A stretch of DNA of 64,000 nt from Nitrosopumilus sp. Lineage in GTDB: Archaea > Thermoproteota > Nitrososphaeria > Nitrososphaerales > Nitrosopumilaceae. The stretch is from NCBI GenBank assembly GCA_965207075.1, contig CBDBLO010000002.1, forward strand, positions 1,216,001-1,280,000, written 5' to 3'. Shown piece by piece: positions 1-64,000 of this stretch (its first letter is position 1; the number at the start of each line of letters is the position of its first letter). The notes under the pieces were generated by a model that saw only the letters and a program-made list of their open reading frames with translations, was not told the origin of the DNA and ran no database searches. The position numbers and the translations under genes are program-made.

Positions 1-125
1 AACACTGTGCGGGTGAACTCGGCTCCCAGCCGGGCTTCAAGGTATGATCCCATATACCTGAGCCCTGGCGGGTACATCTTGTGATGGGACATCTTGTAGC
101 TGTCGGTGTTGAGTATGGCGTTCAT
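1..125 (-). CDS. nadV: Nicotinamide phosphoribosyltransferase (NAMPT/NadV family), 5' part only
   Basis: Hand translation MNAILNTDSYKMSHHKMYPPGLRYMGSYLEAR matches NAMPT N-terminal TDSYKxxHxxxYP...SYxExR signature; runs off window; not in ORF track. Confidence 0.85.
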   Translation of the reverse strand, partial: MNAILNTDSYKMSHHKMYPPGLRYMGSYLEARLGAEFTRTV

Positions 126-193
126 TTTTGGTCGTTCCCCCACCGCTGCGGCTTCACGGTATCGTATCGCGGCATGCCGATAAAAGGCAAAGG

Positions 194-268
194 CGAACCC
201 GGCAGGACTCGAACCTGCGATCTGGCGCTCCGCGGGCGCCCGCACTCTCCGGGCTGTGCTACGGGTCC
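194..268 (-). tRNA. tRNA-Arg(GCG) with atypical C33
   Basis: Cloverleaf GGACCCG/CGGGTTC, GCAC/GTGC, GGCGC-CCGCGGA-GCGCC, GCAGG-TTCGAGT-CCTGC. Confidence 0.88.
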
Positions 269-269
269 A

Positions 270-1325
270 TCATGAATATTCAGTTCCACCACCCCTGACC
301 AAATATTTCGGGCTCACGCTCTTGAGCATCACCCGTCCCTGCATGTCCGACCGCTCCGGCACGGGCCGCACTACCACGCCCTCGCGTACGTGGTCCGCCC
401 CCGGTACGAGCGACGGGCCGGACGTATGTTCTTCCAGCGCCTCCAGTGAGAACGGGCCCTTGTAGGCCAACGGGGCATGTCTCAGCCTCAGGCCGCCTCG
501 GACCAGGTCTATGTCCGACTGCGTGACGTACGTGCCGTCGGACAGCATGACGTCAAAGACGGCCATGTCAAGATCAGTCCCGTAGTGCAGGTCCTGCACA
601 TCGCGGCCGTAGATCTCGCAGAACACGTGGACCGGCCCGTCGTCACCGTCCTTGCCGCGTGTTGCGCGCAGATCCTTGGTAATCGCGTACAGGTCGTGCG
701 CGTACCGTCCGGCCATCCGCGTGTAGATGTTGTCCACGCCGTCGGCAAACACGAGCTGGGATGCGGCCCACCCCTTGCTGGACACCGCTATGGAGTCGTA
801 CGGCCTGACCGCGCAGTAGCACAGCACGCCGTGCACCTTCTCGTGCATCGTGACGGGCTCGCCCTCCTGCAGCCTGCCGGGGTGGTTCTTGATGTTCTCA
901 ACGTCGTATGACGCGAGTTTGTCATTGCCGCCGTACCGCACGACCTTGCCCCTCATGTCCGTGGGTATGACCGGCTCGTACTTTGTCACTCCGAGCAGCT
1001 CCGTGCAGTCGGCCCCCTCCTTCCATTTCCACCCGTCGAGTTGTTTGCCGCTGTATATCAGCCCCTGGGAGAGCACGCCGCGCAGCCGCTGGGCGCTCAC
1101 GCGGTTGTGCTTCTTCCCGCCCAGCTTGCCGACCAGCCCCATCTCCTCCAGTATCGATTTGGGGACGATCGCCTGCTCCGGTATGTACGCGGCCAGGTCG
1201 CCCGTCTTGTACATGCCCTTGGGCACGACGCACTTGTACCCCATCACCACGGCAATCTCCAGCCTGTCGGCCTCGGGGTGCTTCTCGACCTGCAGCCTAT
1301 GCATCTCTACTGCAAAGCTGGCCAT
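270..1325 (-). CDS. RNA ligase, DRB0094 family (N-terminal tRNA-binding/OB-like domain + Rnl2-type nucleotidyltransferase)
   Basis: HPEADRLE...VVPKG..YIPE..RLRGVLSQGL N-domain; EKVHG motif I, EIYG, FDV, REGVVV, LKSVSPKYL. Confidence 0.9.
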   Translation of the reverse strand: MASFAVEMHRLQVEKHPEADRLEIAVVMGYKCVVPKGMYKTGDLAAYIPEQAIVPKSILEEMGLVGKLGGKKHNRVSAQRLRGVLSQGLIYSGKQLDGWKWKEGADCTELLGVTKYEPVIPTDMRGKVVRYGGNDKLASYDVENIKNHPGRLQEGEPVTMHEKVHGVLCYCAVRPYDSIAVSSKGWAASQLVFADGVDNIYTRMAGRYAHDLYAITKDLRATRGKDGDDGPVHVFCEIYGRDVQDLHYGTDLDMAVFDVMLSDGTYVTQSDIDLVRGGLRLRHAPLAYKGPFSLEALEEHTSGPSLVPGADHVREGVVVRPVPERSDMQGRVMLKSVSPKYLVRGGGTEYS

Positions 1326-1441
1326 CAGCTACCCGCCCCACCCACGGGTCCGAAATACGCGACGTAAAGCATGAACAACGCAAAGGCCACGAACATAACT
1401 ATGCATGCAACCGACAAGTTTGACCTCCCGCGGGCGGCCAT
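1325..1441 (-). CDS. 38-aa single-TM protein
   Basis: MAARGRSNLSVACIVMFVAFALFMLYVAYFGPVGGAGS; TAATG and TGATG overlaps on both sides. Confidence 0.55.
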   Translation of the reverse strand: MAARGRSNLSVACIVMFVAFALFMLYVAYFGPVGGAGS

Positions 1442-1584
1442 TACGGATTACCCCGAAACTCATCACAAGAGCAAGGCATGGTGACTCCCTCGCCGCAGTA
1501 TTCGGCCTTGATGGATACGGTGCACTCACCGCCGCCTATCTTATGATACTCGTAGCCGTGGCCGCAGTCGCAGAGCGGGGACAT
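1441..1584 (-). CDS. 47-aa Zn-finger microprotein (CxCGHxxxxH...CxCxxF)
   Basis: MSPLCDCGHGYEYHK...PCSCDEF; coupled by TAATG. Confidence 0.65.
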   Translation of the reverse strand: MSPLCDCGHGYEYHKIGGGECTVSIKAEYCGEGVTMPCSCDEFRGNP

Positions 1585-1740
1585 TAGGTTGGCACCTCCG
1601 CGCTTATTGGTGCCTCCCCGACTGGTTCAAAAAACGACGCCGGGTTGGGTTCGTCCTCCACCAGCAGTATGAGTACCATCAGCCCACCCACTCCTCTGCC
1701 GAACCGTATTTTCCCATAACATCACCAATATTATCATATC

Positions 1741-1763
1741 ATTTATAAATGTTAGGTTATTAT
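1741..1763 (-). promoter_or_regulatory. Archaeal promoter (TATA box TTTATAAA) identical to 17952-17974
   Basis: ATTTATAAATGTTAGGTTATTAT, AT-rich island ~25 nt upstream of an ATG on minus strand. Confidence 0.75.
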
Positions 1764-1880
1764 GCCCTGCGGTATTTCCAGCATACCCACGGGGCGGCGG
1801 TCTCGCTCATTGCACACACACAACGCGTTTGTACATAAGGCGCCGGCCTCCAGCGGACAGGCAGAATGACGCGTGTATGG

Positions 1881-2096
1881 TCATGGCGCGGACTTCTGCG
1901 GCCTTCGTATGATCCGCAGCCGCACGGCGCATTCCTCGCAGTAGATGTACTTTCGGATGCCCGGCCTAGAGTTCTTGCTCACCACGGCGGTCCCCGGAAA
2001 GCACTCCGCGCCGCACTGGCGGCAGTCCGTATGGTGTCCGAGACGGCGCCTGTTGCTGTACTTGGCCGTGTCCATGACAAAGCGCTTGGCGGGCAT
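1881..2096 (-). CDS. Zn-finger protein, CxxC...VS...CxECAVRL family
   Basis: CRQC...VVSK...YCEECAVRL; TGATG coupling. Confidence 0.7.
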   Translation of the reverse strand: MPAKRFVMDTAKYSNRRRLGHHTDCRQCGAECFPGTAVVSKNSRPGIRKYIYCEECAVRLRIIRRPQKSAP

Positions 2097-2347
2097 CAGG
2101 CGGCCGTCACCTCTGAAAGTTCGCACACGCCGAGCCGGACGGCGCACTCGGCGCAGTATCGCTTGCCGTTCAGGCGCCGGGGCTTGGAGACGGCGACGTC
2201 CCCGGGCGCGAACTCGCGGCGGCAGTTGCCGCATCCCGTATAGGGGGTGCGGCGTCCCGAGGCGTGCCCGCGCCTAGCGTCCGTCGCCTGCTGCCTGCGC
2301 CGGCGGCCGTCCTGCTGGTCCAGCCACTTCTGGCTGACGTGTATCAC
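2096..2347 (-). CDS. Zn-finger protein, CAVRL family
   Basis: PYTGCGNC..FAPGDVAVSK..YCAECAVRLG; GTGA overlap start. Confidence 0.7.
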   Translation of the reverse strand: MIHVSQKWLDQQDGRRRRQQATDARRGHASGRRTPYTGCGNCRREFAPGDVAVSKPRRLNGKRYCAECAVRLGVCELSEVTAA

Positions 2348-2625
2348 CGTGACCGGAGCCACGCGTCCACCTCCGAAGCGGTGCATATTCCAAGCCTCAC
2401 GGCGCATTCCACGCACCAGTGTTTGCGGTGCTTGCCGCTCGGCCTGCTCACGGCCAGGCTTCCCACGGACAGTTCCGTCCTGCATTCGCAGCACGCGGTA
2501 TACGGCGACTTGCGCCCGGCCGAGCGACTGCTCCGCATGGTGGCGTGGGCCTTGAGTTCCTTGTCCTGCAGGGTGCGCTGGTATGTCAGCCACCGGCGTT
2601 CTATGCGCATTATGAATGCCGGCAT
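2344..2625 (-). CDS. Zn-finger protein, CAVRL family
   Basis: PYTACCEC..VSR..WCVECAVRLGIC. Confidence 0.7.
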   Translation of the reverse strand: MPAFIMRIERRWLTYQRTLQDKELKAHATMRSSRSAGRKSPYTACCECRTELSVGSLAVSRPSGKHRKHWCVECAVRLGICTASEVDAWLRSR

Positions 2626-2894
2626 CAGGGGGGAGCCCCCTGCCTCGCCGCGTCCACAATGCGGCGGACCTCCTGCATGCTTTCCACGCGCCGCATGGAG
2701 AACGCGCCGGCGCGGTGCGGCTCGTAGAACGCGTGCTCGACGGCCGCCATCAGGGGCGTCCAGATGCCGGGAACCTGGACCGCCCTGTTGCGCGGCATCC
2801 CGGCGCAGCACTCCACGCAGTAGTAACGCTCGCCGGCTCCGTCGTAGTTGAGGACAAGCATGGTTATCGCGCCGGCGGCGTGGACGTCGCTCAT
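2625..2894 (-). CDS. CxxC...HAxxxPH putative Zn-binding protein
   Basis: YYCVEC...VEHAFYEPH; homologous to both halves of 8998-9630. Confidence 0.65.
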   Translation of the reverse strand: MSDVHAAGAITMLVLNYDGAGERYYCVECCAGMPRNRAVQVPGIWTPLMAAVEHAFYEPHRAGAFSMRRVESMQEVRRIVDAARQGAPP

Positions 2895-2895
2895 C

Positions 2896-3036
2896 TTACG
2901 CCGCCTCCCTGTACGTGCGGCACCCGCAGGAGGGGCAGCCGCCGGGCGCCACGCACGACCCGCGGCACGGGCACCGCAGGCACTTCCGCTCGCCCATGTA
3001 GTGGTCGTCCCTGGGGCAGCCGCACATGCAGGGCAT
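2896..3036 (-). CDS. 46-aa Cys-rich microprotein
   Basis: MPCMCGCPRDDHYMGERKCLRCPC...CPSCGCRTY. Confidence 0.6.
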   Translation of the reverse strand: MPCMCGCPRDDHYMGERKCLRCPCRGSCVAPGGCPSCGCRTYREAA

Positions 3037-3037
3037 G

Positions 3038-3424
3038 TCAGCACCCCTCCTCCCCCGGGCGGTGGGCCAGCGTGTCCACGTTGCGGATGATCGGGTTCCC
3101 AACACCGCGCTTCCCCAGTTCCTCCCGCGCTATATCGCATGACTCTGGAAGTATCTCCATGTGCTCGATGCGGGCCGCCGTCTCGGGCGTGATGATCCCG
3201 GCGTCCATGCCGCGCGTGGTGAAGTTGGCCTCGCCCGCGAACGGGTCGATGATGTGGACGCGCTCCCCGTTGAGGCCATCGGCAACGCCGAACTCGGTCT
3301 TCAGGATGTGGTCTACGGAGTTCTCGATAAAGTCGATGAGCTCGGGCGGGGTGAACACCTGCACCTTTTTCTTGTCTTGGCGGGCCTTTGCGACGTCCTC
3401 GTCCGTGAGGGGCTTGTCCGTCAT
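3038..3424 (-). CDS. Truncated adenine-MTase-like protein (SAM-binding half, Type ISP R-M-like), no NPPY motif
   Basis: VFTPPELIDFIENSVDHILKTEFG..GL...VHIIDPFAG resembles Type ISP MTase motifs X and I; ends before motif IV. Confidence 0.7.
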   Translation of the reverse strand: MTDKPLTDEDVAKARQDKKKVQVFTPPELIDFIENSVDHILKTEFGVADGLNGERVHIIDPFAGEANFTTRGMDAGIITPETAARIEHMEILPESCDIAREELGKRGVGNPIIRNVDTLAHRPGEEGC

Positions 3425-4002
3425 GTCAACACCTGCTGCCCTGCACCCCGGTTCTTCTGGGCGATCTCCTCCAGTATCTTTGTCCGCTTGGCCTCTATTA
3501 GCTCGCGTTCATGCTTGATTGCGTTATTGGTCATGCCCATGCGCGGCTCCCCCATGGCGGCGCTGCGGCGTTCGATTGCAGTCTTCTCGGCGTGGCATGG
3601 CTTGCACATCAGTTGCAGGCGTTCCTTGGCAAGGTCGGGGTTGCGTAGGTAGTACCTCACTATCGAATTAGAGTTTCCGATGGCCTTGCGGTCTACGGAG
3701 CCGTCCGACCTGATGTGGTCTAAATGTAGGTTGGACGTGACATGGCACACGACGCAGGAGCCGCCGAGCAGCTTGAGGATGTCGCGGCGCATGGCATAGT
3801 ACATCTTGCTCTTTGAATCCGCGTCGCATTTCTTGCACCACGTCTTAAGCCCGTGCGAGTTGACCTTGCTCTTGCTGAAGTGGTCGTAGGACAGGGTCAG
3901 CCCGCACTTCTTGCAGATGCGCATCTTGTTCTTGTCCAAAAGCTGCCTTTGGCGGCGCTTTAGATCCAGACTGCGAATTGCAATCTCGTCAAGCTCGCTC
4001 AT
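3421..4002 (-). CDS. HNH endonuclease with N-terminal Zn finger
   Basis: CKKC..F...GLKTWCKKC; LGGSCVVC..LHLDHI..DG...LQLMCKPCHAEKT. Confidence 0.82.
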   Translation of the reverse strand: MSELDEIAIRSLDLKRRQRQLLDKNKMRICKKCGLTLSYDHFSKSKVNSHGLKTWCKKCDADSKSKMYYAMRRDILKLLGGSCVVCHVTSNLHLDHIRSDGSVDRKAIGNSNSIVRYYLRNPDLAKERLQLMCKPCHAEKTAIERRSAAMGEPRMGMTNNAIKHERELIEAKRTKILEEIAQKNRGAGQQVLT

Positions 4003-4523
4003 TTGGCGGCCTCCTGTTTTCTGCGTCGCATGATTGTAAGCCTTGCCCATCGACAGTCGTTGCACAGTATTTTGAGGTGCTTGACGGCCTGCTCCGGGCG
4101 CTTGAGATAGTACGCGTACCGCATCGAGGGGAACGTTGGAACGTCGGGGTTGTGTACGACCTGCGTGACATAGGCGCGACTGCTGTCTTTTATGGCGGTC
4201 TTGCAGATGTGGCATGTCGTGCCGCCTAACAGCGACAGGATTCCGGCGCGTACGCTGGAGTTGTGCCTGTGGGATTCCGCGCTGTGGCATTTCCGGCAGA
4301 TGTGCTGCAGCCCGTCTGCCGTGCGGCAGTGGCGCGCGAACTTCTCGCGGGGCAGTGGCTTTCTGCATCTAAAGCACATCTTCAGGTTGTTGGCGGCGGC
4401 CTGCCTCTTGATCAGTGTGGCCAGCTTTACCTGCAGTTCTAGTTCCCGCTGATTGATCGCGTCAAGTTCCTCCTGCGTGGTGATGTATCCGGGAGTCGGC
4501 TTTTTCTCACGGTTGGTGTGCAT
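3999..4523 (-). CDS. Degenerate HNH paralog of 3421-4002
   Basis: Same architecture (CFRC..DGLQHICRKC; LLGGTTCHIC; YYLKRPE..LKILCNDC) without DH and final His. Confidence 0.7.
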   Translation of the reverse strand: MHTNREKKPTPGYITTQEELDAINQRELELQVKLATLIKRQAAANNLKMCFRCRKPLPREKFARHCRTADGLQHICRKCHSAESHRHNSSVRAGILSLLGGTTCHICKTAIKDSSRAYVTQVVHNPDVPTFPSMRYAYYLKRPEQAVKHLKILCNDCRWARLTIMRRRKQEAAK

Positions 4524-4894
4524 TACGACATGTCCCTCCTCGGCTGGTATGACATGCATCCGCAGGACGACACCATGCAACGGCGCGTGCGCTCCATCGG
4601 CTTTGTCTGCTCGTGGGCGTCGGACGGGTGGCGGCACCCGCGGCATGTCGAGTCGTTGGCCGCCACGTTGCGGATTGCCTGCGCGCGTCTCTGCATTTTT
4701 TCGGCGATGTACATGGCTTTGCAGTCGCATATCATGCAGCCCTTTTGGTGGGAGGTTGCGGGGTGGCCGCACCCGTCGCATGTGACGCGTTCTGCCGCAG
4801 AAGGTATGGCGCGCTGGCGGTACTTTACGCGCTTCCTCATGCCTATGGCATTGAGGTGTCCTGTCTTCGGGTGGACGTCAGACCAGCGGGGCAT
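4523..4894 (-). CDS. Protein with two CxxCxHxxxxH...CxC fingers
   Basis: CDGCGHPATSH..CDC and CRGCRHPSDAH..CGC. Confidence 0.7.
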   Translation of the reverse strand: MPRWSDVHPKTGHLNAIGMRKRVKYRQRAIPSAAERVTCDGCGHPATSHQKGCMICDCKAMYIAEKMQRRAQAIRNVAANDSTCRGCRHPSDAHEQTKPMERTRRCMVSSCGCMSYQPRRDMS

Positions 4895-5085
4895 TATCCT
4901 GTTGACACCTCCGGCATCCTGACCGGTCCCTGCCTTTTTTGAGCCTCCCACAGCAGGCACGTGCATATGACAAAGTCGCCCGCCTCGTTGGTGTCTATGT
5001 GGGTGCACCGCGGGCCTGCCTTGCCGAAATGCAAATGGATGCGTTCAAGGTGGCCGCAGCCGCGGCAGAACTTTTCGTCGATCAG
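4894..5085 (-). CDS. CxxCxHxxxxH...CxC microprotein, probable near-cognate (CTG) start
   Basis: CRGCGHLERIH...CTCLLW; CTGA overlap with upstream stop. Confidence 0.6.
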   Translation of the reverse strand: MIDEKFCRGCGHLERIHLHFGKAGPRCTHIDTNEAGDFVICTCLLWEAQKRQGPVRMPEVSTG

Positions 5086-5567
5086 CCGGATCCTCCCCCC
5101 CGCTGCATGTGCTGCTCGAGCATCCCCCTGTACTCCCACGCCTTCTCCTGCATGGCACCGGGCCACGGCCAGTTGCCGCCGTCTGCTATGAGCTCAAGCG
5201 AGCCGCACTTTACGGAGCCGTCGGGCTGCCTGCCGAACGGCATCAGGCGGATGTCCAGCAGGTCGGCGTCCTTGCACCGTTCGCGGGCGGCCTTTACGGC
5301 GTCCCCGTTGATGTCGGCGCCGTATATCTCGACGCGTGCGGCGCCCCGGTCGCGGGCTTGGCGCATGCCCTCTGCCAGCAGTATGCCGGAGCCGCAGGCG
5401 GGATCGAATATGCGGACGCGCCTGCCCCTGTGGTCCTCGGCCCCAAACGTCATCCCCACGAGCAGCGTCGCCGCGGCGGAGGACGTATAGTAGGAGGCGG
5501 CCTCCTTGCGGTGCTCACTGTCACCGGTTTCGGGGTCGTACTTGACTGGCCTTTTTTCGTTTGTCAT
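5082..5567 (-). CDS. Truncated adenine-MTase-like protein (SAM-binding half), no NPPF/Y motif
   Basis: YYT (motif X), IFDPACGSGILL (motif I), IYGADIN (motif II), GSLELI; ends before motif IV. Confidence 0.75.
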   Translation of the reverse strand: MTNEKRPVKYDPETGDSEHRKEAASYYTSSAAATLLVGMTFGAEDHRGRRVRIFDPACGSGILLAEGMRQARDRGAARVEIYGADINGDAVKAARERCKDADLLDIRLMPFGRQPDGSVKCGSLELIADGGNWPWPGAMQEKAWEYRGMLEQHMQRGGGSG

Positions 5568-5821
5568 TTCTTCACACGCCTCCGGGTGTCATTCCGGCTG
5601 CCCGACCGGGCGTAGCGGCCCTGGTGGTCGGTGCGCGGCATGACTGCCTGCGCGGTCTGGGTGGGCATCTGCGACGCGTCCTCCCCGGGCATGTCCATCG
5701 GGCGGCCGCACTCGACGCACTCCATGTTGGACGTCCAGCCCGTGCCGCCGTCGCCGGTGTCGCCGAACGTCTCGTAGTATACGGTGCCGCCGCACTTGGG
5801 GCACACTGGGGGCTTGGTCAA
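5564..5821 (-). CDS. Zn-ribbon protein
   Basis: CPKCGG...CVECG. Confidence 0.65.
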   Translation of the reverse strand: MTKPPVCPKCGGTVYYETFGDTGDGGTGWTSNMECVECGRPMDMPGEDASQMPTQTAQAVMPRTDHQGRYARSGSRNDTRRRVKK

Positions 5822-6024
5822 CCCGCGGCCTCCTTCAGCATTTGCGACACGCTCTTGTGGTACGTGCGTATCCTGAGCTGCTTGCCGCAGCAGGGGCAGT
5901 GCCTGCCATCCCAGTCAGTCTGCATGTCACATGGGCGGCAAACCTTGGTTGCGCCGCGCCTGCGCTGGCCTCCTTCCATCAGCGTGCCGAGCGAGTATCT
6001 GTCGCATTTGCCGCGGCATGCCAT
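5818..6024 (-). CDS. Small Zn-finger protein (CxGxC...CxxC..WDG.xCPCCGxxLR)
   Basis: MACRGKC...CRPC..WDGRHCPCCGKQLR; pattern familiar from thaumarchaeal small proteins. Confidence 0.7.
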   Translation of the reverse strand: MACRGKCDRYSLGTLMEGGQRRRGATKVCRPCDMQTDWDGRHCPCCGKQLRIRTYHKSVSQMLKEAAG

Positions 6025-6683
6025 CAGTCCCGCACCAACCTGTTCTTGCGCGCGTGTCTGTTGTTGCCGACCGTCCCCCTTGCGCGGCGGGCGGCTATTG
6101 CGCGGTGTCCCATGCCGGTTGACGGCGCGGCGGCGTCGCAGCCCGTGCGGCGGCACGTTCCAAGGAGGCGGTAACATCTTTGGCAGTACGACCCCGGTTC
6201 CTGCTCCGCGCGGCGGCGCATCTCGGCCACTCCGCCGTCGCTGACCCCAAGGCCGCGGGCGGTGCGCCGCGATACTGTGCGCTGCGACCTGACCTTGCCT
6301 ACGGTGACATGCTCGCGGGCGGCATGCACCTGCAACCGCTCCCTTGTTTGTTCGTCCTCGGGACGGGCGGAGTATATCTCGCAGGCCAGGTGCTCGGGGG
6401 CCACGCACGTGGTGTTGCGGCACGATCTCGTTATGGTGGCGCCGGCGGGGGGCGCGTGTCCGCGCCACGCCCTGAACAAGTGCGGCAGTATGCCGACGCG
6501 CTTGCCGCCGATCTTGGCCTCCGGCTGTCCCTTCTTGGACTTGCCCGTCCAGGGGCGGCAGCCGTTCTTGTCGGCCGCGCCAATCGCTCCGCGCCGCAGC
6601 ATGTCGCACGCCCGTTCGCGTACAGCGGCGGTCGCGGGATCACCGGCGGCCTCGGCCAGCCTGCCGTAGGTCAGGGGTGGCAC
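6024..6683 (-). CDS. Degenerate HNH_3-like homing endonuclease domain protein
   Basis: GCRPWTG...TRSCRNTTCVAPEHL versus canonical CWxWxG...HxCxNxxCVNPxHL. Confidence 0.65.
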   Translation of the reverse strand: MPPLTYGRLAEAAGDPATAAVRERACDMLRRGAIGAADKNGCRPWTGKSKKGQPEAKIGGKRVGILPHLFRAWRGHAPPAGATITRSCRNTTCVAPEHLACEIYSARPEDEQTRERLQVHAAREHVTVGKVRSQRTVSRRTARGLGVSDGGVAEMRRRAEQEPGSYCQRCYRLLGTCRRTGCDAAAPSTGMGHRAIAARRARGTVGNNRHARKNRLVRD

Positions 6684-6747
6684 CCCCCGCCGTCAGGGCC
6701 GTGGACGCCGGCGCCATGGCCGCAGCCGGCGTACGCAGAGTCCCGAC

Positions 6748-7080
6748 TCACTGTGGTGCGGCCTCCTCTACTGCGTTCCCGTATACCGCGCGGGACTTGC
6801 GCGTCGCAAGCACCGCGTCGATGTCGGCCTGCGTGCAGATGCCCAGGCGGACGGCGCACGTGCCGCACCGGTACACGCGGTTCCTGCCCGACCGGCTCAC
6901 GTAGGTGTCGCCCAGTTCAAACTTGTGGCTGCAGTGGTTGCACGAGTCCCACGGGGCGGCGCGCACGTGCCCGCCGGTATGCGGCATGGTCTCGCGCTGC
7001 CTCTCGTGTTCGCGCTGCGTGGGTTGCTGCCGCGCAAGCCACAGCCTCGTGACGAGCCTGACCCGGAAGGAGGACGTCAT
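6748..7080 (-). CDS. Zn-finger protein, CAVRL family
   Basis: CNHC.HKFELGDTYVSR...CGTCAVRLGIC. Confidence 0.7.
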   Translation of the reverse strand: MTSSFRVRLVTRLWLARQQPTQREHERQRETMPHTGGHVRAAPWDSCNHCSHKFELGDTYVSRSGRNRVYRCGTCAVRLGICTQADIDAVLATRKSRAVYGNAVEEAAPQ

Positions 7081-7358
7081 GGGCCGGCCTCCGCAGTGGG
7101 GGTGTCGGGGACGGGCTCGATGTCCCTCCTGCGCGCGCCGCAATCAAGGCAGGCAAGGCCGCCAGCGCCGCTGTCGAGGTACCAGCGGTGCCCCCCGGGG
7201 CGTTGGCCGCAGGCCTCGACGGCCTTTTCGGTGGCGGTCTTCCAAGGGGGCGCCTCGGAGGGTGGAGGGGACTGCTCGCTGGCGGGCATGTGGCAGACGG
7301 TGCACACATCTTGGCCGAGCAGATCGCTGTACTGGTTTTTGTGTACTATGCACCTCAA
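7077..7358 (-). CDS. Cys/His-rich hypothetical protein
   Basis: CTVCH, HRW..CLDCG; coupled overlaps. Confidence 0.6.
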   Translation of the reverse strand: MRCIVHKNQYSDLLGQDVCTVCHMPASEQSPPPSEAPPWKTATEKAVEACGQRPGGHRWYLDSGAGGLACLDCGARRRDIEPVPDTPTAEAGP

Positions 7359-7756
7359 TGTCCGGACCTCCCGGCGGGACTGGAACCCTTGCCCTTACCG
7401 CGGCACCGCAGGCAGCACCCGCAGGGCCGGCTGACGCGCAGCACCCTGACGTACGGCCAGTGCCTCAGTGAAAGTTCCATTATCAGCGCGCGGTGCTCGG
7501 GCAGCCGCTCCGGGCAGTGCCTGCCCTCGTGGGCGGCGTGCCCGCAGAGGGAGCACGTCCTGCCGTTCCGCCCCGCCCCGCCCGGGCCGGTTTCTTCCGC
7601 CGTTCCGCCCTCTTGCGGCGGCGGGCTTATCCACCATCCGGGCTGCTCGGTGTCGGCCTCCGTCAGTATGTCGGTGCCGTCTGACGGGACGCCGTGCGGC
7701 GCGTCCGTTCCTCTTCTGCCGCGCCCCGCCGTCGCTGTGTCGTCGCTTTCTGCCAT
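7355..7756 (-). CDS. Hypothetical protein with C-terminal CxxCGHxxH...CxC
   Basis: CSLCGHAAH..PCGCCLRC. Confidence 0.55.
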   Translation of the reverse strand: MAESDDTATAGRGRRGTDAPHGVPSDGTDILTEADTEQPGWWISPPPQEGGTAEETGPGGAGRNGRTCSLCGHAAHEGRHCPERLPEHRALIMELSLRHWPYVRVLRVSRPCGCCLRCRGKGKGSSPAGRSGH

Positions 7757-7773
7757 CCGATTCACTCCTTTCC

Positions 7774-8226
7774 CTACCCGCGGTTCTCCCGTCCGTCCCC
7801 GCATCCCGCGACGTGAACACCGGCGGCCGCAGTAGGCGGTACCGGTTCCCCCAACGCCCGCGTCAGGGACTGGCGGCACAGCGCGAGTATGCGCAGGTCG
7901 TCGTCCTGCAGCCCCTCGTACCTTTCAAACGAGGACATGTCGTTTCTCGTCGCGCGTATTATCCTGGCCGCCGCATGCACGGTGTCGTCCTCCTCCGGCA
8001 TTTCCAGCATGCCGGCCGCCCGCCTGAGTGACTTGGTGTCGGCGTGCAGGTGGTCCAGCGCCGCGGCGTTCTCCAGTTTGAGCTGCGTGCGGTTGAGCAT
8101 GTGCTCCATGCGCTCGACGGCCCTGCGCACGGACTTGGCGGCGTCGAACCTGCCGGGCGGCGACAGCATGAGCCACCACGGGAGCCGCCTCGGCCTTCTT
8201 GGCAGGGGGACGTACACTTGCATCAT
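7774..8226 (-). CDS. Helical hypothetical protein
   Basis: ATGA coupling; amphipathic helical composition. Confidence 0.55.
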   Translation of the reverse strand: MMQVYVPLPRRPRRLPWWLMLSPPGRFDAAKSVRRAVERMEHMLNRTQLKLENAAALDHLHADTKSLRRAAGMLEMPEEDDTVHAAARIIRATRNDMSSFERYEGLQDDDLRILALCRQSLTRALGEPVPPTAAAGVHVAGCGDGRENRG

Positions 8227-8453
8227 CTCCTGTGGCCCGGGCCCGGGTCCGCAATCCCCGCCCCGACGCGGGCCAGTTTTTCCCTCGTGTACGCGTCGGC
8301 GACATGCTCCTCCATGGTGGCAAAGGAGTTGCCGGCGTACTGGCAGGCGCCGCATTTGTAGATGTGGGTGGATTCCAACCCGCATACGGTGATCAGTCCG
8401 TACAGGTCTTGCCCAGTCGACACGGGCGTGTAATGCGGGGACGGCCGGTCCAT
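8223..8453 (-). CDS. C2H2-like Zn-finger microprotein
   Basis: YKCGACQY...MEEHV. Confidence 0.6.
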   Translation of the reverse strand: MDRPSPHYTPVSTGQDLYGLITVCGLESTHIYKCGACQYAGNSFATMEEHVADAYTREKLARVGAGIADPGPGHRR

Positions 8454-8998
8454 CACGCGCCACCCTCCCCGGGCCCGCAGTTCTCCAAGTCCCACTCGCG
8501 GCCCTCGAACACCTCGTCGAGGGCGCGTATGTCGTCCTTCAGGCGTATGATGTGTGGGGGCATGTCGTCCACGCCGCATCTGGCGACCTGGGCGTGGCCC
8601 GTGCCCGCGCAGTTCTTGCGGGCGGATTCGGCAAAGTGCTCCACGTCGTCGAGCTTTTTGCGCATGCCGCTTACGGATGCAGTGATGCTGTCGCAGCGCT
8701 TCCCGACAATCTCATCCGGGTCCTCGACGGCCCTTGAACCGGGTCCGGCCGGGCCGTCAACCAGGACGGGCACCATGAACCGCACGCGGCTGAAGCCAGC
8801 GTTCAGGTCGCACTTGTCGCAGTCGCTGTCCCCCGGCGGGTCAGTGCACGTATCTGTGCTCTGCATCACCAGCATGTAGCCGCACCCGTTGCACCGGTAT
8901 GCGATGATCGTTTCCCGGCTGAAGCGCTCGCAGTACCAGCAGATGCCGCCCTCTTGTATAGACGCGGTGGGCAGCCCGCACCGCCTGCAGTCGGGCAT
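8453..8998 (-). CDS. Multi-CxxC protein with helical C-terminus
   Basis: CRRC..CWYC..CNGC..CDKC. Confidence 0.6.
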   Translation of the reverse strand: MPDCRRCGLPTASIQEGGICWYCERFSRETIIAYRCNGCGYMLVMQSTDTCTDPPGDSDCDKCDLNAGFSRVRFMVPVLVDGPAGPGSRAVEDPDEIVGKRCDSITASVSGMRKKLDDVEHFAESARKNCAGTGHAQVARCGVDDMPPHIIRLKDDIRALDEVFEGREWDLENCGPGEGGA

Positions 8999-9630
8999 CA
9001 CTTCCGCCTCCCGGTATCGGCTAGGGCACGCGCGAGGTCCGACAGCGAGTCCGGAAGGCATCCGCCGGGCGGCGTCCGCGGGCCGGGGGCCGGGGAGGAG
9101 GTAGGAGGGTCGTCCGGCGCGTTTGCGCGCCACATAGCATCCAGTACGTGACCGATGGCCGGAAAGCCGTCGGCCTTCTGGATGACCAGGACTTTGGCAT
9201 GGTGCGGGCTGCCGAGGGCGTGCTCCACCACCTCTTCCTCCTCGTACTGCTGGATGTAGTGGCTGCCGTCGGGGGGCGGGTCGTGGCCCAATATGCGGGC
9301 GTTCGCGCACTCCATGCAGTAGTGGTATTCGGTTTCCGTGTCGAGCATTATGAGGGTCTCCCTGCCGCCCACCGCCTCCCAGGCGCCCCCCTGCGACGCC
9401 AGGGCGGCCGCCGACCCGCCTGACACGGCGACGCCGCTGAACACCATGCTGAGCGCAGGGATGCGGTTCCGGCGGTGGAACACGACCGCGTCGGCGTTGT
9501 GCGGCTTTCCCAGCGCGTGGCTCGTCGCGTCGTAGACGCTGAGCGGCTCGCCGTCCGCGCATGCGGTGCAGAAAATATCGCACGTGCTGTCGTCGTACAG
9601 CATGAGCACGGTCTTGTATGGGGGGGCCAT
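8998..9630 (-). CDS. Protein with duplicated CxxC...HALGxPH domain
   Basis: FCTACA..SHALGKPH and YCMECA..EHALGSPH. Confidence 0.7.
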   Translation of the reverse strand: MAPPYKTVLMLYDDSTCDIFCTACADGEPLSVYDATSHALGKPHNADAVVFHRRNRIPALSMVFSGVAVSGGSAAALASQGGAWEAVGGRETLIMLDTETEYHYCMECANARILGHDPPPDGSHYIQQYEEEEVVEHALGSPHHAKVLVIQKADGFPAIGHVLDAMWRANAPDDPPTSSPAPGPRTPPGGCLPDSLSDLARALADTGRRK

Positions 9631-9980
9631 CAGTCGGTTCCACCTCCGGCTCCGGCGGCGTCCTCCCGGCAGTGGCAGGATCCGCCGTGCTTGCACACGA
9701 CGCCGCACGCCGCGCAGTACGTGTTGCCGTCGGCGTCGGTCTGCCAGTCGCACTCGTCGCACGGTATGGAAATCTCAACGGGCGGCAGGCAGTCGGACAG
9801 CCGCTCCAGGCTGCTGCGTATCTTTGACACGTGTTCCATGATGGCGCCCTTTTTGCGCGCCTCGTCGTACGACCCGCCGATCATGCCGCCGGCCAGCGAG
9901 TCTATGCCGTCAAGGTGGGCGTGCGCGATGTTGAGCTCGCGGTCGGTGCTTGTGGTGGTGGTGGTGCCGACGGCGCTCAA
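9630..9980 (-). CDS. Helical + Cys-rich protein
   Basis: TTGA start overlap; CDEC..CAAC..CHC. Confidence 0.55.
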   Translation of the reverse strand: MSAVGTTTTTSTDRELNIAHAHLDGIDSLAGGMIGGSYDEARKKGAIMEHVSKIRSSLERLSDCLPPVEISIPCDECDWQTDADGNTYCAACGVVCKHGGSCHCREDAAGAGGGTD

Positions 9981-10480
9981 AGTCTGGAAGCCTCCCTTTC
10001 CTCGTTTGTCAGGTCCCACCGCGGCCTGCCGCAGTCAGAGCAATAGTCGCCCTCGAAGCGATGGCCGCCGCGGCGTCTGCCGCACTCCGCCATGCTGCGG
10101 GATATGCGGTCGGCAGCCTCGAGGCGCCTGCGCATCTCGTCCACCGCGGCGTCCGTCTTGCCGGCGTCGCCGTCCGTGCCGGTTATCGCGCGCAGGCACT
10201 CCCGTATGGTGTCGGTCTGCTCGCCCACCAGGCGGGCCAGCGTCTTGCCGCTTGCGCGCGGGCCGTCGTCATTGTCGCCGCCGACCAGGTACTCGATGAC
10301 GCCGAGGCGGCGGTACGCCTCGGACGCCGACACGACCGTTTCGGCCATGCGCACGGACTCGGCGTTGGCGGCCGCGTCGGCGTCACTTCCGTGCGCCTCG
10401 TGCCCGCAGTGGCGGCACCTGTACGTGGGTATGTGCAGGGTCGCCGTATTGTCCGGGTGGCGCGCGTCCGTGTCGCTCAT
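9977..10480 (-). CDS. Zn-finger/helical protein
   Basis: CRHCGH...HRF..YCSDCG. Confidence 0.6.
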   Translation of the reverse strand: MSDTDARHPDNTATLHIPTYRCRHCGHEAHGSDADAAANAESVRMAETVVSASEAYRRLGVIEYLVGGDNDDGPRASGKTLARLVGEQTDTIRECLRAITGTDGDAGKTDAAVDEMRRRLEAADRISRSMAECGRRRGGHRFEGDYCSDCGRPRWDLTNEEREASRL

Positions 10481-10986
10481 GCCCCCGCCGCCACCTCCCG
10501 GATGCGCCTGGCGTCCCCCGAGCTCAATGAGCATGGCATGCACTCGTACGAGTCACCCGCGCCGGCGGACGCGCCCGGCACGGCCAGCACGTACTCGCCG
10601 AACGCGTCGAGCGGGCGGCCGCAGGAGATGCACGCCGGATACGCGGCCGGTCCGGTTGAGCGCGAGGCCCGCCACCGGCGGAGCAAATGAATTGTAATGG
10701 GTATTATCCGCGAGGCGGACACCGCGGTGGCCGCGGGGACGTATATTCTGCGGCGGCGGCGGCAGTCCGCGCAGTGGCCGTTGACTTCCTGGAACGACCC
10801 GCGGCGGAAGGCCGACTCGTCTGCCGGGTCGGGGATGCGGTACCTGAACCCGCCGCAGCGGACGCAGGCGACCGGCGCCCGCACCACCAGTACGGCGGCA
10901 TACGCGTTGCGCACCCTCTGCAGGGCGGCCGCCTCGCGGACGTCCCGCGGGCGGGGCGGCGCACGGAGGAAACCCAGCAGGCTCAT
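10477..10986 (-). CDS. Double Zn-ribbon protein
   Basis: CVRC/CADC and CISC/CMPC. Confidence 0.6.
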   Translation of the reverse strand: MSLLGFLRAPPRPRDVREAAALQRVRNAYAAVLVVRAPVACVRCGGFRYRIPDPADESAFRRGSFQEVNGHCADCRRRRRIYVPAATAVSASRIIPITIHLLRRWRASRSTGPAAYPACISCGRPLDAFGEYVLAVPGASAGAGDSYECMPCSLSSGDARRIREVAAGA

Positions 10987-11219
10987 GCGGGCGCCTCCAC
11001 GTCCCTCAGGGCCAGGTGGTGGCGGACGCCGTCCCTGTCCAAGTATATGTCGCCCTGCTGCAGGACACAGAACGTCTTACATGCCCCGCATACCAGGCCG
11101 GTATCCGTGTTGCTGATCGCATAAACGTCGAAGCCGCCGCCCTCCGCGCACCCTGGGCATATGATACGTATCCCGCTGCGCGCCTTGGCCGCCTTGTCGC
11201 CGCTGCTACTCAGAGTCAC
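10983..11219 (-). CDS. Zn-ribbon microprotein
   Basis: CPGC...CGAC. Confidence 0.6.
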   Translation of the reverse strand: MTLSSSGDKAAKARSGIRIICPGCAEGGGFDVYAISNTDTGLVCGACKTFCVLQQGDIYLDRDGVRHHLALRDVEAPA

Positions 11220-11466
11220 GCACCTCCCTTACCATGCATGCGCTGCACCTGGCATCGTCGACTTCCTCGGGCACGACGCGTAGCGGAGTCCCGCAGTTGC
11301 GGCACTTGGCATCTATTCGCTTTACTGGCACGTTCCACCCGCGGCAGCCGCACATGGCCGCATACGTGCACGTCCTGCCTGGCTTTTTCTTGTGCGACCC
11401 CGGGCCGTGCCCGCAGCCCCGGCAGGCCGGGACTGGCGCATCGGCGGCAACGGCGGCTGACATCAT
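11206..11466 (-). CDS. CxxCxHxxxxH...CxC + Zn-ribbon protein
   Basis: CRGCGHGPGSH..CGCRGW..CRNC..CSAC. Confidence 0.7.
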   Translation of the reverse strand: MMSAAVAADAPVPACRGCGHGPGSHKKKPGRTCTYAAMCGCRGWNVPVKRIDAKCRNCGTPLRVVPEEVDDARCSACMVREVRDSE

Positions 11467-12125
11467 TGTTGGCTGCCGCCTCCTTCGACGTTTTCGCCAC
11501 CGGCATCCGGACCGTCGTCACCGTCATTATCACCGCCCTCCTTCACGTCATACACGTAGTACATGACGGGACCGCGCGTGTACTTTGTGTAGGGGCGCGT
11601 CCCGCGGTGGTGGCGGACCAGGCCGCATTTCCCGCATACCGGGCGCTGCGTCTCCACGTTGGAGACCCACGCGTGCCCATACAAGCGGCCGGGGCGGCAG
11701 CCTGGCTCGCGGTCGCCCTTGACGATGCGGAATATACGTTCGATTGCCTCGTCGGCGTACACGCTGCCGCTTGACGGGAATACGTCGTCCAGCTGGAACG
11801 TGTCGTCAGTGGTGTCGTCATCGTCCGCTTGGCCGAACAGGGTCGCGCCTGCTGGGAGAAGGCTTCTAGGTATGATGAGGAACATGCACGTGTGGGCGTC
11901 GCGTTCGCCCCCGGGCACGCGCTCCATGAGCGCGTCAAGCCGGTCCTCGGCGTCGCGCACCGACATGTCGTACCCGAGGAGCGTGCAGCCGCCGTCCTCG
12001 TCGGCCATCAGGCAGGCGGTGCCGCCGGGCCTGTCCGGTACGGAGGTCGCGCAGTCCGCTTTGTCATCTTGCACGGCTTGCATGAGCCGGTTTTCATTTA
12101 ACCCCCCGGGCTTGTCAGGCGCCAT
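11463..12125 (-). CDS. Acidic hypothetical protein with HxW...CxxC motif
   Basis: GHAW...VCGKCG; coupled overlaps. Confidence 0.6.
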   Translation of the reverse strand: MAPDKPGGLNENRLMQAVQDDKADCATSVPDRPGGTACLMADEDGGCTLLGYDMSVRDAEDRLDALMERVPGGERDAHTCMFLIIPRSLLPAGATLFGQADDDDTTDDTFQLDDVFPSSGSVYADEAIERIFRIVKGDREPGCRPGRLYGHAWVSNVETQRPVCGKCGLVRHHRGTRPYTKYTRGPVMYYVYDVKEGGDNDGDDGPDAGGENVEGGGSQQ

Positions 12126-12625
12126 CAGTCCTCCGGCCTCCTGAAATTGTTCCGGCCGCCGCCCGGCTTCTTCTTTGCGTCGATGTGCCCGTTTGTACGG
12201 CGCCGGCGCTGCACCATGCGGTCGGGCTTCGCCCCGGTGGAGTTCTTTACGGCCTGCGCGTGGAGCGGCAGCGTGCCGTACGTGTGCGTCGGGTTGCCAT
12301 CATTGTCGCGCGAGTCGGGGCGCCCGTCGGTGTGGCGCGTGACGTGGCACCCGCGGCGCGTGCAGTGCTCGTCGGCCTCGTAGCTGGTGCTGGTGCACCG
12401 TTTTTTGCCGGCGGCAGATGTGGGGCTTCCGCCGTCGGGGTATGTCGTGACAGATCCGTATATCGCGGTGACTGAAAAGGCGTGCCCGAAGCGGCTGGCG
12501 CACTTTGGCGGCTTGGTCATTTTTTTCGGCGGCCTGGACTGTTCGGATCCCGGCTCGGCCTTGAAGGTGGCCCGGGAGGTGGCGGCCTGGTAACTGTGCC
12601 GGCGGCGGTCGCGGCGGCTGCTCAT
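12125..12625 (-). CDS. Basic hypothetical protein (C..GHxF...CxRxGC)
   Basis: ATGA/TGATG coupling. Confidence 0.55.
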   Translation of the reverse strand: MSSRRDRRRHSYQAATSRATFKAEPGSEQSRPPKKMTKPPKCASRFGHAFSVTAIYGSVTTYPDGGSPTSAAGKKRCTSTSYEADEHCTRRGCHVTRHTDGRPDSRDNDGNPTHTYGTLPLHAQAVKNSTGAKPDRMVQRRRRTNGHIDAKKKPGGGRNNFRRPED

Positions 12626-13005
12626 GGCGGCGCGCCCCCCGTGTCGCCGACCAGTACCGACTTCTTGTCCTCGTGCTTGAGGACGAACTCGGTGCGTATG
12701 CCGGCGAACTGTATGACGAACCTGACCCTTGGCTGGGACAGCAGCCATGTGAGTTCCTCGGTCCTGTTCCTTCCGAGCCGCATGGTCATGGCGCTGTCAT
12801 GCGGACCGTCCACGCGCACGCAGGCGCGCCTGTCGCCACTCTGTTTCGCGGCCGCCGGCACCCGCCCTCCTGCGCGGCACGGGTTGCAGACCCGCCTGCC
12901 GTCCGGCGCGGTGGATACTGAGTTGGTCTTTTTCCGGCACGCGTCGCACGTGATGGTCTTGGCGCCGCCGAGCGTGCACTCGCCGGCCGGTCGCAGCGGC
13001 ATCAT
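12622..13005 (-). CDS. Zn-finger protein
   Basis: CDAC..DGRRVCNPC. Confidence 0.6.
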   Translation of the reverse strand: MMPLRPAGECTLGGAKTITCDACRKKTNSVSTAPDGRRVCNPCRAGGRVPAAAKQSGDRRACVRVDGPHDSAMTMRLGRNRTEELTWLLSQPRVRFVIQFAGIRTEFVLKHEDKKSVLVGDTGGAPP

Positions 13006-13256
13006 GGGGCGTCCCCCTCCTTCGGTTGGAACCCCGGGCAGTCGCACCCCATTGTCATGCAGTGGTGGCGGCCGCCCGCCAGCTCAAAGTGATAGCCTTC
13101 CTGGTGCCCGCACCCTTCGTTGGCGCACGTGTTCCCCTGGCACTGCTCGTGCCGTTCGCATGATATTTTGTCCGGCGCCTCCAGCACGTGGCAGTCGCAC
13201 GTGGGACACTTGGAGCCGGGGGCGTCCAGCCACATGCCGTTTATCCACGCGCCCAT
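13002..13256 (-). CDS. Cys/His-rich microprotein with CGHxxxxH...CxCxxF
   Basis: CGHQEGYH...GCDCPGF. Confidence 0.65.
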   Translation of the reverse strand: MGAWINGMWLDAPGSKCPTCDCHVLEAPDKISCERHEQCQGNTCANEGCGHQEGYHFELAGGRHHCMTMGCDCPGFQPKEGDAP

Positions 13257-13423
13257 CAGGTCACCCTCCTTCGATCGTTGCGGGCGCACCTCTTGCAGGT
13301 GTCAGTGTAGCCGACCTGCTTGTCCAGACACTGCGAGCAGAAGGGGCCGCTGCAGATGGAGCAGTACGTGTCGCCGTCCCTGGCCCCGTTTTCTGCGTCG
13401 TGGTTTTCACAGTAGGGCATCAT
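13256..13423 (-). CDS. B-box-like Zn microprotein
   Basis: CENH...CSICSGPFCSQC...CKRC. Confidence 0.65.
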   Translation of the reverse strand: MMPYCENHDAENGARDGDTYCSICSGPFCSQCLDKQVGYTDTCKRCARNDRRRVT

Positions 13424-13578
13424 GCACCGGCCTCCACGTAGTCGTGCAGCCCGTCGTGGCCGCACTCGGGGTCGGAGCATGTCAGGTTGCCGCCGTCCTG
13501 CCCGGTCTTCTCGTCGGGCTCCGGGAAGTGGAGGTCGTCGCCGTTGCACTCGCCGCAACGGACCACGTATCTGCCCAT
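13420..13578 (-). CDS. Zn-ribbon microprotein
   Basis: CGEC...CSDPECGH. Confidence 0.6.
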   Translation of the reverse strand: MGRYVVRCGECNGDDLHFPEPDEKTGQDGGNLTCSDPECGHDGLHDYVEAGA

Positions 13579-13709
13579 CAGCAGTCCCCTCCCCCGTCGC
13601 AGTAGCACTCACGGCCGGTCGTATGGCAGCAGCAGTCGCACGCCCCGCCGTATGTGGTTCCGTTGCACAGGGTGTGCATCTTCTGCATGCAGTCGCTGGA
13701 CTTTGCCAT
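13578..13709 (-). CDS. Metallothionein-like Cys-rich peptide (43 aa)
   Basis: MAKSSDCMQKMHTLCNGTTYGGACDCCCHTTGRECYCDGGGDC. Confidence 0.6.
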   Translation of the reverse strand: MAKSSDCMQKMHTLCNGTTYGGACDCCCHTTGRECYCDGGGDC

Positions 13710-13957
13710 TATTGCGCCCACGGCTCCTTTGGCAGCAGGTCGGCCACCGTCGATTCCCCGTACGGTATGTCTGGGTTGATGCCCTGGCACTCCTTGAGTG
13801 TGTATTCTGTGTTGGGCGGGCAGGGGCACGGCGGGTTCGGGAAGGGGAAGGAGTCGCCGATGCCGGTGGTCCCACGCGGAAACCAGTATCGTCCGCTGTA
13901 GTCCGAGTATTCGTAGCCGCAGTTGTCGCAGGTGGCGCGGACAAGGAAGCGGGGCAT
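13709..13957 (-). CDS. Zn-ribbon-like protein
   Basis: CDNCGY...CPC. Confidence 0.6.
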   Translation of the reverse strand: MPRFLVRATCDNCGYEYSDYSGRYWFPRGTTGIGDSFPFPNPPCPCPPNTEYTLKECQGINPDIPYGESTVADLLPKEPWAQ

Positions 13958-14211
13958 CAGGAACCGACCCCCCACGACGGCCCACAGGCGACCGTGCACT
14001 GCTCGACGGCGGACGGCATGACCGCGTACGACATGGCCACGGCGAGGTCCACCGTTCCCAAGGCGGCAAATATGCAGCCGGACACGTAGTGCCTGGGGCG
14101 CAGTCGGATCAGGTAGATGTACGCGAGCGCATACATCATGGCGGACAACACGAGCAGCACGAACATGAGCGCGAGCGGCACGGCCGCTTCCGGCGTGGCC
14201 GGCCAGAGCAT
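13957..14211 (-). CDS. Two-TM membrane protein, paralog of 18437-18730
   Basis: AMMYALAY...GTVD...QCxVACGP shared. Confidence 0.7.
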   Translation of the reverse strand: MLWPATPEAAVPLALMFVLLVLSAMMYALAYIYLIRLRPRHYVSGCIFAALGTVDLAVAMSYAVMPSAVEQCTVACGPSWGVGS

Positions 14212-15002
14212 CAGGCGAACACCTCCACGGCGTCGGCGCATATGTCGCGCGCCCTGACTGACGGGACCGTGCACTTGATGTTGTCCGGTTCCGTTATCTT
14301 CGCATAGACCATGATGTCCCTGACGGTGCGGATCTGGCTTGACGTGGCCCCTGCGGGCGCGCCGGATATTGTGATCTTTGAGTTGTATTTCTGCGCGCAG
14401 ACGACGCCGGTCTGCGCGATGTACTCCTTCACATCCACGCTGCGCCTTATGTCGAGCCCGCTCATTCTCATGGCCTCGTCGGCCATGCCGGTGTGGGCGC
14501 CAAAAACTGACGCCACAGTATAGCCGTCTTTCAGTATGAACGCCGAAAAGTCCGTGTGCGGGCCGATGTGCGTGATGTCGGTATGCAGGTCGATGCGGTC
14601 CTCCAATCTGCGGAGGTTATCCGGGTTGTAGGGGTTTGACTTTAGTGGCTTGGGCACATCCTTTGGATCTGGGTCATGCAGGTGGTTGCTCATGTGCTTC
14701 CAGACCTCGGACTCGGTGCGCGCAATCGAGCCGCGCTTGAGGCACCACGGGCATGAATACGCATACGCCTTCTTCTTCTTGCCGGCATCCTGCTTGGCCG
14801 ACTCCTCGGCCAGCATCACGCGGTAGCGGTACATCTTGTCCTTGGCCTTGTACCATTTCCTGTCATACTCTTCGTACACGCGCTCCCTGTCATCACGCGG
14901 TATCCGGCTGTCACTGGCGTGCACGCTCCCGCGCTTTGCCTCCAACTGGTCCATCTCGCGGCGAGCGGACTCGATCTTCTCGGTGATCGTTGCGGCCTTC
15001 AT
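14211..15002 (-). CDS. Coiled-coil + C2H2 Zn-finger protein
   Basis: YSCPWC...VWKHMSNH. Confidence 0.7.
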   Translation of the reverse strand: MKAATITEKIESARREMDQLEAKRGSVHASDSRIPRDDRERVYEEYDRKWYKAKDKMYRYRVMLAEESAKQDAGKKKKAYAYSCPWCLKRGSIARTESEVWKHMSNHLHDPDPKDVPKPLKSNPYNPDNLRRLEDRIDLHTDITHIGPHTDFSAFILKDGYTVASVFGAHTGMADEAMRMSGLDIRRSVDVKEYIAQTGVVCAQKYNSKITISGAPAGATSSQIRTVRDIMVYAKITEPDNIKCTVPSVRARDICADAVEVFA

Positions 15003-15163
15003 CAGTCCCCGGCCTCCGCTGACGACGTCCGCACCCTCCTGCCGGTGCTGTTGTCTATTACCGTCTTGGCCTCGTGCCCGCACATGCTGCAGGTCGCAAT
15101 GTTTGTCTGGACGTTGATCCTTGCAATGCATCCGCACTTGACGCAGGAATAGGAATGCGGCAT
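15002..15163 (-). CDS. Zn-ribbon microprotein
   Basis: CVKCG...CSMCGH. Confidence 0.65.
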   Translation of the reverse strand: MPHSYSCVKCGCIARINVQTNIATCSMCGHEAKTVIDNSTGRRVRTSSAEAGD

Positions 15164-15411
15164 TAGGGATACCCCTCCACCAGTCCGTGCGTCTTGCCGC
15201 GTATGAAGCGCTTGTCGGGCACGCCGTGCTTGGCGCACATCGGGTGGTCGCGCATCTGCACGGTGGGCGCCTGCCTGTCCCGCGTAAAGTACAGGCCGTC
15301 GGCCGCCTCGCCGCAGTGGTGGCAGGTCATTATCAGGTTGCCGCAGCGCCCGCAGTCGTCGCCGCGCATCGTGCACACCGGCTTGTCGCACTTGCAGGTA
15401 GCGCGGGGCAT
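15163..15411 (-). CDS. Multi-Zn microprotein
   Basis: CKC..CGRC..CHHC..CAKH. Confidence 0.65.
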   Translation of the reverse strand: MPRATCKCDKPVCTMRGDDCGRCGNLIMTCHHCGEAADGLYFTRDRQAPTVQMRDHPMCAKHGVPDKRFIRGKTHGLVEGYP

Positions 15412-15590
15412 CAGTCCTCAGGCCCCCTGGTGTCCTTGAGCAGGCCGTCAAGCTCCCGCTGGACGCGCGCCGGGTCTTTCAGCATGCAGTCCATGCAGTA
15501 CGAGATGCACCTGTCGTTGCTGGAAGCGGTCATGCCCCAGTCGTCACTAATGGCGCTGTGGCAGGAGTCGCACGTGCCGATTATGCCCAT
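15411..15590 (-). CDS. Zn-finger microprotein (59 aa)
   Basis: CDSC...YCMDC; TGATG both sides. Confidence 0.65.
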   Translation of the reverse strand: MGIIGTCDSCHSAISDDWGMTASSNDRCISYCMDCMLKDPARVQRELDGLLKDTRGPED

Positions 15591-15787
15591 CAGTCATCGG
15601 CCTCCGGTTCAGATGGGGCGACCCATCGGGTTTCGTATGGGTTTACAAGCAGGTTTGGTTCGTCCGAACTAACACATGTTCTGTGCACCTGTTCAAACAA
15701 CTCAACGAGTCCATCATCGTTGTGGTGCAGACGAACCTCCAAGTCGTCCTGCCTGATTGGCTCCCTACACACATTGCAATCTGCCAT
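15590..15787 (-). CDS. LIM-half-like Zn microprotein
   Basis: CNVCREPI...VHRTC. Confidence 0.65.
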   Translation of the reverse strand: MADCNVCREPIRQDDLEVRLHHNDDGLVELFEQVHRTCVSSDEPNLLVNPYETRWVAPSEPEADD

Positions 15788-15960
15788 CAGTCCTTCACCC
15801 CCTCCCTGTTGCACGCGCCCTCGTGGCACGTCTCGGCGTGGCACGCGCCGGGGTCGCAGAACTCCCTGACGTACAGGCCGCACTGCCCGCACTTTGCATG
15901 GCCGCATCCGTCGTCTGACACGTGGTCGGGCGAGGCGCAGCAGCACCATTTTTGGGACAT
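15787..15960 (-). CDS. Metallothionein-like Cys-rich peptide (57 aa)
   Basis: WCCCASPDH..CGHAKCGQC..FCDPGACHAETCHEGAC. Confidence 0.65.
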   Translation of the reverse strand: MSQKWCCCASPDHVSDDGCGHAKCGQCGLYVREFCDPGACHAETCHEGACNREGVKD

Positions 15961-16334
15961 CAGAGCCCGGCCTCCCTGCGGTACATGTTCAGCATGTTCT
16001 GCTCGAACCGGGCGCGGTGCTCCATGACAAAGTGGTTGGCGAACTCGCGGGCGACTGACAGCGCGAACTCCCTGCCGCCGTGCTCGTACGCGGCGGGTAT
16101 CCAGATTGAATGGCTGACGCATTCCCGGCAGAGCGTGCCGTCGCGCGTGTACGCGTCGGTAAAGCCCCAGGGCTCGGCCACCGCGCAGGCGGCGGGCGAC
16201 TCGATCAATGCATGCTCGTGTTCCTCGCTGAGGCGCCCGGTTCCGGCGAGCCTGCCGCTCCACGCGGGGCACACCAGTTCCAGCACGGTGGCCTTTTCGG
16301 CGGCTGGCGCCAGGACGGTCGCGGTACTGGACAT
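15960..16334 (-). CDS. Hypothetical Zn-binding protein
   Basis: CREC...HFVMEH. Confidence 0.6.
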   Translation of the reverse strand: MSSTATVLAPAAEKATVLELVCPAWSGRLAGTGRLSEEHEHALIESPAACAVAEPWGFTDAYTRDGTLCRECVSHSIWIPAAYEHGGREFALSVAREFANHFVMEHRARFEQNMLNMYRREAGL

Positions 16335-16588
16335 CAGGCCAAAACCTCCGGTTTCCTTTTAGCCTCCCGGCGGAGCGCCCTGAGTTCCTCCAGGGCCTTC
16401 CGGCAGCACTCCCTCTGGGCGGGCGTGTGCAGGTGGCGCTTTTCACGGCGGCACGGCGCGCAGACGGCGATCACGCTGCAGAACCCCTCGGGGCACCGGA
16501 AGTAGCGCAGCCTCTCCACGCCGTCGCCGGGTCGGCGGCCGCACATGTCGCAGCACCGCCGGCCGTCAAGCGTGTATATGCCGCCCAT
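16334..16588 (-). CDS. Zn protein, paralog of 17004-17441
   Basis: MGxxYxxDG..CCDxCG...RCPxxxC...AVCxxC shared. Confidence 0.7.
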   Translation of the reverse strand: MGGIYTLDGRRCCDMCGRRPGDGVERLRYFRCPEGFCSVIAVCAPCRREKRHLHTPAQRECCRKALEELRALRREAKRKPEVLA

Positions 16589-17004
16589 CAGGCCGGCACC
16601 CCCGGGGCCGCTGCCGCCAGCGGCTTTTCCTGCTGGCCGCCTTCGCGCGGGGCCTCTATGATATATTCGGAGTACCCAGGGCACTTGCACGGCTCGCAGT
16701 ACTTGTGCTTGTCCTCGCCGCGCCTTTGCCAGCTCAGCGGAAGGCAGTCATGTATGGTTGCCTTGCACGGGCCTTCACCGCCGTCGTGCTCGTCCTCGTC
16801 GTGGAAGCACCGGATGCAGTAATGGTCGGTCTGCGGCGCGTTGCCGAGCCCGCGTGCTTCCTGCAGTATCTCTGGATGCCCGGTCTCAACCACCCACGGC
16901 TGCCGCCTGTGGCACTCCTTGCAGGCCACGCATCCCTCGTCGCCGCACTCAAAGCTGGTGGAGTCGCAGGCGGGGTTCACGCATCCCATCCCAAACTCGC
17001 CCAT
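16588..17004 (-). CDS. Multi-Zn protein with CxxCxHxxxxH...CxC finger
   Basis: CIRCFHDEDEH...PCKCPGY. Confidence 0.7.
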   Translation of the reverse strand: MGEFGMGCVNPACDSTSFECGDEGCVACKECHRRQPWVVETGHPEILQEARGLGNAPQTDHYCIRCFHDEDEHDGGEGPCKATIHDCLPLSWQRRGEDKHKYCEPCKCPGYSEYIIEAPREGGQQEKPLAAAAPGVPA

Positions 17005-17441
17005 CAGGCCGCCACCCCCGCCAGTACCATGACGCGCTCGCGGATTTCGTCAGAGGTTTTGCCCTCCACGTGTATCCTGCGCGCCTCCTTGCAGATCTTT
17101 CGGTGCGTATTGCCGTCGCCCTCGCGGGTGTTGATGCAGCTGGCGTAGCGGTGCTTCCCGGCCAGGCGGCAGTCCGTGCACACGGCCCACTTCTGGCACC
17201 AGTCGTAGGGGCACCGCACGCACCTTACCTCGAACGGGACGCTCCTTTCATACCGCAGTATCTTCTCGCCCGGATCCACCGCATCCGTGTACAGGGTCCA
17301 CTCGTACCCGTTGCGAAGCACCACGGGGTGGTACCCGCGCTTGGGCACGTCGCTCCTGAGAACGCGCGTGCGGCCACTGCGGCGCGTCTTGCCGCAAAAG
17401 TCGCAGCACAGCAGGCCGTCGTCGCTGTAGCAAAAACCCAT
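17004..17441 (-). CDS. Zn protein, paralog of 16334-16588
   Basis: MGFCYSDDGLLCCDFCG...RCPYDWCQKWAVCTDC. Confidence 0.7.
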   Translation of the reverse strand: MGFCYSDDGLLCCDFCGKTRRSGRTRVLRSDVPKRGYHPVVLRNGYEWTLYTDAVDPGEKILRYERSVPFEVRCVRCPYDWCQKWAVCTDCRLAGKHRYASCINTREGDGNTHRKICKEARRIHVEGKTSDEIRERVMVLAGVAA

Positions 17442-17683
17442 TACGCCCCGGCCTCCGTCGAACCGACTTCGGGCGCCCCCGCGACGGTTGGCGCGCAGGC
17501 CATCCACCAGGACAGCTCGAACACGTGCCCGCCGCAGAACCTGCACGTGAGTCGGCGGTTTTCGTCCTCGCTGAGCGCGCCGGACTGCTCGTACTTGCCG
17601 CAGCCCTCGTTGGTGCATTTTGATACAAGCACGCGCATGAGGCGTGGCTGCTGCACGACTGTGGGCGCTTCGACGACTGACAT
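17441..17683 (-). CDS. Zn-ribbon microprotein
   Basis: CTNEGC...CRFCGG. Confidence 0.65.
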   Translation of the reverse strand: MSVVEAPTVVQQPRLMRVLVSKCTNEGCGKYEQSGALSEDENRRLTCRFCGGHVFELSWWMACAPTVAGAPEVGSTEAGA

Positions 17684-17931
17684 CAGCGTCTCGCCTCCCG
17701 CCGGCAGCTGTTGCATATGCCGGCGCCGCCAAACCTGACGACGCGCCTGAGCATCTCCATGCTCTCGACTGCGCACCCCGGGCAGCCCTTCGTGGACTGC
17801 CTGCCCTGCGGCCGGACGTCGGAGCGCCGCGCCCTTTTTGGCGCTGGAAAGAACGACGCTACGCTGTATCCGGCTTCTTTTACGGCCTGCTCGACTGTCA
17901 TGCCGGGCCCGGCCAGAATAGATTTTGACAT
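17683..17931 (-). CDS. First gene of the long operon; Zn-finger protein
   Basis: CPGC...CNSC; ATG ~22 nt below TATA box. Confidence 0.7.
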   Translation of the reverse strand: MSKSILAGPGMTVEQAVKEAGYSVASFFPAPKRARRSDVRPQGRQSTKGCPGCAVESMEMLRRVVRFGGAGICNSCRREARR

Positions 17932-17938
17932 GCTTTGT

Positions 17939-17974
17939 ATAATAACCTATTATTTATAAATGTTAGGTTATTAT
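17939..17974 (-). promoter_or_regulatory. Promoter with TATA box enclosed by perfect 11-bp inverted repeat (operator)
   Basis: ATAATAACCTA-TTATTTATAAATGT-TAGGTTATTAT. Confidence 0.8.
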
Positions 17975-18294
17975 TTTGGGTGTTTTGTGATACATGCGGG
18001 CGCGGCGGCTGGAAGTTCCAGCCCGGCGCGGAGCACGTCGAGTTTGGACACGACGTTTTTGGACAGGGCGCACGCGAGGCAGTAGAATTTGTGACCGCGG
18101 CGGACCGGGACGTACGGCAGGCCAGGGCGCGCCGGTATGTTGCAGACGGCGCAGTGGTCGCACCTTATGCGCGCCATGGCGGCGTAGCGGGTAAGGTGCC
18201 CCGAATGTATGTCGGCGGCTGCCTCCCTGGCGTACCTCCGGTAGCGCGAGGCGGTGATGGCAGACATTATGCGGGGGGCGCCGGACCGGGACAT
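17971..18294 (-). CDS. Divergent member of CAVRL Zn-finger family
   Basis: CAVC..PG..YV...FYCLACA. Confidence 0.6.
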   Translation of the reverse strand: MSRSGAPRIMSAITASRYRRYAREAAADIHSGHLTRYAAMARIRCDHCAVCNIPARPGLPYVPVRRGHKFYCLACALSKNVVSKLDVLRAGLELPAAAPACITKHPK

Positions 18295-18436
18295 CGTGGA
18301 CGGTCTCCTGATTAATCCGGCCAGTTCCTCGCCTTCAGGGTCTTGCCGCACCTGCAGCCGCTGGCGCATACGCATGAAAGAACGTAGAAGATGCCGGCGA
18401 CTGGACGCACAGGCAATATGAGCAGGTCTGCCGCAA

Positions 18437-18730
18437 TCATGACCCGATGCCCCCGTCCAAAGGCCCGCAGGCCACCACGCACTGCCCGGCCGGCGCCTGC
18501 GGCATAACGTACATCAGGACTACCACGATGTCAACCGTCCCCATGAACGCGTACAAGGCGCCTACGATTACAAGCCTGCGGCGCGTCGATGCGCTGGCGC
18601 CCGCCCCGCCGCCCGTGCTCCTGTACATGGACAGGGCCCTGTATGCGAGCGCGTACATCATGGCCGCCAGCACGAACAGCCCGAACGTGATGGCAAGCTG
18701 GGCGGCCTCGTCGGCAGTCGGCAGCATCAT
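18437..18730 (-). CDS. Two-TM membrane protein, paralog of 13957-14211
   Basis: AMMYALAY...GTVD...QCVVACGP. Confidence 0.7.
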   Translation of the reverse strand: MMLPTADEAAQLAITFGLFVLAAMMYALAYRALSMYRSTGGGAGASASTRRRLVIVGALYAFMGTVDIVVVLMYVMPQAPAGQCVVACGPLDGGIGS

Positions 18731-18776
18731 ATGACGGAGCCCCCCACTGCCGATCCCAAATGCGTGTGACGCAACA

Positions 18777-19013
18777 TCAGGGCGACGCCCCCACCATGAT
18801 CTGCTCCTCGATGTCCCGATGCTCCTGCCTCCAGTGCGTGAGCGCCGCGTTCAGGGCGGCCTCCTTGCACTGCCGGGCGGTGGAGCCGGTGTCCGGCAGG
18901 CTCATGACGTCGTCGTAGGCGCGGAGGACCAGGGTGCAGGAGCCGCACTCCTTGGCCTTGCGGAGCAGGCGCATGATGTAGACGGTGCCCTGCGCGGTGA
19001 GACGTGCCGGCAT
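18777..19013 (-). CDS. Zn-binding microprotein
   Basis: CGSC...HWRQEH. Confidence 0.6.
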   Translation of the reverse strand: MPARLTAQGTVYIMRLLRKAKECGSCTLVLRAYDDVMSLPDTGSTARQCKEAALNAALTHWRQEHRDIEEQIMVGASP

Positions 19014-19147
19014 CAGTCTTCACCCCCGCCGAGCGTGGACACGCCGCCGTCGTAGGTGCATATGATTTTGTCGCCGTCCGGCACGTGGCCGTGCTCGCGG
19101 CACTTGCCGCAGCGGCCGCATACCAGGTTGCAGTTCTGGCAGCCCAT
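19013..19147 (-). CDS. 44-aa Cys-rich microprotein
   Basis: MGCQNCNLVCGRCGKCREHGH; TTAAA box ~23 nt upstream. Confidence 0.6.
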   Translation of the reverse strand: MGCQNCNLVCGRCGKCREHGHVPDGDKIICTYDGGVSTLGGGED

Positions 19148-19204
19148 GGGTGGTGTGCGGCGGGCTGCGTTTAAGGGGGATGCGCCGGTTCCGGGCGGGC
19201 CTGT

Positions 19205-19843
19205 TTAGGGGGCGTGCGGCGGCGTGCCGGCGGGCGGGGGATCCCCGTCCTGGGCGGTACTGGGCTGGCCGTGCTTGCGCGAGGCCGACGCTATTATTTC
19301 GCGCAGAGCCACGCCGTTCATGAGCTTGACGCCAGTGGAGGCGGCCAGGTCACGGGCGGCCTTTGTAAAGTCGTTGTTCGTGATGACCCACCCCTCGTCG
19401 GCGTTGTAGTGCTGGACGCCGGCGAACACCTGCTGGACCGCCTCGATGCCGACTGAAGATGAATAATGCTTGGCCTGGATGGCGATGCGCCTCCCCTTCT
19501 TACGCACGAGCACGTCCACCCCGTAGTCTCCGCTGGCCTGGGTGGCCTCCGACTCGTAGCCGAGGCGGGCGAACAGCGCCTCAAGGAATTTTTCAAAGGA
19601 TATGCCGTCCATGCTGTCTAGGTTCTGCACGCCCATCTCGACGAGCACCCGGGCCGCGCGGTTGCGCCGGCGCCGGCGCAGTATGAAGAAGGCGGCGAGT
19701 GACGGAACCAGTATGATTATGACGAGGAGAGCGAGTCCTGAGCTGACCTGCGTGTACGTAAACCAGAGGAGGAACAGCGCGAGCAGGACGGCGACGGCCT
19801 TGGACTTGCGCCTCTTCTTCCTCTTCTGCTCCCCTGACGCCAC
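19205..19843 (-). CDS. Membrane-anchored Mrr-type (Mrr_cat) restriction endonuclease
   Basis: Two N-terminal TMs; FE..L, GDYGVD, IQAKHY, AVQQV, ITN..FT..A. Confidence 0.88.
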   Translation of the reverse strand: MASGEQKRKKRRKSKAVAVLLALFLLWFTYTQVSSGLALLVIIILVPSLAAFFILRRRRRNRAARVLVEMGVQNLDSMDGISFEKFLEALFARLGYESEATQASGDYGVDVLVRKKGRRIAIQAKHYSSSVGIEAVQQVFAGVQHYNADEGWVITNNDFTKAARDLAASTGVKLMNGVALREIIASASRKHGQPSTAQDGDPPPAGTPPHAP

Positions 19844-19928
19844 GGGCCGTATGGGCTCGGCGGCTTTTAAGCCCGCGGCGGGGTCCTGAGCTGTCGTCGT
19901 TTTTATTGGACGGCGCCGTTATACGGCC

Positions 19929-20861
19929 ATGAACTAACGTGCACGAGTTTCAGTGGACGCCCTGAGGGAGAAGATGCCCAAGCACCGCGATACGGTGTGC
20001 CTCTACGTGTTCGGCTCGCAGGCGCGCGGCGACGAGCGGCCGGACAGCGACCTTGACGTACTGCACATAGTCAACAGGTGGTGCAGCAAGTACAGCGACA
20101 CCCACTACAGCGTGGTGCGGGACATCGTACGCGATACCCCGGGCGGCGTGCAGGACGTCACGGTGCTCGTGGAGACAACGCTGACCATACAGAAGCAGGG
20201 CAACCTGTACGGCGCCGCCGAGTACGGCGCGCTGCGCGAGGGGCGCGTGATATACGGGGAGGAGAACGCGCACATGGTGCACACGTATGACATGCCCGCC
20301 GCGGAGGCCGCCCGCAGGTGGCTGTCGCGGGCGTACATGTGCATCCTGCACGGGCGCCAGATGGAGGTGGCGGCCGGACGGTTCTCCGGTCTCGACGACA
20401 TGTGGGCCAGGTCCGTGGAGTTCTCGCTTAATTCCATACTGTGCGCGGGGGGCGTGAGGTTTCCGTTCGTGCGCGGCGACCTCCGCAGGTTGCACGGGAT
20501 GCTGCCTGACGGGGAGGCGGTAGTGGACATCGGCGACGGCGTGGCGCCCGGAAGGCGCGACGCCGAGCGCGTGTACGGGCAGGTCCGGGAGCTCCTGGGG
20601 GACGGCGTTCAGGAGACGTTTGCCATGGACGACGGCCTGTGGGACACGTCAAGCATACTGACGGGAATTGCAGACTTGGAGCTGCTGCGGTCAGTTCCGG
20701 CCGACCGGCTGCGGTCGGTACTGGACGAGAGGATCAGGATACTGCGCGGGAGGCTCGAACTGCTGACCGGGATTGCAGACGGCGTAGTGGTAAGGCCTGC
20801 GGGCCGGGCGGCCGGCGGTGAGTGTCCACCTGGACCGCGTGGGACTGCCCGACTCCTTTAA
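19929..20861 (+). CDS. MNT (minimal nucleotidyltransferase)-HEPN-like fusion; in-frame TAA at codon 3, possible restart at GTG 19953 or pseudogene
   Basis: FGSQARGD..DSDLD; MN*RARVSVDALREK aligns with paralog MNQQAKVSVDAIREK. Confidence 0.75.
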
Positions 20862-20886
20862 AACACCACGCGTGTATACCAACAAG

Positions 20887-21051
20887 ATGACAAGCTTTTA
20901 CAGCGCCGACGGCTACAACGACGCCGAAAGCATACGCGCGAGGATAGCATACCTGGAGGGCATGGACGATAAATATGCAGGCGACAACCCGGGTGCGCGT
21001 CAGGCATGCATAGACGAACTGCGGGCCAAACTGGCCGACCTGGAGGAATGA
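20887..21051 (+). CDS. 54-aa helical hairpin protein
   Basis: TTTAAAA ~24 nt upstream; IRARIAYLE...IDELRAKLADLEE. Confidence 0.65.
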   Translation: MTSFYSADGYNDAESIRARIAYLEGMDDKYAGDNPGARQACIDELRAKLADLEE

Positions 21052-21102
21052 ACCGCATGCACGAACTTTCATACTTTTAAGGAAGGACGCAGTTTAACCT
21101 GC

Positions 21103-22035
21103 ATGAATCAGCAGGCCAAGGTATCGGTTGATGCCATACGGGAAAAGGTGTCAAAGAACTTGGACACGCAGCGGGTCTTTGTATTCGGCTCGCAGGCACG
21201 CGGTGACCAGCGGCCTGACAGCGACCTCGACATACTGCACATAGTACGCAAGGGATGCGACAAGAACAACTACATGCACCACCGCGCGATAAAGGACGCG
21301 GTGGACGGGGCGGCCGGCGGCGTCAAGGACGTCACGATACTGGTGGAGACGCCGATAACGATACAAAAATACGGCAACCTGTATGGGTCGACCGAGTACA
21401 ATGCGCTGCGCGAGGGTGTCGCAGTGTATGAGTCCAAGAATGCGCAACATATTCACACGTATGAGATGTCCAACGCGGAAAACGCGCGTAGGTGGCTGTC
21501 GCGGGCGTACATGCACATACTATATGGGCGGCAGTTGGCGAAGTACAAGAGGCCCAGCGCGAGGTCGGACCGCGATACGATGTGGAACCTGTCAGTCGGG
21601 GACTCGTTAAGGTCGGTGCTGTGCTCCAGGGGTGTCAAGTTTCCGTTCACGCGCGGCGACCTGCGCAGGCTGCACGGGTGGCTGCCGGACGGCGCGGGGG
21701 ATGTGCTGGGTTTTGACACGGGCATGCTGGAGCACCCGGGGGAGCGCGACGCGGAGCGCGCGTACAGCGCGGCCCTGACGTGGCTGGGGGACGGCGTCCC
21801 AGAGTCATTTGCGGTCGACGACGGCCCGTGGGACGTACTCGAGCTTCCGACGAGGATCGCCGAACTGGAGGTGCTGCGCGCGGTCCCGGCCGACCACATA
21901 CACTCGGTGTTGGACGAACATTACAAGATACTGCGCAGGCGGTACGAGATGCTGACGAAGATTGCGGACGGCGTGGCGGTGGAAGCCGGTGGCGCCGGTG
22001 GCGGTAGAGGCGGGAAGTCCGCCGGCGGCAGCTGA
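21103..22035 (+). CDS. MNT-HEPN-like fusion protein
   Basis: FGSQARGDQRPDSDLDIL; WLSRA...GVKFPFTRGDLRRL. Confidence 0.8.
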   Translation: MNQQAKVSVDAIREKVSKNLDTQRVFVFGSQARGDQRPDSDLDILHIVRKGCDKNNYMHHRAIKDAVDGAAGGVKDVTILVETPITIQKYGNLYGSTEYNALREGVAVYESKNAQHIHTYEMSNAENARRWLSRAYMHILYGRQLAKYKRPSARSDRDTMWNLSVGDSLRSVLCSRGVKFPFTRGDLRRLHGWLPDGAGDVLGFDTGMLEHPGERDAERAYSAALTWLGDGVPESFAVDDGPWDVLELPTRIAELEVLRAVPADHIHSVLDEHYKILRRRYEMLTKIADGVAVEAGGAGGGRGGKSAGGS

Positions 22036-22088
22036 AGGACAGTGTAGCCCTGCACATGTTAGGTGTTATGCGCCGGCGCATGCACCGG

Positions 22089-22793
22089 TCATTGATGCCT
22101 CACTGCCACCAGTTCCCACTGCCTCCACGCGCCGGTCTCCGGCGGCCTCCGTTCCTCCGACACTTCGTCCGGGTCGCCCAGCACGCCGAACCCCGCCAGG
22201 TGCAGCCTGTACTCGAGCTCCCGGTCCGTGAAGAAGTGGATGGGGAGCCCGGCCTTGGGGCCGTCGTCGTACAGTATGGTGAGGCCGCCGAGTGAATTTT
22301 TCTCGATTACCTGGTGCCGGCGGTATATGTCTGTGCGCGCGGAGTTCACCCGCAGGAACAGCAGGCCGCCGGGGCGCAGCACGGCGGCCGCGTGTTCGAG
22401 GTATCTGCGGACCGTCTGCCCGTCGCCGTGCTGGAACGCCTGTATGGATATTACGTAATCGTGCTGGACGTCCGGGCTGACGGCGAGAAAGTCTTCACAC
22501 GACACGCGTCCGGCGCATTCGGGGGACCTTGCAAGCAGCCGCTGCAGCCCGGCTTCGGACACGTCGATGCCGCGGAGCCCCGGAAGCGCGGCCGCCAGCG
22601 GTATGTAGTTGCGGCCGTTGCCGCACCCGGCGTAGAGGCCACGCCCGTCAGCCAGTCCGCGCCCGCGGAGTGTGTCGATGATCGTGCTAACGAACGGCAC
22701 GGGCGGCTCGCCCTCGTACCGGCCCGATCTGTACTCCGCGTCCCAGCGCCGCGCCATGCGGGCGCCGTCACTATCGTTGTCCCGGCAATCCAT
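22089..22793 (-). CDS. Class I SAM-dependent methyltransferase
   Basis: WDAEY, GCGNGRN, GIDVS, LRPGGLLFL. Confidence 0.85.
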   Translation of the reverse strand: MDCRDNDSDGARMARRWDAEYRSGRYEGEPPVPFVSTIIDTLRGRGLADGRGLYAGCGNGRNYIPLAAALPGLRGIDVSEAGLQRLLARSPECAGRVSCEDFLAVSPDVQHDYVISIQAFQHGDGQTVRRYLEHAAAVLRPGGLLFLRVNSARTDIYRRHQVIEKNSLGGLTILYDDGPKAGLPIHFFTDRELEYRLHLAGFGVLGDPDEVSEERRPPETGAWRQWELVAVRHQ

Positions 22794-22930
22794 GCCACGG
22801 CCATGCACATGACTGCATAAAACAGTCATCATAATACTTGGGGCCGCCGCCTGCACCGCGCGCCTGGCGGCAGAATCGAAAAGCACACTCCAGATCACAT
22901 TTTAAGGGAGGTGGACGGAGGGGTTGCTGT

Positions 22931-23449
22931 TTGGCAGGAAGCGACGGGCTTGACGGCATCAATGTCTTTTCTGACGACGACAAGCTGAAGATCCTGGGCG
23001 AGCTGCTCGGCAACAAGTCAAGCAGGGACATCATAAGGCTGCTCATCTGCAGGGAGTGCTACACGAACGACATTGCAACCACGCTGAACATGCGGTCGAA
23101 CCTGGTGGTCCACCACCTCAAGAAGATGGAATCGATTGGCTTGGTGGAGGTAAGGGAAGGGAGGCTGACCCGGAAGGGGCAGACGCACCGGTTCTTCAGG
23201 ATCAGGCCGGGGATCCTGGTGCTGCCGGAATCCGCGGAAAGCGGCAGCCTCCTGAAGAGGCTGGCCGGAGGGGTGGTAAAGTTTGCGGCGGTGGGTGCCG
23301 CGGCCGCGCTGTCCTACTTTTTAGTCGACGCGCTGCGGGCGACGGAAGGCATAGTACCGCAGACAAAACCCCTGGATCCGCTGGTCTACTCGCTCGTCGT
23401 GGTTGTCGCGGGTCTGGCCGTAATGTATTATAAAAAAAGGACTAGGTGA
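22931..23449 (+). CDS. ArsR-like winged-helix regulator with two C-terminal TM helices
   Basis: LGNKSSRDIIRLL..IA..LN..SNLVVHHLKKMESIGLV; hydrophobic C-terminus. Confidence 0.82.
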   Translation: MAGSDGLDGINVFSDDDKLKILGELLGNKSSRDIIRLLICRECYTNDIATTLNMRSNLVVHHLKKMESIGLVEVREGRLTRKGQTHRFFRIRPGILVLPESAESGSLLKRLAGGVVKFAAVGAAAALSYFLVDALRATEGIVPQTKPLDPLVYSLVVVVAGLAVMYYKKRTR

Positions 23450-24569
23450 AATCCCAGGACAAGCCCGGGATCTCATCTAGTATGTTTGCCTGTTTTGAGT
23501 ACGTGGATAATATGCCGTTGTACCCGACGTGTGTTCCCTTGAAGTTCTTTGACGGGACGTAGCTGTACACCGGTGCGCCGCTGTCTCCATCCTGTCCGAC
23601 ATAATTGGTGGCCGCCATGTCGTTTATCCAGACGCCGTCGACGTAGTTGCTGTATGACGCGATGACCACGACACCTGACACTCCACGCGTGACATGTCCT
23701 TCCATATGTACGCCGTCAAAGAGCGCCGTGTATCCTGCCACGTTGACGTCGAGGTTGTTGTATATGCGGTCGCTGATGTTTTCATCCGCATTCACGAACA
23801 GCGCGTCGGCGGTGCTTCCGGCACTGTAGCTGTTGGCGGTTACCGTGCCGATGTGGTCCCAGTAGAAGTAGTTTGGCTGGCCGACGGTTTCACCGGTGTT
23901 GCCGCCGGTGCAGTGTCCCGCAGTGACAAAGCCTGTCTCTCCGTTGCGCTCCGCCTTGAAGCCAACGCTGCAAGCCCCGTGCAGGGTTGAGATTTTGACC
24001 CCACCTTGCGCTGGTTCGCAGTCTCCAGTCTGGGAGCATTGCGGCGTTGTCGCCGCCATGGGTTGCACTATTATGGACACGTCGTTGCCCACGAGTTCCC
24101 TGACCTTGCTCAGAACACCCGCTGAGTGCTCGGCAAGCTTGTCGGGAAAGACGTTGACAACGAGATTGTTGGAGGTGTCCACGTACAGGCCGGATACCGG
24201 AAACTCGGCCGTAAAGTCGTCAAACGACTTGGAGGCCAGATTGGACGTGATGTACCCGGATACCAGGTCCCTCTTGTCCAGCGCTGCTTGTCTTGCCGTG
24301 TTGTCTACCCCCTGCTCGTAGGAGGACTTGATCTGCTGCGCCTCCTCGACCAATGCGGTCCTCTCTGCGTCCGTTATGTTCTCGTTGTGTAGTTGCTGGG
24401 CGATCTCTGTCATCCGCTGTACGTCCGGCGTGTCGAATGTCGGCGGCTCGGTTCGTATCGAGTCCTGCCCGGGGTTCTGTGCCGTCACGTCCTGCGACAG
24501 CGCGACCGTGAATCCGACCAGCCCGACGGCCAGCATCGCTACAAGGATCGTCGTTGTAGTTTTCTTCAT
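23442..24569 (-). CDS. Secreted S1 (alpha-lytic-like) serine protease with propeptide
   Basis: Signal peptide; CSVGF, GFVTAGHC, D, GDSGAP triad. Confidence 0.88.
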   Translation of the reverse strand: MKKTTTTILVAMLAVGLVGFTVALSQDVTAQNPGQDSIRTEPPTFDTPDVQRMTEIAQQLHNENITDAERTALVEEAQQIKSSYEQGVDNTARQAALDKRDLVSGYITSNLASKSFDDFTAEFPVSGLYVDTSNNLVVNVFPDKLAEHSAGVLSKVRELVGNDVSIIVQPMAATTPQCSQTGDCEPAQGGVKISTLHGACSVGFKAERNGETGFVTAGHCTGGNTGETVGQPNYFYWDHIGTVTANSYSAGSTADALFVNADENISDRIYNNLDVNVAGYTALFDGVHMEGHVTRGVSGVVVIASYSNYVDGVWINDMAATNYVGQDGDSGAPVYSYVPSKNFKGTHVGYNGILSTYSKQANILDEIPGLSWDFT

Positions 24570-24605
24570 TGAACTGCGTTAATGTGAAGTCGTAATAAGA
24601 AAATG

Positions 24606-24657
24606 CTCAATTTGGATTGAATGAGTTTGCCATGTTCGACTCAATCCGGATTGAATG
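24606..24657. promoter_or_regulatory. Tandem palindromic operators TCAAT-N4-ATTGA upstream of protease
   Basis: CTCAATTTGGATTGAATG (24606) and CTCAATCCGGATTGAATG (24640). Confidence 0.7.
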
Positions 24658-24771
24658 CTCCCGCTTGTCATCTTATACTGATGCCATGATGGTGGCAAAG
24701 CCGCCAACACTCCGAAGTGGCTGCCGCGGGTGGAATACACTATGCCGCCTTGACCACCCTGACTTTTCGAC

Positions 24772-25710
24772 TTAATCACCGGGACGGGGCCCGGGCAGGT
24801 GAGCCTGTTCAACCGCGGTGAAGTGCTTCGGGTGCGTCGGCACGTGCCTGATGGCGTCCAGTACGGGACGACGCGGTGTGGGCTTCCTGCGCCGCGCGGA
24901 GCGCACAAGTTTTGACGCTAGAGAGTACATGCGGCGGGCCGAGCGTGTGGCGCGGTCGACGTCCTGCGGCTCGTACGTCCGGGACCCGAGCTTGATGCGG
25001 CGGGACCCCCAGTGGTGCAGGGCGCCGAGGTCGAGGTCCGGCGAGGGGCGGCAGTCCGGGGGGAGCAGGCCGTACAGTACGCGCTGGTCGCGCGCGTACG
25101 GGAACATGATGCGGCGGGCCAAAAGACACGCCTTCATGGAGTGGCCGATCGAATCATACAGGGTGTTGCACGCGGGCTCCAGGTTGAGCCCGAGGTTGTC
25201 CGTACTTCTCGCCCACGACCTGCCGGCGGACAGGCGACGCGCGGAGATGCGCAGGTACCAGTCGGCGCACCACGCGGTGTCGCATGTGTCGGGGCCGTTG
25301 TGGCCGTTTGCGGGGCAGCCGCCTACTCCTGCCGGCAGCAGTGGGTCCAGCGCGCGGCACGCCACGGGGGAGCGGTAGAGTATGCGGCTTTCGCCTTTGT
25401 GGTAGTCGCGGAGGGCGTGGTACTCGGGCGTGCCGTAGAGGTTGGCATTGCGCCCTATGGTGCGGGGGGTGTGCTCGAAGACCGTGGCCTGTTTTACACC
25501 GCCGCGCGTGCCGGCCAAAACGTTGCACAACGACTCGTAGAACTTCTTGGAGCCCGTGCGCGTTATGCACAGGATGTCCAAGTCGCTGTCGGGGGACTGG
25601 GTGTTGCGGACCTGCGAGCCGAATATGATGAACAGCAGCAGTCCGGCGGGCGGGTCGGAGAGCAGGCCGTTCCTGATGGACCTGACGGATGCGGCGGCCC
25701 GGCGGTTCAC
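24772..25710 (-). CDS. MNT-HEPN-like fusion protein (third copy)
   Basis: IFGSQVR..DSDLDIL; NLYGTPEYHALR; MKACL..IMFPYARD. Confidence 0.75.
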   Translation of the reverse strand: MNRRAAASVRSIRNGLLSDPPAGLLLFIIFGSQVRNTQSPDSDLDILCITRTGSKKFYESLCNVLAGTRGGVKQATVFEHTPRTIGRNANLYGTPEYHALRDYHKGESRILYRSPVACRALDPLLPAGVGGCPANGHNGPDTCDTAWCADWYLRISARRLSAGRSWARSTDNLGLNLEPACNTLYDSIGHSMKACLLARRIMFPYARDQRVLYGLLPPDCRPSPDLDLGALHHWGSRRIKLGSRTYEPQDVDRATRSARRMYSLASKLVRSARRRKPTPRRPVLDAIRHVPTHPKHFTAVEQAHLPGPRPGD

Positions 25711-26142
25711 GTGTGGTATGCGGGGCGTTTCATATTAACGCCCGCGGCGGGGGCCTGACGGCGGTGTCGTCGTTCCTGCGGCGCATTTCACGGCCATGCG
25801 CCAGTTCCGCATAAAACGGTCCGCACCGGTACCGATGTGTCTGGACTTAAATACGGAGCATTGTGATATGCACTGATGTCCCGCAAATGTCCCAGATGTG
25901 GCTTCGAGTATCCACCGGAACTGCCCGAGAGCGCAGTAAGGATACTCATGGAACATCATGATAGACAGGCGGCCCACAGAAAAGGGACTGCCTGAATCTT
26001 ACTGTCATAACGCCACAACCGTATCACAAATTCACAAGTGCTGTGCCGGAGCGCGTGATCTGCCGGCGGGTACCGCGCCGCGACGCCCTGCCAAGCTTCG
26101 CGGGGTACGCAGTTGTTAAATGCGCGTGCGACAAGCGCGTGT

Positions 26143-26469
26143 ATGGTACGGCGGCGGACCGAAGGCTTGCGTTACTCCCTGCCGCTGGACAGGCTCTTCC
26201 CGGGCCACCCGAACGCCAGGATAATGGACTGCCTTTTGTCCAACCACGGGTTAGGGCAGTCGGTTGAAAACGTGGTGGGGTTCACCGGGCTCAAAAGGGA
26301 CGAGGCGGTGTCCGGGTTGGAGTGGCTGGCGGGGGAGAAGTTGATCAGCACGCGCGGCGGCAACTACGTGGCCGAACCCGGAACAGGTTCCGCCAGGCTG
26401 GACGGGCTGTACGCGTATTATCGGGCGACTGTGGGGTCAAACCTGGACAACGCGTTTCCGCCCGGGTGA
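26143..26469 (+). CDS. Winged-helix protein
   Basis: ARIMDCLL...TGLKRDEAVSGLEWL...LI; TTAAA upstream. Confidence 0.7.
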   Translation: MVRRRTEGLRYSLPLDRLFPGHPNARIMDCLLSNHGLGQSVENVVGFTGLKRDEAVSGLEWLAGEKLISTRGGNYVAEPGTGSARLDGLYAYYRATVGSNLDNAFPPG

Positions 26470-26518
26470 TGACACAGCGCCCGGGGCGCGGGCGCCGCTC
26501 TGTTCAGGTCCCAGTAGG

Positions 26519-26830
26519 TTAGGCGGGAACCTCCGTTATTCTGTACCGCCTGGAGGAGTGGCAGTGCGTGCACCGCGTTGATACGTGCTCGCCGTCCGCC
26601 CCGTCGTGGTGCAGTATGCCGCCGCACCTCGGGCACGTGAATACGATCATCTTCTCCTTTGCGCAGCTGTCATGCTCGACGGCCTCCGCGACTTCGTTGA
26701 TCGTCATGCTCCTGCAGACGTCCCTCCGGCGCGTGACTTTCTCGTTCATCTCCGTGCCGCATCTGAAGCAGAACGGCTCGCGCGTGCCCTCGGTCTCCGT
26801 GTGGCACCTTGGGCATTGGTGTACGCTCAT
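26519..26830 (-). CDS. Double Zn-ribbon protein
   Basis: CPRC/CFRC and CPRC/CTHC. Confidence 0.7.
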   Translation of the reverse strand: MSVHQCPRCHTETEGTREPFCFRCGTEMNEKVTRRRDVCRSMTINEVAEAVEHDSCAKEKMIVFTCPRCGGILHHDGADGEHVSTRCTHCHSSRRYRITEVPA

Positions 26831-26927
26831 CAATTATGGCCACTTGTATTTTTTAAAAACGACGGAACCGGAGACGGAACCCCCCCCCGGAAGGACGAGT
26901 TATAACAAAGGCGTGCGTATAATATGC

Positions 26928-27890
26928 ATGGAGAACCACCACGCGGTGCTCGGCGTCAGCCGGGGCGCGGACCGCAGCGAGATACGGGAGGCGTTCCGCC
27001 GCCGGGCGCTGGAGTGCCACCCGGACGTCAGCGGGGGCGATAGTGGTGAGTTCATGGCCGCGAGGAGGGCGTACGAGGCGCTCGTGAATCCCGTGGTGAG
27101 CAGGGAGGACGAGGCCGCCAGGCTGCACGCGGAAATGCTCAGGGCCGAGAAATGGTGCGCCGACCCGTCGTCGTTCGGGACGGCGGACTTTGGAGATGCG
27201 ACGTTTGAAAAGTATGGCGGGTCCGTCAGGATTGCGGGCAGGCTGAGGGCCGGCACCCTGAGGTTCGGGGGGCGCGTCCTGGTGTATGGCGACGTGTCGA
27301 GCCCGCCGTGGGGCGGGCCGCATAGAACGGTGCTGCAGGGAGGCGGCGGCGTGGACGTGCGCGGCAGCATACTGAACGGCGCGGAGGTCAGGGGGCGCGA
27401 CGTCTTTGCGGTCGACGTGTTTGGACTGAGGCGCGTGGAAATGGACGCGGTGCGCGTGGGTGTGAGCTGGGACGCGTCGCTGCACGCGAGCATAACTGCA
27501 GACGGGGGGAACGCGGTGTTGCGCAACTGCACGGGACCTGCCCGCATACGCGGGGACGTGGTGGACGTCTGGGACGTGCGCGACGGGTGCGTTCTGGAGG
27601 GGCGGCGTGTGGTGGTGCGCGGCAACACGGTGACGCACGACTGCACCATACGGGTGTCGGAGTCTCTGTCGTTCACGACAGGCCAGATGCTCGGGCTTTC
27701 GGACAACTGCACCATATCTTGGGACGGCGGCGAGGTGAAGCTGGGGCGGCTGAAGACGTACAGGACGGGCCGGCTGCCGGGCCTCGATGGCGCCCAGGGC
27801 ACCATGGTGGGCGGCGGGTTTGTCATGACCGTGCAGATGCTGCAGCACGCGGCCGCAAGGCGCGGATGGAACCCGTTTACACGCGGCTAG
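26928..27890 (+). CDS. J-domain (DnaJ-type) protein with C-terminal beta-solenoid-like region
   Basis: VLGV..A...EIREAFRR.ALECHPD...AYEAL; Gly/Val-rich beta repeats. Confidence 0.82.
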   Translation: MENHHAVLGVSRGADRSEIREAFRRRALECHPDVSGGDSGEFMAARRAYEALVNPVVSREDEAARLHAEMLRAEKWCADPSSFGTADFGDATFEKYGGSVRIAGRLRAGTLRFGGRVLVYGDVSSPPWGGPHRTVLQGGGGVDVRGSILNGAEVRGRDVFAVDVFGLRRVEMDAVRVGVSWDASLHASITADGGNAVLRNCTGPARIRGDVVDVWDVRDGCVLEGRRVVVRGNTVTHDCTIRVSESLSFTTGQMLGLSDNCTISWDGGEVKLGRLKTYRTGRLPGLDGAQGTMVGGGFVMTVQMLQHAAARRGWNPFTRG

Positions 27891-28081
27891 GAGGAACCGG
27901 CGCCAGCCTCCTTGGCGTCTTCCTCGTCTGCCTTCTTTCGTTCCCTCTCAGCCCACTCCATGAACATCACGCGTTTGTTCTCCCAGATGGCCTCGTCCTC
28001 CGGGTCGTGCTGCTTGTGGGCCTCTATGCTTGACAGCTCACTGGAAATGTGGGACTCCAGGGCGTCCCTGCGCTTGCCCAT
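27887..28081 (-). CDS. Small charged helical protein
   Basis: Own TTAAAT box; 64 aa. Confidence 0.55.
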   Translation of the reverse strand: MGKRRDALESHISSELSSIEAHKQHDPEDEAIWENKRVMFMEWAERERKKADEEDAKEAGAGSS

Positions 28082-28229
28082 ACAACGACAGGCGCGGATG
28101 CATTTAACGCAGCCGTACTCCCGGAGCGCCGCCCGGCAGTGTCTGTGGATTCGGACGCAGGGCTGCGCCGTCCTGCATGACCGGTCTTACTGTGACCATT
28201 TGGAACCTAAAACACCTGACGGTTTTTGA

Positions 28230-28800
28230 TCCGGCAGATTTTCATTTTTTCCAGATATGTGTTCAAAAACACTAATCAGTTTTAACCGTTTGTGTAAAAT
28301 TTGCATTTAAGGGGGTGCAAAAAATCCCGGTACGGTACGTTCGAGTATTTACGATTATTAATTTTCTGCTGAATTTGGTTGGTTTTTAATAATCTAGCTG
28401 CATGGAGGTCTTTTCGTGCAGCTGAAATGCAGCTGACGTATTACATCTTTTTTCAATATTCTTGTAATTATTTCAATATATATGAATTTCTTGTAATTAT
28501 TAGATGATATGTGGATTATTATGTAAAAAGTTAGATCAGCTGCATAGCTGCATGGTGAAAACTAGCATTCTGGAACAAGTAGTTACAGAAAAAGAGTTAT
28601 GACCGTGCAGCTACGCAGCTGGGGGGTGTTTTTTGCAATAATTACAGCTTTCTATCATGCACCGTTCTACATATTACAATAATCCGTAAGAAACCATATC
28701 ATATTTCCAAAAAACGCAGCTTCATTCCAGCTGCATGAAAAAACAAAAACCCAGCTGAACAGATACGGTCTCGGTATCTGCGCGTTTGCATGAAAACCTG
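28230..28800. repeat. AT-rich non-coding region with ~11 GCAGCT/AGCTGC-type repeats; candidate replication origin
   Basis: Motif copies near 28395, 28417, 28427, 28537, 28545, 28606, 28614, 28645, 28715, 28728, 28751; TTCTTGTAATTATT twice. Confidence 0.6.
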
Positions 28801-28886
28801 ATGGCAGGTTTCGAGAGACGTGTGTCATGGTCCCGATTGAGGAATGTGTCGACCGACGGGTGAAGAACTGAGCAGTCACAGCCACG

Positions 28887-29633
28887 TCAGGACATGCCGC
28901 CCGCCATAGTCACAAACACGGCCACCAGTACCAGCACTGCCAGAAACACCACGTTCATCGGGGCGGCCGTTACGACCAGCCTGCCGACCGGCACGCTGTC
29001 CCAGTCGCGCCTGTCAAAGTACGTCGTACGCATTATGCTGAACGACCCGCGCCCGTCCTCCCACACCGGCACGGCGAACTTGTCCCACGGGCGCTTGTAG
29101 TGGGCGGCGAACAGGCAGAACACCCTCGTCCACGGCCTTGCCCGCGGGTACCCTGCAAACAGCGGCGGCACGCCCCTGGCGCCGCGGCGGCAGTCCACGG
29201 CCTGCCATACGTTCATCACGAGGTTGTACGACACGATCAAAAAGGCGGCCGCCGTGATGGCCAGCAGTGCGACCGCGACGGGGACAAAGTACACGCCGCC
29301 GTATGACGGCAGCGTGACGGATACGACCAGCAGTATGATGCAGTCACCGGCAGCCAGCCCCCTGACCCGCCACATCACCAGTGCGATGGTTATGCCGGCG
29401 GCCATGCTGAATATCGCGTTCAGGTCCTGCCACCCCCCGGACAGTAGAAACATTGCAAGCCCCGCGCCGCCGATCATCGCGTAGTGGCGGTCCCGTCCCA
29501 TGAGTTCGCGGTATTTCAGGTCCCCGTAGGATTCCACTGCGAGTAGTCCCAGCACCAGCGCCAGCCTGCCATATTCCAGGTACTGCGGCAGCAGGACGGC
29601 CGCCGCGCCGTCAGCAGGAAGAAACGGGGGCAA
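28887..29633 (-). CDS. Prepilin/preflagellin peptidase (A24, PibD/FlaK-like)
   Basis: SYGDLKYRE (Asp1) and GLAAGD (Asp2), multi-TM. Confidence 0.75.
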   Translation of the reverse strand: MPPFLPADGAAAVLLPQYLEYGRLALVLGLLAVESYGDLKYRELMGRDRHYAMIGGAGLAMFLLSGGWQDLNAIFSMAAGITIALVMWRVRGLAAGDCIILLVVSVTLPSYGGVYFVPVAVALLAITAAAFLIVSYNLVMNVWQAVDCRRGARGVPPLFAGYPRARPWTRVFCLFAAHYKRPWDKFAVPVWEDGRGSFSIMRTTYFDRRDWDSVPVGRLVVTAAPMNVVFLAVLVLVAVFVTMAGGMS

Positions 29634-30210
29634 CCAGTATGCGCCTCATCTGTTCTGACGTCGATTCGACCCAGGCATCGATCTCTACCAACTTGTCGTG
29701 CAGCCCGGCCAAGCGGTCCACGGCGCATTCCACGCGCCGGTGCCTGCACCTTGGCAGCAGCCCTACGGCCCGTAGGTGTGATATGGACTTGCGAACCTCA
29801 CTGTCCCCGCGCGGCCAGTCTACCAGGTAGTTCTGTATTGTGCGCATTGGGACGGTCGCCGGCTCCACCGGTGTTGGCTGCTCCTGTCCTTGCCTTGACA
29901 CCGCGCGCGCAAACCGGTACACCACGGACAGTACGCATACGTCGAAGAACCTCAGTCCCAGCCCGTCGGCCATGAGGAGCCCCGTGCCGACCGGCGTGAG
30001 CCTGGGCGCCCCACACCCGTCACTCCACTCCATCAGTCCGCCGTCCACGAGCCTCCGGACCACGTGATCGCCCGCCTCGCCCCGCTCCGCCTTTCCAATG
30101 TCGTTGAGTACGGCGCGCCCCATGCGGCGCCCATGCTGGGACAGCACGACCACGGCCTTTCTTGCGGCCGCGGCGGTGTCAGTACTCCCGGCGCGTTCCC
30201 GCCCGCTCAT
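29611..30210 (-). CDS. Putative tandem winged-helix protein
   Basis: VVRRLVDGGLM..LTPVG; VRKSISHLRAVGLL. Confidence 0.55.
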   Translation of the reverse strand: MSGRERAGSTDTAAAARKAVVVLSQHGRRMGRAVLNDIGKAERGEAGDHVVRRLVDGGLMEWSDGCGAPRLTPVGTGLLMADGLGLRFFDVCVLSVVYRFARAVSRQGQEQPTPVEPATVPMRTIQNYLVDWPRGDSEVRKSISHLRAVGLLPRCRHRRVECAVDRLAGLHDKLVEIDAWVESTSEQMRRILVAPVSSC

Positions 30211-31739
30211 TTGTAGATCACCACCCCCCGGCTCCTGCCGTCCTTCTTCTTCTCCTGCTGGCGCAATAACTTTGCCAGGCCCGCCGGACTGTCGAACTTG
30301 AACACGCGCACAGCATTACCATCACCGGAACCGGCACCGTTCCCGGCCGCCGCACCGCCGTCTGACTGCGACGCCACGGCGGCCGCAGTGCCTGGCAGTC
30401 CGAGCCACTCGGACGCCTGCACGGGCATCAGGTACGCCCCCCTCCTGGATGCGGCGTCCCCGACCTCCCGGAGCACGGTAACCTTCTCGTGTTCGTCGAC
30501 GACCGACACGCGGCGCGTGCGCACGTCCACCAAGTACGGTGGATGTTTCTTGTTGCCCGGTATGACCACGGCATCGCGCGAGTTCTGCAGCAACACTTGG
30601 TCGGCAGGGCCTTGTGGCTTCTTGGCCGGCGGCTGCGCGGCAGTACCCGATCCCGCCGGCGCCCGGCCTCGTGAGCGCTGCCCGCCGCCCGCAGGGCTGT
30701 CTGGCCCTGCATCATCCTCGTCCTCGTCCTCTTCACCTCCCGACTTTGCCACGCCCCGTCCAGTACCACTGCCGTTGTGTCGACCGTCTGTGATCGCCCC
30801 CGACCCGGAGCGGAACCTCGGTGTGTCGGCGGCAACCTCTATCTCCTCCGGCGCCGGCCAGCTGAACTTCACGTCACTCACCGCCCCGTGGCGCACCAGT
30901 TGCGACACGTGCTCGGCGAACTCGCCCTGCAGACCGGACGGCACCTTTGATATGGCATGCGGTATGTAGTACGGCAGCACGAACCTGGAGAGCCTGTTTC
31001 CCAGCCATTCGCACAGCTCTGACAGCTCTTGCGAGGCGTCCTCGTCGAGCTTCAGGTTGATGAACTTCTGGTCCACGGTGTCCCTGCACGCCCTCATCAC
31101 GTCCTCCACCGCGCGTCGAGCGCCGTCCGCCTCCGACTGCGATATGGTGCGGCCGTCCTGGGCTGCCCCGCCGTGGGACAGCGCCTGCAGGTGCCTGACG
31201 ACGCGTCCCAGGCGCATCGGGTCGTACCCCGTGGGCCGCTGGTTGGCCACGGTGTGCCGCGCCAAAAAGTCCGACTCGTCGGCGCATTGTACGACGATGC
31301 ATTCCACCTCCTTGACGCCACCCGACCTCGAGTACCCGCGGTACATGTCGCCGTCGGCCAGCAGGTAGTACGACTTGGGAACGTACTCGGTAAGTTCTGG
31401 CACGTTGTCTGCGACGCCCCCGTTCTCCTTAGCCCTGGTACTGACGCGTCCGTTGCCGCCCTTTGCACTGCTTGCTGCATACACCGCGGGGACGCTGGCA
31501 TCCCGGGCAATCCAGTATCCCACCCTTATGGGAGGCAGCGTCCCGGCGCGCGCCGCCGGACCGGAGGACATGTTCGCATATACGGCCACCTGTTTGGCGA
31601 TCGGCACTGACACGTCCATCGGGTGCATGACGATGTCCTTGAGCCTGACCTTCCGCCTGACCTCGCCGCCGTCCACCAGTACGCGCGACGCCTCGACTGC
31701 CGCTGCGGCGGGCACCAGTCCTTTCACATTGCCGCTCAT
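30207..31739 (-). CDS. Divergent ParB/Srx-like protein
   Basis: LPPIRV...YYLLADG..Y..G.KEVECIVV...ANQR..YDP pattern of ParB N-domain. Confidence 0.55.
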   Translation of the reverse strand: MSGNVKGLVPAAAAVEASRVLVDGGEVRRKVRLKDIVMHPMDVSVPIAKQVAVYANMSSGPAARAGTLPPIRVGYWIARDASVPAVYAASSAKGGNGRVSTRAKENGGVADNVPELTEYVPKSYYLLADGDMYRGYSRSGGVKEVECIVVQCADESDFLARHTVANQRPTGYDPMRLGRVVRHLQALSHGGAAQDGRTISQSEADGARRAVEDVMRACRDTVDQKFINLKLDEDASQELSELCEWLGNRLSRFVLPYYIPHAISKVPSGLQGEFAEHVSQLVRHGAVSDVKFSWPAPEEIEVAADTPRFRSGSGAITDGRHNGSGTGRGVAKSGGEEDEDEDDAGPDSPAGGGQRSRGRAPAGSGTAAQPPAKKPQGPADQVLLQNSRDAVVIPGNKKHPPYLVDVRTRRVSVVDEHEKVTVLREVGDAASRRGAYLMPVQASEWLGLPGTAAAVASQSDGGAAAGNGAGSGDGNAVRVFKFDSPAGLAKLLRQQEKKKDGRSRGVVIYK

Positions 31740-32008
31740 TTGGTCAGATCCCCCCCGGACATCCCCGCAGTGCACAAGAACACGTCGCATTCATCTATCA
31801 ACCCGGACAGACCTAAAGCCAGAAACATAAACCACGACGGCAGCATGACAATGACGCCGAACACGCCGAAATACGCAACGCGGTTCCATCTGTCGCCGTG
31901 TCTGTTAATTCCCTTCGTGCCGGCAATCAACCCAATAACTAACAAGTATATCATGTGCAACGTAAAAGCTGCAAATACGAAATCGAAAGGGTTCAGTGGA
32001 ATTATCAA
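31736..32008 (-). CDS. Small two-TM protein
   Basis: TTGA start overlap; hydrophobic. Confidence 0.6.
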   Translation of the reverse strand: MIIPLNPFDFVFAAFTLHMIYLLVIGLIAGTKGINRHGDRWNRVAYFGVFGVIVMLPSWFMFLALGLSGLIDECDVFLCTAGMSGGDLTK

Positions 32009-32063
32009 AGTACACCACACCCCAGAGCAGACACAAACCCCCCCACGGCCTCGGCGGTAGTCA

Positions 32064-32339
32064 TCAGTCCCAACCTCCCCATTCCGCGCAGACTAATATG
32101 GCGCACGCGCCGGCGCCGTGCAGCGCAGACACATATAGTATGAGTAGCACCAGTGCGAGCGCGCCCAGGACAGCAAACGCAATAATGCTTTCAATGCGGC
32201 GGCGCTCAAAGGCAAAGGCATAGCCGCGGTTTAAAAACCTCAGACATGATAGCGCGATCAGCAGCCCCGCGCCCGCGGCCAGGATTATGATCATGGCGAA
32301 CTGCCACACAGTGTATGGCAGCAGCGCCTCGGCAGTCAT
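32064..32339 (-). CDS. Small two-TM protein
   Basis: LLPYTVWQFA N-terminus. Confidence 0.65.
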   Translation of the reverse strand: MTAEALLPYTVWQFAMIIILAAGAGLLIALSCLRFLNRGYAFAFERRRIESIIAFAVLGALALVLLILYVSALHGAGACAILVCAEWGGWD

Positions 32340-32695
32340 ATGACAAACGCCTCCTCGAACAGTCCGACCACCGTGTCATATGTTGACCACTGAATGCCGA
32401 ACGCGGCCAGTCCGATGATAACCGGCGCACTCACAATCGACATGCGGCTGCAGTCCCGGAGCGCCATGAAGGCGGCCAGTCTGAGCGCGCTCGCTACCAC
32501 GAGGGTGTTCAAAAACAAGAAAAATACAAAGATGAATGCACCGACAACCGCTTCCGGGCCGAGCCGGTACACTTGGGGCAACGCCAGCATGAGTCCGGCG
32601 ACAGTTATCAGTCCCAGTAAGATTCCAACACCAATCTGAAAGACCACATCATCCACGTCCTGCGCCCCGTTTGTCACGCCGTCCGTCTTGCTCAT
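32336..32695 (-). CDS. Small three-TM protein
   Basis: Hydrophobic; ends WSTYDTVVGLFE. Confidence 0.65.
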   Translation of the reverse strand: MSKTDGVTNGAQDVDDVVFQIGVGILLGLITVAGLMLALPQVYRLGPEAVVGAFIFVFFLFLNTLVVASALRLAAFMALRDCSRMSIVSAPVIIGLAAFGIQWSTYDTVVGLFEEAFVI

Positions 32696-32994
32696 CAGCC
32701 CAGCAACCCCCTGAACACAACTTCCGCATCACGCCCAAACCACATGACGCACGTCATGACGGATGCAAACGCGAGTGCGGTGAACACTATCCACCAGTCG
32801 TCATGACGTCCCACATACGCAAGGATGAGAAACCCGACACTAACCAACAGGAACAATACAAAGCCTGTCCCCGCCTGCAGCATGTCAAATAACAGGAATA
32901 CGATAACAGACATCCCTGCGATGGATAGAAGCACGATAAAGAGACCCGCCACCGCCGCCGCCACCGGGGCTCCATCCATATTCTCCTGTATCAA
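32695..32994 (-). CDS. Small three-TM protein
   Basis: Hydrophobic; coupled overlaps. Confidence 0.65.
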   Translation of the reverse strand: MIQENMDGAPVAAAVAGLFIVLLSIAGMSVIVFLLFDMLQAGTGFVLFLLVSVGFLILAYVGRHDDWWIVFTALAFASVMTCVMWFGRDAEVVFRGLLG

Positions 32995-33122
32995 CCGTTC
33001 AGCACCCCCTCAAACTTCGCCGCCACGGCATCGTACGCGAACCAGTGCGCTGCACCGGCGCATGCGCCGCCGACGATTGTGGCGAACTCCCAGACCGTAT
33101 AGGGCAGCAGCGGTTCTGTCAT
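32991..33122 (-). CDS. 43-aa hydrophobic peptide
   Basis: MTEPLLPYTVWEFATIVGGACAGAAHWFAYDAVAAKFEGVLNG; ATGA/TTGA overlaps; not in ORF track. Confidence 0.65.
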   Translation of the reverse strand: MTEPLLPYTVWEFATIVGGACAGAAHWFAYDAVAAKFEGVLNG

Positions 33123-33439
33123 TCATTCCCCACCATATCCACCGGTTGCGGCAGCAACCTGTCCAGTTTTTCATTGAGCGCCCGCAGCTCGATGGCTATC
33201 TCCCAGGTGGCCTGGCATGTATGCCGGTCCAGATCACCGCCCGGGCCGGTACATTTTGAAGAATAGATGTCACGTTGGTACGACGGCGGCGGTGCGTCAT
33301 CCACTTCGTTGTCAGCGCCGGCCGGCTCCTGTACAAGTAACGCATAGGAGACCACAACCGGGCAGCAAACCGCTAGTATGATAATGCCTACGATAAACCA
33401 CGGTATTCTCCTGCCGCGGCCGTCCCCGTCGCCGCTCAC
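33119..33439 (-). CDS. Single-TM protein with C-terminal coiled coil
   Basis: GTGA overlap; ELRALNEKLDRL. Confidence 0.6.
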   Translation of the reverse strand: MSGDGDGRGRRIPWFIVGIIILAVCCPVVVSYALLVQEPAGADNEVDDAPPPSYQRDIYSSKCTGPGGDLDRHTCQATWEIAIELRALNEKLDRLLPQPVDMVGNE

Positions 33440-34293
33440 CTCGACGACACCCCCGCATGCCCGCACACCTTCCGCCGGGCCATCCGCACCGCCATGCGGG
33501 CCGCCCGCCGGGGGTTCTTCTCACGCTCGGCCAGTATGGGTAGCAGCCTCTTGGCCGCGCCCGCTATCCTGCTGATTATCTCGGCCTCGTACTCGTTGGC
33601 CAGCGACTGCAGTTCGCACCCCATGGCAAACCTTATGGTGTCCTCGCCCCCGCCCTCGACCAGGTCAAGGAAGCCGCACCGCCGGAGCACCATCTCCCTG
33701 CCCCTGCCGTCGGGCGTCGGGCACATGCGCCTGCTGGCGTCCATGACGACGCGCAGGTAGGGATGGGCGTTCCTCACCCCCAGTTCCATGCGGATGCACT
33801 CCAACAGCTTTGACTCTACCAGGGGGCATCCCATGTACCTGCAGACGGCGTAGAAGCTGAGCACGAGGCACTTTGACTTGGTCAGTCCGAGTTCGCGGTG
33901 CAGTTTTTGGTACCACGTCCAGACTGACTGTCCGACGTTGTTCCGCACCCCCATCTTCTGGGCAATGTTGCTCACGACTGCCAGGTCTGTCTGCCTGTGC
34001 ACGTACTTGTCCCCCCTGAGCGTACGGTCGGGCTTGCCCCCGACCTCCATCTCCAGGTACAGGTTTGGGCGGCTGCCGGGCTGCCCCCAGTGCTGCTGCG
34101 GCGCGTGCTGCACGCCTGCGCCCGCGGACGAACTGCCGTCCCCTCCGCGCGCGGCGGCTGCAGGCACGCCGCCGTCTATGCCCGCCCCATACTTTACCAC
34201 GCCGCACGCAGAGCACACGACCTCGCCCGCGTCGGCCTCGACCTCAGCGGACGCCGGATGCCCACACGTATCCAAGACAATAACCCCCTCCAT
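33436..34293 (-). CDS. Divergent TFB (TFIIB)-like protein
   Basis: N-terminal Zn ribbon CGH...DAGEVVCSACGVV followed by cyclin-like helical repeat (FYAVCRYMGCPL). Confidence 0.72.
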   Translation of the reverse strand: MEGVIVLDTCGHPASAEVEADAGEVVCSACGVVKYGAGIDGGVPAAAARGGDGSSSAGAGVQHAPQQHWGQPGSRPNLYLEMEVGGKPDRTLRGDKYVHRQTDLAVVSNIAQKMGVRNNVGQSVWTWYQKLHRELGLTKSKCLVLSFYAVCRYMGCPLVESKLLECIRMELGVRNAHPYLRVVMDASRRMCPTPDGRGREMVLRRCGFLDLVEGGGEDTIRFAMGCELQSLANEYEAEIISRIAGAAKRLLPILAEREKNPRRAARMAVRMARRKVCGHAGVSSR

Positions 34294-34533
34294 GCTTTCA
34301 GCCTCTCATTCGCTACCAGCAGAAGGTGCGATCACGTTCTTGCATGAACAGTGTTGCAATCTCCATGAGCATTTTTGTTGTACATGTGATATATTATGTT
34401 ACCTACCTTTCGGGGCGTGTACGCTCGCTCGCGCGCCTCCGGCGCGCTCGCTCGCTCTATCCTCCCCTTGCCCCCCCCCGCCAACGACCGCGCCCCCGCG
34501 CGCGGTCTTTTAAGCGGCTTGACGTGTGCTGCC

Positions 34534-35307
34534 GTGGACAAGCACGTAAGGAAGGTGCGACACGTGCGCAATAATTCGTGGGCGCTGACGATACCGGACG
34601 ACCTGGTCAGGCGCCTCGGGTGGGACAACGGCGCGTACGTGGAGATGTATGTTGACGATGACGGCAGGCTGGTCGCGCGCGCCGACGGACAGCCGGGGGA
34701 CGTCGCCGTCGTGCGCGTACGCGCCGGGGTGACGGAGGCGGGCGTGCTCGCCGCTGACCCGGCGCCCGCGCCCCCGTCCCCGCCGAGCGCGCCGTCAACC
34801 GTGGGAACCGCGCCCCCGACGTACGCCGGATCCCCGGCCGCCGGCCCGGATGGCGCGCCCGAATCCAGGGAACCGGAGTCCGTCCCCCTGTGCGCCCCCG
34901 CCCATGACGGCGCGCCCGCGCGCGCCCCCGCGGAAGGCTGTCCGGAACCCTACCGGGGGATGGCCCGCCCGCCCGCCCCGGATGAACACTGTGTTGCCGC
35001 CGGACACGCGGTACGGGAAGAGGCGGCCGCCCGCCCCCCGGCGGCCGCCTCTTCTGTCGATCCCGCCGCCTCCGCCCATGATGCCGGGCTTGGAGGGCCG
35101 GAGCCACCGGCCCCCTGCCACACGCCCCCTGCTTTCACGCCCCCCGTCGACGGCGCCCGCGCGGAACCGGCGCCCCCCTGGGAGCGCCCGCGCGCGCCAC
35201 CGGCGCCCCGGGATGCGGACACGGAGCCGGCGCCCGCCCCCCCGGCCGACCCCACGGTTGACGGCGCGCGCCGGAAGCCCGGAGCGGGCGCCCCCGGCTA
35301 CTGCTAG
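34534..35307 (+). CDS. AbrB/MazE/SpoVT-domain protein with long Pro/Ala-rich tail
   Basis: VRKV....SWALTIPDDLVRRLGWDNGAYVEM; TTTTAA ~22 nt upstream of GTG. Confidence 0.75.
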   Translation: MDKHVRKVRHVRNNSWALTIPDDLVRRLGWDNGAYVEMYVDDDGRLVARADGQPGDVAVVRVRAGVTEAGVLAADPAPAPPSPPSAPSTVGTAPPTYAGSPAAGPDGAPESREPESVPLCAPAHDGAPARAPAEGCPEPYRGMARPPAPDEHCVAAGHAVREEAAARPPAAASSVDPAASAHDAGLGGPEPPAPCHTPPAFTPPVDGARAEPAPPWERPRAPPAPRDADTEPAPAPPADPTVDGARRKPGAGAPGYC

Positions 35308-35487
35308 TCCTCCTGCCGTTGTTGCTGCAGATCACGGTCGTGCCGCGGCGCCGTCACTTGGAGCCTGTCCCGGAGCCCCCCCCCCTTGGGGCGCCCCCGC
35401 CGGAGGCGCGGGCGCCCTGTAACCGGCGGCGCCTTTGGCGCCGCCGCCAGAAGGGGAAGCGGGCCCTGAACGGGCGCCCGCTTCCCC

Positions 35488-35518
<31 letters not shown>

Positions 35519-35638
35519 CACGCCCTTCCGGCGGCGCCGAAGGCGCCGCCGCTTGGCGCCCCGGGAGCCCATGGCTCCCGGGGCGCTTCTCCCCCCCCCC
35601 CCATGTCCCGGAGCCAGCCAGCCAGCTAGGAGCCGGCC

Positions 35639-35666
35639 CGGGCGCCCCCCTGACGGGGGGCGCCCG
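35639..35666. other. Perfect 12-bp hairpin
   Basis: CGGGCGCCCCCC-TGAC-GGGGGGCGCCCG. Confidence 0.7.
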
Positions 35667-35690
35667 CCAGAACCACACCGGGGTCCCGTA

Positions 35691-36256
35691 ACGCGCGCGG
35701 ACACCGTCTTTCAACAATCAACACCCCCGCCCTCCTTCCGCGCGCGCCGCGGACACCGGGGAAACGCGCGCGCCACCACCTTACGACAAACGACGGGCCG
35801 GCGCGACAAGCCACATAACTGACGCGCGCGGACACATCTACCGGCTGACGCGCGCGTACCACATGACGCGCGCGCCACCTCCAAGACAAAAACGGGGCGC
35901 GCCGGTACCACGCGAAAAAACGGAGACCGTGCCGCGCGCGTACCCACCGCGCGCTTCAGACGGTATCTCTTCCCTCCGTCTCTCCTCCAACACTCTCCCC
36001 CCCACGCGCGCGCCACTCTAGCCACCCATTCCAACAACACGCCGCGCGAAGAAAGAGAACTGACGAACGCGCGCGACAACGCGGACGCGGGTGAAAGTGA
36101 AACGCGCGCGGACACCGGGACGCGCGCGCCCGGCTCCCCTCCAACTCCCGCGCCGTTCGTTTCTGTTAATAGGAAGTATGACGACGGTGGATGAAATACG
36201 ACGAAATTACACAATAGTATATTGCCCTTCAGCCGTCTGGAGGGAAAACGCGCGCG
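35691..36256. repeat. Dispersed array of ACGCGCGCG (10 copies) in non-coding DNA
   Basis: Copies at 35691, 35764, 35822, 35848, 35866, 36004, 36067, 36102, 36120, 36248. Confidence 0.85.
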
Positions 36257-36302
36257 CCAAGCGTTTTTCACGCCCTTTTAACAAACCCGTATTCCTGCAT
36301 TC

Positions 36303-37106
36303 GTGGAACAAACGCCACAAGACGAGGAAGCCGACCACCACGCCGGGCGCCGCGTGCTGCAGTTCTTCGTATGCCTGTCCGTCGTGATGCTGGTCGCGGC
36401 CATTGCAATCTCGATACACGGAGACCTGCCCCCCGGCGCCTCGGCGCAGACGTCGTCCGTTGACAATATGCTTGATGCCCTGCGCGCGGCGGACGACGAC
36501 GCGCGCGACAATCCGCCCACCTCCTGGCGCCTCGGCGACGGCCTGCAGTCGGGTGACTCCTTTACCTACCAAATATGTCACGACGCGCGCGCGGTGCAGT
36601 TCGCCCACCCCCACGACTGCTATATCCTGCGCATGGATTTCATCTACCGCACCATCCACCACGCGTACGGCAACGCCGGCGTGTCGGGCGGCCTGATATG
36701 GATTGTGGACGCCTCCTTTCTGACCGCCGACGGCAAGGACCGCCGCACCATACTGTTTGTAGACGAGCACTTCGGCGTGCACGCCACCACCTCGCTCGAC
36801 CGGCAGCTCGCGGCCTCCGTGGAGCATACCATCATGCGCCTCGCCGAGTATGGGCGGCAGAACCTGTCCGTGGGCTCGCACTGGGGCGACGTCAAGACGC
36901 ACTTCACCACGGTGCCGCTGTCCGTCGTATCGTGGGACGGCGACCGCACGGCGACGCTGGGATACGACGTCGGCGAATACGAGTCGCGCACCCTCATAAC
37001 GACGGACGTGCCATTCCCGACGTACAGCCTGTGGTTTGAACCGAACGACGCCCTGCCGGGGGAGCCGCGCAAGCAGCACGCGTACACACTGCTCGGGAGG
37101 GAGTGA
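36303..37106 (+). CDS. Membrane-anchored extracellular protein of thaumarchaeal type
   Basis: N-terminal TM; WxLGDGLQSGDSFTYQIC...C motif. Confidence 0.65.
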   Translation: MEQTPQDEEADHHAGRRVLQFFVCLSVVMLVAAIAISIHGDLPPGASAQTSSVDNMLDALRAADDDARDNPPTSWRLGDGLQSGDSFTYQICHDARAVQFAHPHDCYILRMDFIYRTIHHAYGNAGVSGGLIWIVDASFLTADGKDRRTILFVDEHFGVHATTSLDRQLAASVEHTIMRLAEYGRQNLSVGSHWGDVKTHFTTVPLSVVSWDGDRTATLGYDVGEYESRTLITTDVPFPTYSLWFEPNDALPGEPRKQHAYTLLGRE

Positions 37107-37264
37107 CAGACGCCCCCCACAATGCAAGCCCGCATTACCCCAGCTAAAAGCCACGCGCGCGCACCGGCACCCGTCCCTTCGGCCGGTTTTTGCCGGAAAA
37201 ACCCCCCAGACCCAACACAATTAAGCCACACACGCGTGGAAGAAACAGGAGATGATCACACAGC

Positions 37265-38782
37265 ATGAACCCCATAGTAGTCATTGGACTGGTGTCCGTC
37301 GTGGTAGCCGGCATGTACAGCGTGTACGACGGATTGGAGAAGCAGGCCGAACTCGCCGCCCTGCACGCCGACATGCTGGCCCGGCAGCACGCCGAGCACT
37401 CCGTCTTCGTACATGGCGAGGTGCAGGACGACGGCACGAACATCATATTTGTGAACAACGGCCCGCAGCCAGCCGAGCTCGTGCAGGTTCGCGCGTATGA
37501 CTCCAGCGTCGAGCCAGCGCCGTTAGTCAACACGTGGCAGGTGTCGTACGAACTGCCGCCGCTCGGCAGGTTCAACCTCACGGACGCGTCCTCCCCGCTG
37601 CCGCCCCCACCGTCCGACCTCAGGGGCACGACGCTGAGGAACGCGCTGGACGCCGACACGTCATACCGCGGGGTGACGTCTGCCGGCGGCATATTCGAGA
37701 TCACGTATGACCCGTCGTCCGCCATTATCACCCCGGACGGCGCGTTCGGCCCCATGTCCGCCGTGGAGTTTGACAGGGGAAGCGGTTCAAGGTCCCACGC
37801 CGGCGGCGTCACCACGACGGCCTACTATTACTCCGATCCGTCCATAACCTGCAAGACGCGATACGCAGTCGCGGGTACGTCCTATACCAAGTACTATGAC
37901 TTCATAGCCGTGTACAACCAGCCGTACAGCGTTTCCACCACCGGCCCCGGCCCCACCTACACGCACCAGCCGGCCGGCAGCGCGTCGTGGGACTACTTTG
38001 TGTTTGACCGCACTGGCAGCGACATTTCCAGCATCCTGCACTGCAGCAACTACGGCACAGTTATCGACGGCATCCCCGGCCCCCAGCAGAATGAGTCACC
38101 CCAAAACTTCCCAACGTACATCACGCAGCATTCGACATATAGCAACGTGTTCTACCGCACCCTCTCCACTACGAGCACCACCGTCAACCTCAGCCTGCCG
38201 CTTGACGGCGAGTTCACGGCACCGGCCGACGGCAAGTTTCTCCTTCGCGTCGATGCGCCTGTCACCGCGACCACCTCCGCCTCGTACGACGGCTCGAACC
38301 AGCTGATGTTCGTAAACAATGTGTGCCTGACCCAGTCCAATTACCCCCCTGTGGATTACGAGACCGTCACGGAGAACACCGTCAGCCAGTGGGAGTCCTC
38401 CCTCGGCACCCCCGCCCTCACGTCCTCGCTCAACGTCAGGATAAACGGGGTGTCCGCCGGAAGCCTCGGCCTGTCAGATGTGGTCCTGACGGACAGCAGC
38501 GGCGTGGGTGGCAGGAACTATGTCTTTGACAGGTGGGCCGACGGCGGCGGATGGGACTGCACCCTGACGCTGACCGCCGACATCGACGGCTCCTGGCTGC
38601 ACGGCGGCACCCTCACCGGCTGGACGACCGTCGATGCGCTGGACGGCGACCTCATTGAGATTGACGGCACGGTCAGGCTGCGGTACACGCCGCCGTCCGT
38701 TTCCTCCGCCACCATCGACACCACCGGCGCCAGGCTTGAACTGGACGACCCGCTGTTCACCGTGGGCCTGCTGCACAACTAG
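37265..38782 (+). CDS. Large pilin-like adhesin (pilin-type N-domain + Ser/Thr-rich beta domains)
   Basis: Hydrophobic N-helix, ...E..., IIFVNNG..AEL motif like archaeal pilins. Confidence 0.6.
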   Translation: MNPIVVIGLVSVVVAGMYSVYDGLEKQAELAALHADMLARQHAEHSVFVHGEVQDDGTNIIFVNNGPQPAELVQVRAYDSSVEPAPLVNTWQVSYELPPLGRFNLTDASSPLPPPPSDLRGTTLRNALDADTSYRGVTSAGGIFEITYDPSSAIITPDGAFGPMSAVEFDRGSGSRSHAGGVTTTAYYYSDPSITCKTRYAVAGTSYTKYYDFIAVYNQPYSVSTTGPGPTYTHQPAGSASWDYFVFDRTGSDISSILHCSNYGTVIDGIPGPQQNESPQNFPTYITQHSTYSNVFYRTLSTTSTTVNLSLPLDGEFTAPADGKFLLRVDAPVTATTSASYDGSNQLMFVNNVCLTQSNYPPVDYETVTENTVSQWESSLGTPALTSSLNVRINGVSAGSLGLSDVVLTDSSGVGGRNYVFDRWADGGGWDCTLTLTADIDGSWLHGGTLTGWTTVDALDGDLIEIDGTVRLRYTPPSVSSATIDTTGARLELDDPLFTVGLLHN

Positions 38783-38819
38783 CGCGTCCGCCTTTTATCC
38801 TCCCCGCCGCCCTGCCGGC

Positions 38820-38954
38820 ATGGCAATCGAGACAAACGTGCCGTGCCCTGAGTGCGGCCGCATGCTCATGCAGTCCATGGGGGACGGGGACGATTACGCG
38901 TCATGTCCGGACACCGCCGGCTGCGGGTGGTCCGGGAAGCCGCCCGAGTCCTGA
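38820..38954 (+). CDS. Zn-ribbon microprotein
   Basis: CPECG...CPDTAGCGW; own TATA. Confidence 0.65.
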   Translation: MAIETNVPCPECGRMLMQSMGDGDDYASCPDTAGCGWSGKPPES

Positions 38955-39017
38955 CTCCGGCGTAGGAGAAACCAGTTGACTGCACGGCGGTTAAATGCAA
39001 CCACGCGTCCTGCATGC

Positions 39018-39158
39018 ATGTCATCATACGGCGAATGTCCCGCGTGCGACGACAGCACACAACTCGAGAAGATGGAGGTCGACATAGGCGGCGGCCCCGA
39101 CACCCTCGTCACCGTGCAGTGCCCCAAGTGCGGGTTCAACCCGGAGGCCGGGCACTAA
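39018..39158 (+). CDS. Zn-ribbon microprotein
   Basis: CPAC...CPKCG; own TATA. Confidence 0.65.
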   Translation: MSSYGECPACDDSTQLEKMEVDIGGGPDTLVTVQCPKCGFNPEAGH

Positions 39159-39228
39159 CCTACGGGTGTCGCGAACGCGCCGCCGCATGAAACCATCCGC
39201 CTTAAACGCAAACCCATACCCGTGTGGT

Positions 39229-39393
39229 ATGAGCGGCGAGTTTGTAAGCAGGTCAGACGCCGCCTGCCCCAAGTGCGGCGGCTGGACGTGCCGCATCGAC
39301 GACGAGAGCGCCGTCAAGGAATACTGGTCGGGTGGCGCGACGGTTGACGCCAAGTGCACCGAGTGCGGCGAGCCAGTCCATACAACGAGGTGA
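39229..39393 (+). CDS. Zn-ribbon microprotein
   Basis: CPKCG...CTECG; own TATA. Confidence 0.65.
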   Translation: MSGEFVSRSDAACPKCGGWTCRIDDESAVKEYWSGGATVDAKCTECGEPVHTTR

Positions 39394-39475
39394 TCCTCCT
39401 GCAGTTTCGCCCGACGCCTTCCCTCCATAATCCCCTCCACCGCACCACCGCCCTGGTGCAGGAGCATGACGCCGC

Positions 39476-40111
39476 ATGATCATCGCCATCGAAGGAATAG
39501 ATAAGGCGGGCAAGCGGACGCAGGCCGTCCTGCTGCGGGACGCGCTCCAGAAGAGGCTCGTGGAATCCGCGCTCATCGACTTTCCGACAAAGGGCACGCT
39601 GACCGGCGAAGCCGTCGCCGCATACTTCAGAAACACCGCGCGCTCCGACCTCTACCCGTCGCACCACCGGCACGTCCTTCCGTGTCTGGCGGCAGCCGAC
39701 ATGTGGGCTGCCTCCGGCAGGGTCGAGTCGGCCCTCCGCATGCGCGACGTACTGGTGTTGAACCGGTCGCCGGCGTCCAACCTGGCGTACGGGCGGGCCG
39801 CTGAACTGAACCACGCATGGCTCCGCAGCCTGACGGCAGGCCACCCGGCCAACGGCACGCCGAGACTCACCGTCCTGTTGGACATGCCCGTCTCCGAATC
39901 CTTCAGGCGCGTCCCGGAAAACCGAGACGCCTTTGAGTCCGACCGTCATTTCCTGAACGACGTGCGCGCCACCTACCTGTCAGAGGCCCGCAGGCATAAA
40001 TGGACGGTCGTGCGCGCCAACCGCCCCGCCGCCGACGTACACCATACCATACTGCGCAGGGTGATGCCGCGCATACGCGAAGTGTTGCGACAGCGGGAGG
40101 CGGCGTTGTAG
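39476..40111 (+). CDS. tmk: Thymidylate kinase
   Basis: IAIEGIDKAGKRTQ P-loop, FP, LNR...SNLAYG, LDMP. Confidence 0.9.
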   Translation: MIIAIEGIDKAGKRTQAVLLRDALQKRLVESALIDFPTKGTLTGEAVAAYFRNTARSDLYPSHHRHVLPCLAAADMWAASGRVESALRMRDVLVLNRSPASNLAYGRAAELNHAWLRSLTAGHPANGTPRLTVLLDMPVSESFRRVPENRDAFESDRHFLNDVRATYLSEARRHKWTVVRANRPAADVHHTILRRVMPRIREVLRQREAAL

Positions 40112-40129
40112 CGCCTTCTGTGGCATGAA

Positions 40130-40200
40130 TAGCGAGACACGGAGTCGAACCGCGGACCTCAGGTTATGAGCCTGGCATGTTACCGTTACACCACATCGCT
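40130..40200 (-). tRNA. tRNA-Met(CAT), initiator-like A1-U72, with stem mismatches
   Basis: AGCGATG/TCTCGCT, CCAGG-CTCATAA-CCTGA, CGCGG-TTCGACT-CCGTG. Confidence 0.8.
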
Positions 40201-40224
40201 GTAACTTATGGCGTCCGCAGGTTC

Positions 40225-40464
40225 TTATGCCTTTTGACCCGAGGTACTGGTGCAAATCCATGACCTGAGCGTCCTGACCACACACTCCGGACACAAAACA
40301 ATTCCCGCATTGCCAGTCATCACGTTCATCCTGTCCTGGTACTCCCTGCGTTCACCGTACTTCTTGATGCAGTGAACATCGGTGAACCAGACAATGCAGC
40401 ACAGCGAGATGCCGTGCCGCATCCCCCGCCAGAACTCCCTGTACTTTCCGGGCAGCATCATCAT
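40225..40464 (-). CDS. Small Cys protein (G..LCCIxWF...CPEC)
   Basis: Motif pattern; start uncertain. Confidence 0.55.
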   Translation of the reverse strand: MMMLPGKYREFWRGMRHGISLCCIVWFTDVHCIKKYGERREYQDRMNVMTGNAGIVLCPECVVRTLRSWICTSTSGQKA

Positions 40465-40648
40465 GACATGCAGCAAACCACATTTACACGTCACGGATTT
40501 GCGCCAGCATCCGACTGGATGAATCCCGGCCCGCGTGTTATGGTATGCACGTTCTAGCCAATAAATTATGGTACAGTTGTAATGGTGCATACCATATGCG
40601 CCATAATATTCATGCCATTATTGTGCGAACTGCAAAGAACCCAGCGGG

Positions 40649-40855
40649 TCAGGCCCACTTGTCAGGGCTCTTTTTCCTGACGTGCTTTCCGTCGATCGAT
40701 ACGGTGTCCCCATGCTCAAAGACCGTGTGCCACCTGCCGTTGCTGGGAAATATCCTGTCCATCTCGACTATCCTCTTCCTGGTGGGCGGCCTGTTCGTCA
40801 GGGCCCCCCACTTCATGTTGTCGATTTTTGGCATTATGTCGTTTATGTCCCTCAT
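40649..40855 (-). CDS. Conserved thaumarchaeal-type hypothetical protein
   Basis: MRDINDIMPKI.NM.WGAL...FPSNGRWHTVFE recognised from Nitrosopumilaceae. Confidence 0.7.
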   Translation of the reverse strand: MRDINDIMPKIDNMKWGALTNRPPTRKRIVEMDRIFPSNGRWHTVFEHGDTVSIDGKHVRKKSPDKWA

Positions 40856-40911
40856 TACAGCACGCCTGCCCGGTTCTCCTTAAAAACATCACTTATGCGG
40901 TTGCCATGCAA

Positions 40912-43680
40912 TCAGGCGGAGCACGCGCTGAACCCGCAGTGGTTGCAGTGCGAGCACCCCTCGGACAACACGATCTGCTTACCGCACGACGGGCAATCGC
41001 GCCCGCCGTCGGGGGCGGCTGCACCCTCGTCCTTCTCTGCGGACTCGTCCGCCTGTTTGTCACTGCCGGCGTCCTCCTTTTCATCAGCCTCAAACGCGTA
41101 CGACAGCACGTCGCGCACGTAGTCGCTGCCCCGCCGTAACTCCTCTATCACCCCGCGCGTGGCGTCGGACACCCTGCACATGCGTATGTTGTCAGCGGCC
41201 GCCGCCTTCCTGCCTCCCCCTACCTTCTGGTCGTTGCCGACCTCTCCGCCGGACTTGCCGTGGTGGAGCACCTGCTTGTCCCTCGAACCGTCGCGGTATA
41301 CGGTGATCCCCTTGAGCCCCAGTTCGTGGGCCAGCGCGTACGCCGCCCGCACGTCGTTGATGTCAGTGCTGGACGGCATGTTGATCGTCTTTGATATGCT
41401 GTTTGCAATCCAGCGCTGCCACACGGCCTGCGCCATGAGGTGGTCGGCCCAGTGTATGTCCGCCGCAGTCACGAACACGCGGCGCATGTCCTCCGGCATG
41501 TCCGCGTCGGCCCGTATGCTGCCGCCCGCCTCCGTTATGCGCTCGGCCGCCTCCTCGCTGTACAGGCCGCGCGCCTCGAGTTCCGCCTTCAGGTCGTGGT
41601 TCGCGTAGTGAAAGCTCCCCACCGCCACGTGCTTCTCATAACTCAGAGCGAACACCGGCTCCATGCCGTTCGAGCAGCTGGCGATCATCGCGATGGTGCC
41701 AGTCGGCGCCACCGTCGTGGTTACGACGTTGCGTATGCCGTGCTCCCTGACGCGCGCAGCCAGCCCCTTCCAGTCGCATGTCCGCCCGCGCAGCGGCGAG
41801 TCCTCCGGACCGATGCCGTCCTCGAACGCGCCGGCCACGGGCAGCCTCCCGTCCACGTATTCGGTCTTGTCGTACAGCCCGAACGTCCCGCGCTCCCTGG
41901 CGAGTTCGACCGACTCGTCCATCGAATAATAGGTGAGGTACTCGGCCAGCTGCGCCTGCAGGGCGAACCCCTCGCGAGAGTTGTACGGTATGCGCAGCTT
42001 GTAAAGCAGGTCGGCCACGCCCATGACGCCCAGGCCGATGCGCCTCGACTCCCTGGCGGCTACGGCAATCTCCGGTATGGGATAGAGGTTCGCGTCCACC
42101 ACGGCGTCCAAAAACCTCGTGGTCGTCCGTATGGCCCGCACGTACCCCTTCCAGTCGAACTTGCCGTCCCCGTCCAGCAGCCCCGCCACGTTTATCGACC
42201 CGAGGTTGCACGACTCGTACGGGTACAGGCTCTGCTCGCCGCACGGGTTCGTCGCCCGCAGCGGCCCGCCCCTGGCCTTGGCGAACACGTTGTGCTTGTT
42301 GCAGTTGTCCAGAAATATCAGTCCCGGTTCAGCCGACATGTACGCGCTCATGGCAATGTCGTCCCACAGCTTGCGCGCGTCGGTCTCGCCCGCGGGCTCG
42401 CCCGTGCGCGGGTTCCGAGAATGGTATTTTTCGTCCTCCACCACGCACTTCCAAAAGTCCCCCCACATCCCGACGGACACGTTGAAGTTTTCCAGCACCT
42501 TGGGCTTCTGCTTGGCCCGTATGAAGCCCTCGATGTCGGGATGCCATACCTCGAGTATCCCCATGTTCGCGCCGCGCCTCTTGCCGCCCTGCTTCACCAC
42601 CTCGGTTATCGCGTTTACGATTCCCATGAACGACACCGGTCCGGACGCCACCCCGGACGTGCTGGCCACCATGTCACCCTCCGGCCGCACGTCAGAATAG
42701 TTTATGCCGACGCCCCCGCCTGACTGGAATATCATCGTGGCGTCGGTCGCAGCCTTCATTATGCTGACAAGCGAGTCTCCCACGCCCAGTACGAAGCACG
42801 CGGACAGCTGCCCCAGCCTCCCGCCGGCGTTCATCAGCGTCGGGGAGTTGGGCATGAACTTTTGCCCCACCATCAGGTCGTAATACGCGTCAATCTTGTC
42901 GGCCACGTGGTCCAGTTCCCCGCGCTTGATCATGTCGAGCAGTTCCTTGAACGGTACGGACACGCGCGGCGCCGCGTCTGCGTACGCCCTTACCAGCGCC
43001 CGCAGGTGCCACCTGTTGAGCGCGTACCTCCCCACGCGCAGCCTGCCGTCAAAGTAGTCGGCGGTGTCGGAGTACGATACGGCCTCCTCGCGGCGCCTCT
43101 GCGCCTCCGCCCCGTCGTCCTCCCCGCCGTCAGGCAGCGCCACCTTTCCGTCATGTATCAAATCCGGAATCCCCATGAGCAGGGCCACGCGCTCGAACAG
43201 CTGCCTGGGCGTCTCTATGATCTCCCCGTCGTCATTCCGGAACAGGTACCGCGAGGCCAGCACGCGCAAACATGATATGTCGAACCTCTTTGACACGTCG
43301 CACAGCCGAACCCGCCTGCCCAGAACCTCCTGCTTTTCCGTCCTGGCCTGCCGGTGCTCGTGCCTGTACCGTATGTAGTCCCTAGCTATCTGCACGTGCC
43401 CCCCAGCGAGCAGTGCGTCCTCGACCATGTCCTGCACGTCCTCGACGGTGAGTTCCCGGTGCCTGTGGTCCACTCTCTCGATGCGCCCCATCACGGCGCC
43501 GCAGACTTCGCCGGCTATGCGGGCGGCATCCGGTTCATTCGACTCCGCGGCGGCCTTCCGGATTGCGTTCCTTATAAGACCCTGGTCAAACTCGGCCTCC
43601 GTCCCGTCCCGTTTCCTGATTGTCTGAACCGGTACGGTGGAGACAGTGGTTGACAATACGCCCAAGACGGCCTGTTGCAT
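40912..43680 (-). CDS. nrdJ: Class II (adenosylcobalamin-dependent) ribonucleotide reductase with ATP cone
   Basis: KRDG ATP-cone, PNSPTLMNAG, LSACFVL, TNPCGEQ, APTGTI, ISKTIN, C-terminal CPSC..CNHC..C. Confidence 0.95.
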   Translation of the reverse strand: MQQAVLGVLSTTVSTVPVQTIRKRDGTEAEFDQGLIRNAIRKAAAESNEPDAARIAGEVCGAVMGRIERVDHRHRELTVEDVQDMVEDALLAGGHVQIARDYIRYRHEHRQARTEKQEVLGRRVRLCDVSKRFDISCLRVLASRYLFRNDDGEIIETPRQLFERVALLMGIPDLIHDGKVALPDGGEDDGAEAQRRREEAVSYSDTADYFDGRLRVGRYALNRWHLRALVRAYADAAPRVSVPFKELLDMIKRGELDHVADKIDAYYDLMVGQKFMPNSPTLMNAGGRLGQLSACFVLGVGDSLVSIMKAATDATMIFQSGGGVGINYSDVRPEGDMVASTSGVASGPVSFMGIVNAITEVVKQGGKRRGANMGILEVWHPDIEGFIRAKQKPKVLENFNVSVGMWGDFWKCVVEDEKYHSRNPRTGEPAGETDARKLWDDIAMSAYMSAEPGLIFLDNCNKHNVFAKARGGPLRATNPCGEQSLYPYESCNLGSINVAGLLDGDGKFDWKGYVRAIRTTTRFLDAVVDANLYPIPEIAVAARESRRIGLGVMGVADLLYKLRIPYNSREGFALQAQLAEYLTYYSMDESVELARERGTFGLYDKTEYVDGRLPVAGAFEDGIGPEDSPLRGRTCDWKGLAARVREHGIRNVVTTTVAPTGTIAMIASCSNGMEPVFALSYEKHVAVGSFHYANHDLKAELEARGLYSEEAAERITEAGGSIRADADMPEDMRRVFVTAADIHWADHLMAQAVWQRWIANSISKTINMPSSTDINDVRAAYALAHELGLKGITVYRDGSRDKQVLHHGKSGGEVGNDQKVGGGRKAAAADNIRMCRVSDATRGVIEELRRGSDYVRDVLSYAFEADEKEDAGSDKQADESAEKDEGAAAPDGGRDCPSCGKQIVLSEGCSHCNHCGFSACSA

Positions 43681-43766
43681 ATAAGCGGTCGTAATTACAT
43701 GATCATGTAAAATGCAGTATCCGCGGCGCGACATATGTTGTCCGCGCCGCCACAGCCATCGTCGCA

Positions 43767-43952
43767 TCACGCGCCGCCGTCAGAGCATTTGTCACACAAG
43801 GAATCGGCGTCCAGCCCCCTGAGGCAAACCCGCCTGCCGCACTTTGAGCAGTTTTTGAGGCAGGACTCGCACGCTTGGCGGCTGCAGTCTGGGCACGACG
43901 ACGCGCAGGGCGCGCTGCACAGGAAGCATCCGCCCGTGGGCGGCTCCGGCAT
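43767..43952 (-). CDS. Poly-CxxC microprotein
   Basis: Five CxxC. Confidence 0.7.
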   Translation of the reverse strand: MPEPPTGGCFLCSAPCASSCPDCSRQACESCLKNCSKCGRRVCLRGLDADSLCDKCSDGGA

Positions 43953-44137
43953 TATTTACCACGCTCCCTGCACTCGCCGCATACCTTGCCGGTACCGCCA
44001 ATCTCCGACGGACAAACGTAGCGGAAGCAGCCGGAGCAGTACTTGGCGCATGAGTCACACACCAGCTTCCGGCAGACGGCGCAGATCATGATGTGGACCG
44101 GGACGGACCCGCACGCCACGCACTTTTCAGCCATCAC
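43952..44137 (-). CDS. Poly-CxxC microprotein
   Basis: Five CxxC; paralog of neighbours. Confidence 0.7.
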   Translation of the reverse strand: MMAEKCVACGSVPVHIMICAVCRKLVCDSCAKYCSGCFRYVCPSEIGGTGKVCGECRERGK

Positions 44138-44158
44138 GGACTGAGCCGGCCCGCGCTT

Positions 44159-44380
44159 TTAAGACTGGGAAAACAGCTTCTTCTGGCCGCCCCAGCTGCC
44201 GCCGCACGCGTGCTCCGACTGGCCGTGCCACGCCTTGCAGATCTTGCCGCCGCACTTGCCGCACTCTACCATGCACCTGGGGCAGGCGTGCTTGCCACAC
44301 AGGGCGCACGGGGACGTGGTACCGCGCGCGTAGCAGATGGTACAACTTCCGCCACTCCCGTCATTTGCCTCCGGCATCAC
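44159..44380 (-). CDS. Poly-CxxC microprotein
   Basis: CTIC..CALC..CPRC..CGKC. Confidence 0.7.
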   Translation of the reverse strand: MMPEANDGSGGSCTICYARGTTSPCALCGKHACPRCMVECGKCGGKICKAWHGQSEHACGGSWGGQKKLFSQS

Positions 44381-44450
44381 ACGGGATGCCCGCGGCCGTG
44401 TTTAAAGGGCTCCGGCGGCGGCCTTTTAACCAACGCGCGCGCTTCGTATC

Positions 44451-47400
44451 GTGAATTTCCCGCCTGGCGCGGACCGCCATCACCTCCTACCACCCTTCGC
44501 GGTTACGGCCGCCATCGCGCTCGCCGCGCTCGCCGCGCTCGCCGCGCCCGACCTGCAGCATTCCATCCTTCCCGTCCCGGTACCCACCTCCGCCCAGCTT
44601 GACGAGTCCGCCCCCACCCTCTACCTGCACATACCGGGCAAGATGATTGACGGGCAGACGTATCAGGGAATTGCCGTGTCAAGCGCCCCGGCCGGCCTGT
44701 CGTCAGCGGGCGAGCGAACAGTGCACTTGGCCTCCGGTTCGCCCTCCATAATGCTGCCGCAGACCTCCGTGGAGATCCCCATCGGTAAGAACCACGCCGT
44801 CTTCACTATACATGCGGTGCAGTCTGGGGCGGTTGTGGTTCAGGCCGCGTACGGCGGGCTTATTGGTGAGGCGCACGGCGTGGTCTTCTCGCAGTCCACG
44901 GTGCCGAAAGGACTCGACATAATCACACCGGGCTCCATGACGTCCGCGTCGGACCTGCCAGCCTTCGTCTACCTGATGGACGAGCGCGGTTACCCCGCGC
45001 GCGCCCCCACCGGCGGTATTGATGTCAGGCTGGTGGGCGGCGGCCTGGTGGAGGCGCCGAGCTCCATAACCATACCCGCCGGCTCGGCGCAGGCCCTGGT
45101 GCCGCTGCGCGTGTCCGGCTCGGGCCACGTGTCCGCCGCGGCGCCCGGCCTGATGGGCGACACTGAACTGCTATCCTACGACCGGGACGCCATGCACGTA
45201 CGCCTCGAGGTGTCCCCCGACATCGTGCTGCCCGGCGGCAAGGTGTATTATTCCGTGTGGCTTGAAAGGGATCCCGTCAACTCGGGGTCGGACATAATGC
45301 AGGACGAGTCCGGAACGGAGTCCGCAAGCGCCCCCGTCGATGACGCCCCGACGCTGCCGTACCACCCGCCGCGCGCGATAGCCGCGGAACTGCAGACGAC
45401 CAATACGGACGTGCTCCGGCTCACCGAGAGCCATCCGCCAAACAAGAAGGAGGGCAGGTATTCCCCCATCACGCTGCACGGCGGGAGGGCCGCCGGCGTC
45501 CTGTACGCGGGGCACGGGACGGATGTGCTCCCGGCATCCTCGTTGCACTCTGGGGACCGAACGTCCCCCGCGGGCCCCTCGGCCGGCGGCATCGCCGTGC
45601 TGACGGTGTCGGTGCCAGGGTACGGCGTGGCGTCGGCACATGTGTGTGTCGGAACCGTGGTTACGAGCTCCACGACGGCCGCCGCGTACGACGCCAACAG
45701 CACGAGCGTCGTGGAGGGCTCGGATGGCAACTACCTGATAGTCACCGGCGCCGGCGCCGGCGACCGGCGACAGCAGCAGGGGGATGGAGATGAACAGCAG
45801 CAGGACGAGCAGCAGGACGACTCCGCCTCGACCAACCGCAGCTGCGGCTCCGGCACCGAGACGTGGGCCGCCTACGTGGACCGCATAATCCGGGCGTCCG
45901 TCGCGTCCTCCACACAGTCGGGCGGGAACACTGACGGCTCGACCATACAGTTCCCCCGCGAGACATACGGGCCGCCCGAGCCGAACAACATCCGCCTCTT
46001 CATGCAGCCCAGCACCGTCACGCCGCTGCAGCCGCACTCCGGCACGCAGGGCGTGGTCGGCTTCTACCGCGTGGACGTCCAGGAGCCGGAACAGGCGTCC
46101 TTCACCGACGGCGACCTGACGATCGTCACGTCCACCGAGTACGAGCGCGTAACCCCGGTGCGCGCGGAATACGAGAGCATAACTATAACCGCCTCTTCCG
46201 CGCCCGGCAGCGAGCGCGGGGGAGGCGGCATCGACGTGCGCCCCCACCACGTGTCCCACCCCACGTACCATACGAACGCGTACGCGTTCCCCATACAGGC
46301 AAACTTGGAGGGAATGTACAGCGTGCAGGCCGCGTCCGGCGGCCACGTGCAGAACACCACGCTCCGGGTAGTCCACCCCTATGAGACGGCGTACCACCTC
46401 CACGTGACCGAGTTGCCGCCGCGCGGGCCGGTCGGCGAGGAGCAGCCTCTGTTCATGGTGAACCTGGTCGACGACGCCGGCCGCATAATAGACGTGCTCG
46501 AGGAGTTCGGCGAGCCGCGCACGGTCAGGGCGTCGTTTGGCGACCTGTCCGCGCCATCTGCATCCAACGTTATTATGCGTGATGCCGAGATAGGCTCGTA
46601 CAATACCGCCGTCATAAACGGCCCCGTGCCGGGACCGGGCGGCACCGGCGCCATAATCACACTAGAGGGCTGGCCGCCCGCGTCCGGACCGTACGAGGGC
46701 GACGTGGTGCCCGTCGATGCGCCCGTCAGGATGGAGATGGACGCCCCGCGCATGGTACATGTCGGCGAGCGTTTCCCCGTCACGACGCACACCGTGGACT
46801 CGTTGGGCAACCCCGTCGCGCTGGTCGACGAGAGCGACAGGCGAGACACAGGGTTCACCGCCGCGGAGGACGGGACCGGCCTTGTGGGGTCGGGCGGACA
46901 GCAGCCCCTCAGCTCGCTGTACGAGGTGGGCGGGGCCGTGCAACGGGAGGTGGTGGCGTTCCTGAACAGAATGAGCGTGGACGTGGGCAGCGGCTTTGGC
47001 GGCACCGACGAGCACGGGATGCCGGTGCCCAAGGACGTAAAGGCGGGCGAACCGTTTGAGATCAGGGTCGATTCGCTCACAGTGTCGCGTTCCCAGCAGT
47101 CGGAACAGCAGGACCTGTTCGGCGGCGCACTTGACGGTTTTGACATCGGACTAGACCTTGACGGACTGACCCTCGGCGGCTTCGGCTTAAGCTCGGACGC
47201 CCTGCCAGTACCCGACGTGGCTTACGAAATAGACGCGCCGCCCGGCTGGCCGGTGGAAGAGTCGAGCCCCGGCGTGTTCGTAATTACGCCCGCAGACGAG
47301 GGCGAGTTCACCATCACCGTGAGCGGGAGCAAGGAGGGGTTCGGCTCGAAGCCCGCGACCATACTCATCCGCTCGGAGATGTCCGTGCCGCTCACGGTGG

Positions 47401-48209
47401 ACGCCGTCGTGCCGTCGCACGATACGCGCGTGTCCGTGCCGTTCACCCTGCAGAACGGCACTACGGTTACGACCCCATACCAGACCATACTGTCGAGCCC
47501 GACGGACATGTCATTTGCATTCCCCGAGTCGTTCGAGGGCGGGTACGGTTTGATCGACACGGTATACGAGGGAGGCACCCTCCTGCCCGGCGGGACCGTG
47601 CGCATATCCGCATACGACCGCACGGTCAATGTCACGGCCGTATATGACAGGCAAGTAGAGATCATTGTGCTCGGAACCGGCAGCACAGGCTCCGGGGCCT
47701 ACCAGTACGGGCAGACCGTGGTGGTGTCGGCGTCACCCGGCCACGTCATACCCTACCTGCTCCCCGAAAAGATAGCCTACTGGCAGGGCGTGCCGGGCGG
47801 GGGACTGCCCACCGACGAGGTGATCTCATTCCGCGCCGAGTCCGACGCCGTGATCGAGCCGGTGTTCGAGCCGGACTTCACGCGGCTGTACTTTGTCGTG
47901 GCGGCGGCCGCGGCGGCCGCGGGATACGCTGCGTACCGCAAGTTCGGACCGGCCCTGTCGTACAAGATTGGCGACCTAGTGGACTCGTTGAGGGGCGGCT
48001 CTGACGAAGGCGGGGAGGAAGAGGGGGACAAGGCCTCGGCGGAGGACGTTTCGGACAGTGAATACAACTCCCGCGGCAGTGAGGACGGCTATGACGGGGC
48101 GGCGTACAGCGATACCGGCAGTTATGGAGGCGGGACCGGGCAGAACCCGGACGACGACTACACGACGGCCGACCCCGCACCCCGCACCCCGGAGGACGGG
48201 CGCGCGTGA
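44451..48209 (+). CDS. Large surface protein (N-terminal signal/TM, Ig-like beta domains, C-terminal TM and acidic tail)
   Basis: 1252 aa; hydrophobic segments at both ends; precedes secretion ATPase. Confidence 0.75.
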   Translation: MNFPPGADRHHLLPPFAVTAAIALAALAALAAPDLQHSILPVPVPTSAQLDESAPTLYLHIPGKMIDGQTYQGIAVSSAPAGLSSAGERTVHLASGSPSIMLPQTSVEIPIGKNHAVFTIHAVQSGAVVVQAAYGGLIGEAHGVVFSQSTVPKGLDIITPGSMTSASDLPAFVYLMDERGYPARAPTGGIDVRLVGGGLVEAPSSITIPAGSAQALVPLRVSGSGHVSAAAPGLMGDTELLSYDRDAMHVRLEVSPDIVLPGGKVYYSVWLERDPVNSGSDIMQDESGTESASAPVDDAPTLPYHPPRAIAAELQTTNTDVLRLTESHPPNKKEGRYSPITLHGGRAAGVLYAGHGTDVLPASSLHSGDRTSPAGPSAGGIAVLTVSVPGYGVASAHVCVGTVVTSSTTAAAYDANSTSVVEGSDGNYLIVTGAGAGDRRQQQGDGDEQQQDEQQDDSASTNRSCGSGTETWAAYVDRIIRASVASSTQSGGNTDGSTIQFPRETYGPPEPNNIRLFMQPSTVTPLQPHSGTQGVVGFYRVDVQEPEQASFTDGDLTIVTSTEYERVTPVRAEYESITITASSAPGSERGGGGIDVRPHHVSHPTYHTNAYAFPIQANLEGMYSVQAASGGHVQNTTLRVVHPYETAYHLHVTELPPRGPVGEEQPLFMVNLVDDAGRIIDVLEEFGEPRTVRASFGDLSAPSASNVIMRDAEIGSYNTAVINGPVPGPGGTGAIITLEGWPPASGPYEGDVVPVDAPVRMEMDAPRMVHVGERFPVTTHTVDSLGNPVALVDESDRRDTGFTAAEDGTGLVGSGGQQPLSSLYEVGGAVQREVVAFLNRMSVDVGSGFGGTDEHGMPVPKDVKAGEPFEIRVDSLTVSRSQQSEQQDLFGGALDGFDIGLDLDGLTLGGFGLSSDALPVPDVAYEIDAPPGWPVEESSPGVFVITPADEGEFTITVSGSKEGFGSKPATILIRSEMSVPLTVDAVVPSHDTRVSVPFTLQNGTTVTTPYQTILSSPTDMSFAFPESFEGGYGLIDTVYEGGTLLPGGTVRISAYDRTVNVTAVYDRQVEIIVLGTGSTGSGAYQYGQTVVVSASPGHVIPYLLPEKIAYWQGVPGGGLPTDEVISFRAESDAVIEPVFEPDFTRLYFVVAAAAAAAGYAAYRKFGPALSYKIGDLVDSLRGGSDEGGEEEGDKASAEDVSDSEYNSRGSEDGYDGAAYSDTGSYGGGTGQNPDDDYTTADPAPRTPEDGRA

Positions 48210-48267
48210 TGGCGACCGGCCGCAGGGCCAGCCCCCTGCATAAAGAGGCACGCGCCGGGGTGGTCCC

Positions 48268-49965
48268 GTGAGACCCCCGTTTGGCAGGAAGAAAAGGGGC
48301 GGGGCCCGTGCGGGCGAACCCAAAAGGGAGGCTCCCCCTCCCACGCCGTCCGACACCCCCAAGGCCGACGAATACATCATCTGCCGCTTTGACGCGAACG
48401 TCGGCGAGGGAGTGCGCATAGAAGAGTCGTACGACGTGGGGCAGGCAAAGGTGAGCATAACCAAAGACGGCCGCTATCTGGTGGACGAGCCGAGACTGAC
48501 GCGCCGCGCGGTGGCCGCCTACCAGAGGCTGATGCGCAACGTCCACCACTCGTTCACCCTGAAAGACATATCCCGTGACGACGTGATACCTCTGCTCAAG
48601 AGCACGCTGGAGAAGGAGTCCCGCCTGACCCTCGACTTCGAGGTGTGGAAGAGGGAGAGGGAGGCCGTCGAGTACTACATGGTGCGCGACGTGGCTGGAT
48701 ACTACGTGCTTGACGTGCTCATAAGGGATCCGCACATCGAGGACATACTGTGCATCGAGTGGGACAAGCCCGTCGCCGTTGTCCACCGCGAGTACCCCCA
48801 CCACACACTGCTCGACACGAACATCAAGTTCCGCTCCGAGTCCGACATGGAGCGCCTCATACAGCGCATCTCGCAGCGGTACGGGGAACCGCCCAGCGAG
48901 ACGCGCCCCATGACCTCGTTTTCCGACGAGCGCGGCATACGCTACACGTTCACGGGCAACCGACGGATAACTCCGGACTCCCCGACCATGTCAATAAGGA
49001 AGCCGTCGGTCACCACCATTACGGTGTGCCACCTGCTGCAGAGCGGACTGCTCTCGCCGCTTGCGGGAGCGTACCTGTGGGCTACCATGGACCTCAAGGG
49101 CTTCGGCCTGGTGATCGGCGCGCCGTCGGCCGGCAAAACCACGATGATCAACGCGATATTCACCATGGCCAACCCCAGCTGGCACTACTATACTATCGAG
49201 GACGTACTCGAGCTAAATTTGCCGCACAGCCACGTCTCGCGCCACCAGACGACTATGAACTCGTCGCTGCAGGCGACGCAGGGCAAGGCGGAGGGCGGCG
49301 ACAGCTTCGGGGTGTTCGACCTGTGCAAACTCTCGTTGCGTTTCCGCCCCGACTTCGTGCTGGTCGGCGAGATACTGGGCCAGGAGGCCGACGGACTGTT
49401 CCAGGCCGCCGCCTCAGGCAGCGGGTGCATGTGCTCGTTCCACGCGAGCAACGCGGAGCATGCCATCACCAGGCTGGAGGCCCCTCCAATCTCACTGTCA
49501 AAGTCGCAGACCGCCCTGCTCACCTACGTGCTGCACATGTCCTGGGTGCTGCACGACAACAAGCGCCAGCGCAAGCTCATAGGCATCACGGAGATCGACA
49601 CCGGCGGGCATGGCGGCCTCAGCGGTGGCGGAGATAGCGACACGGCCGCGGGCGCCTCGTGCGCCACGGGAGGGCAGTCCGCGTCCGGCGCCAGCCCCGA
49701 CGCCAAGATGCTGAATACGCTGTTCTGGTACGACCCGGAGCAGAACCGCGTGCTGCCCGACAGCCTGGACGAGATCATAGAGAGGAGCACGGTCCTGCCG
49801 CGCATGAAGGTCATGATGGGCGTCAAGGACATCAGGGGCGACATGGAGCGCCGCGTGCGTGTCCTTGAGCGCATACGGGACGAGGGCATAACCGACGTGT
49901 CCGACATACACAGGGCGATAAACACGTTCTACCACCCGCCGGACGGCGATCAGGGACAGGCATAA
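48268..49965 (+). CDS. Type II/IV secretion ATPase (VirB11/TadA/ArlI family)
   Basis: DPHIEDI, SIRK, GAPSAGKTT, TIEDVLEL, LRFRPD..LVGEI, SFHA. Confidence 0.92.
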   Translation: MRPPFGRKKRGGARAGEPKREAPPPTPSDTPKADEYIICRFDANVGEGVRIEESYDVGQAKVSITKDGRYLVDEPRLTRRAVAAYQRLMRNVHHSFTLKDISRDDVIPLLKSTLEKESRLTLDFEVWKREREAVEYYMVRDVAGYYVLDVLIRDPHIEDILCIEWDKPVAVVHREYPHHTLLDTNIKFRSESDMERLIQRISQRYGEPPSETRPMTSFSDERGIRYTFTGNRRITPDSPTMSIRKPSVTTITVCHLLQSGLLSPLAGAYLWATMDLKGFGLVIGAPSAGKTTMINAIFTMANPSWHYYTIEDVLELNLPHSHVSRHQTTMNSSLQATQGKAEGGDSFGVFDLCKLSLRFRPDFVLVGEILGQEADGLFQAAASGSGCMCSFHASNAEHAITRLEAPPISLSKSQTALLTYVLHMSWVLHDNKRQRKLIGITEIDTGGHGGLSGGGDSDTAAGASCATGGQSASGASPDAKMLNTLFWYDPEQNRVLPDSLDEIIERSTVLPRMKVMMGVKDIRGDMERRVRVLERIRDEGITDVSDIHRAINTFYHPPDGDQGQA

Positions 49966-50067
49966 TTACCGGCAGTACCGCGCCATGATGATCGTGCCAC
50001 CCCGCATGATCGCAGGGAGGTTTGACCCCACGGCGTGCGTGTCAGCCTCCCCGTACAATTATTGCCG

Positions 50068-51423
50068 CTAGCACCCGCCCCTGAGCGCCCACTCGTCGTC
50101 GCCGAACTCCGACGCCGTGCAGAACCTGCGGTCTATCTCGGCGTATCCCTTGTCCACCAGCATGGCGTTGAGCGGCGACGCGGCCTGCGTTCCGGTCGAG
50201 CCGTATCCGACGCACCACACCAGCGCGACCACCCTGCCGTACGAGCCGTCCCGCTGGCCGTCGTCCACGTCATATACGACGGTCGTACCTGCCGGGCACT
50301 TTGAGCGCGTGAACGCCGTGGCCTCCTCGTATCCGTCCTCCCCGCGCTCCGGCGTGTCTACCAGCGCCAGGCGGATGCGCACGTCGCCGTCCACCACGAT
50401 GGTGTCGCCGTCAATCACCCTGGTCATCGTCCCGGTCTGCGCGGTCGCGTACGGTATGACGTTCTCGCCGCGCGGTTCATCATCGTCATAACCGCCGGAC
50501 TGCGACGCAGCTGCCGCCGTACCCGCCTGAGCGGTCGAACCGGCCGCCCTCGCGGCGGGCGCGCCGTACTTGCAGTCCCTGCCCAGTTCGCGCACGTACC
50601 AGCCGTCCTGGAACACGTAGGGCTTCGTGCAGTCCCCGAACCCGTCGGCGTATCCGTCATTGTTGTTGTCCTCCCATCCGTCGCCGAGCCCGTTTCCGTT
50701 GTAGTCAAACGAGCACGGCTTCGGAGCAAATCCCTCCGAGGCCAGGTGGTTCGGGTCAAACCCCTTGAGCGGACCAAGCCTGGCCCCCGAGTCCTGCGGT
50801 ATCGGCGTCGGTATGCCGAATATCGTGCGGGTCTCCATGCCCATGCCGTCGAGCACCGCCGCGCACGGCGGGTACATCACGTACCGGTGCGTCAATGTCT
50901 CCCTGAATCCGGTGTCGTTCCGCACATAATACACTCCTGCCTCCGGCGTTCCGGCGTTCCCGGGTTCCGCCTCATCAACCTCAATCCACTCTGGTCCGCC
51001 CACCGAGCCCGCGGGCTCCTCCGCGCCCGGCAGCACGTCGGAAACGGCCGACCCGATGTCCTCCGCGACATACCCCAGCTCCTCGGCCGCGCCGCCCAAT
51101 TCGTCCGCCGCGCCTCCAAGCCCGCCGACCACTTCCTCCAGGCCGTCGGCCGCGCCTTCGAGTCCGGCCACCGCGCTGTCAAGCCCCTCGGCCGCGCCGT
51201 CCAGCACGCTTGACGCCCCGTCGACCAGCCCCTGCGGGTCGACCGACGACTGCTGCGGCGCGCCGTACATCCCGGGTACGACCACGTACCACATGGCCCC
51301 CATCACCACGGCGAACACGACCGCCACCAGCACGGTCATGCCCAGCCTGCGTCCAATTCCCATACCTTGGATACGCATGCGCCCCTTATTTATTTTTCTG
51401 ATGATTTCTCTATGATTTCTCAT
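50068..51423 (-). CDS. Membrane-anchored thermonuclease (SNase) with heptad-repeat stalk
   Basis: TM; VIDGDT, IRLALVDTPE, SYGR; start uncertain (51423/51378/51363). Confidence 0.85.
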   Translation of the reverse strand: MRNHREIIRKINKGRMRIQGMGIGRRLGMTVLVAVVFAVVMGAMWYVVVPGMYGAPQQSSVDPQGLVDGASSVLDGAAEGLDSAVAGLEGAADGLEEVVGGLGGAADELGGAAEELGYVAEDIGSAVSDVLPGAEEPAGSVGGPEWIEVDEAEPGNAGTPEAGVYYVRNDTGFRETLTHRYVMYPPCAAVLDGMGMETRTIFGIPTPIPQDSGARLGPLKGFDPNHLASEGFAPKPCSFDYNGNGLGDGWEDNNNDGYADGFGDCTKPYVFQDGWYVRELGRDCKYGAPAARAAGSTAQAGTAAAASQSGGYDDDEPRGENVIPYATAQTGTMTRVIDGDTIVVDGDVRIRLALVDTPERGEDGYEEATAFTRSKCPAGTTVVYDVDDGQRDGSYGRVVALVWCVGYGSTGTQAASPLNAMLVDKGYAEIDRRFCTASEFGDDEWALRGGC

Positions 51424-51498
51424 ATTTTTTCCAAACAATGGTGGTTTAAAACGGCGCGGCGCGTGTGTGAGCATGGTAATTACGGGGGCGGCCTGGTA

Positions 51499-52296
51499 GT
51501 GGAAGCCTCGGAGGTACTGATATTCCGAGATTATACGGGCTGGGAGGAGCCCGCGCTGAGCACGCCGTTCGGCTTTTGGTCGCTGCGCAACATCATAGTA
51601 TTCGGCGTGTTCGGCATGCTGGCGGGGGCGCTTTACTGGGCGATCATACCGGACGACCTGGACATACAGAGGGACTGGGTGTCCGTGTGCATCGCGCTGT
51701 CGCCGCTCGGCATCGGCGTTCTCTTGGGCATGGCAAATCCGCCCGTCGGTACGGCCGACTCGCTGCTGATCGCGCTGGTGGTACTGGCCTGCAGGTCGCT
51801 TGCCGCGGGCGGTGCGGCCGGCGCAAAGCGCGGTGCGGCCGGCGGCAAGTCCGCCCACCGCAGGCGCAAGCGGTCGCAAGTGCTGGGGTTTCCCAGGCAC
51901 CTACCCCCACCGCGCGGGGTGGTGTCCGCCGACGAGCGCCCGATAGAGGTCAAGTGCACCGACCTCGACGAGCCCAAGTCCATACGCCTGACCATACACG
52001 GCGGCGACGGCACGCGCTACGGGGACAGGCTGGTGTCCTGCTATATCGACGACGAGCTGCTGGACGTGCTGCGCACGACACCCGACGGCTCCGCCGTGCT
52101 GAACGTGAGGCCGGGGAGGGAGGGGGCGCGCAGGCTGATAATACGCGAGTATGTTGGCGATGACGAGTACTCGGTCACCGGCGCGGTCACCGGCGACGCG
52201 CCCGCGGGAGCCGTGCTCGTCAACAGGCCGCTCCACTTCATGCGCGTGGGGGGCGGCGGAGTATCTTTGGCGGCGGCGGCAGGGGGCTCTGGATAA
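51499..52296 (+). CDS. PrgI/VirB3-like membrane protein with C-terminal Ig-like domain
   Basis: I.RD...WEE.....G..SLRNII + two TMs; near VirB4. Confidence 0.5.
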   Translation: MEASEVLIFRDYTGWEEPALSTPFGFWSLRNIIVFGVFGMLAGALYWAIIPDDLDIQRDWVSVCIALSPLGIGVLLGMANPPVGTADSLLIALVVLACRSLAAGGAAGAKRGAAGGKSAHRRRKRSQVLGFPRHLPPPRGVVSADERPIEVKCTDLDEPKSIRLTIHGGDGTRYGDRLVSCYIDDELLDVLRTTPDGSAVLNVRPGREGARRLIIREYVGDDEYSVTGAVTGDAPAGAVLVNRPLHFMRVGGGGVSLAAAAGGSG

Positions 52297-52298
52297 AC

Positions 52299-52592
52299 AT
52301 GGCCGTCCACCGCGTGCGCACGGGTGGCATCGCAGCGGAACTGGAAGTGCAGGACGGCTCAGTCAGGTGCGTCTGCGGCGCGGATGACACTCGCTTTGAC
52401 GTGAGGCTGGACGGCGGCCTGCGGTGGGCAGAGCAGGTGTCGCACGATACGATACGGCTCAACTTTATTGACGCCGCCGGGCTGCTGGTCCAGACGGCCG
52501 TCAGGTCGGACAACTGCCTCAGCGTGATGGACGACATAATGCAGAACGGCACGCCGGCCCCCGCCGCCGGCCGGAAGCGCAGCGGGCGGTAG
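52299..52592 (+). CDS. Hypothetical protein
   Basis: Follows upstream stop by 2 nt. Confidence 0.55.
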   Translation: MAVHRVRTGGIAAELEVQDGSVRCVCGADDTRFDVRLDGGLRWAEQVSHDTIRLNFIDAAGLLVQTAVRSDNCLSVMDDIMQNGTPAPAAGRKRSGR

Positions 52593-52617
52593 GCCCGGCT
52601 GCATCCTGCCCCCTCTG

Positions 52618-53025
52618 TTATCCGCCGCGAAACTTGAACGCTTTGTCGTTGTGCGTTATGATCGCCACCACGCTGCCCGGCGCCCCCGTTTCCACGCGCA
52701 CCACCTCGCCCATCGGCAGCACGGCGGTCGTCGTGCCGTCCTTCATCAGCTGCAGCCTGTAATGGTGGGATAGTTGCCCGTCCACCAGCACGTCCCTGAC
52801 ACGCACGTCCGCAGTCCCCGTGTTTATCACGTCGACCTCAAGGGGGGACGTACCCGCGAAGCCGACCAGCGCCACGCGCTCGCCCATCTGCCGCATGCGC
52901 TTTTCCGCGTCGGCCTCCTGCGCCTTGTGCCTCTCGCCTATGTCGTCAAGTCCCGCCTGGTAGAACACCAGGAGGAACACGCCGAGCACCCCGAACATCA
53001 GCACGTACCTCGCTATCTGGTTCAT
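52618..53025 (-). CDS. Pilin-like protein, type A (no class III leader)
   Basis: MNQ+hydrophobic helix, ER, VDVINTG..V.V..V.VDG. Confidence 0.75.
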   Translation of the reverse strand: MNQIARYVLMFGVLGVFLLVFYQAGLDDIGERHKAQEADAEKRMRQMGERVALVGFAGTSPLEVDVINTGTADVRVRDVLVDGQLSHHYRLQLMKDGTTTAVLPMGEVVRVETGAPGSVVAIITHNDKAFKFRGG

Positions 53026-53484
53026 TCAGCCGACCACCCCCAGGCTCCACCTGTTCTCGCATATCGACGTGGACCCGTCTGTGTACGTAACCATCCCCGT
53101 TGCGAGTTCGGGACGCATGTGCGTGGCCGAAAAGCCGGCGTAGGCGGAGTCACCCGGCGTTATCATCGCCGTGGTACTCAGCTGCGTGACGGATCCCGTA
53201 ATGATTGCAAGATCGGTGATTGTGTGCGTCCCGGTGTTGGTTACGTGCAGCCGGAGGTAGTTCAGCCCCCCGCCCACGTCCTCAAACAGCGTGATGTCCA
53301 TCGTGCAGTGCCTGGCGTACTCGCCGGTGCGCCAGCCCCCCTCCTCGAATATGCCGAGCCATGTGCCGATGACCCCCACCCCCACGACCGCGATACTCGT
53401 CAGTATGAGCACCTCTATGATGCCGGAGGCGGCCGCGCGGCGGACGGGGGCTGGCCGCGCGCCCCGGCTTGGAATGGGGGGCAC
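53026..53484 (-). CDS. Archaeal type IV pilin, type B
   Basis: RRAAA-SGIIEVLIL class III-like signal; VTNTG. Confidence 0.78.
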   Translation of the reverse strand: MPPIPSRGARPAPVRRAAASGIIEVLILTSIAVVGVGVIGTWLGIFEEGGWRTGEYARHCTMDITLFEDVGGGLNYLRLHVTNTGTHTITDLAIITGSVTQLSTTAMITPGDSAYAGFSATHMRPELATGMVTYTDGSTSICENRWSLGVVG

Positions 53485-53489
53485 GGCGC

Positions 53490-53912
53490 CTAATCATCCT
53501 CCTCTCCGAACATGAACGTCCGGTCGTTCTCCGTCACTATGAACAGCGGCGTCGTTCCGTTTGACACGCTTATGCGCGCTATCGCCCCCTCCGGCACCAA
53601 GCCGGCCGTCGAAAAGTTGCCGCTGGTGTTCATCACGTGCGTCGTCCAGCTGGACGGGGCCGAGCCGTTTGCAAACACGTGGTTGATGCTCAGGGGCGCG
53701 CCCCCGGTGTTTATGACATCGACCGCGGCGGGCGACTGAGACACCACCTCCACAACCATGATGCGCTCTAGCACCTGCCGCTCGTATTTTGCCAGCCTGT
53801 CAAGCTGCGACTCCGACCGGTCGGACAGCTCGCCGAGCCCCGCTGTATAAAACACCACGGCGAATATGCCAACTACCCCGAAGATCAGTATCCACTGCAC
53901 GAGCTGGTTCAA
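53490..53912 (-). CDS. Pilin-like protein, type A (no class III leader)
   Basis: Paralog of 52618-53025. Confidence 0.75.
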   Translation of the reverse strand: MNQLVQWILIFGVVGIFAVVFYTAGLGELSDRSESQLDRLAKYERQVLERIMVVEVVSQSPAAVDVINTGGAPLSINHVFANGSAPSSWTTHVMNTSGNFSTAGLVPEGAIARISVSNGTTPLFIVTENDRTFMFGEEDD

Positions 53913-53916
53913 GCAG

Positions 53917-54375
53917 TCACCCTCCCGCCACCAGCACGCTCACCCTGTCGCACGTTATGGTGGAGCCGTCGGACAGTGTGGCGACGGCCTCGGCGTACCC
54001 CGAGCTGATGGCCGCCGACGAGTTGGCCGACGTTACGCCCACGTGCTCGGACTTTCCGCCCGGCTCGATGGCTGTCGCGCCGCCGAACGTGTACGTGTCA
54101 CCGACGCGGGCCGTGAACCCGGTCAGCGTCTCGCCGCCCGTGTTCGATATGGTCACCTCGACGAAGCTCTTTCCGCCCCCTATGTCGTCCCTGCCGTCCA
54201 CGTGCAGCGTGCAGTGGGCGCTCTCCCAGGCGTCGCCCCCGCCGTACCCGCCGAACCACGCGGCCAGCGCGCCGACTCCCACGACGGAGATAGCGATCAG
54301 TATGAGCGCCTCGATCATGCCGGACACGGCGGGCCTGCCGGCGGGCGCACCGTCCTTGTTTCGGCCGGACGTCAT
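53917..54375 (-). CDS. Archaeal type IV pilin, type B
   Basis: RPA-VSGMIEALIL; ISNTG; paralog of 53026-53484. Confidence 0.78.
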   Translation of the reverse strand: MTSGRNKDGAPAGRPAVSGMIEALILIAISVVGVGALAAWFGGYGGGDAWESAHCTLHVDGRDDIGGGKSFVEVTISNTGGETLTGFTARVGDTYTFGGATAIEPGGKSEHVGVTSANSSAAISSGYAEAVATLSDGSTITCDRVSVLVAGG

Positions 54376-56486
54376 GCCGCCGTCCCTTTCTCTGCCGCCG
54401 TAGCCGCCTCCGTCCCTGCAGCCTCCGCGGGCGCGTCCGCGCCGTCCGCGTCCGCGCCAGAGGCCGTACCCCTGTTTCCGCCCTCTTCAACGCCGGCGTT
54501 CTCCGCCGGCGCCGCTCCGTCGTCCTTCACGGCGCTTGTGTTAAAGTAATTCGAGGTCTCCTCCGCCGTCGCCTCGAACTTCAAATATATCGCGTTGTCG
54601 CTGGTCTGCATCATGCCGTATCCCGGACGGAAGTTGACTATGCGCTCCACCTCGCGGTCGGTCAGGTCGAGCGCCGCGCCCGCCAGCCTGGCGGCCGACT
54701 GCGGCATCTGCATGATTATCTTTGTGTCGAACAGCTCGGTAAGCTTGGACGCGTCCGCCAGCGCGCGGTCCATGTCGGAAAACTGCTGCGTGCTTATGGC
54801 CAGTATGAGCGACCGCTTCCTGCCCTCCCTGGACATCTCGCCTATCTTCTGCGTGCTCTGCTGCATCTTGGTCACGCGCCACGCCTCGTCGAGAAGTATG
54901 ATCTTCCACAGCCGGTCGGGCAGTTCGTTCACCCGCCGCCACGCGTACGCCAGCACGAGCATGATGAGCAGCCCCTCGTATTCCTGGTTCTCCGTCTTCT
55001 TCAGGGATATGATCATGTGGTCGGAGAACCGGGGCTCCCCCTTGAACACCTCGGCCACGCTGCCCTGCACGAGGTCGGCCAGGTACCCCTTTGCGGCGGA
55101 CGAGCTCTTCTCGTGCAGGTCCGCTATGGATTTTACGGAGTCGCATATGCTCCTCCACTCCTTCCGCACCGTGTCGGGCGCGCCGGTCGCCGAGCCCAGC
55201 AGGTCTGCCGCCTCCACGGGCTTGTCGAACAGGGCGAACGGGTCCAGGCCGAACTGCTTGCCGGCCTCCACCTCGATGGTGTCCAGTCCGAAGTATTCGG
55301 CATGCGGCAGGTACTCGCCCTGCGGGTCGATGACCGTGCACGGGGTGCGCGGACGGTTCTCCAGGAAGCGCTTGAGGAAGATCTTGTTCGTGAACGACTT
55401 GCCGGAGCCGGGCTGCCCGCACGTGAATATGTTGTGGTTCTTGCGCAGGTTCACGTCGTATATGACGGGGCCGTTGGTGTCTTGGTTGCGGCCGAGGAGT
55501 ATGCCGTTTGGCGCCTCCAGCATGTCCGCGCTTGCAAACGGGTAGAGCACGTGCATGCTGTCTATGGAGCCGAGCCACGACGCGCCCTCGCCCCCCTCGA
55601 CCATCCGGCGCTGCATGCCGTACGACGACGTTATGCGCACGTTCATCGCGGCCACGTTCCGCCTCACCTCCTTGTTGATCTTCAGCAGTTCCTTGCGCGT
55701 CCTTGCAAAGACAAAGCCGTTCACGATGAACGTGAACGCCGACGTGTTGCCAAGCTCGAGGTTCTTCTTCAGTGTGCGTATGTCGGCCAGCTTCTTCTGG
55801 ATGTCTGCCTTTGTTGTCTTCACGCCGCTGTACAGCAGTTCGCGGTTCTCCATCTTGCGCATGGCGTTGTCCGGACGGATGGGCGTCACGTGCACCTGCA
55901 GGCGGTGGAACGTGCGGAACACGCTGTGCACCCAGGCGGGCGTCAGGTACGTGGGCGCGCCGTATATCGTGTACGCCCTGCCGTACAGTTCCTGTCCGTC
56001 CACCACGCACTTGAAGTCGCGTATGCCCTGGGACAGCACCTTCAAGGCCGGGCGGGGGGCCTCGTCGATGGTATAGTTGAAGCCGAGCCGCTCAAGCGTG
56101 TCGTCAAGCGACTCCGACGAGTCGAGCTGCACGCGGACGATCTCCATGTTGCTCTCCGTCGCGCCGTCCCCGCCACCGGATTCCTTGCCGTCGGAATCCT
56201 TGCCGTCCTTGGAACCGTCATCCTTCACGCCGCCGCCACCGCCGCGCCCGCCCATCCGCACGGTAACCGGCACCTTTTCAAGCGTTATGGTCGCGGCGCC
56301 TTGTAGCATGCGCAGCAGGTCGAAAAAGTCGGCCAGCTTGCGTTTCTGCTTCTCCTCCGGCAGTATGAGAAAGTTGCTCGGCGTGATCGTGTAGGCGTGC
56401 CCGTATTCGGGCGGCGGGACCTCGCCGCATACGTACCTGAGTACCTTGTCCAGCATGCCGCCCTTCTTCTTCTTCCCAGTAGCCAC
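54372..56486 (-). CDS. VirB4-like conjugation ATPase
   Basis: PSNF, YPF..., GILLG, NHN..GQPGSGKS, IDPQGEY, LDEAW, REGRK, TQ. Confidence 0.88.
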   Translation of the reverse strand: MATGKKKKGGMLDKVLRYVCGEVPPPEYGHAYTITPSNFLILPEEKQKRKLADFFDLLRMLQGAATITLEKVPVTVRMGGRGGGGGVKDDGSKDGKDSDGKESGGGDGATESNMEIVRVQLDSSESLDDTLERLGFNYTIDEAPRPALKVLSQGIRDFKCVVDGQELYGRAYTIYGAPTYLTPAWVHSVFRTFHRLQVHVTPIRPDNAMRKMENRELLYSGVKTTKADIQKKLADIRTLKKNLELGNTSAFTFIVNGFVFARTRKELLKINKEVRRNVAAMNVRITSSYGMQRRMVEGGEGASWLGSIDSMHVLYPFASADMLEAPNGILLGRNQDTNGPVIYDVNLRKNHNIFTCGQPGSGKSFTNKIFLKRFLENRPRTPCTVIDPQGEYLPHAEYFGLDTIEVEAGKQFGLDPFALFDKPVEAADLLGSATGAPDTVRKEWRSICDSVKSIADLHEKSSSAAKGYLADLVQGSVAEVFKGEPRFSDHMIISLKKTENQEYEGLLIMLVLAYAWRRVNELPDRLWKIILLDEAWRVTKMQQSTQKIGEMSREGRKRSLILAISTQQFSDMDRALADASKLTELFDTKIIMQMPQSAARLAGAALDLTDREVERIVNFRPGYGMMQTSDNAIYLKFEATAEETSNYFNTSAVKDDGAAPAENAGVEEGGNRGTASGADADGADAPAEAAGTEAATAAEKGTAA

Positions 56487-56552
56487 AAAAGCAGGATTCG
56501 CGGCGGTTTTTAAGGCGGCCGCGGCTTAAATCAGACCCGCCGCCCGCATGTC

Positions 56553-56990
56553 ATGAGCCCGTGGTATCACCCCCGATTCTACCACGTGTGGCTGCCGGGC
56601 GACAGGGCCAAGGAAATCCTCGACGAGCTGGCCGACAGGAGGGCCGACAAGGGGCGCCGCAAGGTCGTATACCTGGAGACTCGGGGCAGCAAGCTGGCCG
56701 CCGTGATCGAGTGCGACATGGGTTATACGCCGCGCGCCTGGCGGCGGCTGCGCAAAGGCTTCTGCCTGGGGTACCTGTGCCGCCCCGCCTCCGAGCGCCG
56801 CGACGTCATGCGGTACGCCTGCCTGCTTGCAGAGGAGGGGCGCATGCCGTGGGAGGTCGCCGGTCCCGCCCGGCTGATGCCCGAACTGAGGCGGGAGCGC
56901 GCCGCGGTAATGCACGAGCGCGCGGAGCACCTGCGCACCGCGCGGGACGACGGATGGGACATAGACGTGCCGGAGGCCGTTCTGCCATGA
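56553..56990 (+). CDS. Hypothetical protein
   Basis: TTAAAT ~22 nt upstream; ATGA coupling to next gene. Confidence 0.6.
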   Translation: MSPWYHPRFYHVWLPGDRAKEILDELADRRADKGRRKVVYLETRGSKLAAVIECDMGYTPRAWRRLRKGFCLGYLCRPASERRDVMRYACLLAEEGRMPWEVAGPARLMPELRRERAAVMHERAEHLRTARDDGWDIDVPEAVLP

Positions 56991-57379
56991 CGCCCTCGTG
57001 CGAAGAGTACGCCCCCCGGTGGGCCGGACTGCTGCAGTCCGCAGTCAACATCCGCGACGATCTGGGCGTGATGCCGACCGTCCGCCACCTGTGGCTCGCA
57101 GGACTGGCCTCGGACTGGCTGACGTCGCCGGTAACGGAGATACTGGGCCGCCAGCTGTGGCCCGCCCGCGTGCGCGGCAGGGACGTCCCGGCATACCTGT
57201 CGTTTGACTGGTGGTCCATGGGGAAGAGGTTCGCCGACACCGTGCGGGAGAAGCGGTACATCGGCGCGGCCGGGGTGCTCGACAGGTTTGCCGAAGGGCT
57301 GAACGACGGCGTGGTGGCGGCGGAGCGCGGAGAGATCGTGAAGGCCTTGGCAGACGGCGGCAGGACGGCCGTCAGTTAG
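56987..57379 (+). CDS. Hypothetical protein
   Basis: ATGA overlap start. Confidence 0.6.
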   Translation: MTPSCEEYAPRWAGLLQSAVNIRDDLGVMPTVRHLWLAGLASDWLTSPVTEILGRQLWPARVRGRDVPAYLSFDWWSMGKRFADTVREKRYIGAAGVLDRFAEGLNDGVVAAERGEIVKALADGGRTAVS

Positions 57380-57416
57380 TACCGGCGCCTGCCGGACTGC
57401 CCGGGCGGCTTGCTGG

Positions 57417-57508
57417 TAGGTAGATTAATCGGTAATGTAGACTAATAGGTAGACTGCCGCAAAGCCGGCAATAGGTAAAGTCAGCAGATAGGTAAATTGA
57501 TAGGTTAG
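57417..57508 (+). repeat. Five direct TAGGTA(G/A)A-like repeats between convergent genes
   Basis: 57417, 57446, 57472, 57489, 57501. Confidence 0.7.
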
Positions 57509-57864
57509 GCGCCGTCCTCGCCGACATACCATCCGGCGAGCGGCTGCCGCATGGCGTGCTCCCAGTCCGCAAGCGGCACGACCCAGCCCGGCACGGTGCT
57601 CCGGCCGTCATCCAGCCGTTCGTCGTACACGTCGGCAGCACGAGCCCCCGGCGACTTTCTGCAGAGTCCCGTGATCGTCTTGTTGACCGCGTCGCGCACG
57701 TCCGCCGGCAGCCCCGCCCGCATGTATGACGAATATGTCCGCGGGACCTCAACGTACGTGGTCCCGCGCAGAGTGGCGCAGCGGAAGTTCGGAGCCACGT
57801 CGGAGAGGCGCATCTGGCGGCGGCCCGGTTTGTATTGCGGCGTCGGTTCCTTTGGCATGCCCAA
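57505..57864 (-). CDS. Hypothetical protein
   Basis: 119-aa ORF with plausible composition. Confidence 0.5.
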   Translation of the reverse strand: MGMPKEPTPQYKPGRRQMRLSDVAPNFRCATLRGTTYVEVPRTYSSYMRAGLPADVRDAVNKTITGLCRKSPGARAADVYDERLDDGRSTVPGWVVPLADWEHAMRQPLAGWYVGEDGA

Positions 57865-57986
57865 CCGGCGCGTCAGTCTAATAAGTACGGATCCCGTTTG
57901 GCCGTGGCCGGGAAACCTGCCGGCCGGCCGTCAGGCCCTTGTGTCATGCGCGCGCCTGTCGGCCACCTTGTGCGTCGGCGCCCGCG

Positions 57987-58139
57987 TTATTTTTTGCCTC
58001 CGAAAAGGTGCGCGCGCAGTATGTAGTTCGCCTCGCCCGAGTTCGACCTGCCATGTTCATCTGCCCGCCTGTCGAGCTCCTCGAAGACGTCATCTTCCAG
58101 CGAGAAACTGTGGACATTCTTGGTCTTGCCCTTTGCCAT
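57987..58139 (-). CDS. Ribbon-helix-helix (Arc/FitA-like) DNA-binding protein, 50 aa
   Basis: HSFSLEDDVFEELDRRADEHGRSNSGEANYILR; not in ORF track; AT-rich promoter at 58160-58187. Confidence 0.8.
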   Translation of the reverse strand: MAKGKTKNVHSFSLEDDVFEELDRRADEHGRSNSGEANYILRAHLFGGKK

Positions 58140-58237
58140 GCACCACGTACGGACTGGTACTATTTATTTCTAATAATTCCTAATAGCTATCCCGTTCCTG
58201 CCGCGCGGCGGACTGGCCGGAGTTAAAAGATTCCCGC

Positions 58238-59536
58238 ATGGTTTACAGCATGACCGCGCTGCAGACCATATACACGGGCGATGTCATGGAACAGATCGCC
58301 CGCATCCCCGACTGTTCCGTGGACGTGGTCTTCACGTCGCCTCCGTACTTTGCGCTGCGCGACTACGACACGAAGGAGCAATGGGGGCTTGAACCGACCA
58401 TCCGCGAGTACCTGGACAAGCTGATGTCCCTGATGCGCGAGTGCCGCCGCGTGCTCAAGCCGGCGGGTAACATCTGGGTCAACCTGGGGGACACGTACGC
58501 GACGAGCGCCAAGTACGGGGTGCGGCGCAAGTCCCTCATGGGCATACCGGAGCGGTTTTTTGTCCGCGCGATAGACGACGGTTTTGCCTGCCGGAACAAG
58601 GACGTCTGGCAGAAGGCCAACCCCACCCCGTCGTCGGCCTGGGACCGCCTCACCAACACCTACGAGCCGGTGTTCTTCTTCTCCATATCGGACGCGTATT
58701 TCTTCGACCTGACGCCGGTCCGCGTCGAGGCCAAGACCGAGGCCCGCCCGTTCAACATCCGGGTGAGGGAGGCGCGAAAGCCGGGGGCGAGGCAGGCCAA
58801 ACTGATCCCGGAGCTGTCCCCGGAGGAGGACGCGCAGTACGACCGGCAGGGCGTGCGCAGGAGCGGAAGGCGCGCAAACAACCCCGCCCTCAACAACCGC
58901 AACTTCAAGGAGATCAAGGAGAAGTACGGCTACCTGCCCGGGTCCAACACCGCCAGGCTGCACCGCGCCAGGCCGGGCAACCCCAACCACGTGTGCAAGA
59001 GTTCCGGCTGTCTGCGCAACACCGGCAGCGTCAGAAAGCACGATGGCGTGCTGGGCGGGTACCTCGCCGACCCCATCCCCATGGCCGGCGGGCGCCCCCG
59101 CGGAAAGAATCCCGGCGACATCGTGTCGCTGCCGCACCAGCCCCTCAAGTACGATCACTTTGCAGCGTTCCCCGTGGGGCTCCCGCTCCACTTCCTGCCG
59201 GCCGCGTGCCCGCGCTGGGTCTGCAGGGAGTGCGGGCGGCCGAGGATGCCGCGCGACGGGCTGGACACGCATTCCGGGGGGCGCACCGTGTACAGGTGCA
59301 CCGTGTACACGCCGCTGTGCAAGTGCGGCGCCGGCTGGGAGCCCGGCATCGTACTGGACCCGTTTGCCGGCGCGGGCACCACCATGGTGGCGGCCAAGCG
59401 GCTGGGCTTCCGCTACTGCGGCATCGAGATCAACCCAAAGTACGTCCGCACAATCAGGCGCCGGCTGGCCGAGACCGAGGAGCCGCCGCCCATACCGCCG
59501 CCGGCGCCGTCGCGCGACGCCGAAGGGGAGCGGTAG
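58238..59536 (+). CDS. DNA amino-methyltransferase (N4-C/N6-A, beta class)
   Basis: GD, FTSPPY, RVLK..G.IWVNLGD, HFAAFP, VLDPFAGAGTT, GIEIN. Confidence 0.92.
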   Translation: MVYSMTALQTIYTGDVMEQIARIPDCSVDVVFTSPPYFALRDYDTKEQWGLEPTIREYLDKLMSLMRECRRVLKPAGNIWVNLGDTYATSAKYGVRRKSLMGIPERFFVRAIDDGFACRNKDVWQKANPTPSSAWDRLTNTYEPVFFFSISDAYFFDLTPVRVEAKTEARPFNIRVREARKPGARQAKLIPELSPEEDAQYDRQGVRRSGRRANNPALNNRNFKEIKEKYGYLPGSNTARLHRARPGNPNHVCKSSGCLRNTGSVRKHDGVLGGYLADPIPMAGGRPRGKNPGDIVSLPHQPLKYDHFAAFPVGLPLHFLPAACPRWVCRECGRPRMPRDGLDTHSGGRTVYRCTVYTPLCKCGAGWEPGIVLDPFAGAGTTMVAAKRLGFRYCGIEINPKYVRTIRRRLAETEEPPPIPPPAPSRDAEGER

Positions 59537-59644
59537 ACGACAGGTTTCTGCCGCAATGCCGCCCGCCTTTAAAATGTCACGATGGTGTGCCGGCATGACG
59601 CGTTCTCGTGCCGCCGCCCCGGGCTGCCGAATGGAGATGAGCAG

Positions 59645-59983
59645 ATGAGCGCCATCTGCGGTCCGGCCTGCCAGTCCTGCCAGTTCTACTCGGCGGAGAC
59701 CCGGTACGCCGGCAAGCTGCTGTGCAAGGTATGCGCGGGAGCCCAGCGGTCGGCCGCCGCGCAGATGGGGCGCGCCAAGCGGACGCTTCCCGCCAACCCC
59801 TGCACGTGCAAACGCTCGTGGGAGTCCAGGCCGGACAGGCCGAAGACCGCGGTGAAGTGCCGCATGTGCGGCAGGTGGCATCCGCGCATCTACGTGTTTA
59901 TCACCGGCATATGCCGCACGTGCTGGCGCGCGGTAGAACGCGAACTCGGCAAGAGGCGGGGTAAAACCCGCAGGAGGACGTGA
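59645..59983 (+). CDS. Multi-Zn-finger protein
   Basis: CKVC..CTC..CRMC..CRTC. Confidence 0.6.
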   Translation: MSAICGPACQSCQFYSAETRYAGKLLCKVCAGAQRSAAAQMGRAKRTLPANPCTCKRSWESRPDRPKTAVKCRMCGRWHPRIYVFITGICRTCWRAVERELGKRRGKTRRRT

Positions 59984-59984
59984 C

Positions 59985-60131
59985 ATGCTGAGGTGCTCCA
60001 AGTGCCACCACGAGTGGGACGACCATTACGTGAGCGACTACGGGACGGTGCTGTGCAACGCCGCGTCCGACAACGGAGTGACCGGGTGCCAGTGCGAGAC
60101 GCAGCTGGAGAACGAGGAGGCCGGCGACTGA
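59985..60131 (+). CDS. CxxCxHxxxxH...CxC microprotein
   Basis: CSKCHHEWDDH...GCQC. Confidence 0.65.
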   Translation: MLRCSKCHHEWDDHYVSDYGTVLCNAASDNGVTGCQCETQLENEEAGD

Positions 60132-60238
60132 TGTCAACCAGGACAACAGGATGCGACGTGTGCGGCGCCACGTACGTTACGGACGACCTGACTCAGCTGC
60201 TGTGTCCCAAGTGCAGGAAGGAGACCGCCGAAGAATGA
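60131..60238 (+). CDS. 35-aa Zn-ribbon peptide
   Basis: CDVCG...LCPKC. Confidence 0.6.
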   Translation: MSTRTTGCDVCGATYVTDDLTQLLCPKCRKETAEE

Positions 60239-60657
60239 GCCGCTCGTACAAGGCGGCGCGCAAGGCCCGCCGCAAGAACACCAAGGACACCAAGGACACC
60301 AAGTTCCGCGCGTCGTCCGCGAACACACACGTGTTCGGCGTCCGCACGCTAAAGGACGGCGTGGAGGTCTTCCTGTCCCGGTACATGAAGTACTATACGG
60401 AGATACGCAAGGAGGGCGTCAACAAGGAGTTCGCCCACCAGCTCGCAATGCTGGCGATTTCCATCACCAAGGCGGTGGAGGGCGTCCACGACCGGTACCC
60501 CGTGCAGGGCAACGCCCAGAACATGGTCAACATGTGCACCGAGATGTGGTTCGCCGTCAATGATCCCGAATATCAGGAGGCGGTGCAAAGCAACACTGTC
60601 GACGAGCTGCTCCGAAGGCGGGCGGAAGAGGAGGAGGAGATGGTGGTGGAGGAATGA
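60235..60657 (+). CDS. Helical hypothetical protein
   Basis: ATGA overlaps both ends. Confidence 0.65.
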   Translation: MSRSYKAARKARRKNTKDTKDTKFRASSANTHVFGVRTLKDGVEVFLSRYMKYYTEIRKEGVNKEFAHQLAMLAISITKAVEGVHDRYPVQGNAQNMVNMCTEMWFAVNDPEYQEAVQSNTVDELLRRRAEEEEEMVVEE

Positions 60658-61022
60658 AGCCCTGTATACTGTGCGGACTGCCGACGGGCCGCGAGTGGAC
60701 TCCACCGCACGCGCCGGGACACCGCGTCGCGCTCTGCATCGCCTGCCACAAGCAAATCTCGGCGGCCGCCAACACCTGCGGTGTCGTCCTTCCGGACAAC
60801 TACGACGGACCCATCGGCATCGACGACCGTAACAAGTGCGTCATGTGCAACAAGGAGGCGGAGGGGCTGATATACCGGTGCAAGTGCTCCGAACACTGCT
60901 GCATTCGCCTCTGCATGAACTGCAGAAACAACCGGATGCACATCCACAACAAGATCGGGCACTTCATCAAACACTACGATGTCGAGGGGGACGGTCGCGG
61001 ACTGCCGGAGAGGGTGGAGTAA
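60654..61022 (+). CDS. Double Zn-finger protein
   Basis: CILC..LCIACH; CVMC..LCMNC. Confidence 0.65.
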   Translation: MKPCILCGLPTGREWTPPHAPGHRVALCIACHKQISAAANTCGVVLPDNYDGPIGIDDRNKCVMCNKEAEGLIYRCKCSEHCCIRLCMNCRNNRMHIHNKIGHFIKHYDVEGDGRGLPERVE

Positions 61023-61178
61023 ATGTCAAAGCACGCCGACATCCCGGCCAACAGAATCAAGTGCGCGGTCTGCCAGCACGAGAGCCGGAGCCACCACCCT
61101 GGAGGCTGCTGGGAACAGGGCTGCAACTGCCGCGGGTTCAAATCGCCCCTACGGACGCTGGAGGAGGCGACGGAATGA
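61023..61178 (+). CDS. CxxCxHxxxxH...CxCxxF microprotein
   Basis: CAVCQHESRSH..GCNCRGF. Confidence 0.7.
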   Translation: MSKHADIPANRIKCAVCQHESRSHHPGGCWEQGCNCRGFKSPLRTLEEATE

Positions 61179-61480
61179 CGCGCGGCCTCATCGTCCTCCA
61201 TCCTTACGCCACACAAATCATCACCGGCGACAAGACGGAGGAGTACCGTGACCGCCCGCCGCCCCCAGGGGTCATAGGCTCGACCATCTACCTGCTGTCA
61301 GGCGGATACGCCCTCGGCAGGATCAAGATCACGTGGGCGGAGCCCGGCATCTGGCACGTCCGCGTCGTGGAAAGGTTCGATACCCCGCGCAAGTACGAGC
61401 ACCCGAATGGCGCCCAGGTGTGGGTGCGGGACGTGCGGTTCGACCCGCAGCCCACGCTCGACGGGAGGAATGCATCGTGA
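61175..61480 (+). CDS. ASCH-domain protein
   Basis: L....PYA..I..GDKTEEYR; G.IW-like C-terminus. Confidence 0.85.
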   Translation: MTRGLIVLHPYATQIITGDKTEEYRDRPPPPGVIGSTIYLLSGGYALGRIKITWAEPGIWHVRVVERFDTPRKYEHPNGAQVWVRDVRFDPQPTLDGRNAS

Positions 61481-61596
61481 ACTGCAACAACTGCGATGCC
61501 GAGGGCACTGCTGAGAATGTCTGCCCCATGTGCAACGAGTCGTTCTGCGACGACTGCGAGCATTCCCACGGGTGCGACTTGGAGGACTACTGGTGA
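61477..61596 (+). CDS. AN1/B-box-like Zn peptide
   Basis: CNNC..CPMC..FCDDC.H.H.C. Confidence 0.65.
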   Translation: MNCNNCDAEGTAENVCPMCNESFCDDCEHSHGCDLEDYW

Positions 61597-61748
61597 TGGC
61601 GCCCGGCAAGAGGCGCGGCCTCGTCAGCTGCGATGCCTGCGGCAGGCGCATCAAACCTAACCCCGAAAGGACCAGCGGACCGGGCTCAGCCTACCCGGAC
61701 AAATACTATTGCTCTCCGTGCTGGAAGTACTGGGAGGAGGGTGACTGA
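61596..61748 (+). CDS. Zn-finger microprotein
   Basis: CDACGRRI...YYCSPC. Confidence 0.65.
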   Translation: MAPGKRRGLVSCDACGRRIKPNPERTSGPGSAYPDKYYCSPCWKYWEEGD

Positions 61749-61891
61749 TGCCCGCCCCGGATACCATCCCCTGCCTCTCCTGCGGCCACTCCCAGGACGG
61801 CCACGAGAAACCACGGAGCTGCACGAGCCTGACTCCATGTAAGACCGCCGGCTGCTTCTGCACGCGGTACAAAGGGGGACGGGCTGGCTGA
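61748..61891 (+). CDS. CxxCxHxxxxH...CxC microprotein
   Basis: CLSCGHSQDGH...GCFCTRY. Confidence 0.7.
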   Translation: MPAPDTIPCLSCGHSQDGHEKPRSCTSLTPCKTAGCFCTRYKGGRAG

Positions 61892-62442
61892 CCGACAGCA
61901 ACAGGACCCGCCGGAAGCGCGGGTACGAATACGAGAAGAGTCTGGCGCTCCGGCTCAACAAGGTACCCGGGTGCCGCGCCTACAGGTTGGGCGGGACGCA
62001 GGTGGAACTGCCCGACGTGCTGTGCGTCAACAATATCACGGGTGAGATGGCCGCCATCGAGTGCAAGACCGGCGGCAACGGCCGGCTGTACGTACCGCGC
62101 GATCAAATAGAGAGATGCCGCAGCTGGACCGACGCTCTGCGGGCGTACGGCCGCCGGCACGTCATAGTCGCGTTCAGGTTCCACTCAAAGCGCGGGCGCG
62201 GGAAGACCAGGCGCGATGTAAGGGAGTACCTCTTCCAGTTGCACGACGAAGTCACGCGCGACGTGCGCTGCTCCTATGACGGCACGTTATACATGCGCGA
62301 CTGCGACGGAAATGAGGGCGACTGCGGCTGGACTGTGATATGCTCCCCCGCGGGGGCCGTACAACTGGCGCTGGCCGACAGGGTGCCCGCCCCTGGCGCG
62401 GGGGGGCTGGCCATGTGCGAATCCGCCCCGCCTGTACGCTAG
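61888..62442 (+). CDS. hjc: Archaeal Holliday junction resolvase (Hjc-type PD-(D/E)xK), probable CTG start
   Basis: RKRGYEYE, LPDV, AIECKT; the conserved N-terminus lies upstream of the ORF-track start. Confidence 0.82.
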   Translation: MTDSNRTRRKRGYEYEKSLALRLNKVPGCRAYRLGGTQVELPDVLCVNNITGEMAAIECKTGGNGRLYVPRDQIERCRSWTDALRAYGRRHVIVAFRFHSKRGRGKTRRDVREYLFQLHDEVTRDVRCSYDGTLYMRDCDGNEGDCGWTVICSPAGAVQLALADRVPAPGAGGLAMCESAPPVR

Positions 62443-62479
62443 CCCGCCGCAGTGACATCTGAGGGCGGGCGTCAGAAAA

Positions 62480-62532
62480 TTCCTGCTAATTGATTAAGCG
62501 GAACAAATTCTTTCCTGCTAATCGATTAGCGG
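62480..62532. repeat. Two direct copies of a palindromic site at the putative element border
   Basis: TTCCTGCTAATTGATTAAGCGG and TTCCTGCTAATCGATTAGCGG; perfect palindrome GCTAATCGATTAGC. Confidence 0.7.
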
Positions 62533-62885
62533 TAATTTTCTCCCGTCCGCGCTGTTCCTGCAGATGTCAGGCGTCATTCCAGACTGCGGTGTCTCATCGA
62601 AACCTTAATTATCGGCGTACTCCTACGTTTGGTCAAATCTAAAAAGCATGGAATAAACCAACTAATCCTATTGGATTCGCTGGGGGACTGGCCGGCGCCC
62701 CGTGGCCTCCCTGCCTTCTTGACGCGCCTCTGATCCCGTGACGCGGCCACGCGTGAGTGCTGCCCTCCTGCAGCCGCTGGCGTCGACGGCGGACACTCCT
62801 GAGGTTTTCCGATGGCGCGGTTTTTGTTGCCTGCCGTCCTGCCGCGGGCAAACATCTTATTTGCGCGCCACGACGGCCTGGTTGA

Positions 62886-63617
62886 ATGGGCAAAAAGGAG
62901 GCCACGCGGGGCCGCAAGGTGTTTGCGGTGGACATTGACGGCACCATAACCGAGAACGGAGGCGGGCGCATACACCTGGGCGCCATGTCTGCCCTGAGGC
63001 GCCTGGAGGAGTGCGGGCACACCGTGATATTCGTGACCGGGCGCTCGTCGGTGGAGGGGTTCGTACTGTCGGTCTTTGGGGGCACCACCAACATTGCCGT
63101 GGGGGAGAACGGCGGCTGCATAACGGACGGGCCCGACAGCCACATACTGGTAGGCGACAGGGCCGAGTGCGAGGCGGCCTTTGACGCCATACGGCAGGAG
63201 ATCCCGGATGCGCGCAAAAAGCCGGTATTTCCACGCATGACGGAGGTGGTGCTGGAGCGCACGTTTGAGGTGGACATGGCGGTAAGAGTGCTTGAGCGTC
63301 GCGGCATGAGCGCGAGGCTTTCTGACAGCCAGTACGCGTACCACATCAACTCGCCGGGGGTCGACAAGGGGACGGGGTTCAGGCGCGTGGCGGAGATGCT
63401 GTCCGTGTCAAGAGACGACGTAATTGCCATAGGGGACAGCGCCACTGACGTCCCGCTGTTCGGGGAGGCCGGCACGAGCATAGCGCTCGCAAACGCGTCT
63501 GACAGCGTAAAGGATAAGGCTACAATGACCACGATGTCGGGCGCCGGCGACGGGGTGCTAGAGGCCTTGGACAAATTGGCCCCCGGAATACTCTCGGTGA
63601 CGGGAAGGCGGCGGTGA
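62886..63617 (+). CDS. HAD IIB phosphoglycolate phosphatase (TA0175/SPP-like)
   Basis: DIDGTIT, VTGR, ENGG, DKG, IGDSATD, ANA. Confidence 0.9.
   Translation: MGKKEATRGRKVFAVDIDGTITENGGGRIHLGAMSALRRLEECGHTVIFVTGRSSVEGFVLSVFGGTTNIAVGENGGCITDGPDSHILVGDRAECEAAFDAIRQEIPDARKKPVFPRMTEVVLERTFEVDMAVRVLERRGMSARLSDSQYAYHINSPGVDKGTGFRRVAEMLSVSRDDVIAIGDSATDVPLFGEAGTSIALANASDSVKDKATMTTMSGAGDGVLEALDKLAPGILSVTGRRR

Positions 63618-64000: not shown

Follow-up and report, generated by a model that had tools for sequence, protein, structure and literature searches.

Most of the window analysed here, a stretch of 64,000 nucleotides, probably belongs to one thaumarchaeal-type integrative-conjugative element (ICE) of 150.9 kb, of which it holds the right-hand 62.7 kb. 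The element lies between two genes, one for a DRG-type GTPase on the left and one for a HAD hydrolase on the right, in the spacer that separates them. In the source genome (G000, contig C2) the island is one insertion of 150,897 bp (C2:1127771-1278677), and its left end lies 88.2 kb beyond window base 1. Each junction (C2:1127771 and C2:1278668) carries one copy of a 10-bp core, CTATTGGATT; a genome-wide search for the 10-mer found these two copies and none inside the island. The boundary and flank features are as follows.

62668-62677, no strand: attR core CTATTGGATT, right boundary of the island, where flank alignments to four close relatives converge on a single copy of the 10-mer
C2:1127771-1127780, left of the window: attL core
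62886-63617, plus strand: HAD hydrolase of the host flank (Pfam Hydrolase_3, 106.5 bits)
up to 64000 (flank 62886-64000), plus strand: start of a conserved 669-aa gene of the host flank

The flanks of G000 are 88-98% identical in nucleotides to those of the four close relatives, and both alignments meet at one copy of the core. The site is therefore empty and uninterrupted in all four, from which the whole 151 kb is absent to the base. The GTPase and HAD genes are adjacent in 9/10 more distant members of the genus, and an ortholog of the 669-aa gene comes after the HAD ortholog in 8/10 relatives; for this gene, a putative argS in the original prediction, a phmmer search of the 119-aa fragment against the PDB gave no match. 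These results confirmed the original prediction of an integrated element of more than 62 kb beside the HAD-hydrolase locus, with an actual size of 151 kb, and moved its right end from the predicted position 62442 to the att core.

Contigs of the public runs X1 and X4 bridge attR and represent the integrated form. Both runs also contain a separate contig running from 62668 rightwards, preceded by 20 letters that are identical to the chromosome left of attL. Such a contig represents the empty-site junction, which coexists with the integrated form and may stem from a co-resident strain lacking the island rather than from excision. Of the checks proposed with the original prediction, the att search located the core at both junctions, whereas the search for circularising reads yielded the empty-site contigs and no attP-type loose end, excision circle or attP junction among the contig rows listed for the public runs.

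The conjugation and pilus genes are located both in the window and in the left part of the island.

54372-56486, minus strand: VirB4/TrbE-like conjugation ATPase (Pfam AAA_10, 40.5 bits, cut-off 27.5)
48268-49965, plus strand: FlaI/TadA/VirB11-superfamily secretion ATPase (Pfam T2SSE, 63.8 bits against 24.9)
52618-54375, minus strand: four pilin-like genes (N-terminal hydrophobic segments; paralogs in the sister clusters)
28887-29633, minus strand: A24-type prepilin peptidase-like membrane protein (weak Peptidase_A24 match, E 4e-4, 21.2 bits against 26.5)
29611-30210, minus strand: conserved core protein of 199 aa
36303-38782, plus strand: two membrane-anchored core proteins of 267 and 505 aa, one N-terminal hydrophobic segment each, with paralogs in both sister clusters
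44451-48209, plus strand: core protein of 1252 aa with an N-terminal anchor (38-39% identical to its paralogs in the two sister clusters)
51499-52592, plus strand: two core proteins of 265 aa (three hydrophobic segments) and 97 aa, conserved in the sister clusters
left of the window: VirD4-like coupling protein of 1342 aa (TrwB_AAD_bind, TraG-D_C and T4SS-DNA_transf, all above cut-offs)
left of the window: T2SSF protein, TadC/UpsF-like platform (Pfam and NCBIfam)
left of the window: TrbL/VirB6-like candidate of 579 aa with ~6-7 hydrophobic segments (language-model lead only)
left of the window: ArdC (ArdC_N match)

The best NCBIfam rows for the VirB4-like ATPase are VirB4-like conjugal ATPases, all under their cut-offs; it is 22-24% identical (E 1e-24 to 1e-27) to DUF87/TraC of Sulfolobus conjugative plasmids and has paralogs at 66% identity in G000. 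The secretion ATPase, which is FlaI/BasE/TadA-like, scored 203 bits with NCBIfam FlaI, under the cut-off, and its paralogs are 66-73% identical. Pilin_N matched one pilin-like gene (53917-54375) weakly (20.3 bits, cut-off 25.2). Both sister clusters have counterparts of the peptidase-like protein and of the 199-aa core protein (37-48% identical), and the 267-aa and 505-aa proteins had no family match. The 1252-aa protein, possibly a surface or mating protein, had no match in Pfam, PHROG or PDB, and only eight homologs (E≤1e-5), each either unnamed or called "hypothetical", including ones at 93% and 79% identity. The Pfam scan, which covered 90 proteins, gave no relaxase; archaeal conjugative plasmids likewise have none (PMC6563490). 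The predicted VirB4, VirB11/TadA-type ATPase and pilin-like genes were confirmed, with a weak match for the prepilin peptidase.

Another reading was considered, in which the genes form either a patchwork of small islands and host DNA or a chromosomal system for DNA exchange, domesticated and of the Ced/Ted kind. In its favour are the three VirB4/pilus clusters of the genome, the similar ones of several related MAGs, and a CedB score of 31.5 bits, a weak match. However, this score is far under the cut-off of 700, and in PMC9905601 the Ced and Ted systems are chromosomal and without integrases. VirB4 homologs are patchy, being found in only 4/18 same-genus genomes. The original prediction had named nrdJ, tmk and hjc as sole genomic copies among the findings that would favour a patchwork, but each has a separate second copy on the chromosome, and the island copies lie within DNA missing in relatives. 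This explanation, already contradicted by the empty sites in the four close relatives, is extremely unlikely.

Putative genes for integration, replication and regulation, together with an AbrB/MazE-type and an ASCH-domain gene, lie in the following positions.

island left end: tyrosine-recombinase-like ORF of 433 aa (weak PF00589 match, under the curated cut-off)
island left part, left of the window: PrimPol and D5 helicase
33436-34293, minus strand: TFB/TFIIB-like transcription factor (weak Zn_Ribbon_TF match)
30207-31739, minus strand: ParB-like candidate of 510 aa (ESM Atlas, 26/30 hits in ParB_N clusters, score 0.92, a lead only)
34534-35307, plus strand: AbrB/MazE-type DNA-binding domain protein (Pfam MazE_antitoxin, 25.2 bits; stretch of 72% GC)
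61175-61480, plus strand: ASCH-domain ORF (Pfam)
62002-62442, plus strand: Hjc-like resolvase (Pfam, 21.4 bits against 21.1, hence borderline)

The profile of the 433-aa ORF and four of its five paralogs matches the XerA structure 4a8e_A (E 1.6e-4), and all five paralogs adjoin tRNA genes. The integrase-like gene, the coupling protein and the replicative PrimPol-helicase are thus present in the left flank, whose annotation had been recommended. The AF2 model of the TFB-like factor (pLDDT 58.7) has an N-terminal ribbon and ten helices; Foldseek ranks 1-26 are TFIIB/Brf/TFB entries, the best being 7nvu_M (E 5.7e-4, TM only ~0.2). In both sister clusters the ParB-like candidate comes immediately after the TFB-like gene; it had no Pfam or PDB match, and its AF2 model was unusable (pLDDT 33.7). 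The prepilin peptidase, pilin and integrase matches on which the ICE reading draws are under Pfam curated cut-offs, and ParB and VirB6 are language-model leads only. The ASCH-domain ORF and the Hjc-like gene are the last genes of the island.

In the proposed mechanism, the tyrosine recombinase would recombine the two cores to give an excised circle, which the PrimPol-D5 helicase would replicate. Cell contact would be made by a type-IV-pilus-like module (the FlaI/TadA-like ATPase, TadC/UpsF-like platform, A24 peptidase and four pilins), and DNA would be moved by the VirB4-like ATPase, the VirD4-like coupling protein and the TrbL/VirB6-like membrane protein. The element's TFB-like factor and ParB-like protein may drive its own transcription and partition, and ArdC and the methylases may protect the incoming DNA.

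The original prediction had proposed an unusual hybrid class of element in an ammonia-oxidising archaeon. The ammonia-oxidising host is confirmed (amoA, 387 bits), but the class is not new, because the island matches the integrative-conjugative elements described from Thaumarchaeota in 2019. According to PMC6563490, these carry VirB4, VirD4, TadC, a FlaI-type ATPase, prepilin peptidase, pilins and TFIIB(-ParB), the same gene set as the island, and reach up to 140 kb, compared with 151 kb here.

The remaining ~190 island genes are cargo. The island carries five tRNAs of its own, two of them in the window.

192-268, minus strand: tRNA-Arg(GCG), second copy of the isoacceptor (ARAGORN; Rfam 54 bits, gathering score 29)
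40130-40200, minus strand: tRNA-Met(CAT) (ARAGORN; Rfam 50 bits, gathering score 29)
1-125 (whole gene C2:1214731-1216125), minus strand: NAMPT gene, first 41 codons in the window (portion left of the window: Pfam NAPRTase 160 bits, NAMPT_N 56 bits)
270-1325, minus strand: ATP-dependent RNA ligase, DRB0094 type (TIGR02306, 191 bits against 151; Pfam RNA_ligase and PHA02142 OB domain)
40912-43680, minus strand: class II (B12-dependent) ribonucleotide reductase NrdJ with ATP-cone (NrdJ_Z, 698 bits against 400; Pfam)
39476-40111, plus strand: thymidylate kinase Tmk, island copy (Pfam, 87.2 bits against 27)
26616-27890, plus strand: J-domain protein (Pfam DnaJ, 42.5 bits)
19205-19843, minus strand: Mrr-like type IV restriction endonuclease carrying a membrane segment at its N terminus (Pfam Mrr_cat, 112.8 bits; PADLOC mREase_IV / ZorD nuclease domain)
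19953-20861 plus, 21103-22035 plus and 24772-25710 minus: three paralogous nucleotidyltransferases (Pfam; PADLOC PDC-S09-like NTase matches)
22089-22793, minus strand: SAM methyltransferase (Pfam)
22931-23449, plus strand: ArsR-type HTH protein (Pfam)
23442-24569, minus strand: 375-aa protein of no assigned family, secreted or anchored
50068-51363, minus strand: membrane-anchored SNase-domain nuclease (Pfam SNase, 27.7 bits; N-terminal hydrophobic segment)
58238-59536, plus strand: type II N4/N6 DNA methyltransferase (Pfam, 120.7 bits; PADLOC MTase_II, 193 bits)

The nucleotidyltransferases, SAM methyltransferase, ArsR-type protein and 375-aa protein form one block (19953-25710), and the SNase nuclease has a 66% ortholog in a related element, L007. 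The island also carries DHODH, HMG-CoA reductase, defence genes and arrays of small Cys-rich ORFs that run in one direction. The island tRNA-Arg is identical to the chromosomal tRNA-Arg(GCG) (C2:1034468) at 58/77 positions, and the tRNA-Met matches chromosomal tRNA-Met at 41/75. NAMPT has no paralog in the genome, and the best phage-database matches of the RNA ligase are jumbo phages (31-34% identity). The island tmk, hjc and J-domain genes are 28-42% identical to chromosomal paralogs (C2:79344-79922, 41%; C2:1363069-1363371, 42%; C2:149822-150937, 28%; respectively), and NrdJ is 58% identical to the copy at C2:394223-396883. In the tree, the island NrdJ groups as sister of the chromosomal NrdJ clade of the genus, which fits the predicted capture from the host lineage, although the very long branch (1.46) makes the placement unsure. 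The predicted cargo (tRNAs, NAMPT, RNA ligase, RNR, Tmk, DNA MTase, Hjc and TFB) was recovered, NAMPT being partial in the window, Hjc borderline and TFB weak.

With an ad hoc codon-score caller, the window has 92 ORFs, 89 of them within the island, and the whole island has 217. The original prediction counted about 70 microproteins; small coupled ORF arrays are indeed present, but that number is too high, as 32 of the 89 ORFs are shorter than 100 aa and 53 shorter than 150 aa. Median ORF length is 124 aa in the island and 247 aa in the rest of the genome, and same-strand neighbours overlap or abut in 60/168 cases against 149/1107 elsewhere, so that small-ORF density and coupling are more than chance.

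1881-19147, minus strand: array of ~40 small ORFs (g005-g044), many start/stop-coupled (gene calls; most without known family)
5082-5567, minus strand: N6-MTase-like ORF of 161 aa inside the array
1728-1763 and 17939-17974, no strand: AT-rich 36-nt repeat element (repeat search; copies 89% identical), upstream of minus-strand ORF arrays

The repeat may be promoter-like. The array also has Zn-ribbon ORFs, and 17 of the 22 array ORFs scanned had no family in Pfam. A subset recurs at 77-88% amino acid identity in relative G059 (contig C69), beside TadC and the 1141-aa core gene.

The tRNAs, NrdJ, Tmk, NAMPT and jumbo-phage-matching RNA ligase are typical of large viruses. Together with the densely packed, coupled small ORFs and the majority of ORFs without known family, they would fit a giant provirus or virus-plasmid hybrid with divergent capsid and packaging genes, using the pilus and VirB4 for entry, exit or superinfection. 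However, the Terminase_6N, TerL_ATPase and Phage_capsid models had no match anywhere in the genome, PHROG had none for the ten largest proteins of no known family, neither the PrimPol-helicase nor a 263-aa ORF had a match in IMG/VR, and the full published ICE gene set is present, including the coupling protein and ArdC. The original prediction had left room in the flank for the head-tail module of an ordinary provirus; no capsid or terminase was found. Because Pfam covered 90 proteins, with ~130 island ORFs outside, and gave no family for 34 of the 60 proteins scanned from the window, a divergent capsid or packaging gene may have escaped; we consider a provirus very unlikely.

G000 holds at least two sister ICEs besides the island. 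The island core genes are spread across the full 151 kb, each with paralogs in two compact sister clusters, which favours a single element. Unlike in these compact elements, the conjugation genes of the island are scattered among cargo, and this dispersal makes decay or nested insertions possible. The island could be composite, with an ICE backbone of ~65 kb and one or more nested unrelated elements (plasmid or virus remnant) that brought the tRNAs, NAMPT, RNA ligase, NrdJ/Tmk and micro-ORFs. Sister ICE-C, bounded by a 15-bp repeat at a tRNA-Leu 3' end, has the same core in just 66.4 kb, and a block of tmk, tRNA-Met, a 68-aa ORF and nrdJ splits two core genes that adjoin in both sister clusters. 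Island-type NrdJ was not found in five related genomes. G059 has ~7 kb in place of the ~27-kb stretch of G000 with HMG-CoA reductase, NAMPT, tRNA-Arg, RNA ligase and most micro-ORFs, without those genes, and a provirus nested within an ICE is documented in Nitrososphaera (PMC6563490). However, the island has a single integrase-like gene, its att core has no internal copy, and the capsid and terminase searches above were negative. In G059, one 24-kb contig holds small-ORF genes, Mrr, NTase and MTase together with TadC and the 1141-aa core gene, and small-ORF genes from separate parts of the island are interleaved beside core genes, which looks like cassette shuffling and not one nested unit. 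A single element also agrees with the related genomes G061 and G062, which have nothing of window 1-20000 apart from their own tRNA-Arg and whose VirB4 matches are solely to sister-type copies, at 63-66%. A composite origin is rather unlikely.

The island belongs to a known kind of element of ammonia-oxidising archaea, of which it is a very large representative, and the cargo gives it a virus-like look without making it a virus. What is unusual is its size, its five own tRNAs, its phage-style nucleotide, NAD and RNA-repair cargo, and its coexistence with at least two sister ICEs in G000.

The limits of the island were determined by comparison with related genomes. The host genome (G000; 2.23 Mb in two contigs, C1 and C2, 60% GC, 95.4% complete) encodes an archaeal AmoA (387 bits), consistent with the ammonia oxidizer named in the original prediction. 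The markers first used as island limits lay far out in the flanks and were uninformative, being 78-390 kb apart in genus members, whereas a pair formed by a DRG-type GTPase gene (C2:1126618-1127739) and a HAD hydrolase gene (window 62886-63617) worked. The regions around two conserved markers were sampled in ten genomes of the genus that are complete or nearly so, and in nine of these the orthologs of the pair directly adjoin each other. In G000 the two genes are separated by 151 kb. Base resolution was obtained from four closer relatives, with flank proteins 97-100% identical and flank DNA 88-98% identical. The left-flank alignment stops at C2:1127780, and the right-flank alignment begins at C2:1278668. 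In two relatives (G060 and G061) both flank alignments overlap on one copy of CTATTGGATT, and the other two (G059 and G062) likewise contain one core CTATTGGATT, thus giving a single core in all four. The 10-bp core has exactly two copies in G000, both at the junctions (C2:1127771 and C2:1278668), the right copy, attR, being at window 62668-62677. The element measures 150,897 bp from core to core, of which the right-hand 62.7 kb lie in the window. The originally predicted integrated element of more than 62 kb was borne out by these comparisons, which also showed the empty site in relatives. A search for att repeats of at least 14 bp between the presumed ends gave 14-16-mers at chance level; the true core was revealed through the close relatives. 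According to the main text of Krupovic et al. 2019 (PMC6563490), the att sites of thaumarchaeal integrated elements go down to 8 bp in length, and 15 of the 68 elements lie in intergenic regions; therefore the 10-bp intergenic att of the island is within the published range. The island is almost certainly one integrated mobile element; the 151-kb insertion is real and sharply bounded, and was probably mobile in recent times.

The spacer between the DRG-type GTPase and HAD hydrolase genes takes up extra DNA in several species, since it is enlarged in G033 (locus L034, about 0.9 kb of extra AT-rich DNA), in G006, G010 and G050 (1.9-2.5 kb) and in G018 (about 1 kb). In the left flank, the gap before the GTPase gene (C2:1125250-1125960) contains a 60-bp tandem repeat with 7.7 near-perfect copies (99% matches). 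A less well conserved continuation (period 180, 86% matches) reaches about C2:1125960. The repeat is also found in G062 and is probably a repetitive coding region. For the right-flank gene labeled argS in the original prediction, phmmer of a 119-aa fragment against the PDB matched nothing.

The attR region was also found in public sequencing runs (X1-X6), with at least 94% of the sampled words present in five runs from two studies. In both X1 and X4, contigs bridge attR and represent the integrated junction, and another contig runs from 62668 rightwards, preceded by 20 letters of the chromosome left of attL, which is the empty-site junction. The empty-site junctions are equally compatible with excision of the island and with co-occurring island-free close strains. 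No attP-type loose end was found among the contig matches listed for the attR region, which does not imply its absence. Contig depths on the island side and on the right flank were 336-348 vs 391 in X1, 773-956 vs 2026 in X4 and 14.7 vs 30.3 in X5, and represent neither copy numbers nor cell shares. Runs labeled as sponge or marine metagenomes contained small shares (0.10-0.24) of the junction stretch; X6 (share 0.24) was the sole one of them placed on the window, with contigs spanning 62675-63733 only. Some 40-65 bp inside the right end (window 62476-62540) are common to unrelated contigs of X1, X4 and X5 with loose ends on both sides, and this stretch is a short dispersed repeat.

ORFs were called with a codon-score caller trained on long ORFs of G000, on which all ORF counts depend, and gene identities were checked with Pfam, NCBIfam, PADLOC and Rfam. 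Most of the originally predicted genes were found in the window: VirB4-like and FlaI/TadA-type ATPases, four pilin-like ORFs, two tRNAs, NrdJ (above the equivalog cut-off), Tmk, a DRB0094-type RNA ligase (above its cut-off), an N4/N6 methylase and a J-domain protein. The remaining assignments stood in weaker form, the A24 peptidase match being weak, Hjc borderline and the TFB-like protein derived from a modest AF2 model with Foldseek; NAMPT is present, but mostly left of the window. No family was assigned to 34 of the 60 window proteins scanned with Pfam. The left flank, to which the original prediction pointed for an integrase and a replicative helicase, contains an integrase-like gene and a replicative PrimPol-D5-type helicase, along with the other features listed here.

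Features of the island to the left of the window (C2 coordinates where given)
Very left end of the island: tyrosine-recombinase-like ORF, 433 aa, weak PF00589 match
C2:1147414-1151442: VirD4/TraG-like coupling protein, 1342 aa, three Pfam models over the cut-off
C2:1155013-1156752: TrbL/VirB6 candidate, 579 aa, about 6-7 hydrophobic segments
Elsewhere in the left 88 kb of the island:
ResIII/DEAD helicase
Eco57I-like methylase
NucS-like nuclease
TadC/UpsF-like platform protein
PrimPol-D5-type primase-helicase
HMG-CoA reductase
ThiF
Second N4/N6 methylase
PfkB
PD-(D/E)XK nuclease
DHODH
DUF5131
ArdC-like anti-restriction domain
HAD hydrolase
tRNA-His, tRNA-Thr and tRNA-Cys in a tight cluster

The main text of PMC6563490 describes the gene set of thaumarchaeal ICEs as a tyrosine integrase, VirB4, VirD4, VirB6, TadC, a FlaI-type ATPase, a prepilin peptidase, pilins and a TFIIB homolog, as a rule immediately upstream of a ParB-like gene, with an optional PrimPol-S3H protein, no relaxase and mostly unknown cargo. 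The integrase-like ORF of the island scored 22.3 bits with PF00589 (cut-off 27.1), and a profile of this ORF and four paralogs matched XerA (4a8e_A, E 1.6e-4); all five integrase paralogs adjoin tRNA genes. At the profile level it would thus appear to be a tyrosine recombinase. The VirB4/TrbE-like ATPase was identified by AAA_10 (40.5 bits vs 27.5), NCBIfam VirB4-like rows and matches to Sulfolobus plasmid proteins, and the coupling protein by TrwB_AAD_bind (38 bits vs 20.5), TraG-D_C (32.3 vs 22) and T4SS-DNA_transf (22.1 vs 20.1). The TadC-like platform protein (T2SSF, 50.2 bits vs 25.2) is UpsF/BasF-like, and the FlaI/PilT-type ATPase scored 63.8 bits vs 24.9 with T2SSE. The VirB6 candidate had no match in Pfam, PHROG or NCBIfam; a language-model lead came from Atlas feature matches to TrbL/VirB6 clusters (0.89-0.91, with 190-196 shared features). 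The candidate prepilin peptidase (Peptidase_A24, 21.2 bits vs 26.5) and pilin (Pilin_N, 20.3 bits vs 25.2) scored below the cut-offs; hydrophobic segments at the N terminus, and the fact that the genes are conserved in each of the three conjugation clusters of the chromosome, are compatible with these roles. The pilin candidates resemble type IV pilins rather than VirB2-like pilins. For the TFB-like protein, Foldseek ranks 1-26 were TFIIB/Brf/TFB entries (AF2 pLDDT 58.7, TM about 0.2), and the ParB candidate came from an Atlas lead, its AF2 model (pLDDT 33.7) being unusable. The TFB gene is followed by the ParB candidate in both sister clusters, the two further conjugation-core regions of the chromosome (ICE-B and ICE-C), and the two genes are 1.7 kb apart in the island. 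Neither single-sequence phmmer searches with the 510-aa, 1252-aa and TFB-like proteins nor two profiles (A1 and A2) yielded informative PDB matches. A relaxase, which together with oriT marks bacterial-type ICEs and conjugative plasmids, had no family match among the 90 proteins scanned with Pfam, the island having 217 ORFs in all. Site-specific integration with direct-repeat att sites and an empty site, as in ICEs, was seen in the comparison with relatives. The island likely works as an ICE; we infer transfer and excision, as well as the ParB, VirB6, pilin and peptidase assignments.

Thaumarchaeal ICEs (for example NitEve-E6, NCAV2-E1/E2 and NitIsl-E3) are the closest system, and the island resembles them in integration and gene set as far as they are described by Krupovic et al. 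2019 (PMC6563490) and Abby et al. 2018 (PMC5797428). Their median size in the main text of PMC6563490 is 64 kb, and the island, at 150.9 kb, exceeds the largest ICE reported there (140 kb). It further differs in its five tRNA genes and in NrdJ, Tmk, DHODH, NAMPT and RNA ligase, the published cargo being compared through the main text of PMC6563490, in which 'ribonucleotide reductase' has no occurrence. Unlike the ICEs described in that text, the island has a dispersed core, with the TFB-like and ParB-like genes 1.7 kb apart; in the sister clusters these genes are adjacent. A literature search returned no other description of such elements in the papers it covered. The island is a new, extreme member of the kind of ICE described in 2019 and no new class.

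Two other DNA-transfer systems were compared with the island. The best plasmid-database matches of its VirB4-like ATPase were the DUF87/TraC proteins of Sulfolobales conjugative plasmids (pNOB8, pKEF9 and the pING family; E 1e-24 to 1e-27). Like the island, these plasmids have VirB4 paired with VirD4 and no relaxase, but the VirB4 identity is only 22-24% and the plasmids are 20-42 kb in size. We know of no Sulfolobales conjugative plasmid with a type-IV-pilus module, tRNAs or nucleotide-metabolism genes. The Ced/Ted systems of Crenarchaeota, as far as described by Beltran et al. 2023 (PMC9905601), take up cellular DNA and are encoded on the chromosome ('domesticated'). Their marks are a non-mobile location, CedB/TedB, CedA/TedA and a VirB2-like pilin. 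They share with the island an archaeal VirB4-like ATPase, which in them acts with a polytopic membrane protein of the VirB6 type and with a pilus, parts for which the island has candidates. The island differs from them, as described there, in that its genes lie on an inserted segment that relatives lack and that also carries att sites, an integrase-like gene and a coupling protein. A Ced/Ted import system was rejected, as CedB scored 31.5 bits vs a cut-off of 700 and the insertion is absent from relatives.

The original prediction of an unusual hybrid class was not supported, since the gene set is the thaumarchaeal ICE set given in the main text of PMC6563490 and no capsid or terminase match was found. 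The models PF05065, PF03237 and PF03354 (Phage_capsid, Terminase_6N and TerL_ATPase) had no match in the whole G000 genome and were positive in control genomes. None of the ten largest unknown proteins of the island matched a PHROG. Two island proteins, the PrimPol-helicase and the product of a 263-aa ORF from the small-ORF array, matched nothing in IMG/VR scans, which detect only close relatives. The cargo is phage-like in flavor though the vehicle is conjugative: the auxiliary sets of jumbo phages (tRNAs, RNR, Tmk, NAMPT, RNA ligase) have the same functional flavor, phages of 280-484 kb have genes 31-34% identical to the RNA ligase, and the tRNAs of the island diverge from those of the host. 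Unlike jumbo phages, the island had no capsid, terminase or PHROG matches in these scans. That capsid genes escaped detection and the element is a true virus-ICE hybrid is highly improbable, and much less likely than the reading of a 'jumbo ICE'. Under that reading, which we put forward as a tentative and rather doubtful possibility, a conjugative element of archaea would have acquired by convergence the equipment that makes jumbo phages self-sufficient (own tRNAs, NrdJ, Tmk, DHODH, NAMPT and a nick-sealing RNA ligase).

The ORFs of the island are short (median 124 aa vs 247 aa elsewhere in the genome), and same-strand neighbors overlap or abut in 60 of 168 cases vs 149 of 1107 elsewhere. The original figure of about 70 microproteins was too high, as 32 of the 89 island ORFs in the window are shorter than 100 aa and 53 are shorter than 150 aa. 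Small ORFs with low coding scores, counted over the whole island, are very Cys-rich (41 Cys codons per 1000 vs 9.5 in host genes); several have weak Zn-ribbon-like matches, and some may be miscalled. An AT-rich 36-nt element with a TATA-like motif occurs at window 1728-1763 and 17939-17974 in copies 89% identical, each preceding an operon-like array of ORFs on the minus strand. The two arrays may thus have a promoter in common, which the TFB of the island itself perhaps recognizes.

All five island tRNAs were over the Rfam threshold and only 55-76% identical to the chromosomal isoacceptors, and therefore they are not recent duplicates. In high-scoring genes, usage per 1000 codons in island vs host was 31.4 vs 21.3 for CGC, 24.8 vs 20.5 for His codons and 13.8 vs 9.5 for Cys codons, and ACG and ATG usage did not differ. 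Three of the five tRNAs (Arg-CGC, His and Cys) thus read codons used 1.2-1.5 times more by the island than by the host, a suggestive match.

The island copies of nrdJ, tmk and hjc are not the only ones in the genome, consistent with the original prediction: second copies were found at C2:394223 (nrdJ, 58% identity), C2:79344 (tmk, 41%) and C2:1363069 (Hjc-like, 42%). The J-domain gene also has a second copy (28% identity), and NAMPT and the RNA ligase have no paralog elsewhere in G000. In a tree of 31 NrdJ sequences, which included 24 chromosomal NrdJ of the genus with that of G000 among them, these 24 formed a clade with the island NrdJ as its sister (SH-aLRT 100). The island sequence had a terminal branch of 1.46 vs a median of 0.05, and its composition was deviant. 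The proposed capture of nrdJ from the host lineage therefore stood in part, the tree fitting an old capture with fast evolution and long-branch effects leaving the placement unsure. An NrdJ query found no island-type NrdJ in G059-G063, of which four of five are draft MAGs.

About 26 island genes have paralogs in conserved order at C2 ~710-762 kb and ~1718-1784 kb, including the coupling protein, a 1141-aa protein, TadC, the VirB6 candidate, the TFB-like and ParB-like genes, the A24 peptidase, a 1252-aa protein, the FlaI-type ATPase, VirB4 and pilins. One of the two regions, ICE-C (C2:1717811-1784195, 66.4 kb), has a compact conjugation core and an integrase adjoining tRNA-Leu(CAA), and is bounded at both ends by a 15-bp direct repeat of the 3' end of this tRNA. 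Its size is close to the 64-kb median in the main text of PMC6563490. The third conjugation core, at C2 ~710-762 kb, comprises the coupling protein, the 1141-aa protein, TadC, TFB/ParB-like genes, VirB4 and pilins, and similar clusters occur at loci L009, L011 and L012 of relatives. Four ARAGORN 'tRNA-???' calls at C2:712737-713009 were rejected as a 12-bp tandem repeat. At C2 ~1912-1952 kb, an integrase paralog (57% identity) adjoins tRNA-Lys(TTT). The region also contains two more paralogs of the coupling protein and, at C2:1929494-1929706, part of a VirB4 gene interrupted by three stop codons; it looks like one or two decayed ICEs. Another integrase paralog (57%) adjoins tRNA-Lys(CTT) at C2:2129341.

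The core genes of the island are dispersed over the whole 151 kb, so the cargo sits between, not beside, them. A 24-kb contig of G059 contains TadC (84%), the 1141-aa protein (71%), ArdC and a nuclease, next a compressed and reshuffled small-ORF subset (77-88% aa identity), and then Mrr, an NTase (96%) and an MTase; HMG-CoA reductase, NAMPT, tRNA-Arg and RNA ligase are absent from it. A second G059 contig is collinear with window 44451-59536 (65-91% aa identity). G061 and G062 have nothing of window 1-20000 but their own tRNA-Arg, and their sole VirB4 matches are sister-type copies (63-66%). Foreign elements nested inside the island are unlikely, for only one integrase-like gene and no internal core copy were found in it. 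We read the island as one ICE lineage accreting and shuffling cargo cassettes.

On a low-GC Nitrosopumilus chromosome (locus L014, OZ244033.1, 33% GC), a stretch at about 8784-10300 is 68% identical over 400 aa to the island coupling protein, and a 100-aa piece is 67% identical to its VirB4. Such identity is unexpected between genomes whose GC contents differ by 30 points, and the stretch may be what is left of a member of this ICE family in a quite dissimilar host. The contig C1 (45.9 kb) of G000 is a mosaic of sequences with 80-97% identity to C2:33-72 kb, among them another tmk and tRNA-Arg(TCG), and is probably a strain-variant haplotype. It also carries a 1.68-kb element that looks IS-like, with 99.5% identical copies at C2:237255 and C2:773577.

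The island (ICE-A, 150.9 kb), ICE-C (66.4 kb) and ICE-B (about 50 kb) belong to one ICE family and together make up about 12% of the 2.2-Mb genome, a noteworthy burden of mobile DNA for an archaeal genome this small. The tRNAs and the nucleotide, NAD and RNA-repair genes, which are commonly taken to indicate large viruses, can also be carried by a conjugative element of archaea, and this bears on the automated classification of metagenomic contigs as 'viral'. If the 'jumbo ICE' reading is true, the kit would provide the element with nucleotides and NAD on entry into a new cell, where it would also mend tRNAs or add to their pool, and the unidirectional Cys-rich micro-ORF arrays beside ArdC could be an anti-defense arsenal, like the leading regions of bacterial plasmids. 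To our knowledge, conjugation has never been demonstrated in ammonia-oxidizing archaea, where ICEs are known only from genome comparison. The island provides an unusually clean test case, with base-exact att sites, empty sites in sister genomes, both forms in the same runs, intact-looking core genes and at least two sister elements within one cell.

Follow-up and report, generated by a model that had tools for sequence, protein, structure and literature searches.

A coupled chain of 48 small cysteine-rich protein genes in a putative mobile island of a Nitrosopumilus chromosome

Here, we analysed a stretch of 64,000 nucleotides from Nitrosopumilus sp. (GCA_965207075.1 CBDBLO010000002.1:1216001-1280000; the window), in which 48 open reading frames (ORFs) form a chain on the minus strand. 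The chain runs from 17931 to 1881 (~16 kb), its ORFs cover 99% of this stretch, and stop and start codons overlap at 41 of its 47 junctions (TGATG 20, ATGA 11, TAATG 5, TTGA 3, GTGA 2). Five small ORFs lie upstream (19147-17971) and three downstream (1679-1325), so that about 56 small ORFs are found within 1325-19147. Even a gene caller trained on codon usage, which does not reward overlaps, placed 48 minus-strand ORFs within 1.5-19.15 kb, with 1- or 4-nt overlaps at 31 of 46 same-strand junctions of the array region compared to 199 of 1406 elsewhere in the genome. A chain-aware pass gave 39/46 coupled junctions at 99% cover, and the final set adds one missed ORF (15787-15590). The initial annotation had described a chained one-strand array of zinc-finger microproteins. 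The chain was recovered with exactly the overlap types given there, whereas the term ‘microproteins’ is an overstatement since only 11 of the 48 products have 70 aa or less; they range from 26 to 263 aa (median 87.5 aa), 40 of them within 40-170 aa.

Long spurious frames are common in high-GC DNA (in 21 kb, 272 ORFs reach 30 aa or more), and the ORFs could be chance frames in a region that is non-coding or coding on the antisense strand. We assign next to no probability to this idea, which was refuted by several lines of evidence. The same program found only 11 ORFs, no coupled junction and 12% cover on the antisense strand, and no coupled junction in five shuffled sequences. At codon positions 1, 2 and 3, the chain has a GC content of 0.61/0.53/0.84 and host genes have 0.60/0.45/0.79, with the third position of the chain being richest in GC in all 47 ORFs tested. 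Of 47 internal starts, 33 are preceded by a Shine-Dalgarno motif with a length of 5 nt or more. Measured from its 3' end to the start, the motif mostly lies 8-12 nt upstream (outliers: two at 13-14 nt, two at 3-6 nt), and for most internal cistrons a GGAGG motif is found at this distance. A simpler test scored 32/46 starts in the array, 165/1069 in host genes and 55/143 in coupled host genes, against a background of 4/37 and 102/1069 at positions within genes. The ORFs also have homologues in other genomes and carry traces of selection: Nei-Gojobori dN/dS, testable for only 8 of about 53 ORFs, was 0.26-0.53 in seven window ORFs with orthologues and 0.81 in one, compared to 0.18-0.38 in flanking genes. 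A ratio near 1, named in the initial annotation as an argument against the array, was thus not seen in seven of the eight, although values of 0.3-0.5 are relaxed relative to typical core genes. Of the 40 differences listed for metagenome contigs, half (20) affect codon position 3, 12 position 1 and 8 position 2. Orthologues keep 31 of 35 aligned cysteines and their CxxC motifs, while the remainder of each protein diverges. Judged by these signals in the DNA, the chain ORFs are real protein-coding cistrons.

The claim of a single evident promoter likewise fits the sequence. Only two AT-rich TATA-like sites occur in positions 1-21000 of the window, one at the chain head (17934-17978) and one behind the chain (1727-1754), and none was seen there ahead of the upstream group (17971..19147, minus strand). 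At the chain head, the TATA box TTTATAAAT lies inside a palindrome with 11-bp arms ATAATAACCTA / TAGGTTATTAT (17939..17975, minus strand). The first ATG of the chain (17931) follows the TATA box by ~22 nt, a spacing that makes a leaderless start of the transcript and its first ORF probable. Five copies of this promoter (up to 2 mismatches to a 22-nt core) are present in the genome, all in one part (C2:1130222-1233973, about 105 kb) of the GC-rich island described below and each ahead of a same-strand operon, i.e. four operons besides the array. One of them (1728..1763, minus strand) precedes a short operon with three small ORFs and an RNA ligase gene. The spacing from TATA box to first ATG is constant at all copies and in the relatives G338 and G367, while the promoter 20-mer at up to 1 mismatch occurred in this genome only, among 121 genomes of the genus. 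The first ORF (17683..17931, minus strand) encodes 82 aa with an MSKS start and a C-terminal CxxC...CxxC, belongs to no Pfam family and has five homologues (57-94% identity). G367 carries a homologue at the equivalent site behind the promoter (66%), and G338 also has one (54%). This ORF is a conserved leader gene and, as to its function, a candidate regulator.

Cysteine makes up 300 of 5316 residues in the array (5.64%) compared to 1.13% in the rest of the genome. ORFs of up to 220 aa outside the array have 1.67% Cys and 0.28 CxxC motifs per 100 aa, the array 1.53. At least one CxxC is present in 41/48 chain ORFs (about 85%) and at least two in 28/48, which bears out the density of Cys/His motifs claimed initially. 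The array products are small Cys-rich proteins and, as far as motifs can tell, putative zinc binders. A zinc sink, also proposed initially, is unlikely because the cysteines form knuckle pairs of the kind seen in structural sites and are conserved at their individual positions. We also consider it very improbable that, instead of being zinc-binding intracellular modules, the products are metallothionein-like metal sinks or give rise to Cys-rich peptides that are secreted or modified. The high Cys content and a weak Gallidermin match of ORF 10983-11219 (E 0.043, below cut-off) would fit such a role, but metallothioneins contain roughly 30% Cys, and 36 of 52 ORFs hold at least one pair of CxxC-type knuckles. 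Moreover, a common leader peptide is absent, paralogue groups are few and small, Pfam and PHROG searches revealed no peptide-modifying enzyme in the chain, and only two ORFs appear membrane-bound. Zinc-finger micro-protein genes of Haloferax are host genes dispersed over the chromosome, whereas the array comprises 48 ORFs in a single operon of a mobile island. The C(P)XCG proteins of Haloferax volcanii resemble the array products as small archaeal proteins with two CxxC-type knuckles, but those described have less than 70 aa, compared to a median of 87 aa and often at least two predicted sites in the array (PMC6562870, PMC10716476, PMC11241148). According to these studies, most tested Haloferax proteins bind zinc and their roles are diverse.

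A Pfam profile search with 40 small ORFs brought none of them to the cut-off, and no known anti-defence protein was matched by the array products. Several families could nevertheless be delineated, all on the minus strand. Three tandem paralogues of a zinc-ribbon-like CxxC...CxxCAVRLGIC family occupy 1881..2625, with further paralogues at 6748-7080 and 17971-18294. The family has 22 homologues beyond this genome and four invariant cysteines; its AlphaFold model (pLDDT 82.7) found a best PDB match of only Z 4.1. A second family (MGFxY..CCDFCG...CPYGxCQAWAxCxDC; 16334..17441) has two paralogues, 17004-17441 (145 aa) and 16334-16588 (84 aa), separated by an unrelated 13-Cys ORF (16588-17004). It comprises 16 representative clusters, had no Pfam family in any of 18 members, and its model (pLDDT 87.3) retrieved no PDB fold at E<=0.001; neither modelled family thus has a significant PDB fold match. 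Two paralogous HNH-endonuclease-like ORFs of 193 and 174 aa (3421..4523) share an N-terminal double CxxC resembling Lar-type restriction-alleviation zinc ribbons. ORF 3421-4002 matches PHROG HNH (2.9e-15) and Lar-like (2.6e-9) profiles, ORF 3999-4523 more weakly. Another endonuclease-like ORF of 219 aa lies at 6024..6683 (phrog_1872 endonuclease 4.5e-13, HNH 2.2e-6), and a 161-aa ORF at 5082..5567 matches only the SAM-binding N-terminal part of an N6 DNA methylase (PF02384, E 5.6e-7, profile positions 20-93 of 311). ORF 3038-3424 (128 aa, DPFAG motif) is a second Cys-poor one. The upstream group consists of five small ORFs of 42-107 aa, four being Cys-rich and one a membrane-protein paralogue; the small hydrophobic, membrane-type ORF at 13957..14211 is a paralogue of 18437-18730 (41% identity over 98 aa). 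The largest chain ORF (14211..15002, 263 aa) belongs to no known family: it lacks Pfam and PHROG matches, and a search of 5.8 billion clustered proteins of similar length returned nothing but the ORF itself, while contig G338:C35 carries a homologue of 38-43% identity.

Behind the chain, the minus strand holds the small ORFs 1679-1325, the RNA ligase gene (1325-270; PF09414; phrog_968, 1e-34) and, directly after it, tRNA-Arg(GCG) (268-192), an island-borne second copy that shares 58 of 77 bases with the host tRNA-Arg(GCG). Ahead of the array, a conserved flank (19205..25710) contains defence-type genes, namely an Mrr-like nuclease, three Pol-beta nucleotidyltransferases (NTases), a mad2-like ORF and a CARF/Csa3-like ORF, with orthologues of 74-96% identity in G367. 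Altogether, the island encodes tRNAs for Cys, His, Arg, Thr and Met, all of them second copies with 55-75% identity to host isoacceptors. The most enriched amino acids in the array are C (5.1x), H (1.6x) and R (1.4x), and CGC and CGT codons account for 5.28% compared to 2.39% in the host; this match of tRNAs and amino acids was noticed post hoc, and two of the amino acids with an island tRNA, Thr and Met, show no enrichment.

The same element was found in two related species and one sponge metagenome, with conserved flanks, some retained sub-blocks and an array otherwise altered by loss, gain and shuffling. In contig G367:C69, the flanking NTase (96%) and Mrr (74%) genes are retained, as are the promoter and the first ORF. 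The array of this contig, with about 27 ORFs, includes orthologues of window ORFs from 17.4, 12.6, 8.2-6.7 and 19.0 kb and is directly followed by the end of a different G000 array. In G338:C35 (contig-wide Cys 3.65%), about 65 of the 75 called ORFs are small and form a run on the plus strand; their homologues are spread across three G000 arrays. G414 carries a backbone homologous to the island. Sponge-metagenome contigs (about 90% identical) span the deletions 17429>17681, near ORF 17441-17683, and 3036>4991, where 281 nt stand in place of four ORFs; some deletions do not follow ORF borders, and with placement at 80% likeness some joints possibly stem from other organisms. The gain and loss of cassettes that the initial annotation expected from gene-order comparison was hence observed. 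But, why should the array belong to a mobile element rather than to its host? It might be a host-owned ‘dark matter’ island of lineage-specific small zinc-finger regulators that support a symbiont, e.g. in adaptation to a sponge, and no longer serve any mobile element. Archaeal ‘dark matter islands’ are clusters of fast-evolving genes with a narrow distribution, most of them uncharacterised. Such islands frequently stem from integrated elements and hold up to 22% of genes in thaumarchaea, a maximum reached by Cenarchaeum symbiosum and Nitrososphaera gargensis (Makarova et al. 2014, PMC4158269). Cellular roles of small zinc-finger proteins in Haloferax (PMC6562870, PMC11241148), the purifying selection on the ORFs and near-identical copies in sequencing runs of three studies also speak for it. 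On the other hand, none of 40 relatives has the array at the DNA level, a search of 120 other genomes of the genus with up to 1 mismatch did not find the promoter, gene content is reshuffled among the three element-bearing genomes, and the array is linked with conjugation and replication genes and foreign tRNAs. We thus regard host ownership as improbable. The category itself, as set out in that work, rests on non-conservation and does not cover a one-promoter operon of 48 cistrons, its cysteine bias or matching tRNAs (PMC4158269).

A thaumarchaeal host, as initially assumed, is supported by AmoA (387 bits) and an archaeal SSU. The surrounding island stands out by a GC content of 0.62-0.68 over most of C2:1.105-1.285 Mb, compared to 0.60 genome-wide, and encodes a VirD4/TraG-like protein of 1342 aa, an AAA_10/HerA (VirB4-like) ATPase, T2SSE (FlaI-like) and T2SSF/TadC-like proteins and a primase-D5 helicase. 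Like the thaumarchaeal integrative and conjugative elements (ICEs) described by Krupovic et al. (2019, PMC6563490), it is large, integrated into the genome of an archaeal ammonia oxidiser and equipped with VirD4/TraG- and VirB4-type ATPases, TadC- and FlaI/PilT-type components, a prepilin-peptidase-like gene and a replication protein with primase and superfamily-3 helicase. Unlike those ICEs, all of which have TFIIB and whose median size is 64 kb, the island spans at least 150 kb, lacks the TFIIB-ParB pair, has a weakly detectable integrase and undefined ends (PMC6563490). Section 12 of that work describes neither long Cys-rich small-ORF operons nor element-borne tRNAs, which the supplementary annotation could hold (PMC6563490). 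In the island, we found no TFIIB or ParB gene and no att repeats, an integrase match beside a conserved GTPase gene scored 22.3 bits (cut-off 27.1), and no empty integration site was identified. The island may consist of two or more tandem elements, or be a single old and fixed one.

Could the array instead belong to an integrated virus, as its early or accessory region? Such a virus would be a large provirus or related to the spindle-shaped viruses of thaumarchaea. The Nitrosopumilaceae spindle-shaped virus BK067792.1 (PMC10866085) likewise carries small ORFs without known function in runs on one strand. Its ORF23, a member of the MGFxY family (17004-17441), is 56% identical over 79 aa to one family representative, its ORF33-60 form a comparable chain (28 ORFs, 17 of 27 junctions with 1- or 4-nt overlap), and large viruses often carry tRNAs and a phage-type RNA ligase. 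However, the viral block has 2.6% Cys and CxxC in 7/28 ORFs compared to 5.6% and 41/48 in the array, and the virus, with 35% GC, is matched by only 2 of 52 array ORFs, two families being shared and no other genes. Terminase_6N and HK97 capsid were not matched in the genome (spindle-virus capsid proteins are small and hard to detect), and eight of ten large window proteins had no PHROG match, the other two being a methyltransferase and a family of unknown function. Together with the VirD4/TraG-, VirB4-, T2SSE- and T2SSF-like genes and the primase-helicase, this leaves the initial label ‘viral early region’ unsupported, and we judge a viral origin to be unlikely, though a serious candidate. As to whether comparable arrays are routine in thaumarchaeal viruses, the answer is divided: chaining is routine for thaumarchaeal mobile elements because the spindle-shaped virus has a coupled chain of 28 ORFs, but the length and cysteine density of the array are not.

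Weighing these observations, we hold it to be somewhat better than an even bet that a large mobile element, most likely an ICE, is integrated in the chromosome of a sponge-associated thaumarchaeon that oxidises ammonia, and that the array is its hypervariable accessory operon. The anti-defence families of leading regions in bacterial conjugative plasmids are ArdA, KlcA, PsiB and SSB, none of which was among the Pfam matches of the array, and a ‘leading’ region cannot be assigned here since archaeal ICEs have no known origin of transfer. As described for bacteria, such islands are one-orientation clusters of small, fast-changing genes thought to be active on cell entry, like the array, but belong to bacterial elements with single-stranded DNA transfer (PMC11541004). 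The likeness concerns a possible mode of action, not membership. We suggest that the whole operon would be made as one long leaderless mRNA, the internal cistrons of which would be read through termination-reinitiation aided by Shine-Dalgarno motifs, and that a dimeric repressor could switch the operon by occluding the TATA box. The island tRNAs might serve its unusual need for Cys, His and CGC/CGT-Arg codons. The products would be small zinc-stabilised binding modules plus HNH nucleases and methylase-like fragments, which may target nucleic acids and proteins of the host or of competitors as the element enters or awakens in a cell, with counter-defence, host takeover and rival exclusion as likely roles. 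Proteins that are conserved while their genes are reshuffled between relatives would be the pattern expected of such a host-takeover and counter-defence toolkit of a mobile element.

The initial annotation described a translationally chained array of small genes on the minus strand, and this chain turned out to be real. ORFs were called with a codon log-odds model trained on the long ORFs of the genome; a first pass with non-overlapping picks, in which overlaps were not rewarded, found 48 minus-strand ORFs within 1.5-19.15 kb, with overlaps of 1 or 4 nt at 31 of 46 same-strand array junctions compared to 199 of 1406 in the rest of the genome. ORF 15787-15590 was missed by a second pass, in which coupling was rewarded, and was added to give a chain of 48 ORFs running from 17931 to 1881. 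The chain is coupled at 41 of its 47 junctions (TGATG 20, ATGA 11, TAATG 5, TTGA 3, GTGA 2) and uses ATG (40), GTG (4) and TTG (4) as start codons. Applied to the antisense strand, the same program yielded 11 ORFs at 12% cover, and applied to five shuffled sequences 1-4 ORFs each, in both cases with no coupled junction. Shine-Dalgarno sequences, counted where at least 5 nt agree with the complement of the 16S tail and mostly reading GGAGG, precede 33 of 47 internal starts, their 3' end lying 8-12 nt before the start apart from two outliers at 13-14 nt and two at 3-6 nt; a simpler test gave 32 of 46 array starts. Corresponding numbers are 165 of 1069 for host genes, 55 of 143 for host genes whose start lies in a coupled junction and 31 of 56 for the other arrays of the island; control positions within genes gave 4 of 37 and 102 of 1069. 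For most cistrons within 1881-17683, the GGAGG of the downstream gene sits within the upstream gene, as a result of which many products share Gly/Glu/Ala-rich tails (...EAGA, ...GGGED, ...EGGA).

The base composition is that of coding DNA, with a GC content by codon position of 0.61/0.53/0.84 in the chain vs 0.60/0.45/0.79 in host genes and the third position ranking highest in 47 of 47 ORFs. For eight ORFs of the window with orthologues in two other species of the genus, Nei-Gojobori dN/dS was 0.26-0.53 in seven cases and 0.81 for ORF 18777-19013, the flanking annotated-type genes giving 0.18-0.38; 31 of 35 aligned cysteines are kept, e.g. 11 of 11 in ORF 17004-17441. Differences to metagenome contigs fall on codon positions 3, 1 and 2 in 20, 12 and 8 of 40 cases, these 40 being the best supported of 1373 and thus a small, selected sample. 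Thirteen of 52 array ORFs match contigs of two relatives or a virus at E ≤ 1e-5. Composition, ribosome-binding sites, selection and homologues are four independent lines of evidence that the array ORFs are genes. The alternative that they are spurious ORFs in GC-rich DNA would have to account for coupling that is missing from the antisense strand and the shuffles, and was rejected in view of the Shine-Dalgarno, dN/dS and homologue data.

The chain is preceded by a single promoter at 17939-17975 on the minus strand, in which the TATA box (TTTATAAAT) lies mid-way in a palindrome with 11-bp arms. The first ATG (17931) follows about 22 nt past the TATA box, which is the usual distance from TATA box to transcription start in archaea, and the first cistron is thus probably leaderless. 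With the TATA box enclosed by a palindrome, the promoter may be controlled by a dimeric repressor blocking access of TBP/TFB. Within window 1-21000, AT-rich sites are limited to this promoter and one other, a second copy at 1727-1754, which heads a short operon ending in an RNA ligase and a tRNA-Arg. Genome-wide, five copies were found, at C2:1130222(+), 1144346(+), 1212707(-), 1217762(-) and 1233973(-) of contig CBDBLO010000002.1 (C2), all of which precede operons on the same strand and three of which head Cys-rich arrays. With up to one mismatch, the promoter occurred in 0 of 120 other genomes of the genus; the arrays of two relatives (G338 and G367) are headed by diverged versions with the same spacing. 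Occurrences of the promoter 19-mer in JGI metagenomes (19 loci) and GTDB genomes (6) were attributed to chance, since they lie on contigs of 24-49% GC without tblastn match to the array, and IMG/VR contained 0 loci.

The products are rich in cysteine (5.64%, 300 of 5316 residues, compared to 1.13% in the rest of the genome and 1.67% in its small ORFs), with at least one CxxC in 41 of 48 ORFs and at least two in 28 of 48; a crude pattern found at least one Cys/His knuckle pair in 36 of 52 ORFs. The term 'microproteins' used in the initial annotation proved too narrow: the median length is 87.5 aa (range 26-263 aa), and only 11 of 48 ORFs are within the 70 aa of the haloarchaeal C(P)XCG criterion. 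None of 40 small ORFs reached the Pfam gathering cut-off, and the hints below this threshold were all zinc ribbons or zinc fingers (Zn_ribbon_4, DZR_2, Zn_ribbon_12, zf-C2H2 and others). The paralogue family A2, with five members in the window and 22 homologues outside the studied genome, including ones on ENA/Logan contigs of 66-458 kb, shows 4 invariant cysteines across 24 aligned sequences, and each of the window paralogues has its own closer relatives. Its model is confident (pLDDT 82.7); Foldseek returned nothing at E ≤ 0.001 for the fold, and the best VIA-align Z of 4.1, to PARP-type, RING and C1 zinc modules, is under the stated noise level of the tool. In an order-wide scan for A2, 23 of 300 other genomes contained weak matches, all to the C-terminal part, and eight inspected regions were without Cys-rich arrays; among the five closest relatives, a single weak match to the N-terminal part was obtained, in G367. 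A subfamily alignment (A3) had no counterpart in GTDB representative genomes and IMG/VR. Family A4, which includes ORF 17004-17441 and has the signature MGFxY..CCDFCG...CPYGxCQAWAxCxDC, shows 8 invariant cysteines in 18 sequences and a model with pLDDT 87.3; 0 of its 18 members match Pfam, and Foldseek gave a best E of 0.56 and none at E ≤ 0.001. Four Cys/His ligands in two knuckles, conserved in A2 and A4, form predicted zinc-binding sites. With two or more families yielding confident in silico models that lack a significant solved relative, the array may hold new zinc folds.

As to single ORFs, the first one (17931-17683) has five homologues with 57-94% identity, ORF 17004-17441 has 16 representative clusters at E ≤ 1e-3, and ORF 16588-17004 reached a best score of 0.85 in the ESM Atlas, which is a lead only. 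For the 263-aa ORF, a search of 5.8 billion clusters returned no relative of comparable length, and G338 has a homologue with 38-43% identity. Exceptions to the zinc theme are this ORF, three HNH or endonuclease-like ORFs on the minus strand (3421-4002, 3999-4523, 6024-6683), two small hydrophobic paralogues of the array and a 161-aa ORF of the chain, whose match to N6 DNA methylases is confined to their SAM-binding start. The N-terminal double CxxC of both HNH-like ORFs matches the Lar-like restriction-alleviation family phrog_5558 (2.6e-9 and 4e-4). Readings of the products as RiPP precursors or as metallothioneins were considered and rejected.

The window corresponds to C2:1216001-1280000. 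The genome (2.23 Mb, 60% GC, two contigs) scores 1459.5 bits on the archaeal SSU rRNA model vs 1088.5 on the bacterial model; in a profile search, it encodes AmoA (387 bits) and lacks McrA, which identifies the host as an ammonia-oxidising thaumarchaeon. Near-identical array copies were present in runs from three studies, and one run, annotated as sponge metagenome, contains a diverged relative (about 90% identity) at high depth. The second contig, C1 (45,906 bp), was ruled out as a plasmid form of the island: it is a 72-100% identical variant copy of C2:41877-87224 and, judged by its sequence, an alternative haplotype or strain in the assembly.

The array lies in a GC-rich island, with GC contents of 0.62-0.68 over most of C2:1.105-1.285 Mb and dips to 0.57-0.61, compared to 0.60 genome-wide. 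Five further arrays of small Cys-rich ORFs, two headed by the same promoter, were found at C2:1134559-1144326, 1156952-1164266, 1189429-1197465 and 1206886-1212665 and at window 56553-63617 (1134-1144, 1157-1164, 1189-1197, 1207-1213 and 1272-1280 kb of C2). The island also encodes conjugation-type functions. A VirD4/TraG-like protein of 1342 aa (C2:1147414-1151442) matches TrwB_AAD_bind (38 bits, cut-off 20.5), TraG-D_C (32.3) and T4SS-DNA_transf (22.1), and an ATPase at window 54372-56486 was assigned as VirB4-like by the AAA_10 (40.5 bits, cut-off 27.5) and DUF87/HerA (27 bits) domain families only, its TraG P-loop match being under the cut-off. A T2SSE ATPase inside the window (63.8 bits), a T2SSF/TadC-like protein (50.2 bits), a primase-D5-helicase (Prim-Pol, D5_N and DUF5906) and an Eco57I-like methylase complete the set, together with two weak candidates below cut-off, a prepilin peptidase inside the window (Peptidase_A24, 21.2 bits, cut-off 26.5) and an integrase beside a conserved GTPase gene (C2:1127833-1129134; Phage_integrase, 22.3 bits, cut-off 27.1). 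Homologues of this backbone occur in a complete relative, G414 (integrase 58%, VirD4 47%, T2SSE 73%, T2SSF 59%). A second HMG-CoA reductase gene lies in the island at C2:1212927-1214060 (279 bits; the better copy at C2:2112984 scores 340 bits).

Directly upstream of the array, a conserved defence-type islet (window 19205-25710) encodes an Mrr/ZorD-like nuclease, three Pol-beta nucleotidyltransferases (PDC-S09-like), a mad2-like ORF and a CARF/Csa3-like ORF. The RNA ligase (PF09414, phrog_968), for which IMG/VR gave no match, belongs to the short operon at window 270-1762 behind an array-promoter copy, with the tRNA-Arg directly downstream; this pairing is reminiscent of tRNA repair as a response to anticodon nucleases. 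The left border region of the island is adjoined by genes for a 653-aa protein with eight collagen triple-helix stretches (C2:1122900-1124861) and a 1753-aa surface-type protein (P_proprotein, DUF285, Ig-like; C2:1108554-1113815), both eukaryote-like or adhesin-type. We also considered proteins of about 1100 aa from an unassigned family, one of which (1141 aa) is encoded beside a sister array, as a marker of the element; they were discarded for this purpose as they are multi-copy, with three in the studied genome (C2:1203460-1206885, 720920-724012 and 1770754-1773897), and occur in 26 of 151 genomes of the genus including this one. Strong homologues (47-63% identity) are present in five other species of the genus. 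Two of the three copies, those at 720920 and 1773897, have in front of them a small double-zinc-ribbon ORF with similarity to array ORF 5818-6024.

The account of Krupovic et al. (PMC6563490) lists VirD4/TraG, VirB4/TrbE, TadC, FlaI/PilT, a prepilin peptidase and a primase-S3 helicase for thaumarchaeal integrative conjugative elements (ICEs) and includes in their definition a TFIIB homologue, usually beside ParB. Compared to this account, the island possesses VirD4/TraG-, VirB4-, TadC-, FlaI/PilT-type and primase-helicase genes, but its prepilin peptidase is sub-threshold, and it is without TFIIB or ParB. Within 1.127-1.285 Mb, neither was found: TFIIB matches were confined to C2:185791, 1492723, 1649338 and 1715592, and ParB_N matches to C2:293564, 933353, 1050757 and 1766410. 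A search for att sites that would define the ends of the island, between the left end and 190 kb to the right, found no direct repeat longer than 13 nt. Terminase_6N and the HK97 capsid had no match in the genome.

Comparison with relatives showed that the array differs in content between conserved flanks. On a 24-kb contig of another species (G367:C69), the right flank is kept (nucleotidyltransferase 96%, small ORF 96%, Mrr 74%), as are a diverged promoter and the first ORF (66%), and the array itself has about 27 ORFs. Among these are orthologues of 17004-17441 (81%), 12125-12625 (80%), the sub-block 8226-6748 (75-88%) and 18777-19013 (48%), intermixed with orthologues from other arrays of the studied genome; the array then runs into genes that are 11-30 kb away in the latter, namely the end of the 1207-1213 kb array, the 1141-aa protein and T2SSF (84%). 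A 30-kb contig of a further relative (G338:C35) carries a plus-strand run of about 65 small ORFs, of 75 called, with many 1-nt overlaps, a contig-wide Cys content of 3.65% and homologues dispersed over three arrays of the studied genome. Contigs from a sponge metagenome (run X7), placed at 80% likeness and with long flanks on both sides, bridge a deletion 17429>17681 near ORF 17441-17683, a deletion 3036>4991, where 281 nt stand in place of four ORFs, both HNH genes among them, and deletions 8791>9661 and 12026>12216; some of the deletions cut within ORFs. Several X7 joints with short sides (22 nt for 16606>17002 and 17023>17929) were set aside, as were the uncovered portions of the window in runs X6, X7 and X10. 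Conserved flanks together with differing content mark the array as a cassette zone, bearing out the gain and loss of cassettes that the initial annotation had proposed to look for in gene order. The anatomy, a real, coupled, Cys-rich operon in a mobile-type island and variable among relatives, is well supported.

Was the density of this array extreme even for viral early regions, as initially annotated? The Nitrosopumilaceae spindle-shaped virus BK067792.1 has a minus-strand block of its own, ORF33-60, with 28 small ORFs, 17 of 27 junctions coupled, 2.6% Cys and CxxC in 7 of 28 ORFs, which indicates that chained small ORFs are ordinary for thaumarchaeal mobile elements. Compared to this virus, the claim does not hold for chaining, but it does for length and cysteine density (48 ORFs and 5.64% Cys vs 28 and 2.6%); array length, cysteine density, the repeated promoter and the tRNA match described below are what is distinctive here. 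ORF23 of this virus matches the A4 representative and was the only one of its 75 ORFs linked to the array in a BLASTP search against all called proteins of the genome. ORF75 weakly matches an island protein (27%). The BLASTP matches of ORF62 and ORF64 are small zinc-ribbon ORFs at other places in the genome; by tblastn, the ORF62 region was connected to array ORF 5818-6024. PMC10866085 lists a capsid protein, an ATPase and a zinc-binding protein among conserved spindle-virus genes. None of 50,697 phage records searched by Megablast matched the array. In the literature, we found no account of long Cys-rich small-ORF operons in thaumarchaeal elements, to which the supplementary annotation of PMC6563490 may be relevant.

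The island encodes five tRNAs: tRNA-His, tRNA-Thr(CGT) and tRNA-Cys at C2:1186525-1186747, tRNA-Arg(GCG) at window 192-268 and tRNA-Met at window 40130-40200. All are second copies of otherwise single host tRNAs, with 55-75% identity to the host copy. Compared to the host, amino acid usage in the array is raised most for Cys (5.1x), His (1.6x) and Arg (1.4x), and CGC and CGT together make up 5.28% of its codons vs 2.39% in the host. The top three amino acids all fall within the five tRNA identities, which is expected by chance in about 1% of draws (136/15504), a post hoc estimate; Thr and Met are not enriched in the array despite their island tRNAs. The tRNA-Met adjoins a gene for a 922-aa ribonucleotide reductase with ATP-cone (window 40912-43680) in the GC-rich island. 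Elsewhere on C2 (712737-713009), ARAGORN made four overlapping tRNA-like calls with a 4-base anticodon (cggc) at 60-nt spacing, probably a tandem repeat.

As a whole, we lean towards the statement that the array is the hypervariable accessory operon of an ICE with a role in takeover or counter-defence. The function is argued by analogy to phage early regions and plasmid leading regions, on the grounds of small size, a single orientation, one switchable promoter, fast turnover, adjacent defence genes and nuclease- or methylase-like members. Among anti-defence families of plasmid leading regions, no Pfam or PHROG match was found in the array ORFs, the sole hint being the Lar-like zinc ribbon. 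Taken by itself, an anti-defence or takeover role may apply, and we put it forward tentatively. In its most far-reaching form, which we regard as rather doubtful, the reading is that of a conjugative element with a library of about 50 (more than 100 over the whole island) exchangeable mini-proteins stabilised by zinc, expressed as one leaderless, Shine-Dalgarno-coupled polycistron from a repressible TATA-palindrome promoter and served by its own tRNA-Cys, -His and -Arg. Such a library would be the archaeal counterpart of the anti-defence arsenals of plasmid leading regions and phage early regions, with several zinc folds lacking a solved relative.

The match between tRNAs and amino acid bias offers a testable instance in which the translation of cargo genes would be provisioned by the mobile element itself. 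The operon also displays translational coupling in an extreme and clean natural form (41 of 47 junctions, fixed-spacing GGAGG), in a lineage whose host genes rarely use Shine-Dalgarno sequences (15%). The establishment of archaeal conjugative elements and thaumarchaeal viruses in cells is very poorly understood, and to our knowledge no anti-defence protein has been described for ammonia-oxidising archaea. The operon offers about 50 small, conserved and cheaply synthesised candidates, with one palindromic promoter in five copies as a regulatory handle.
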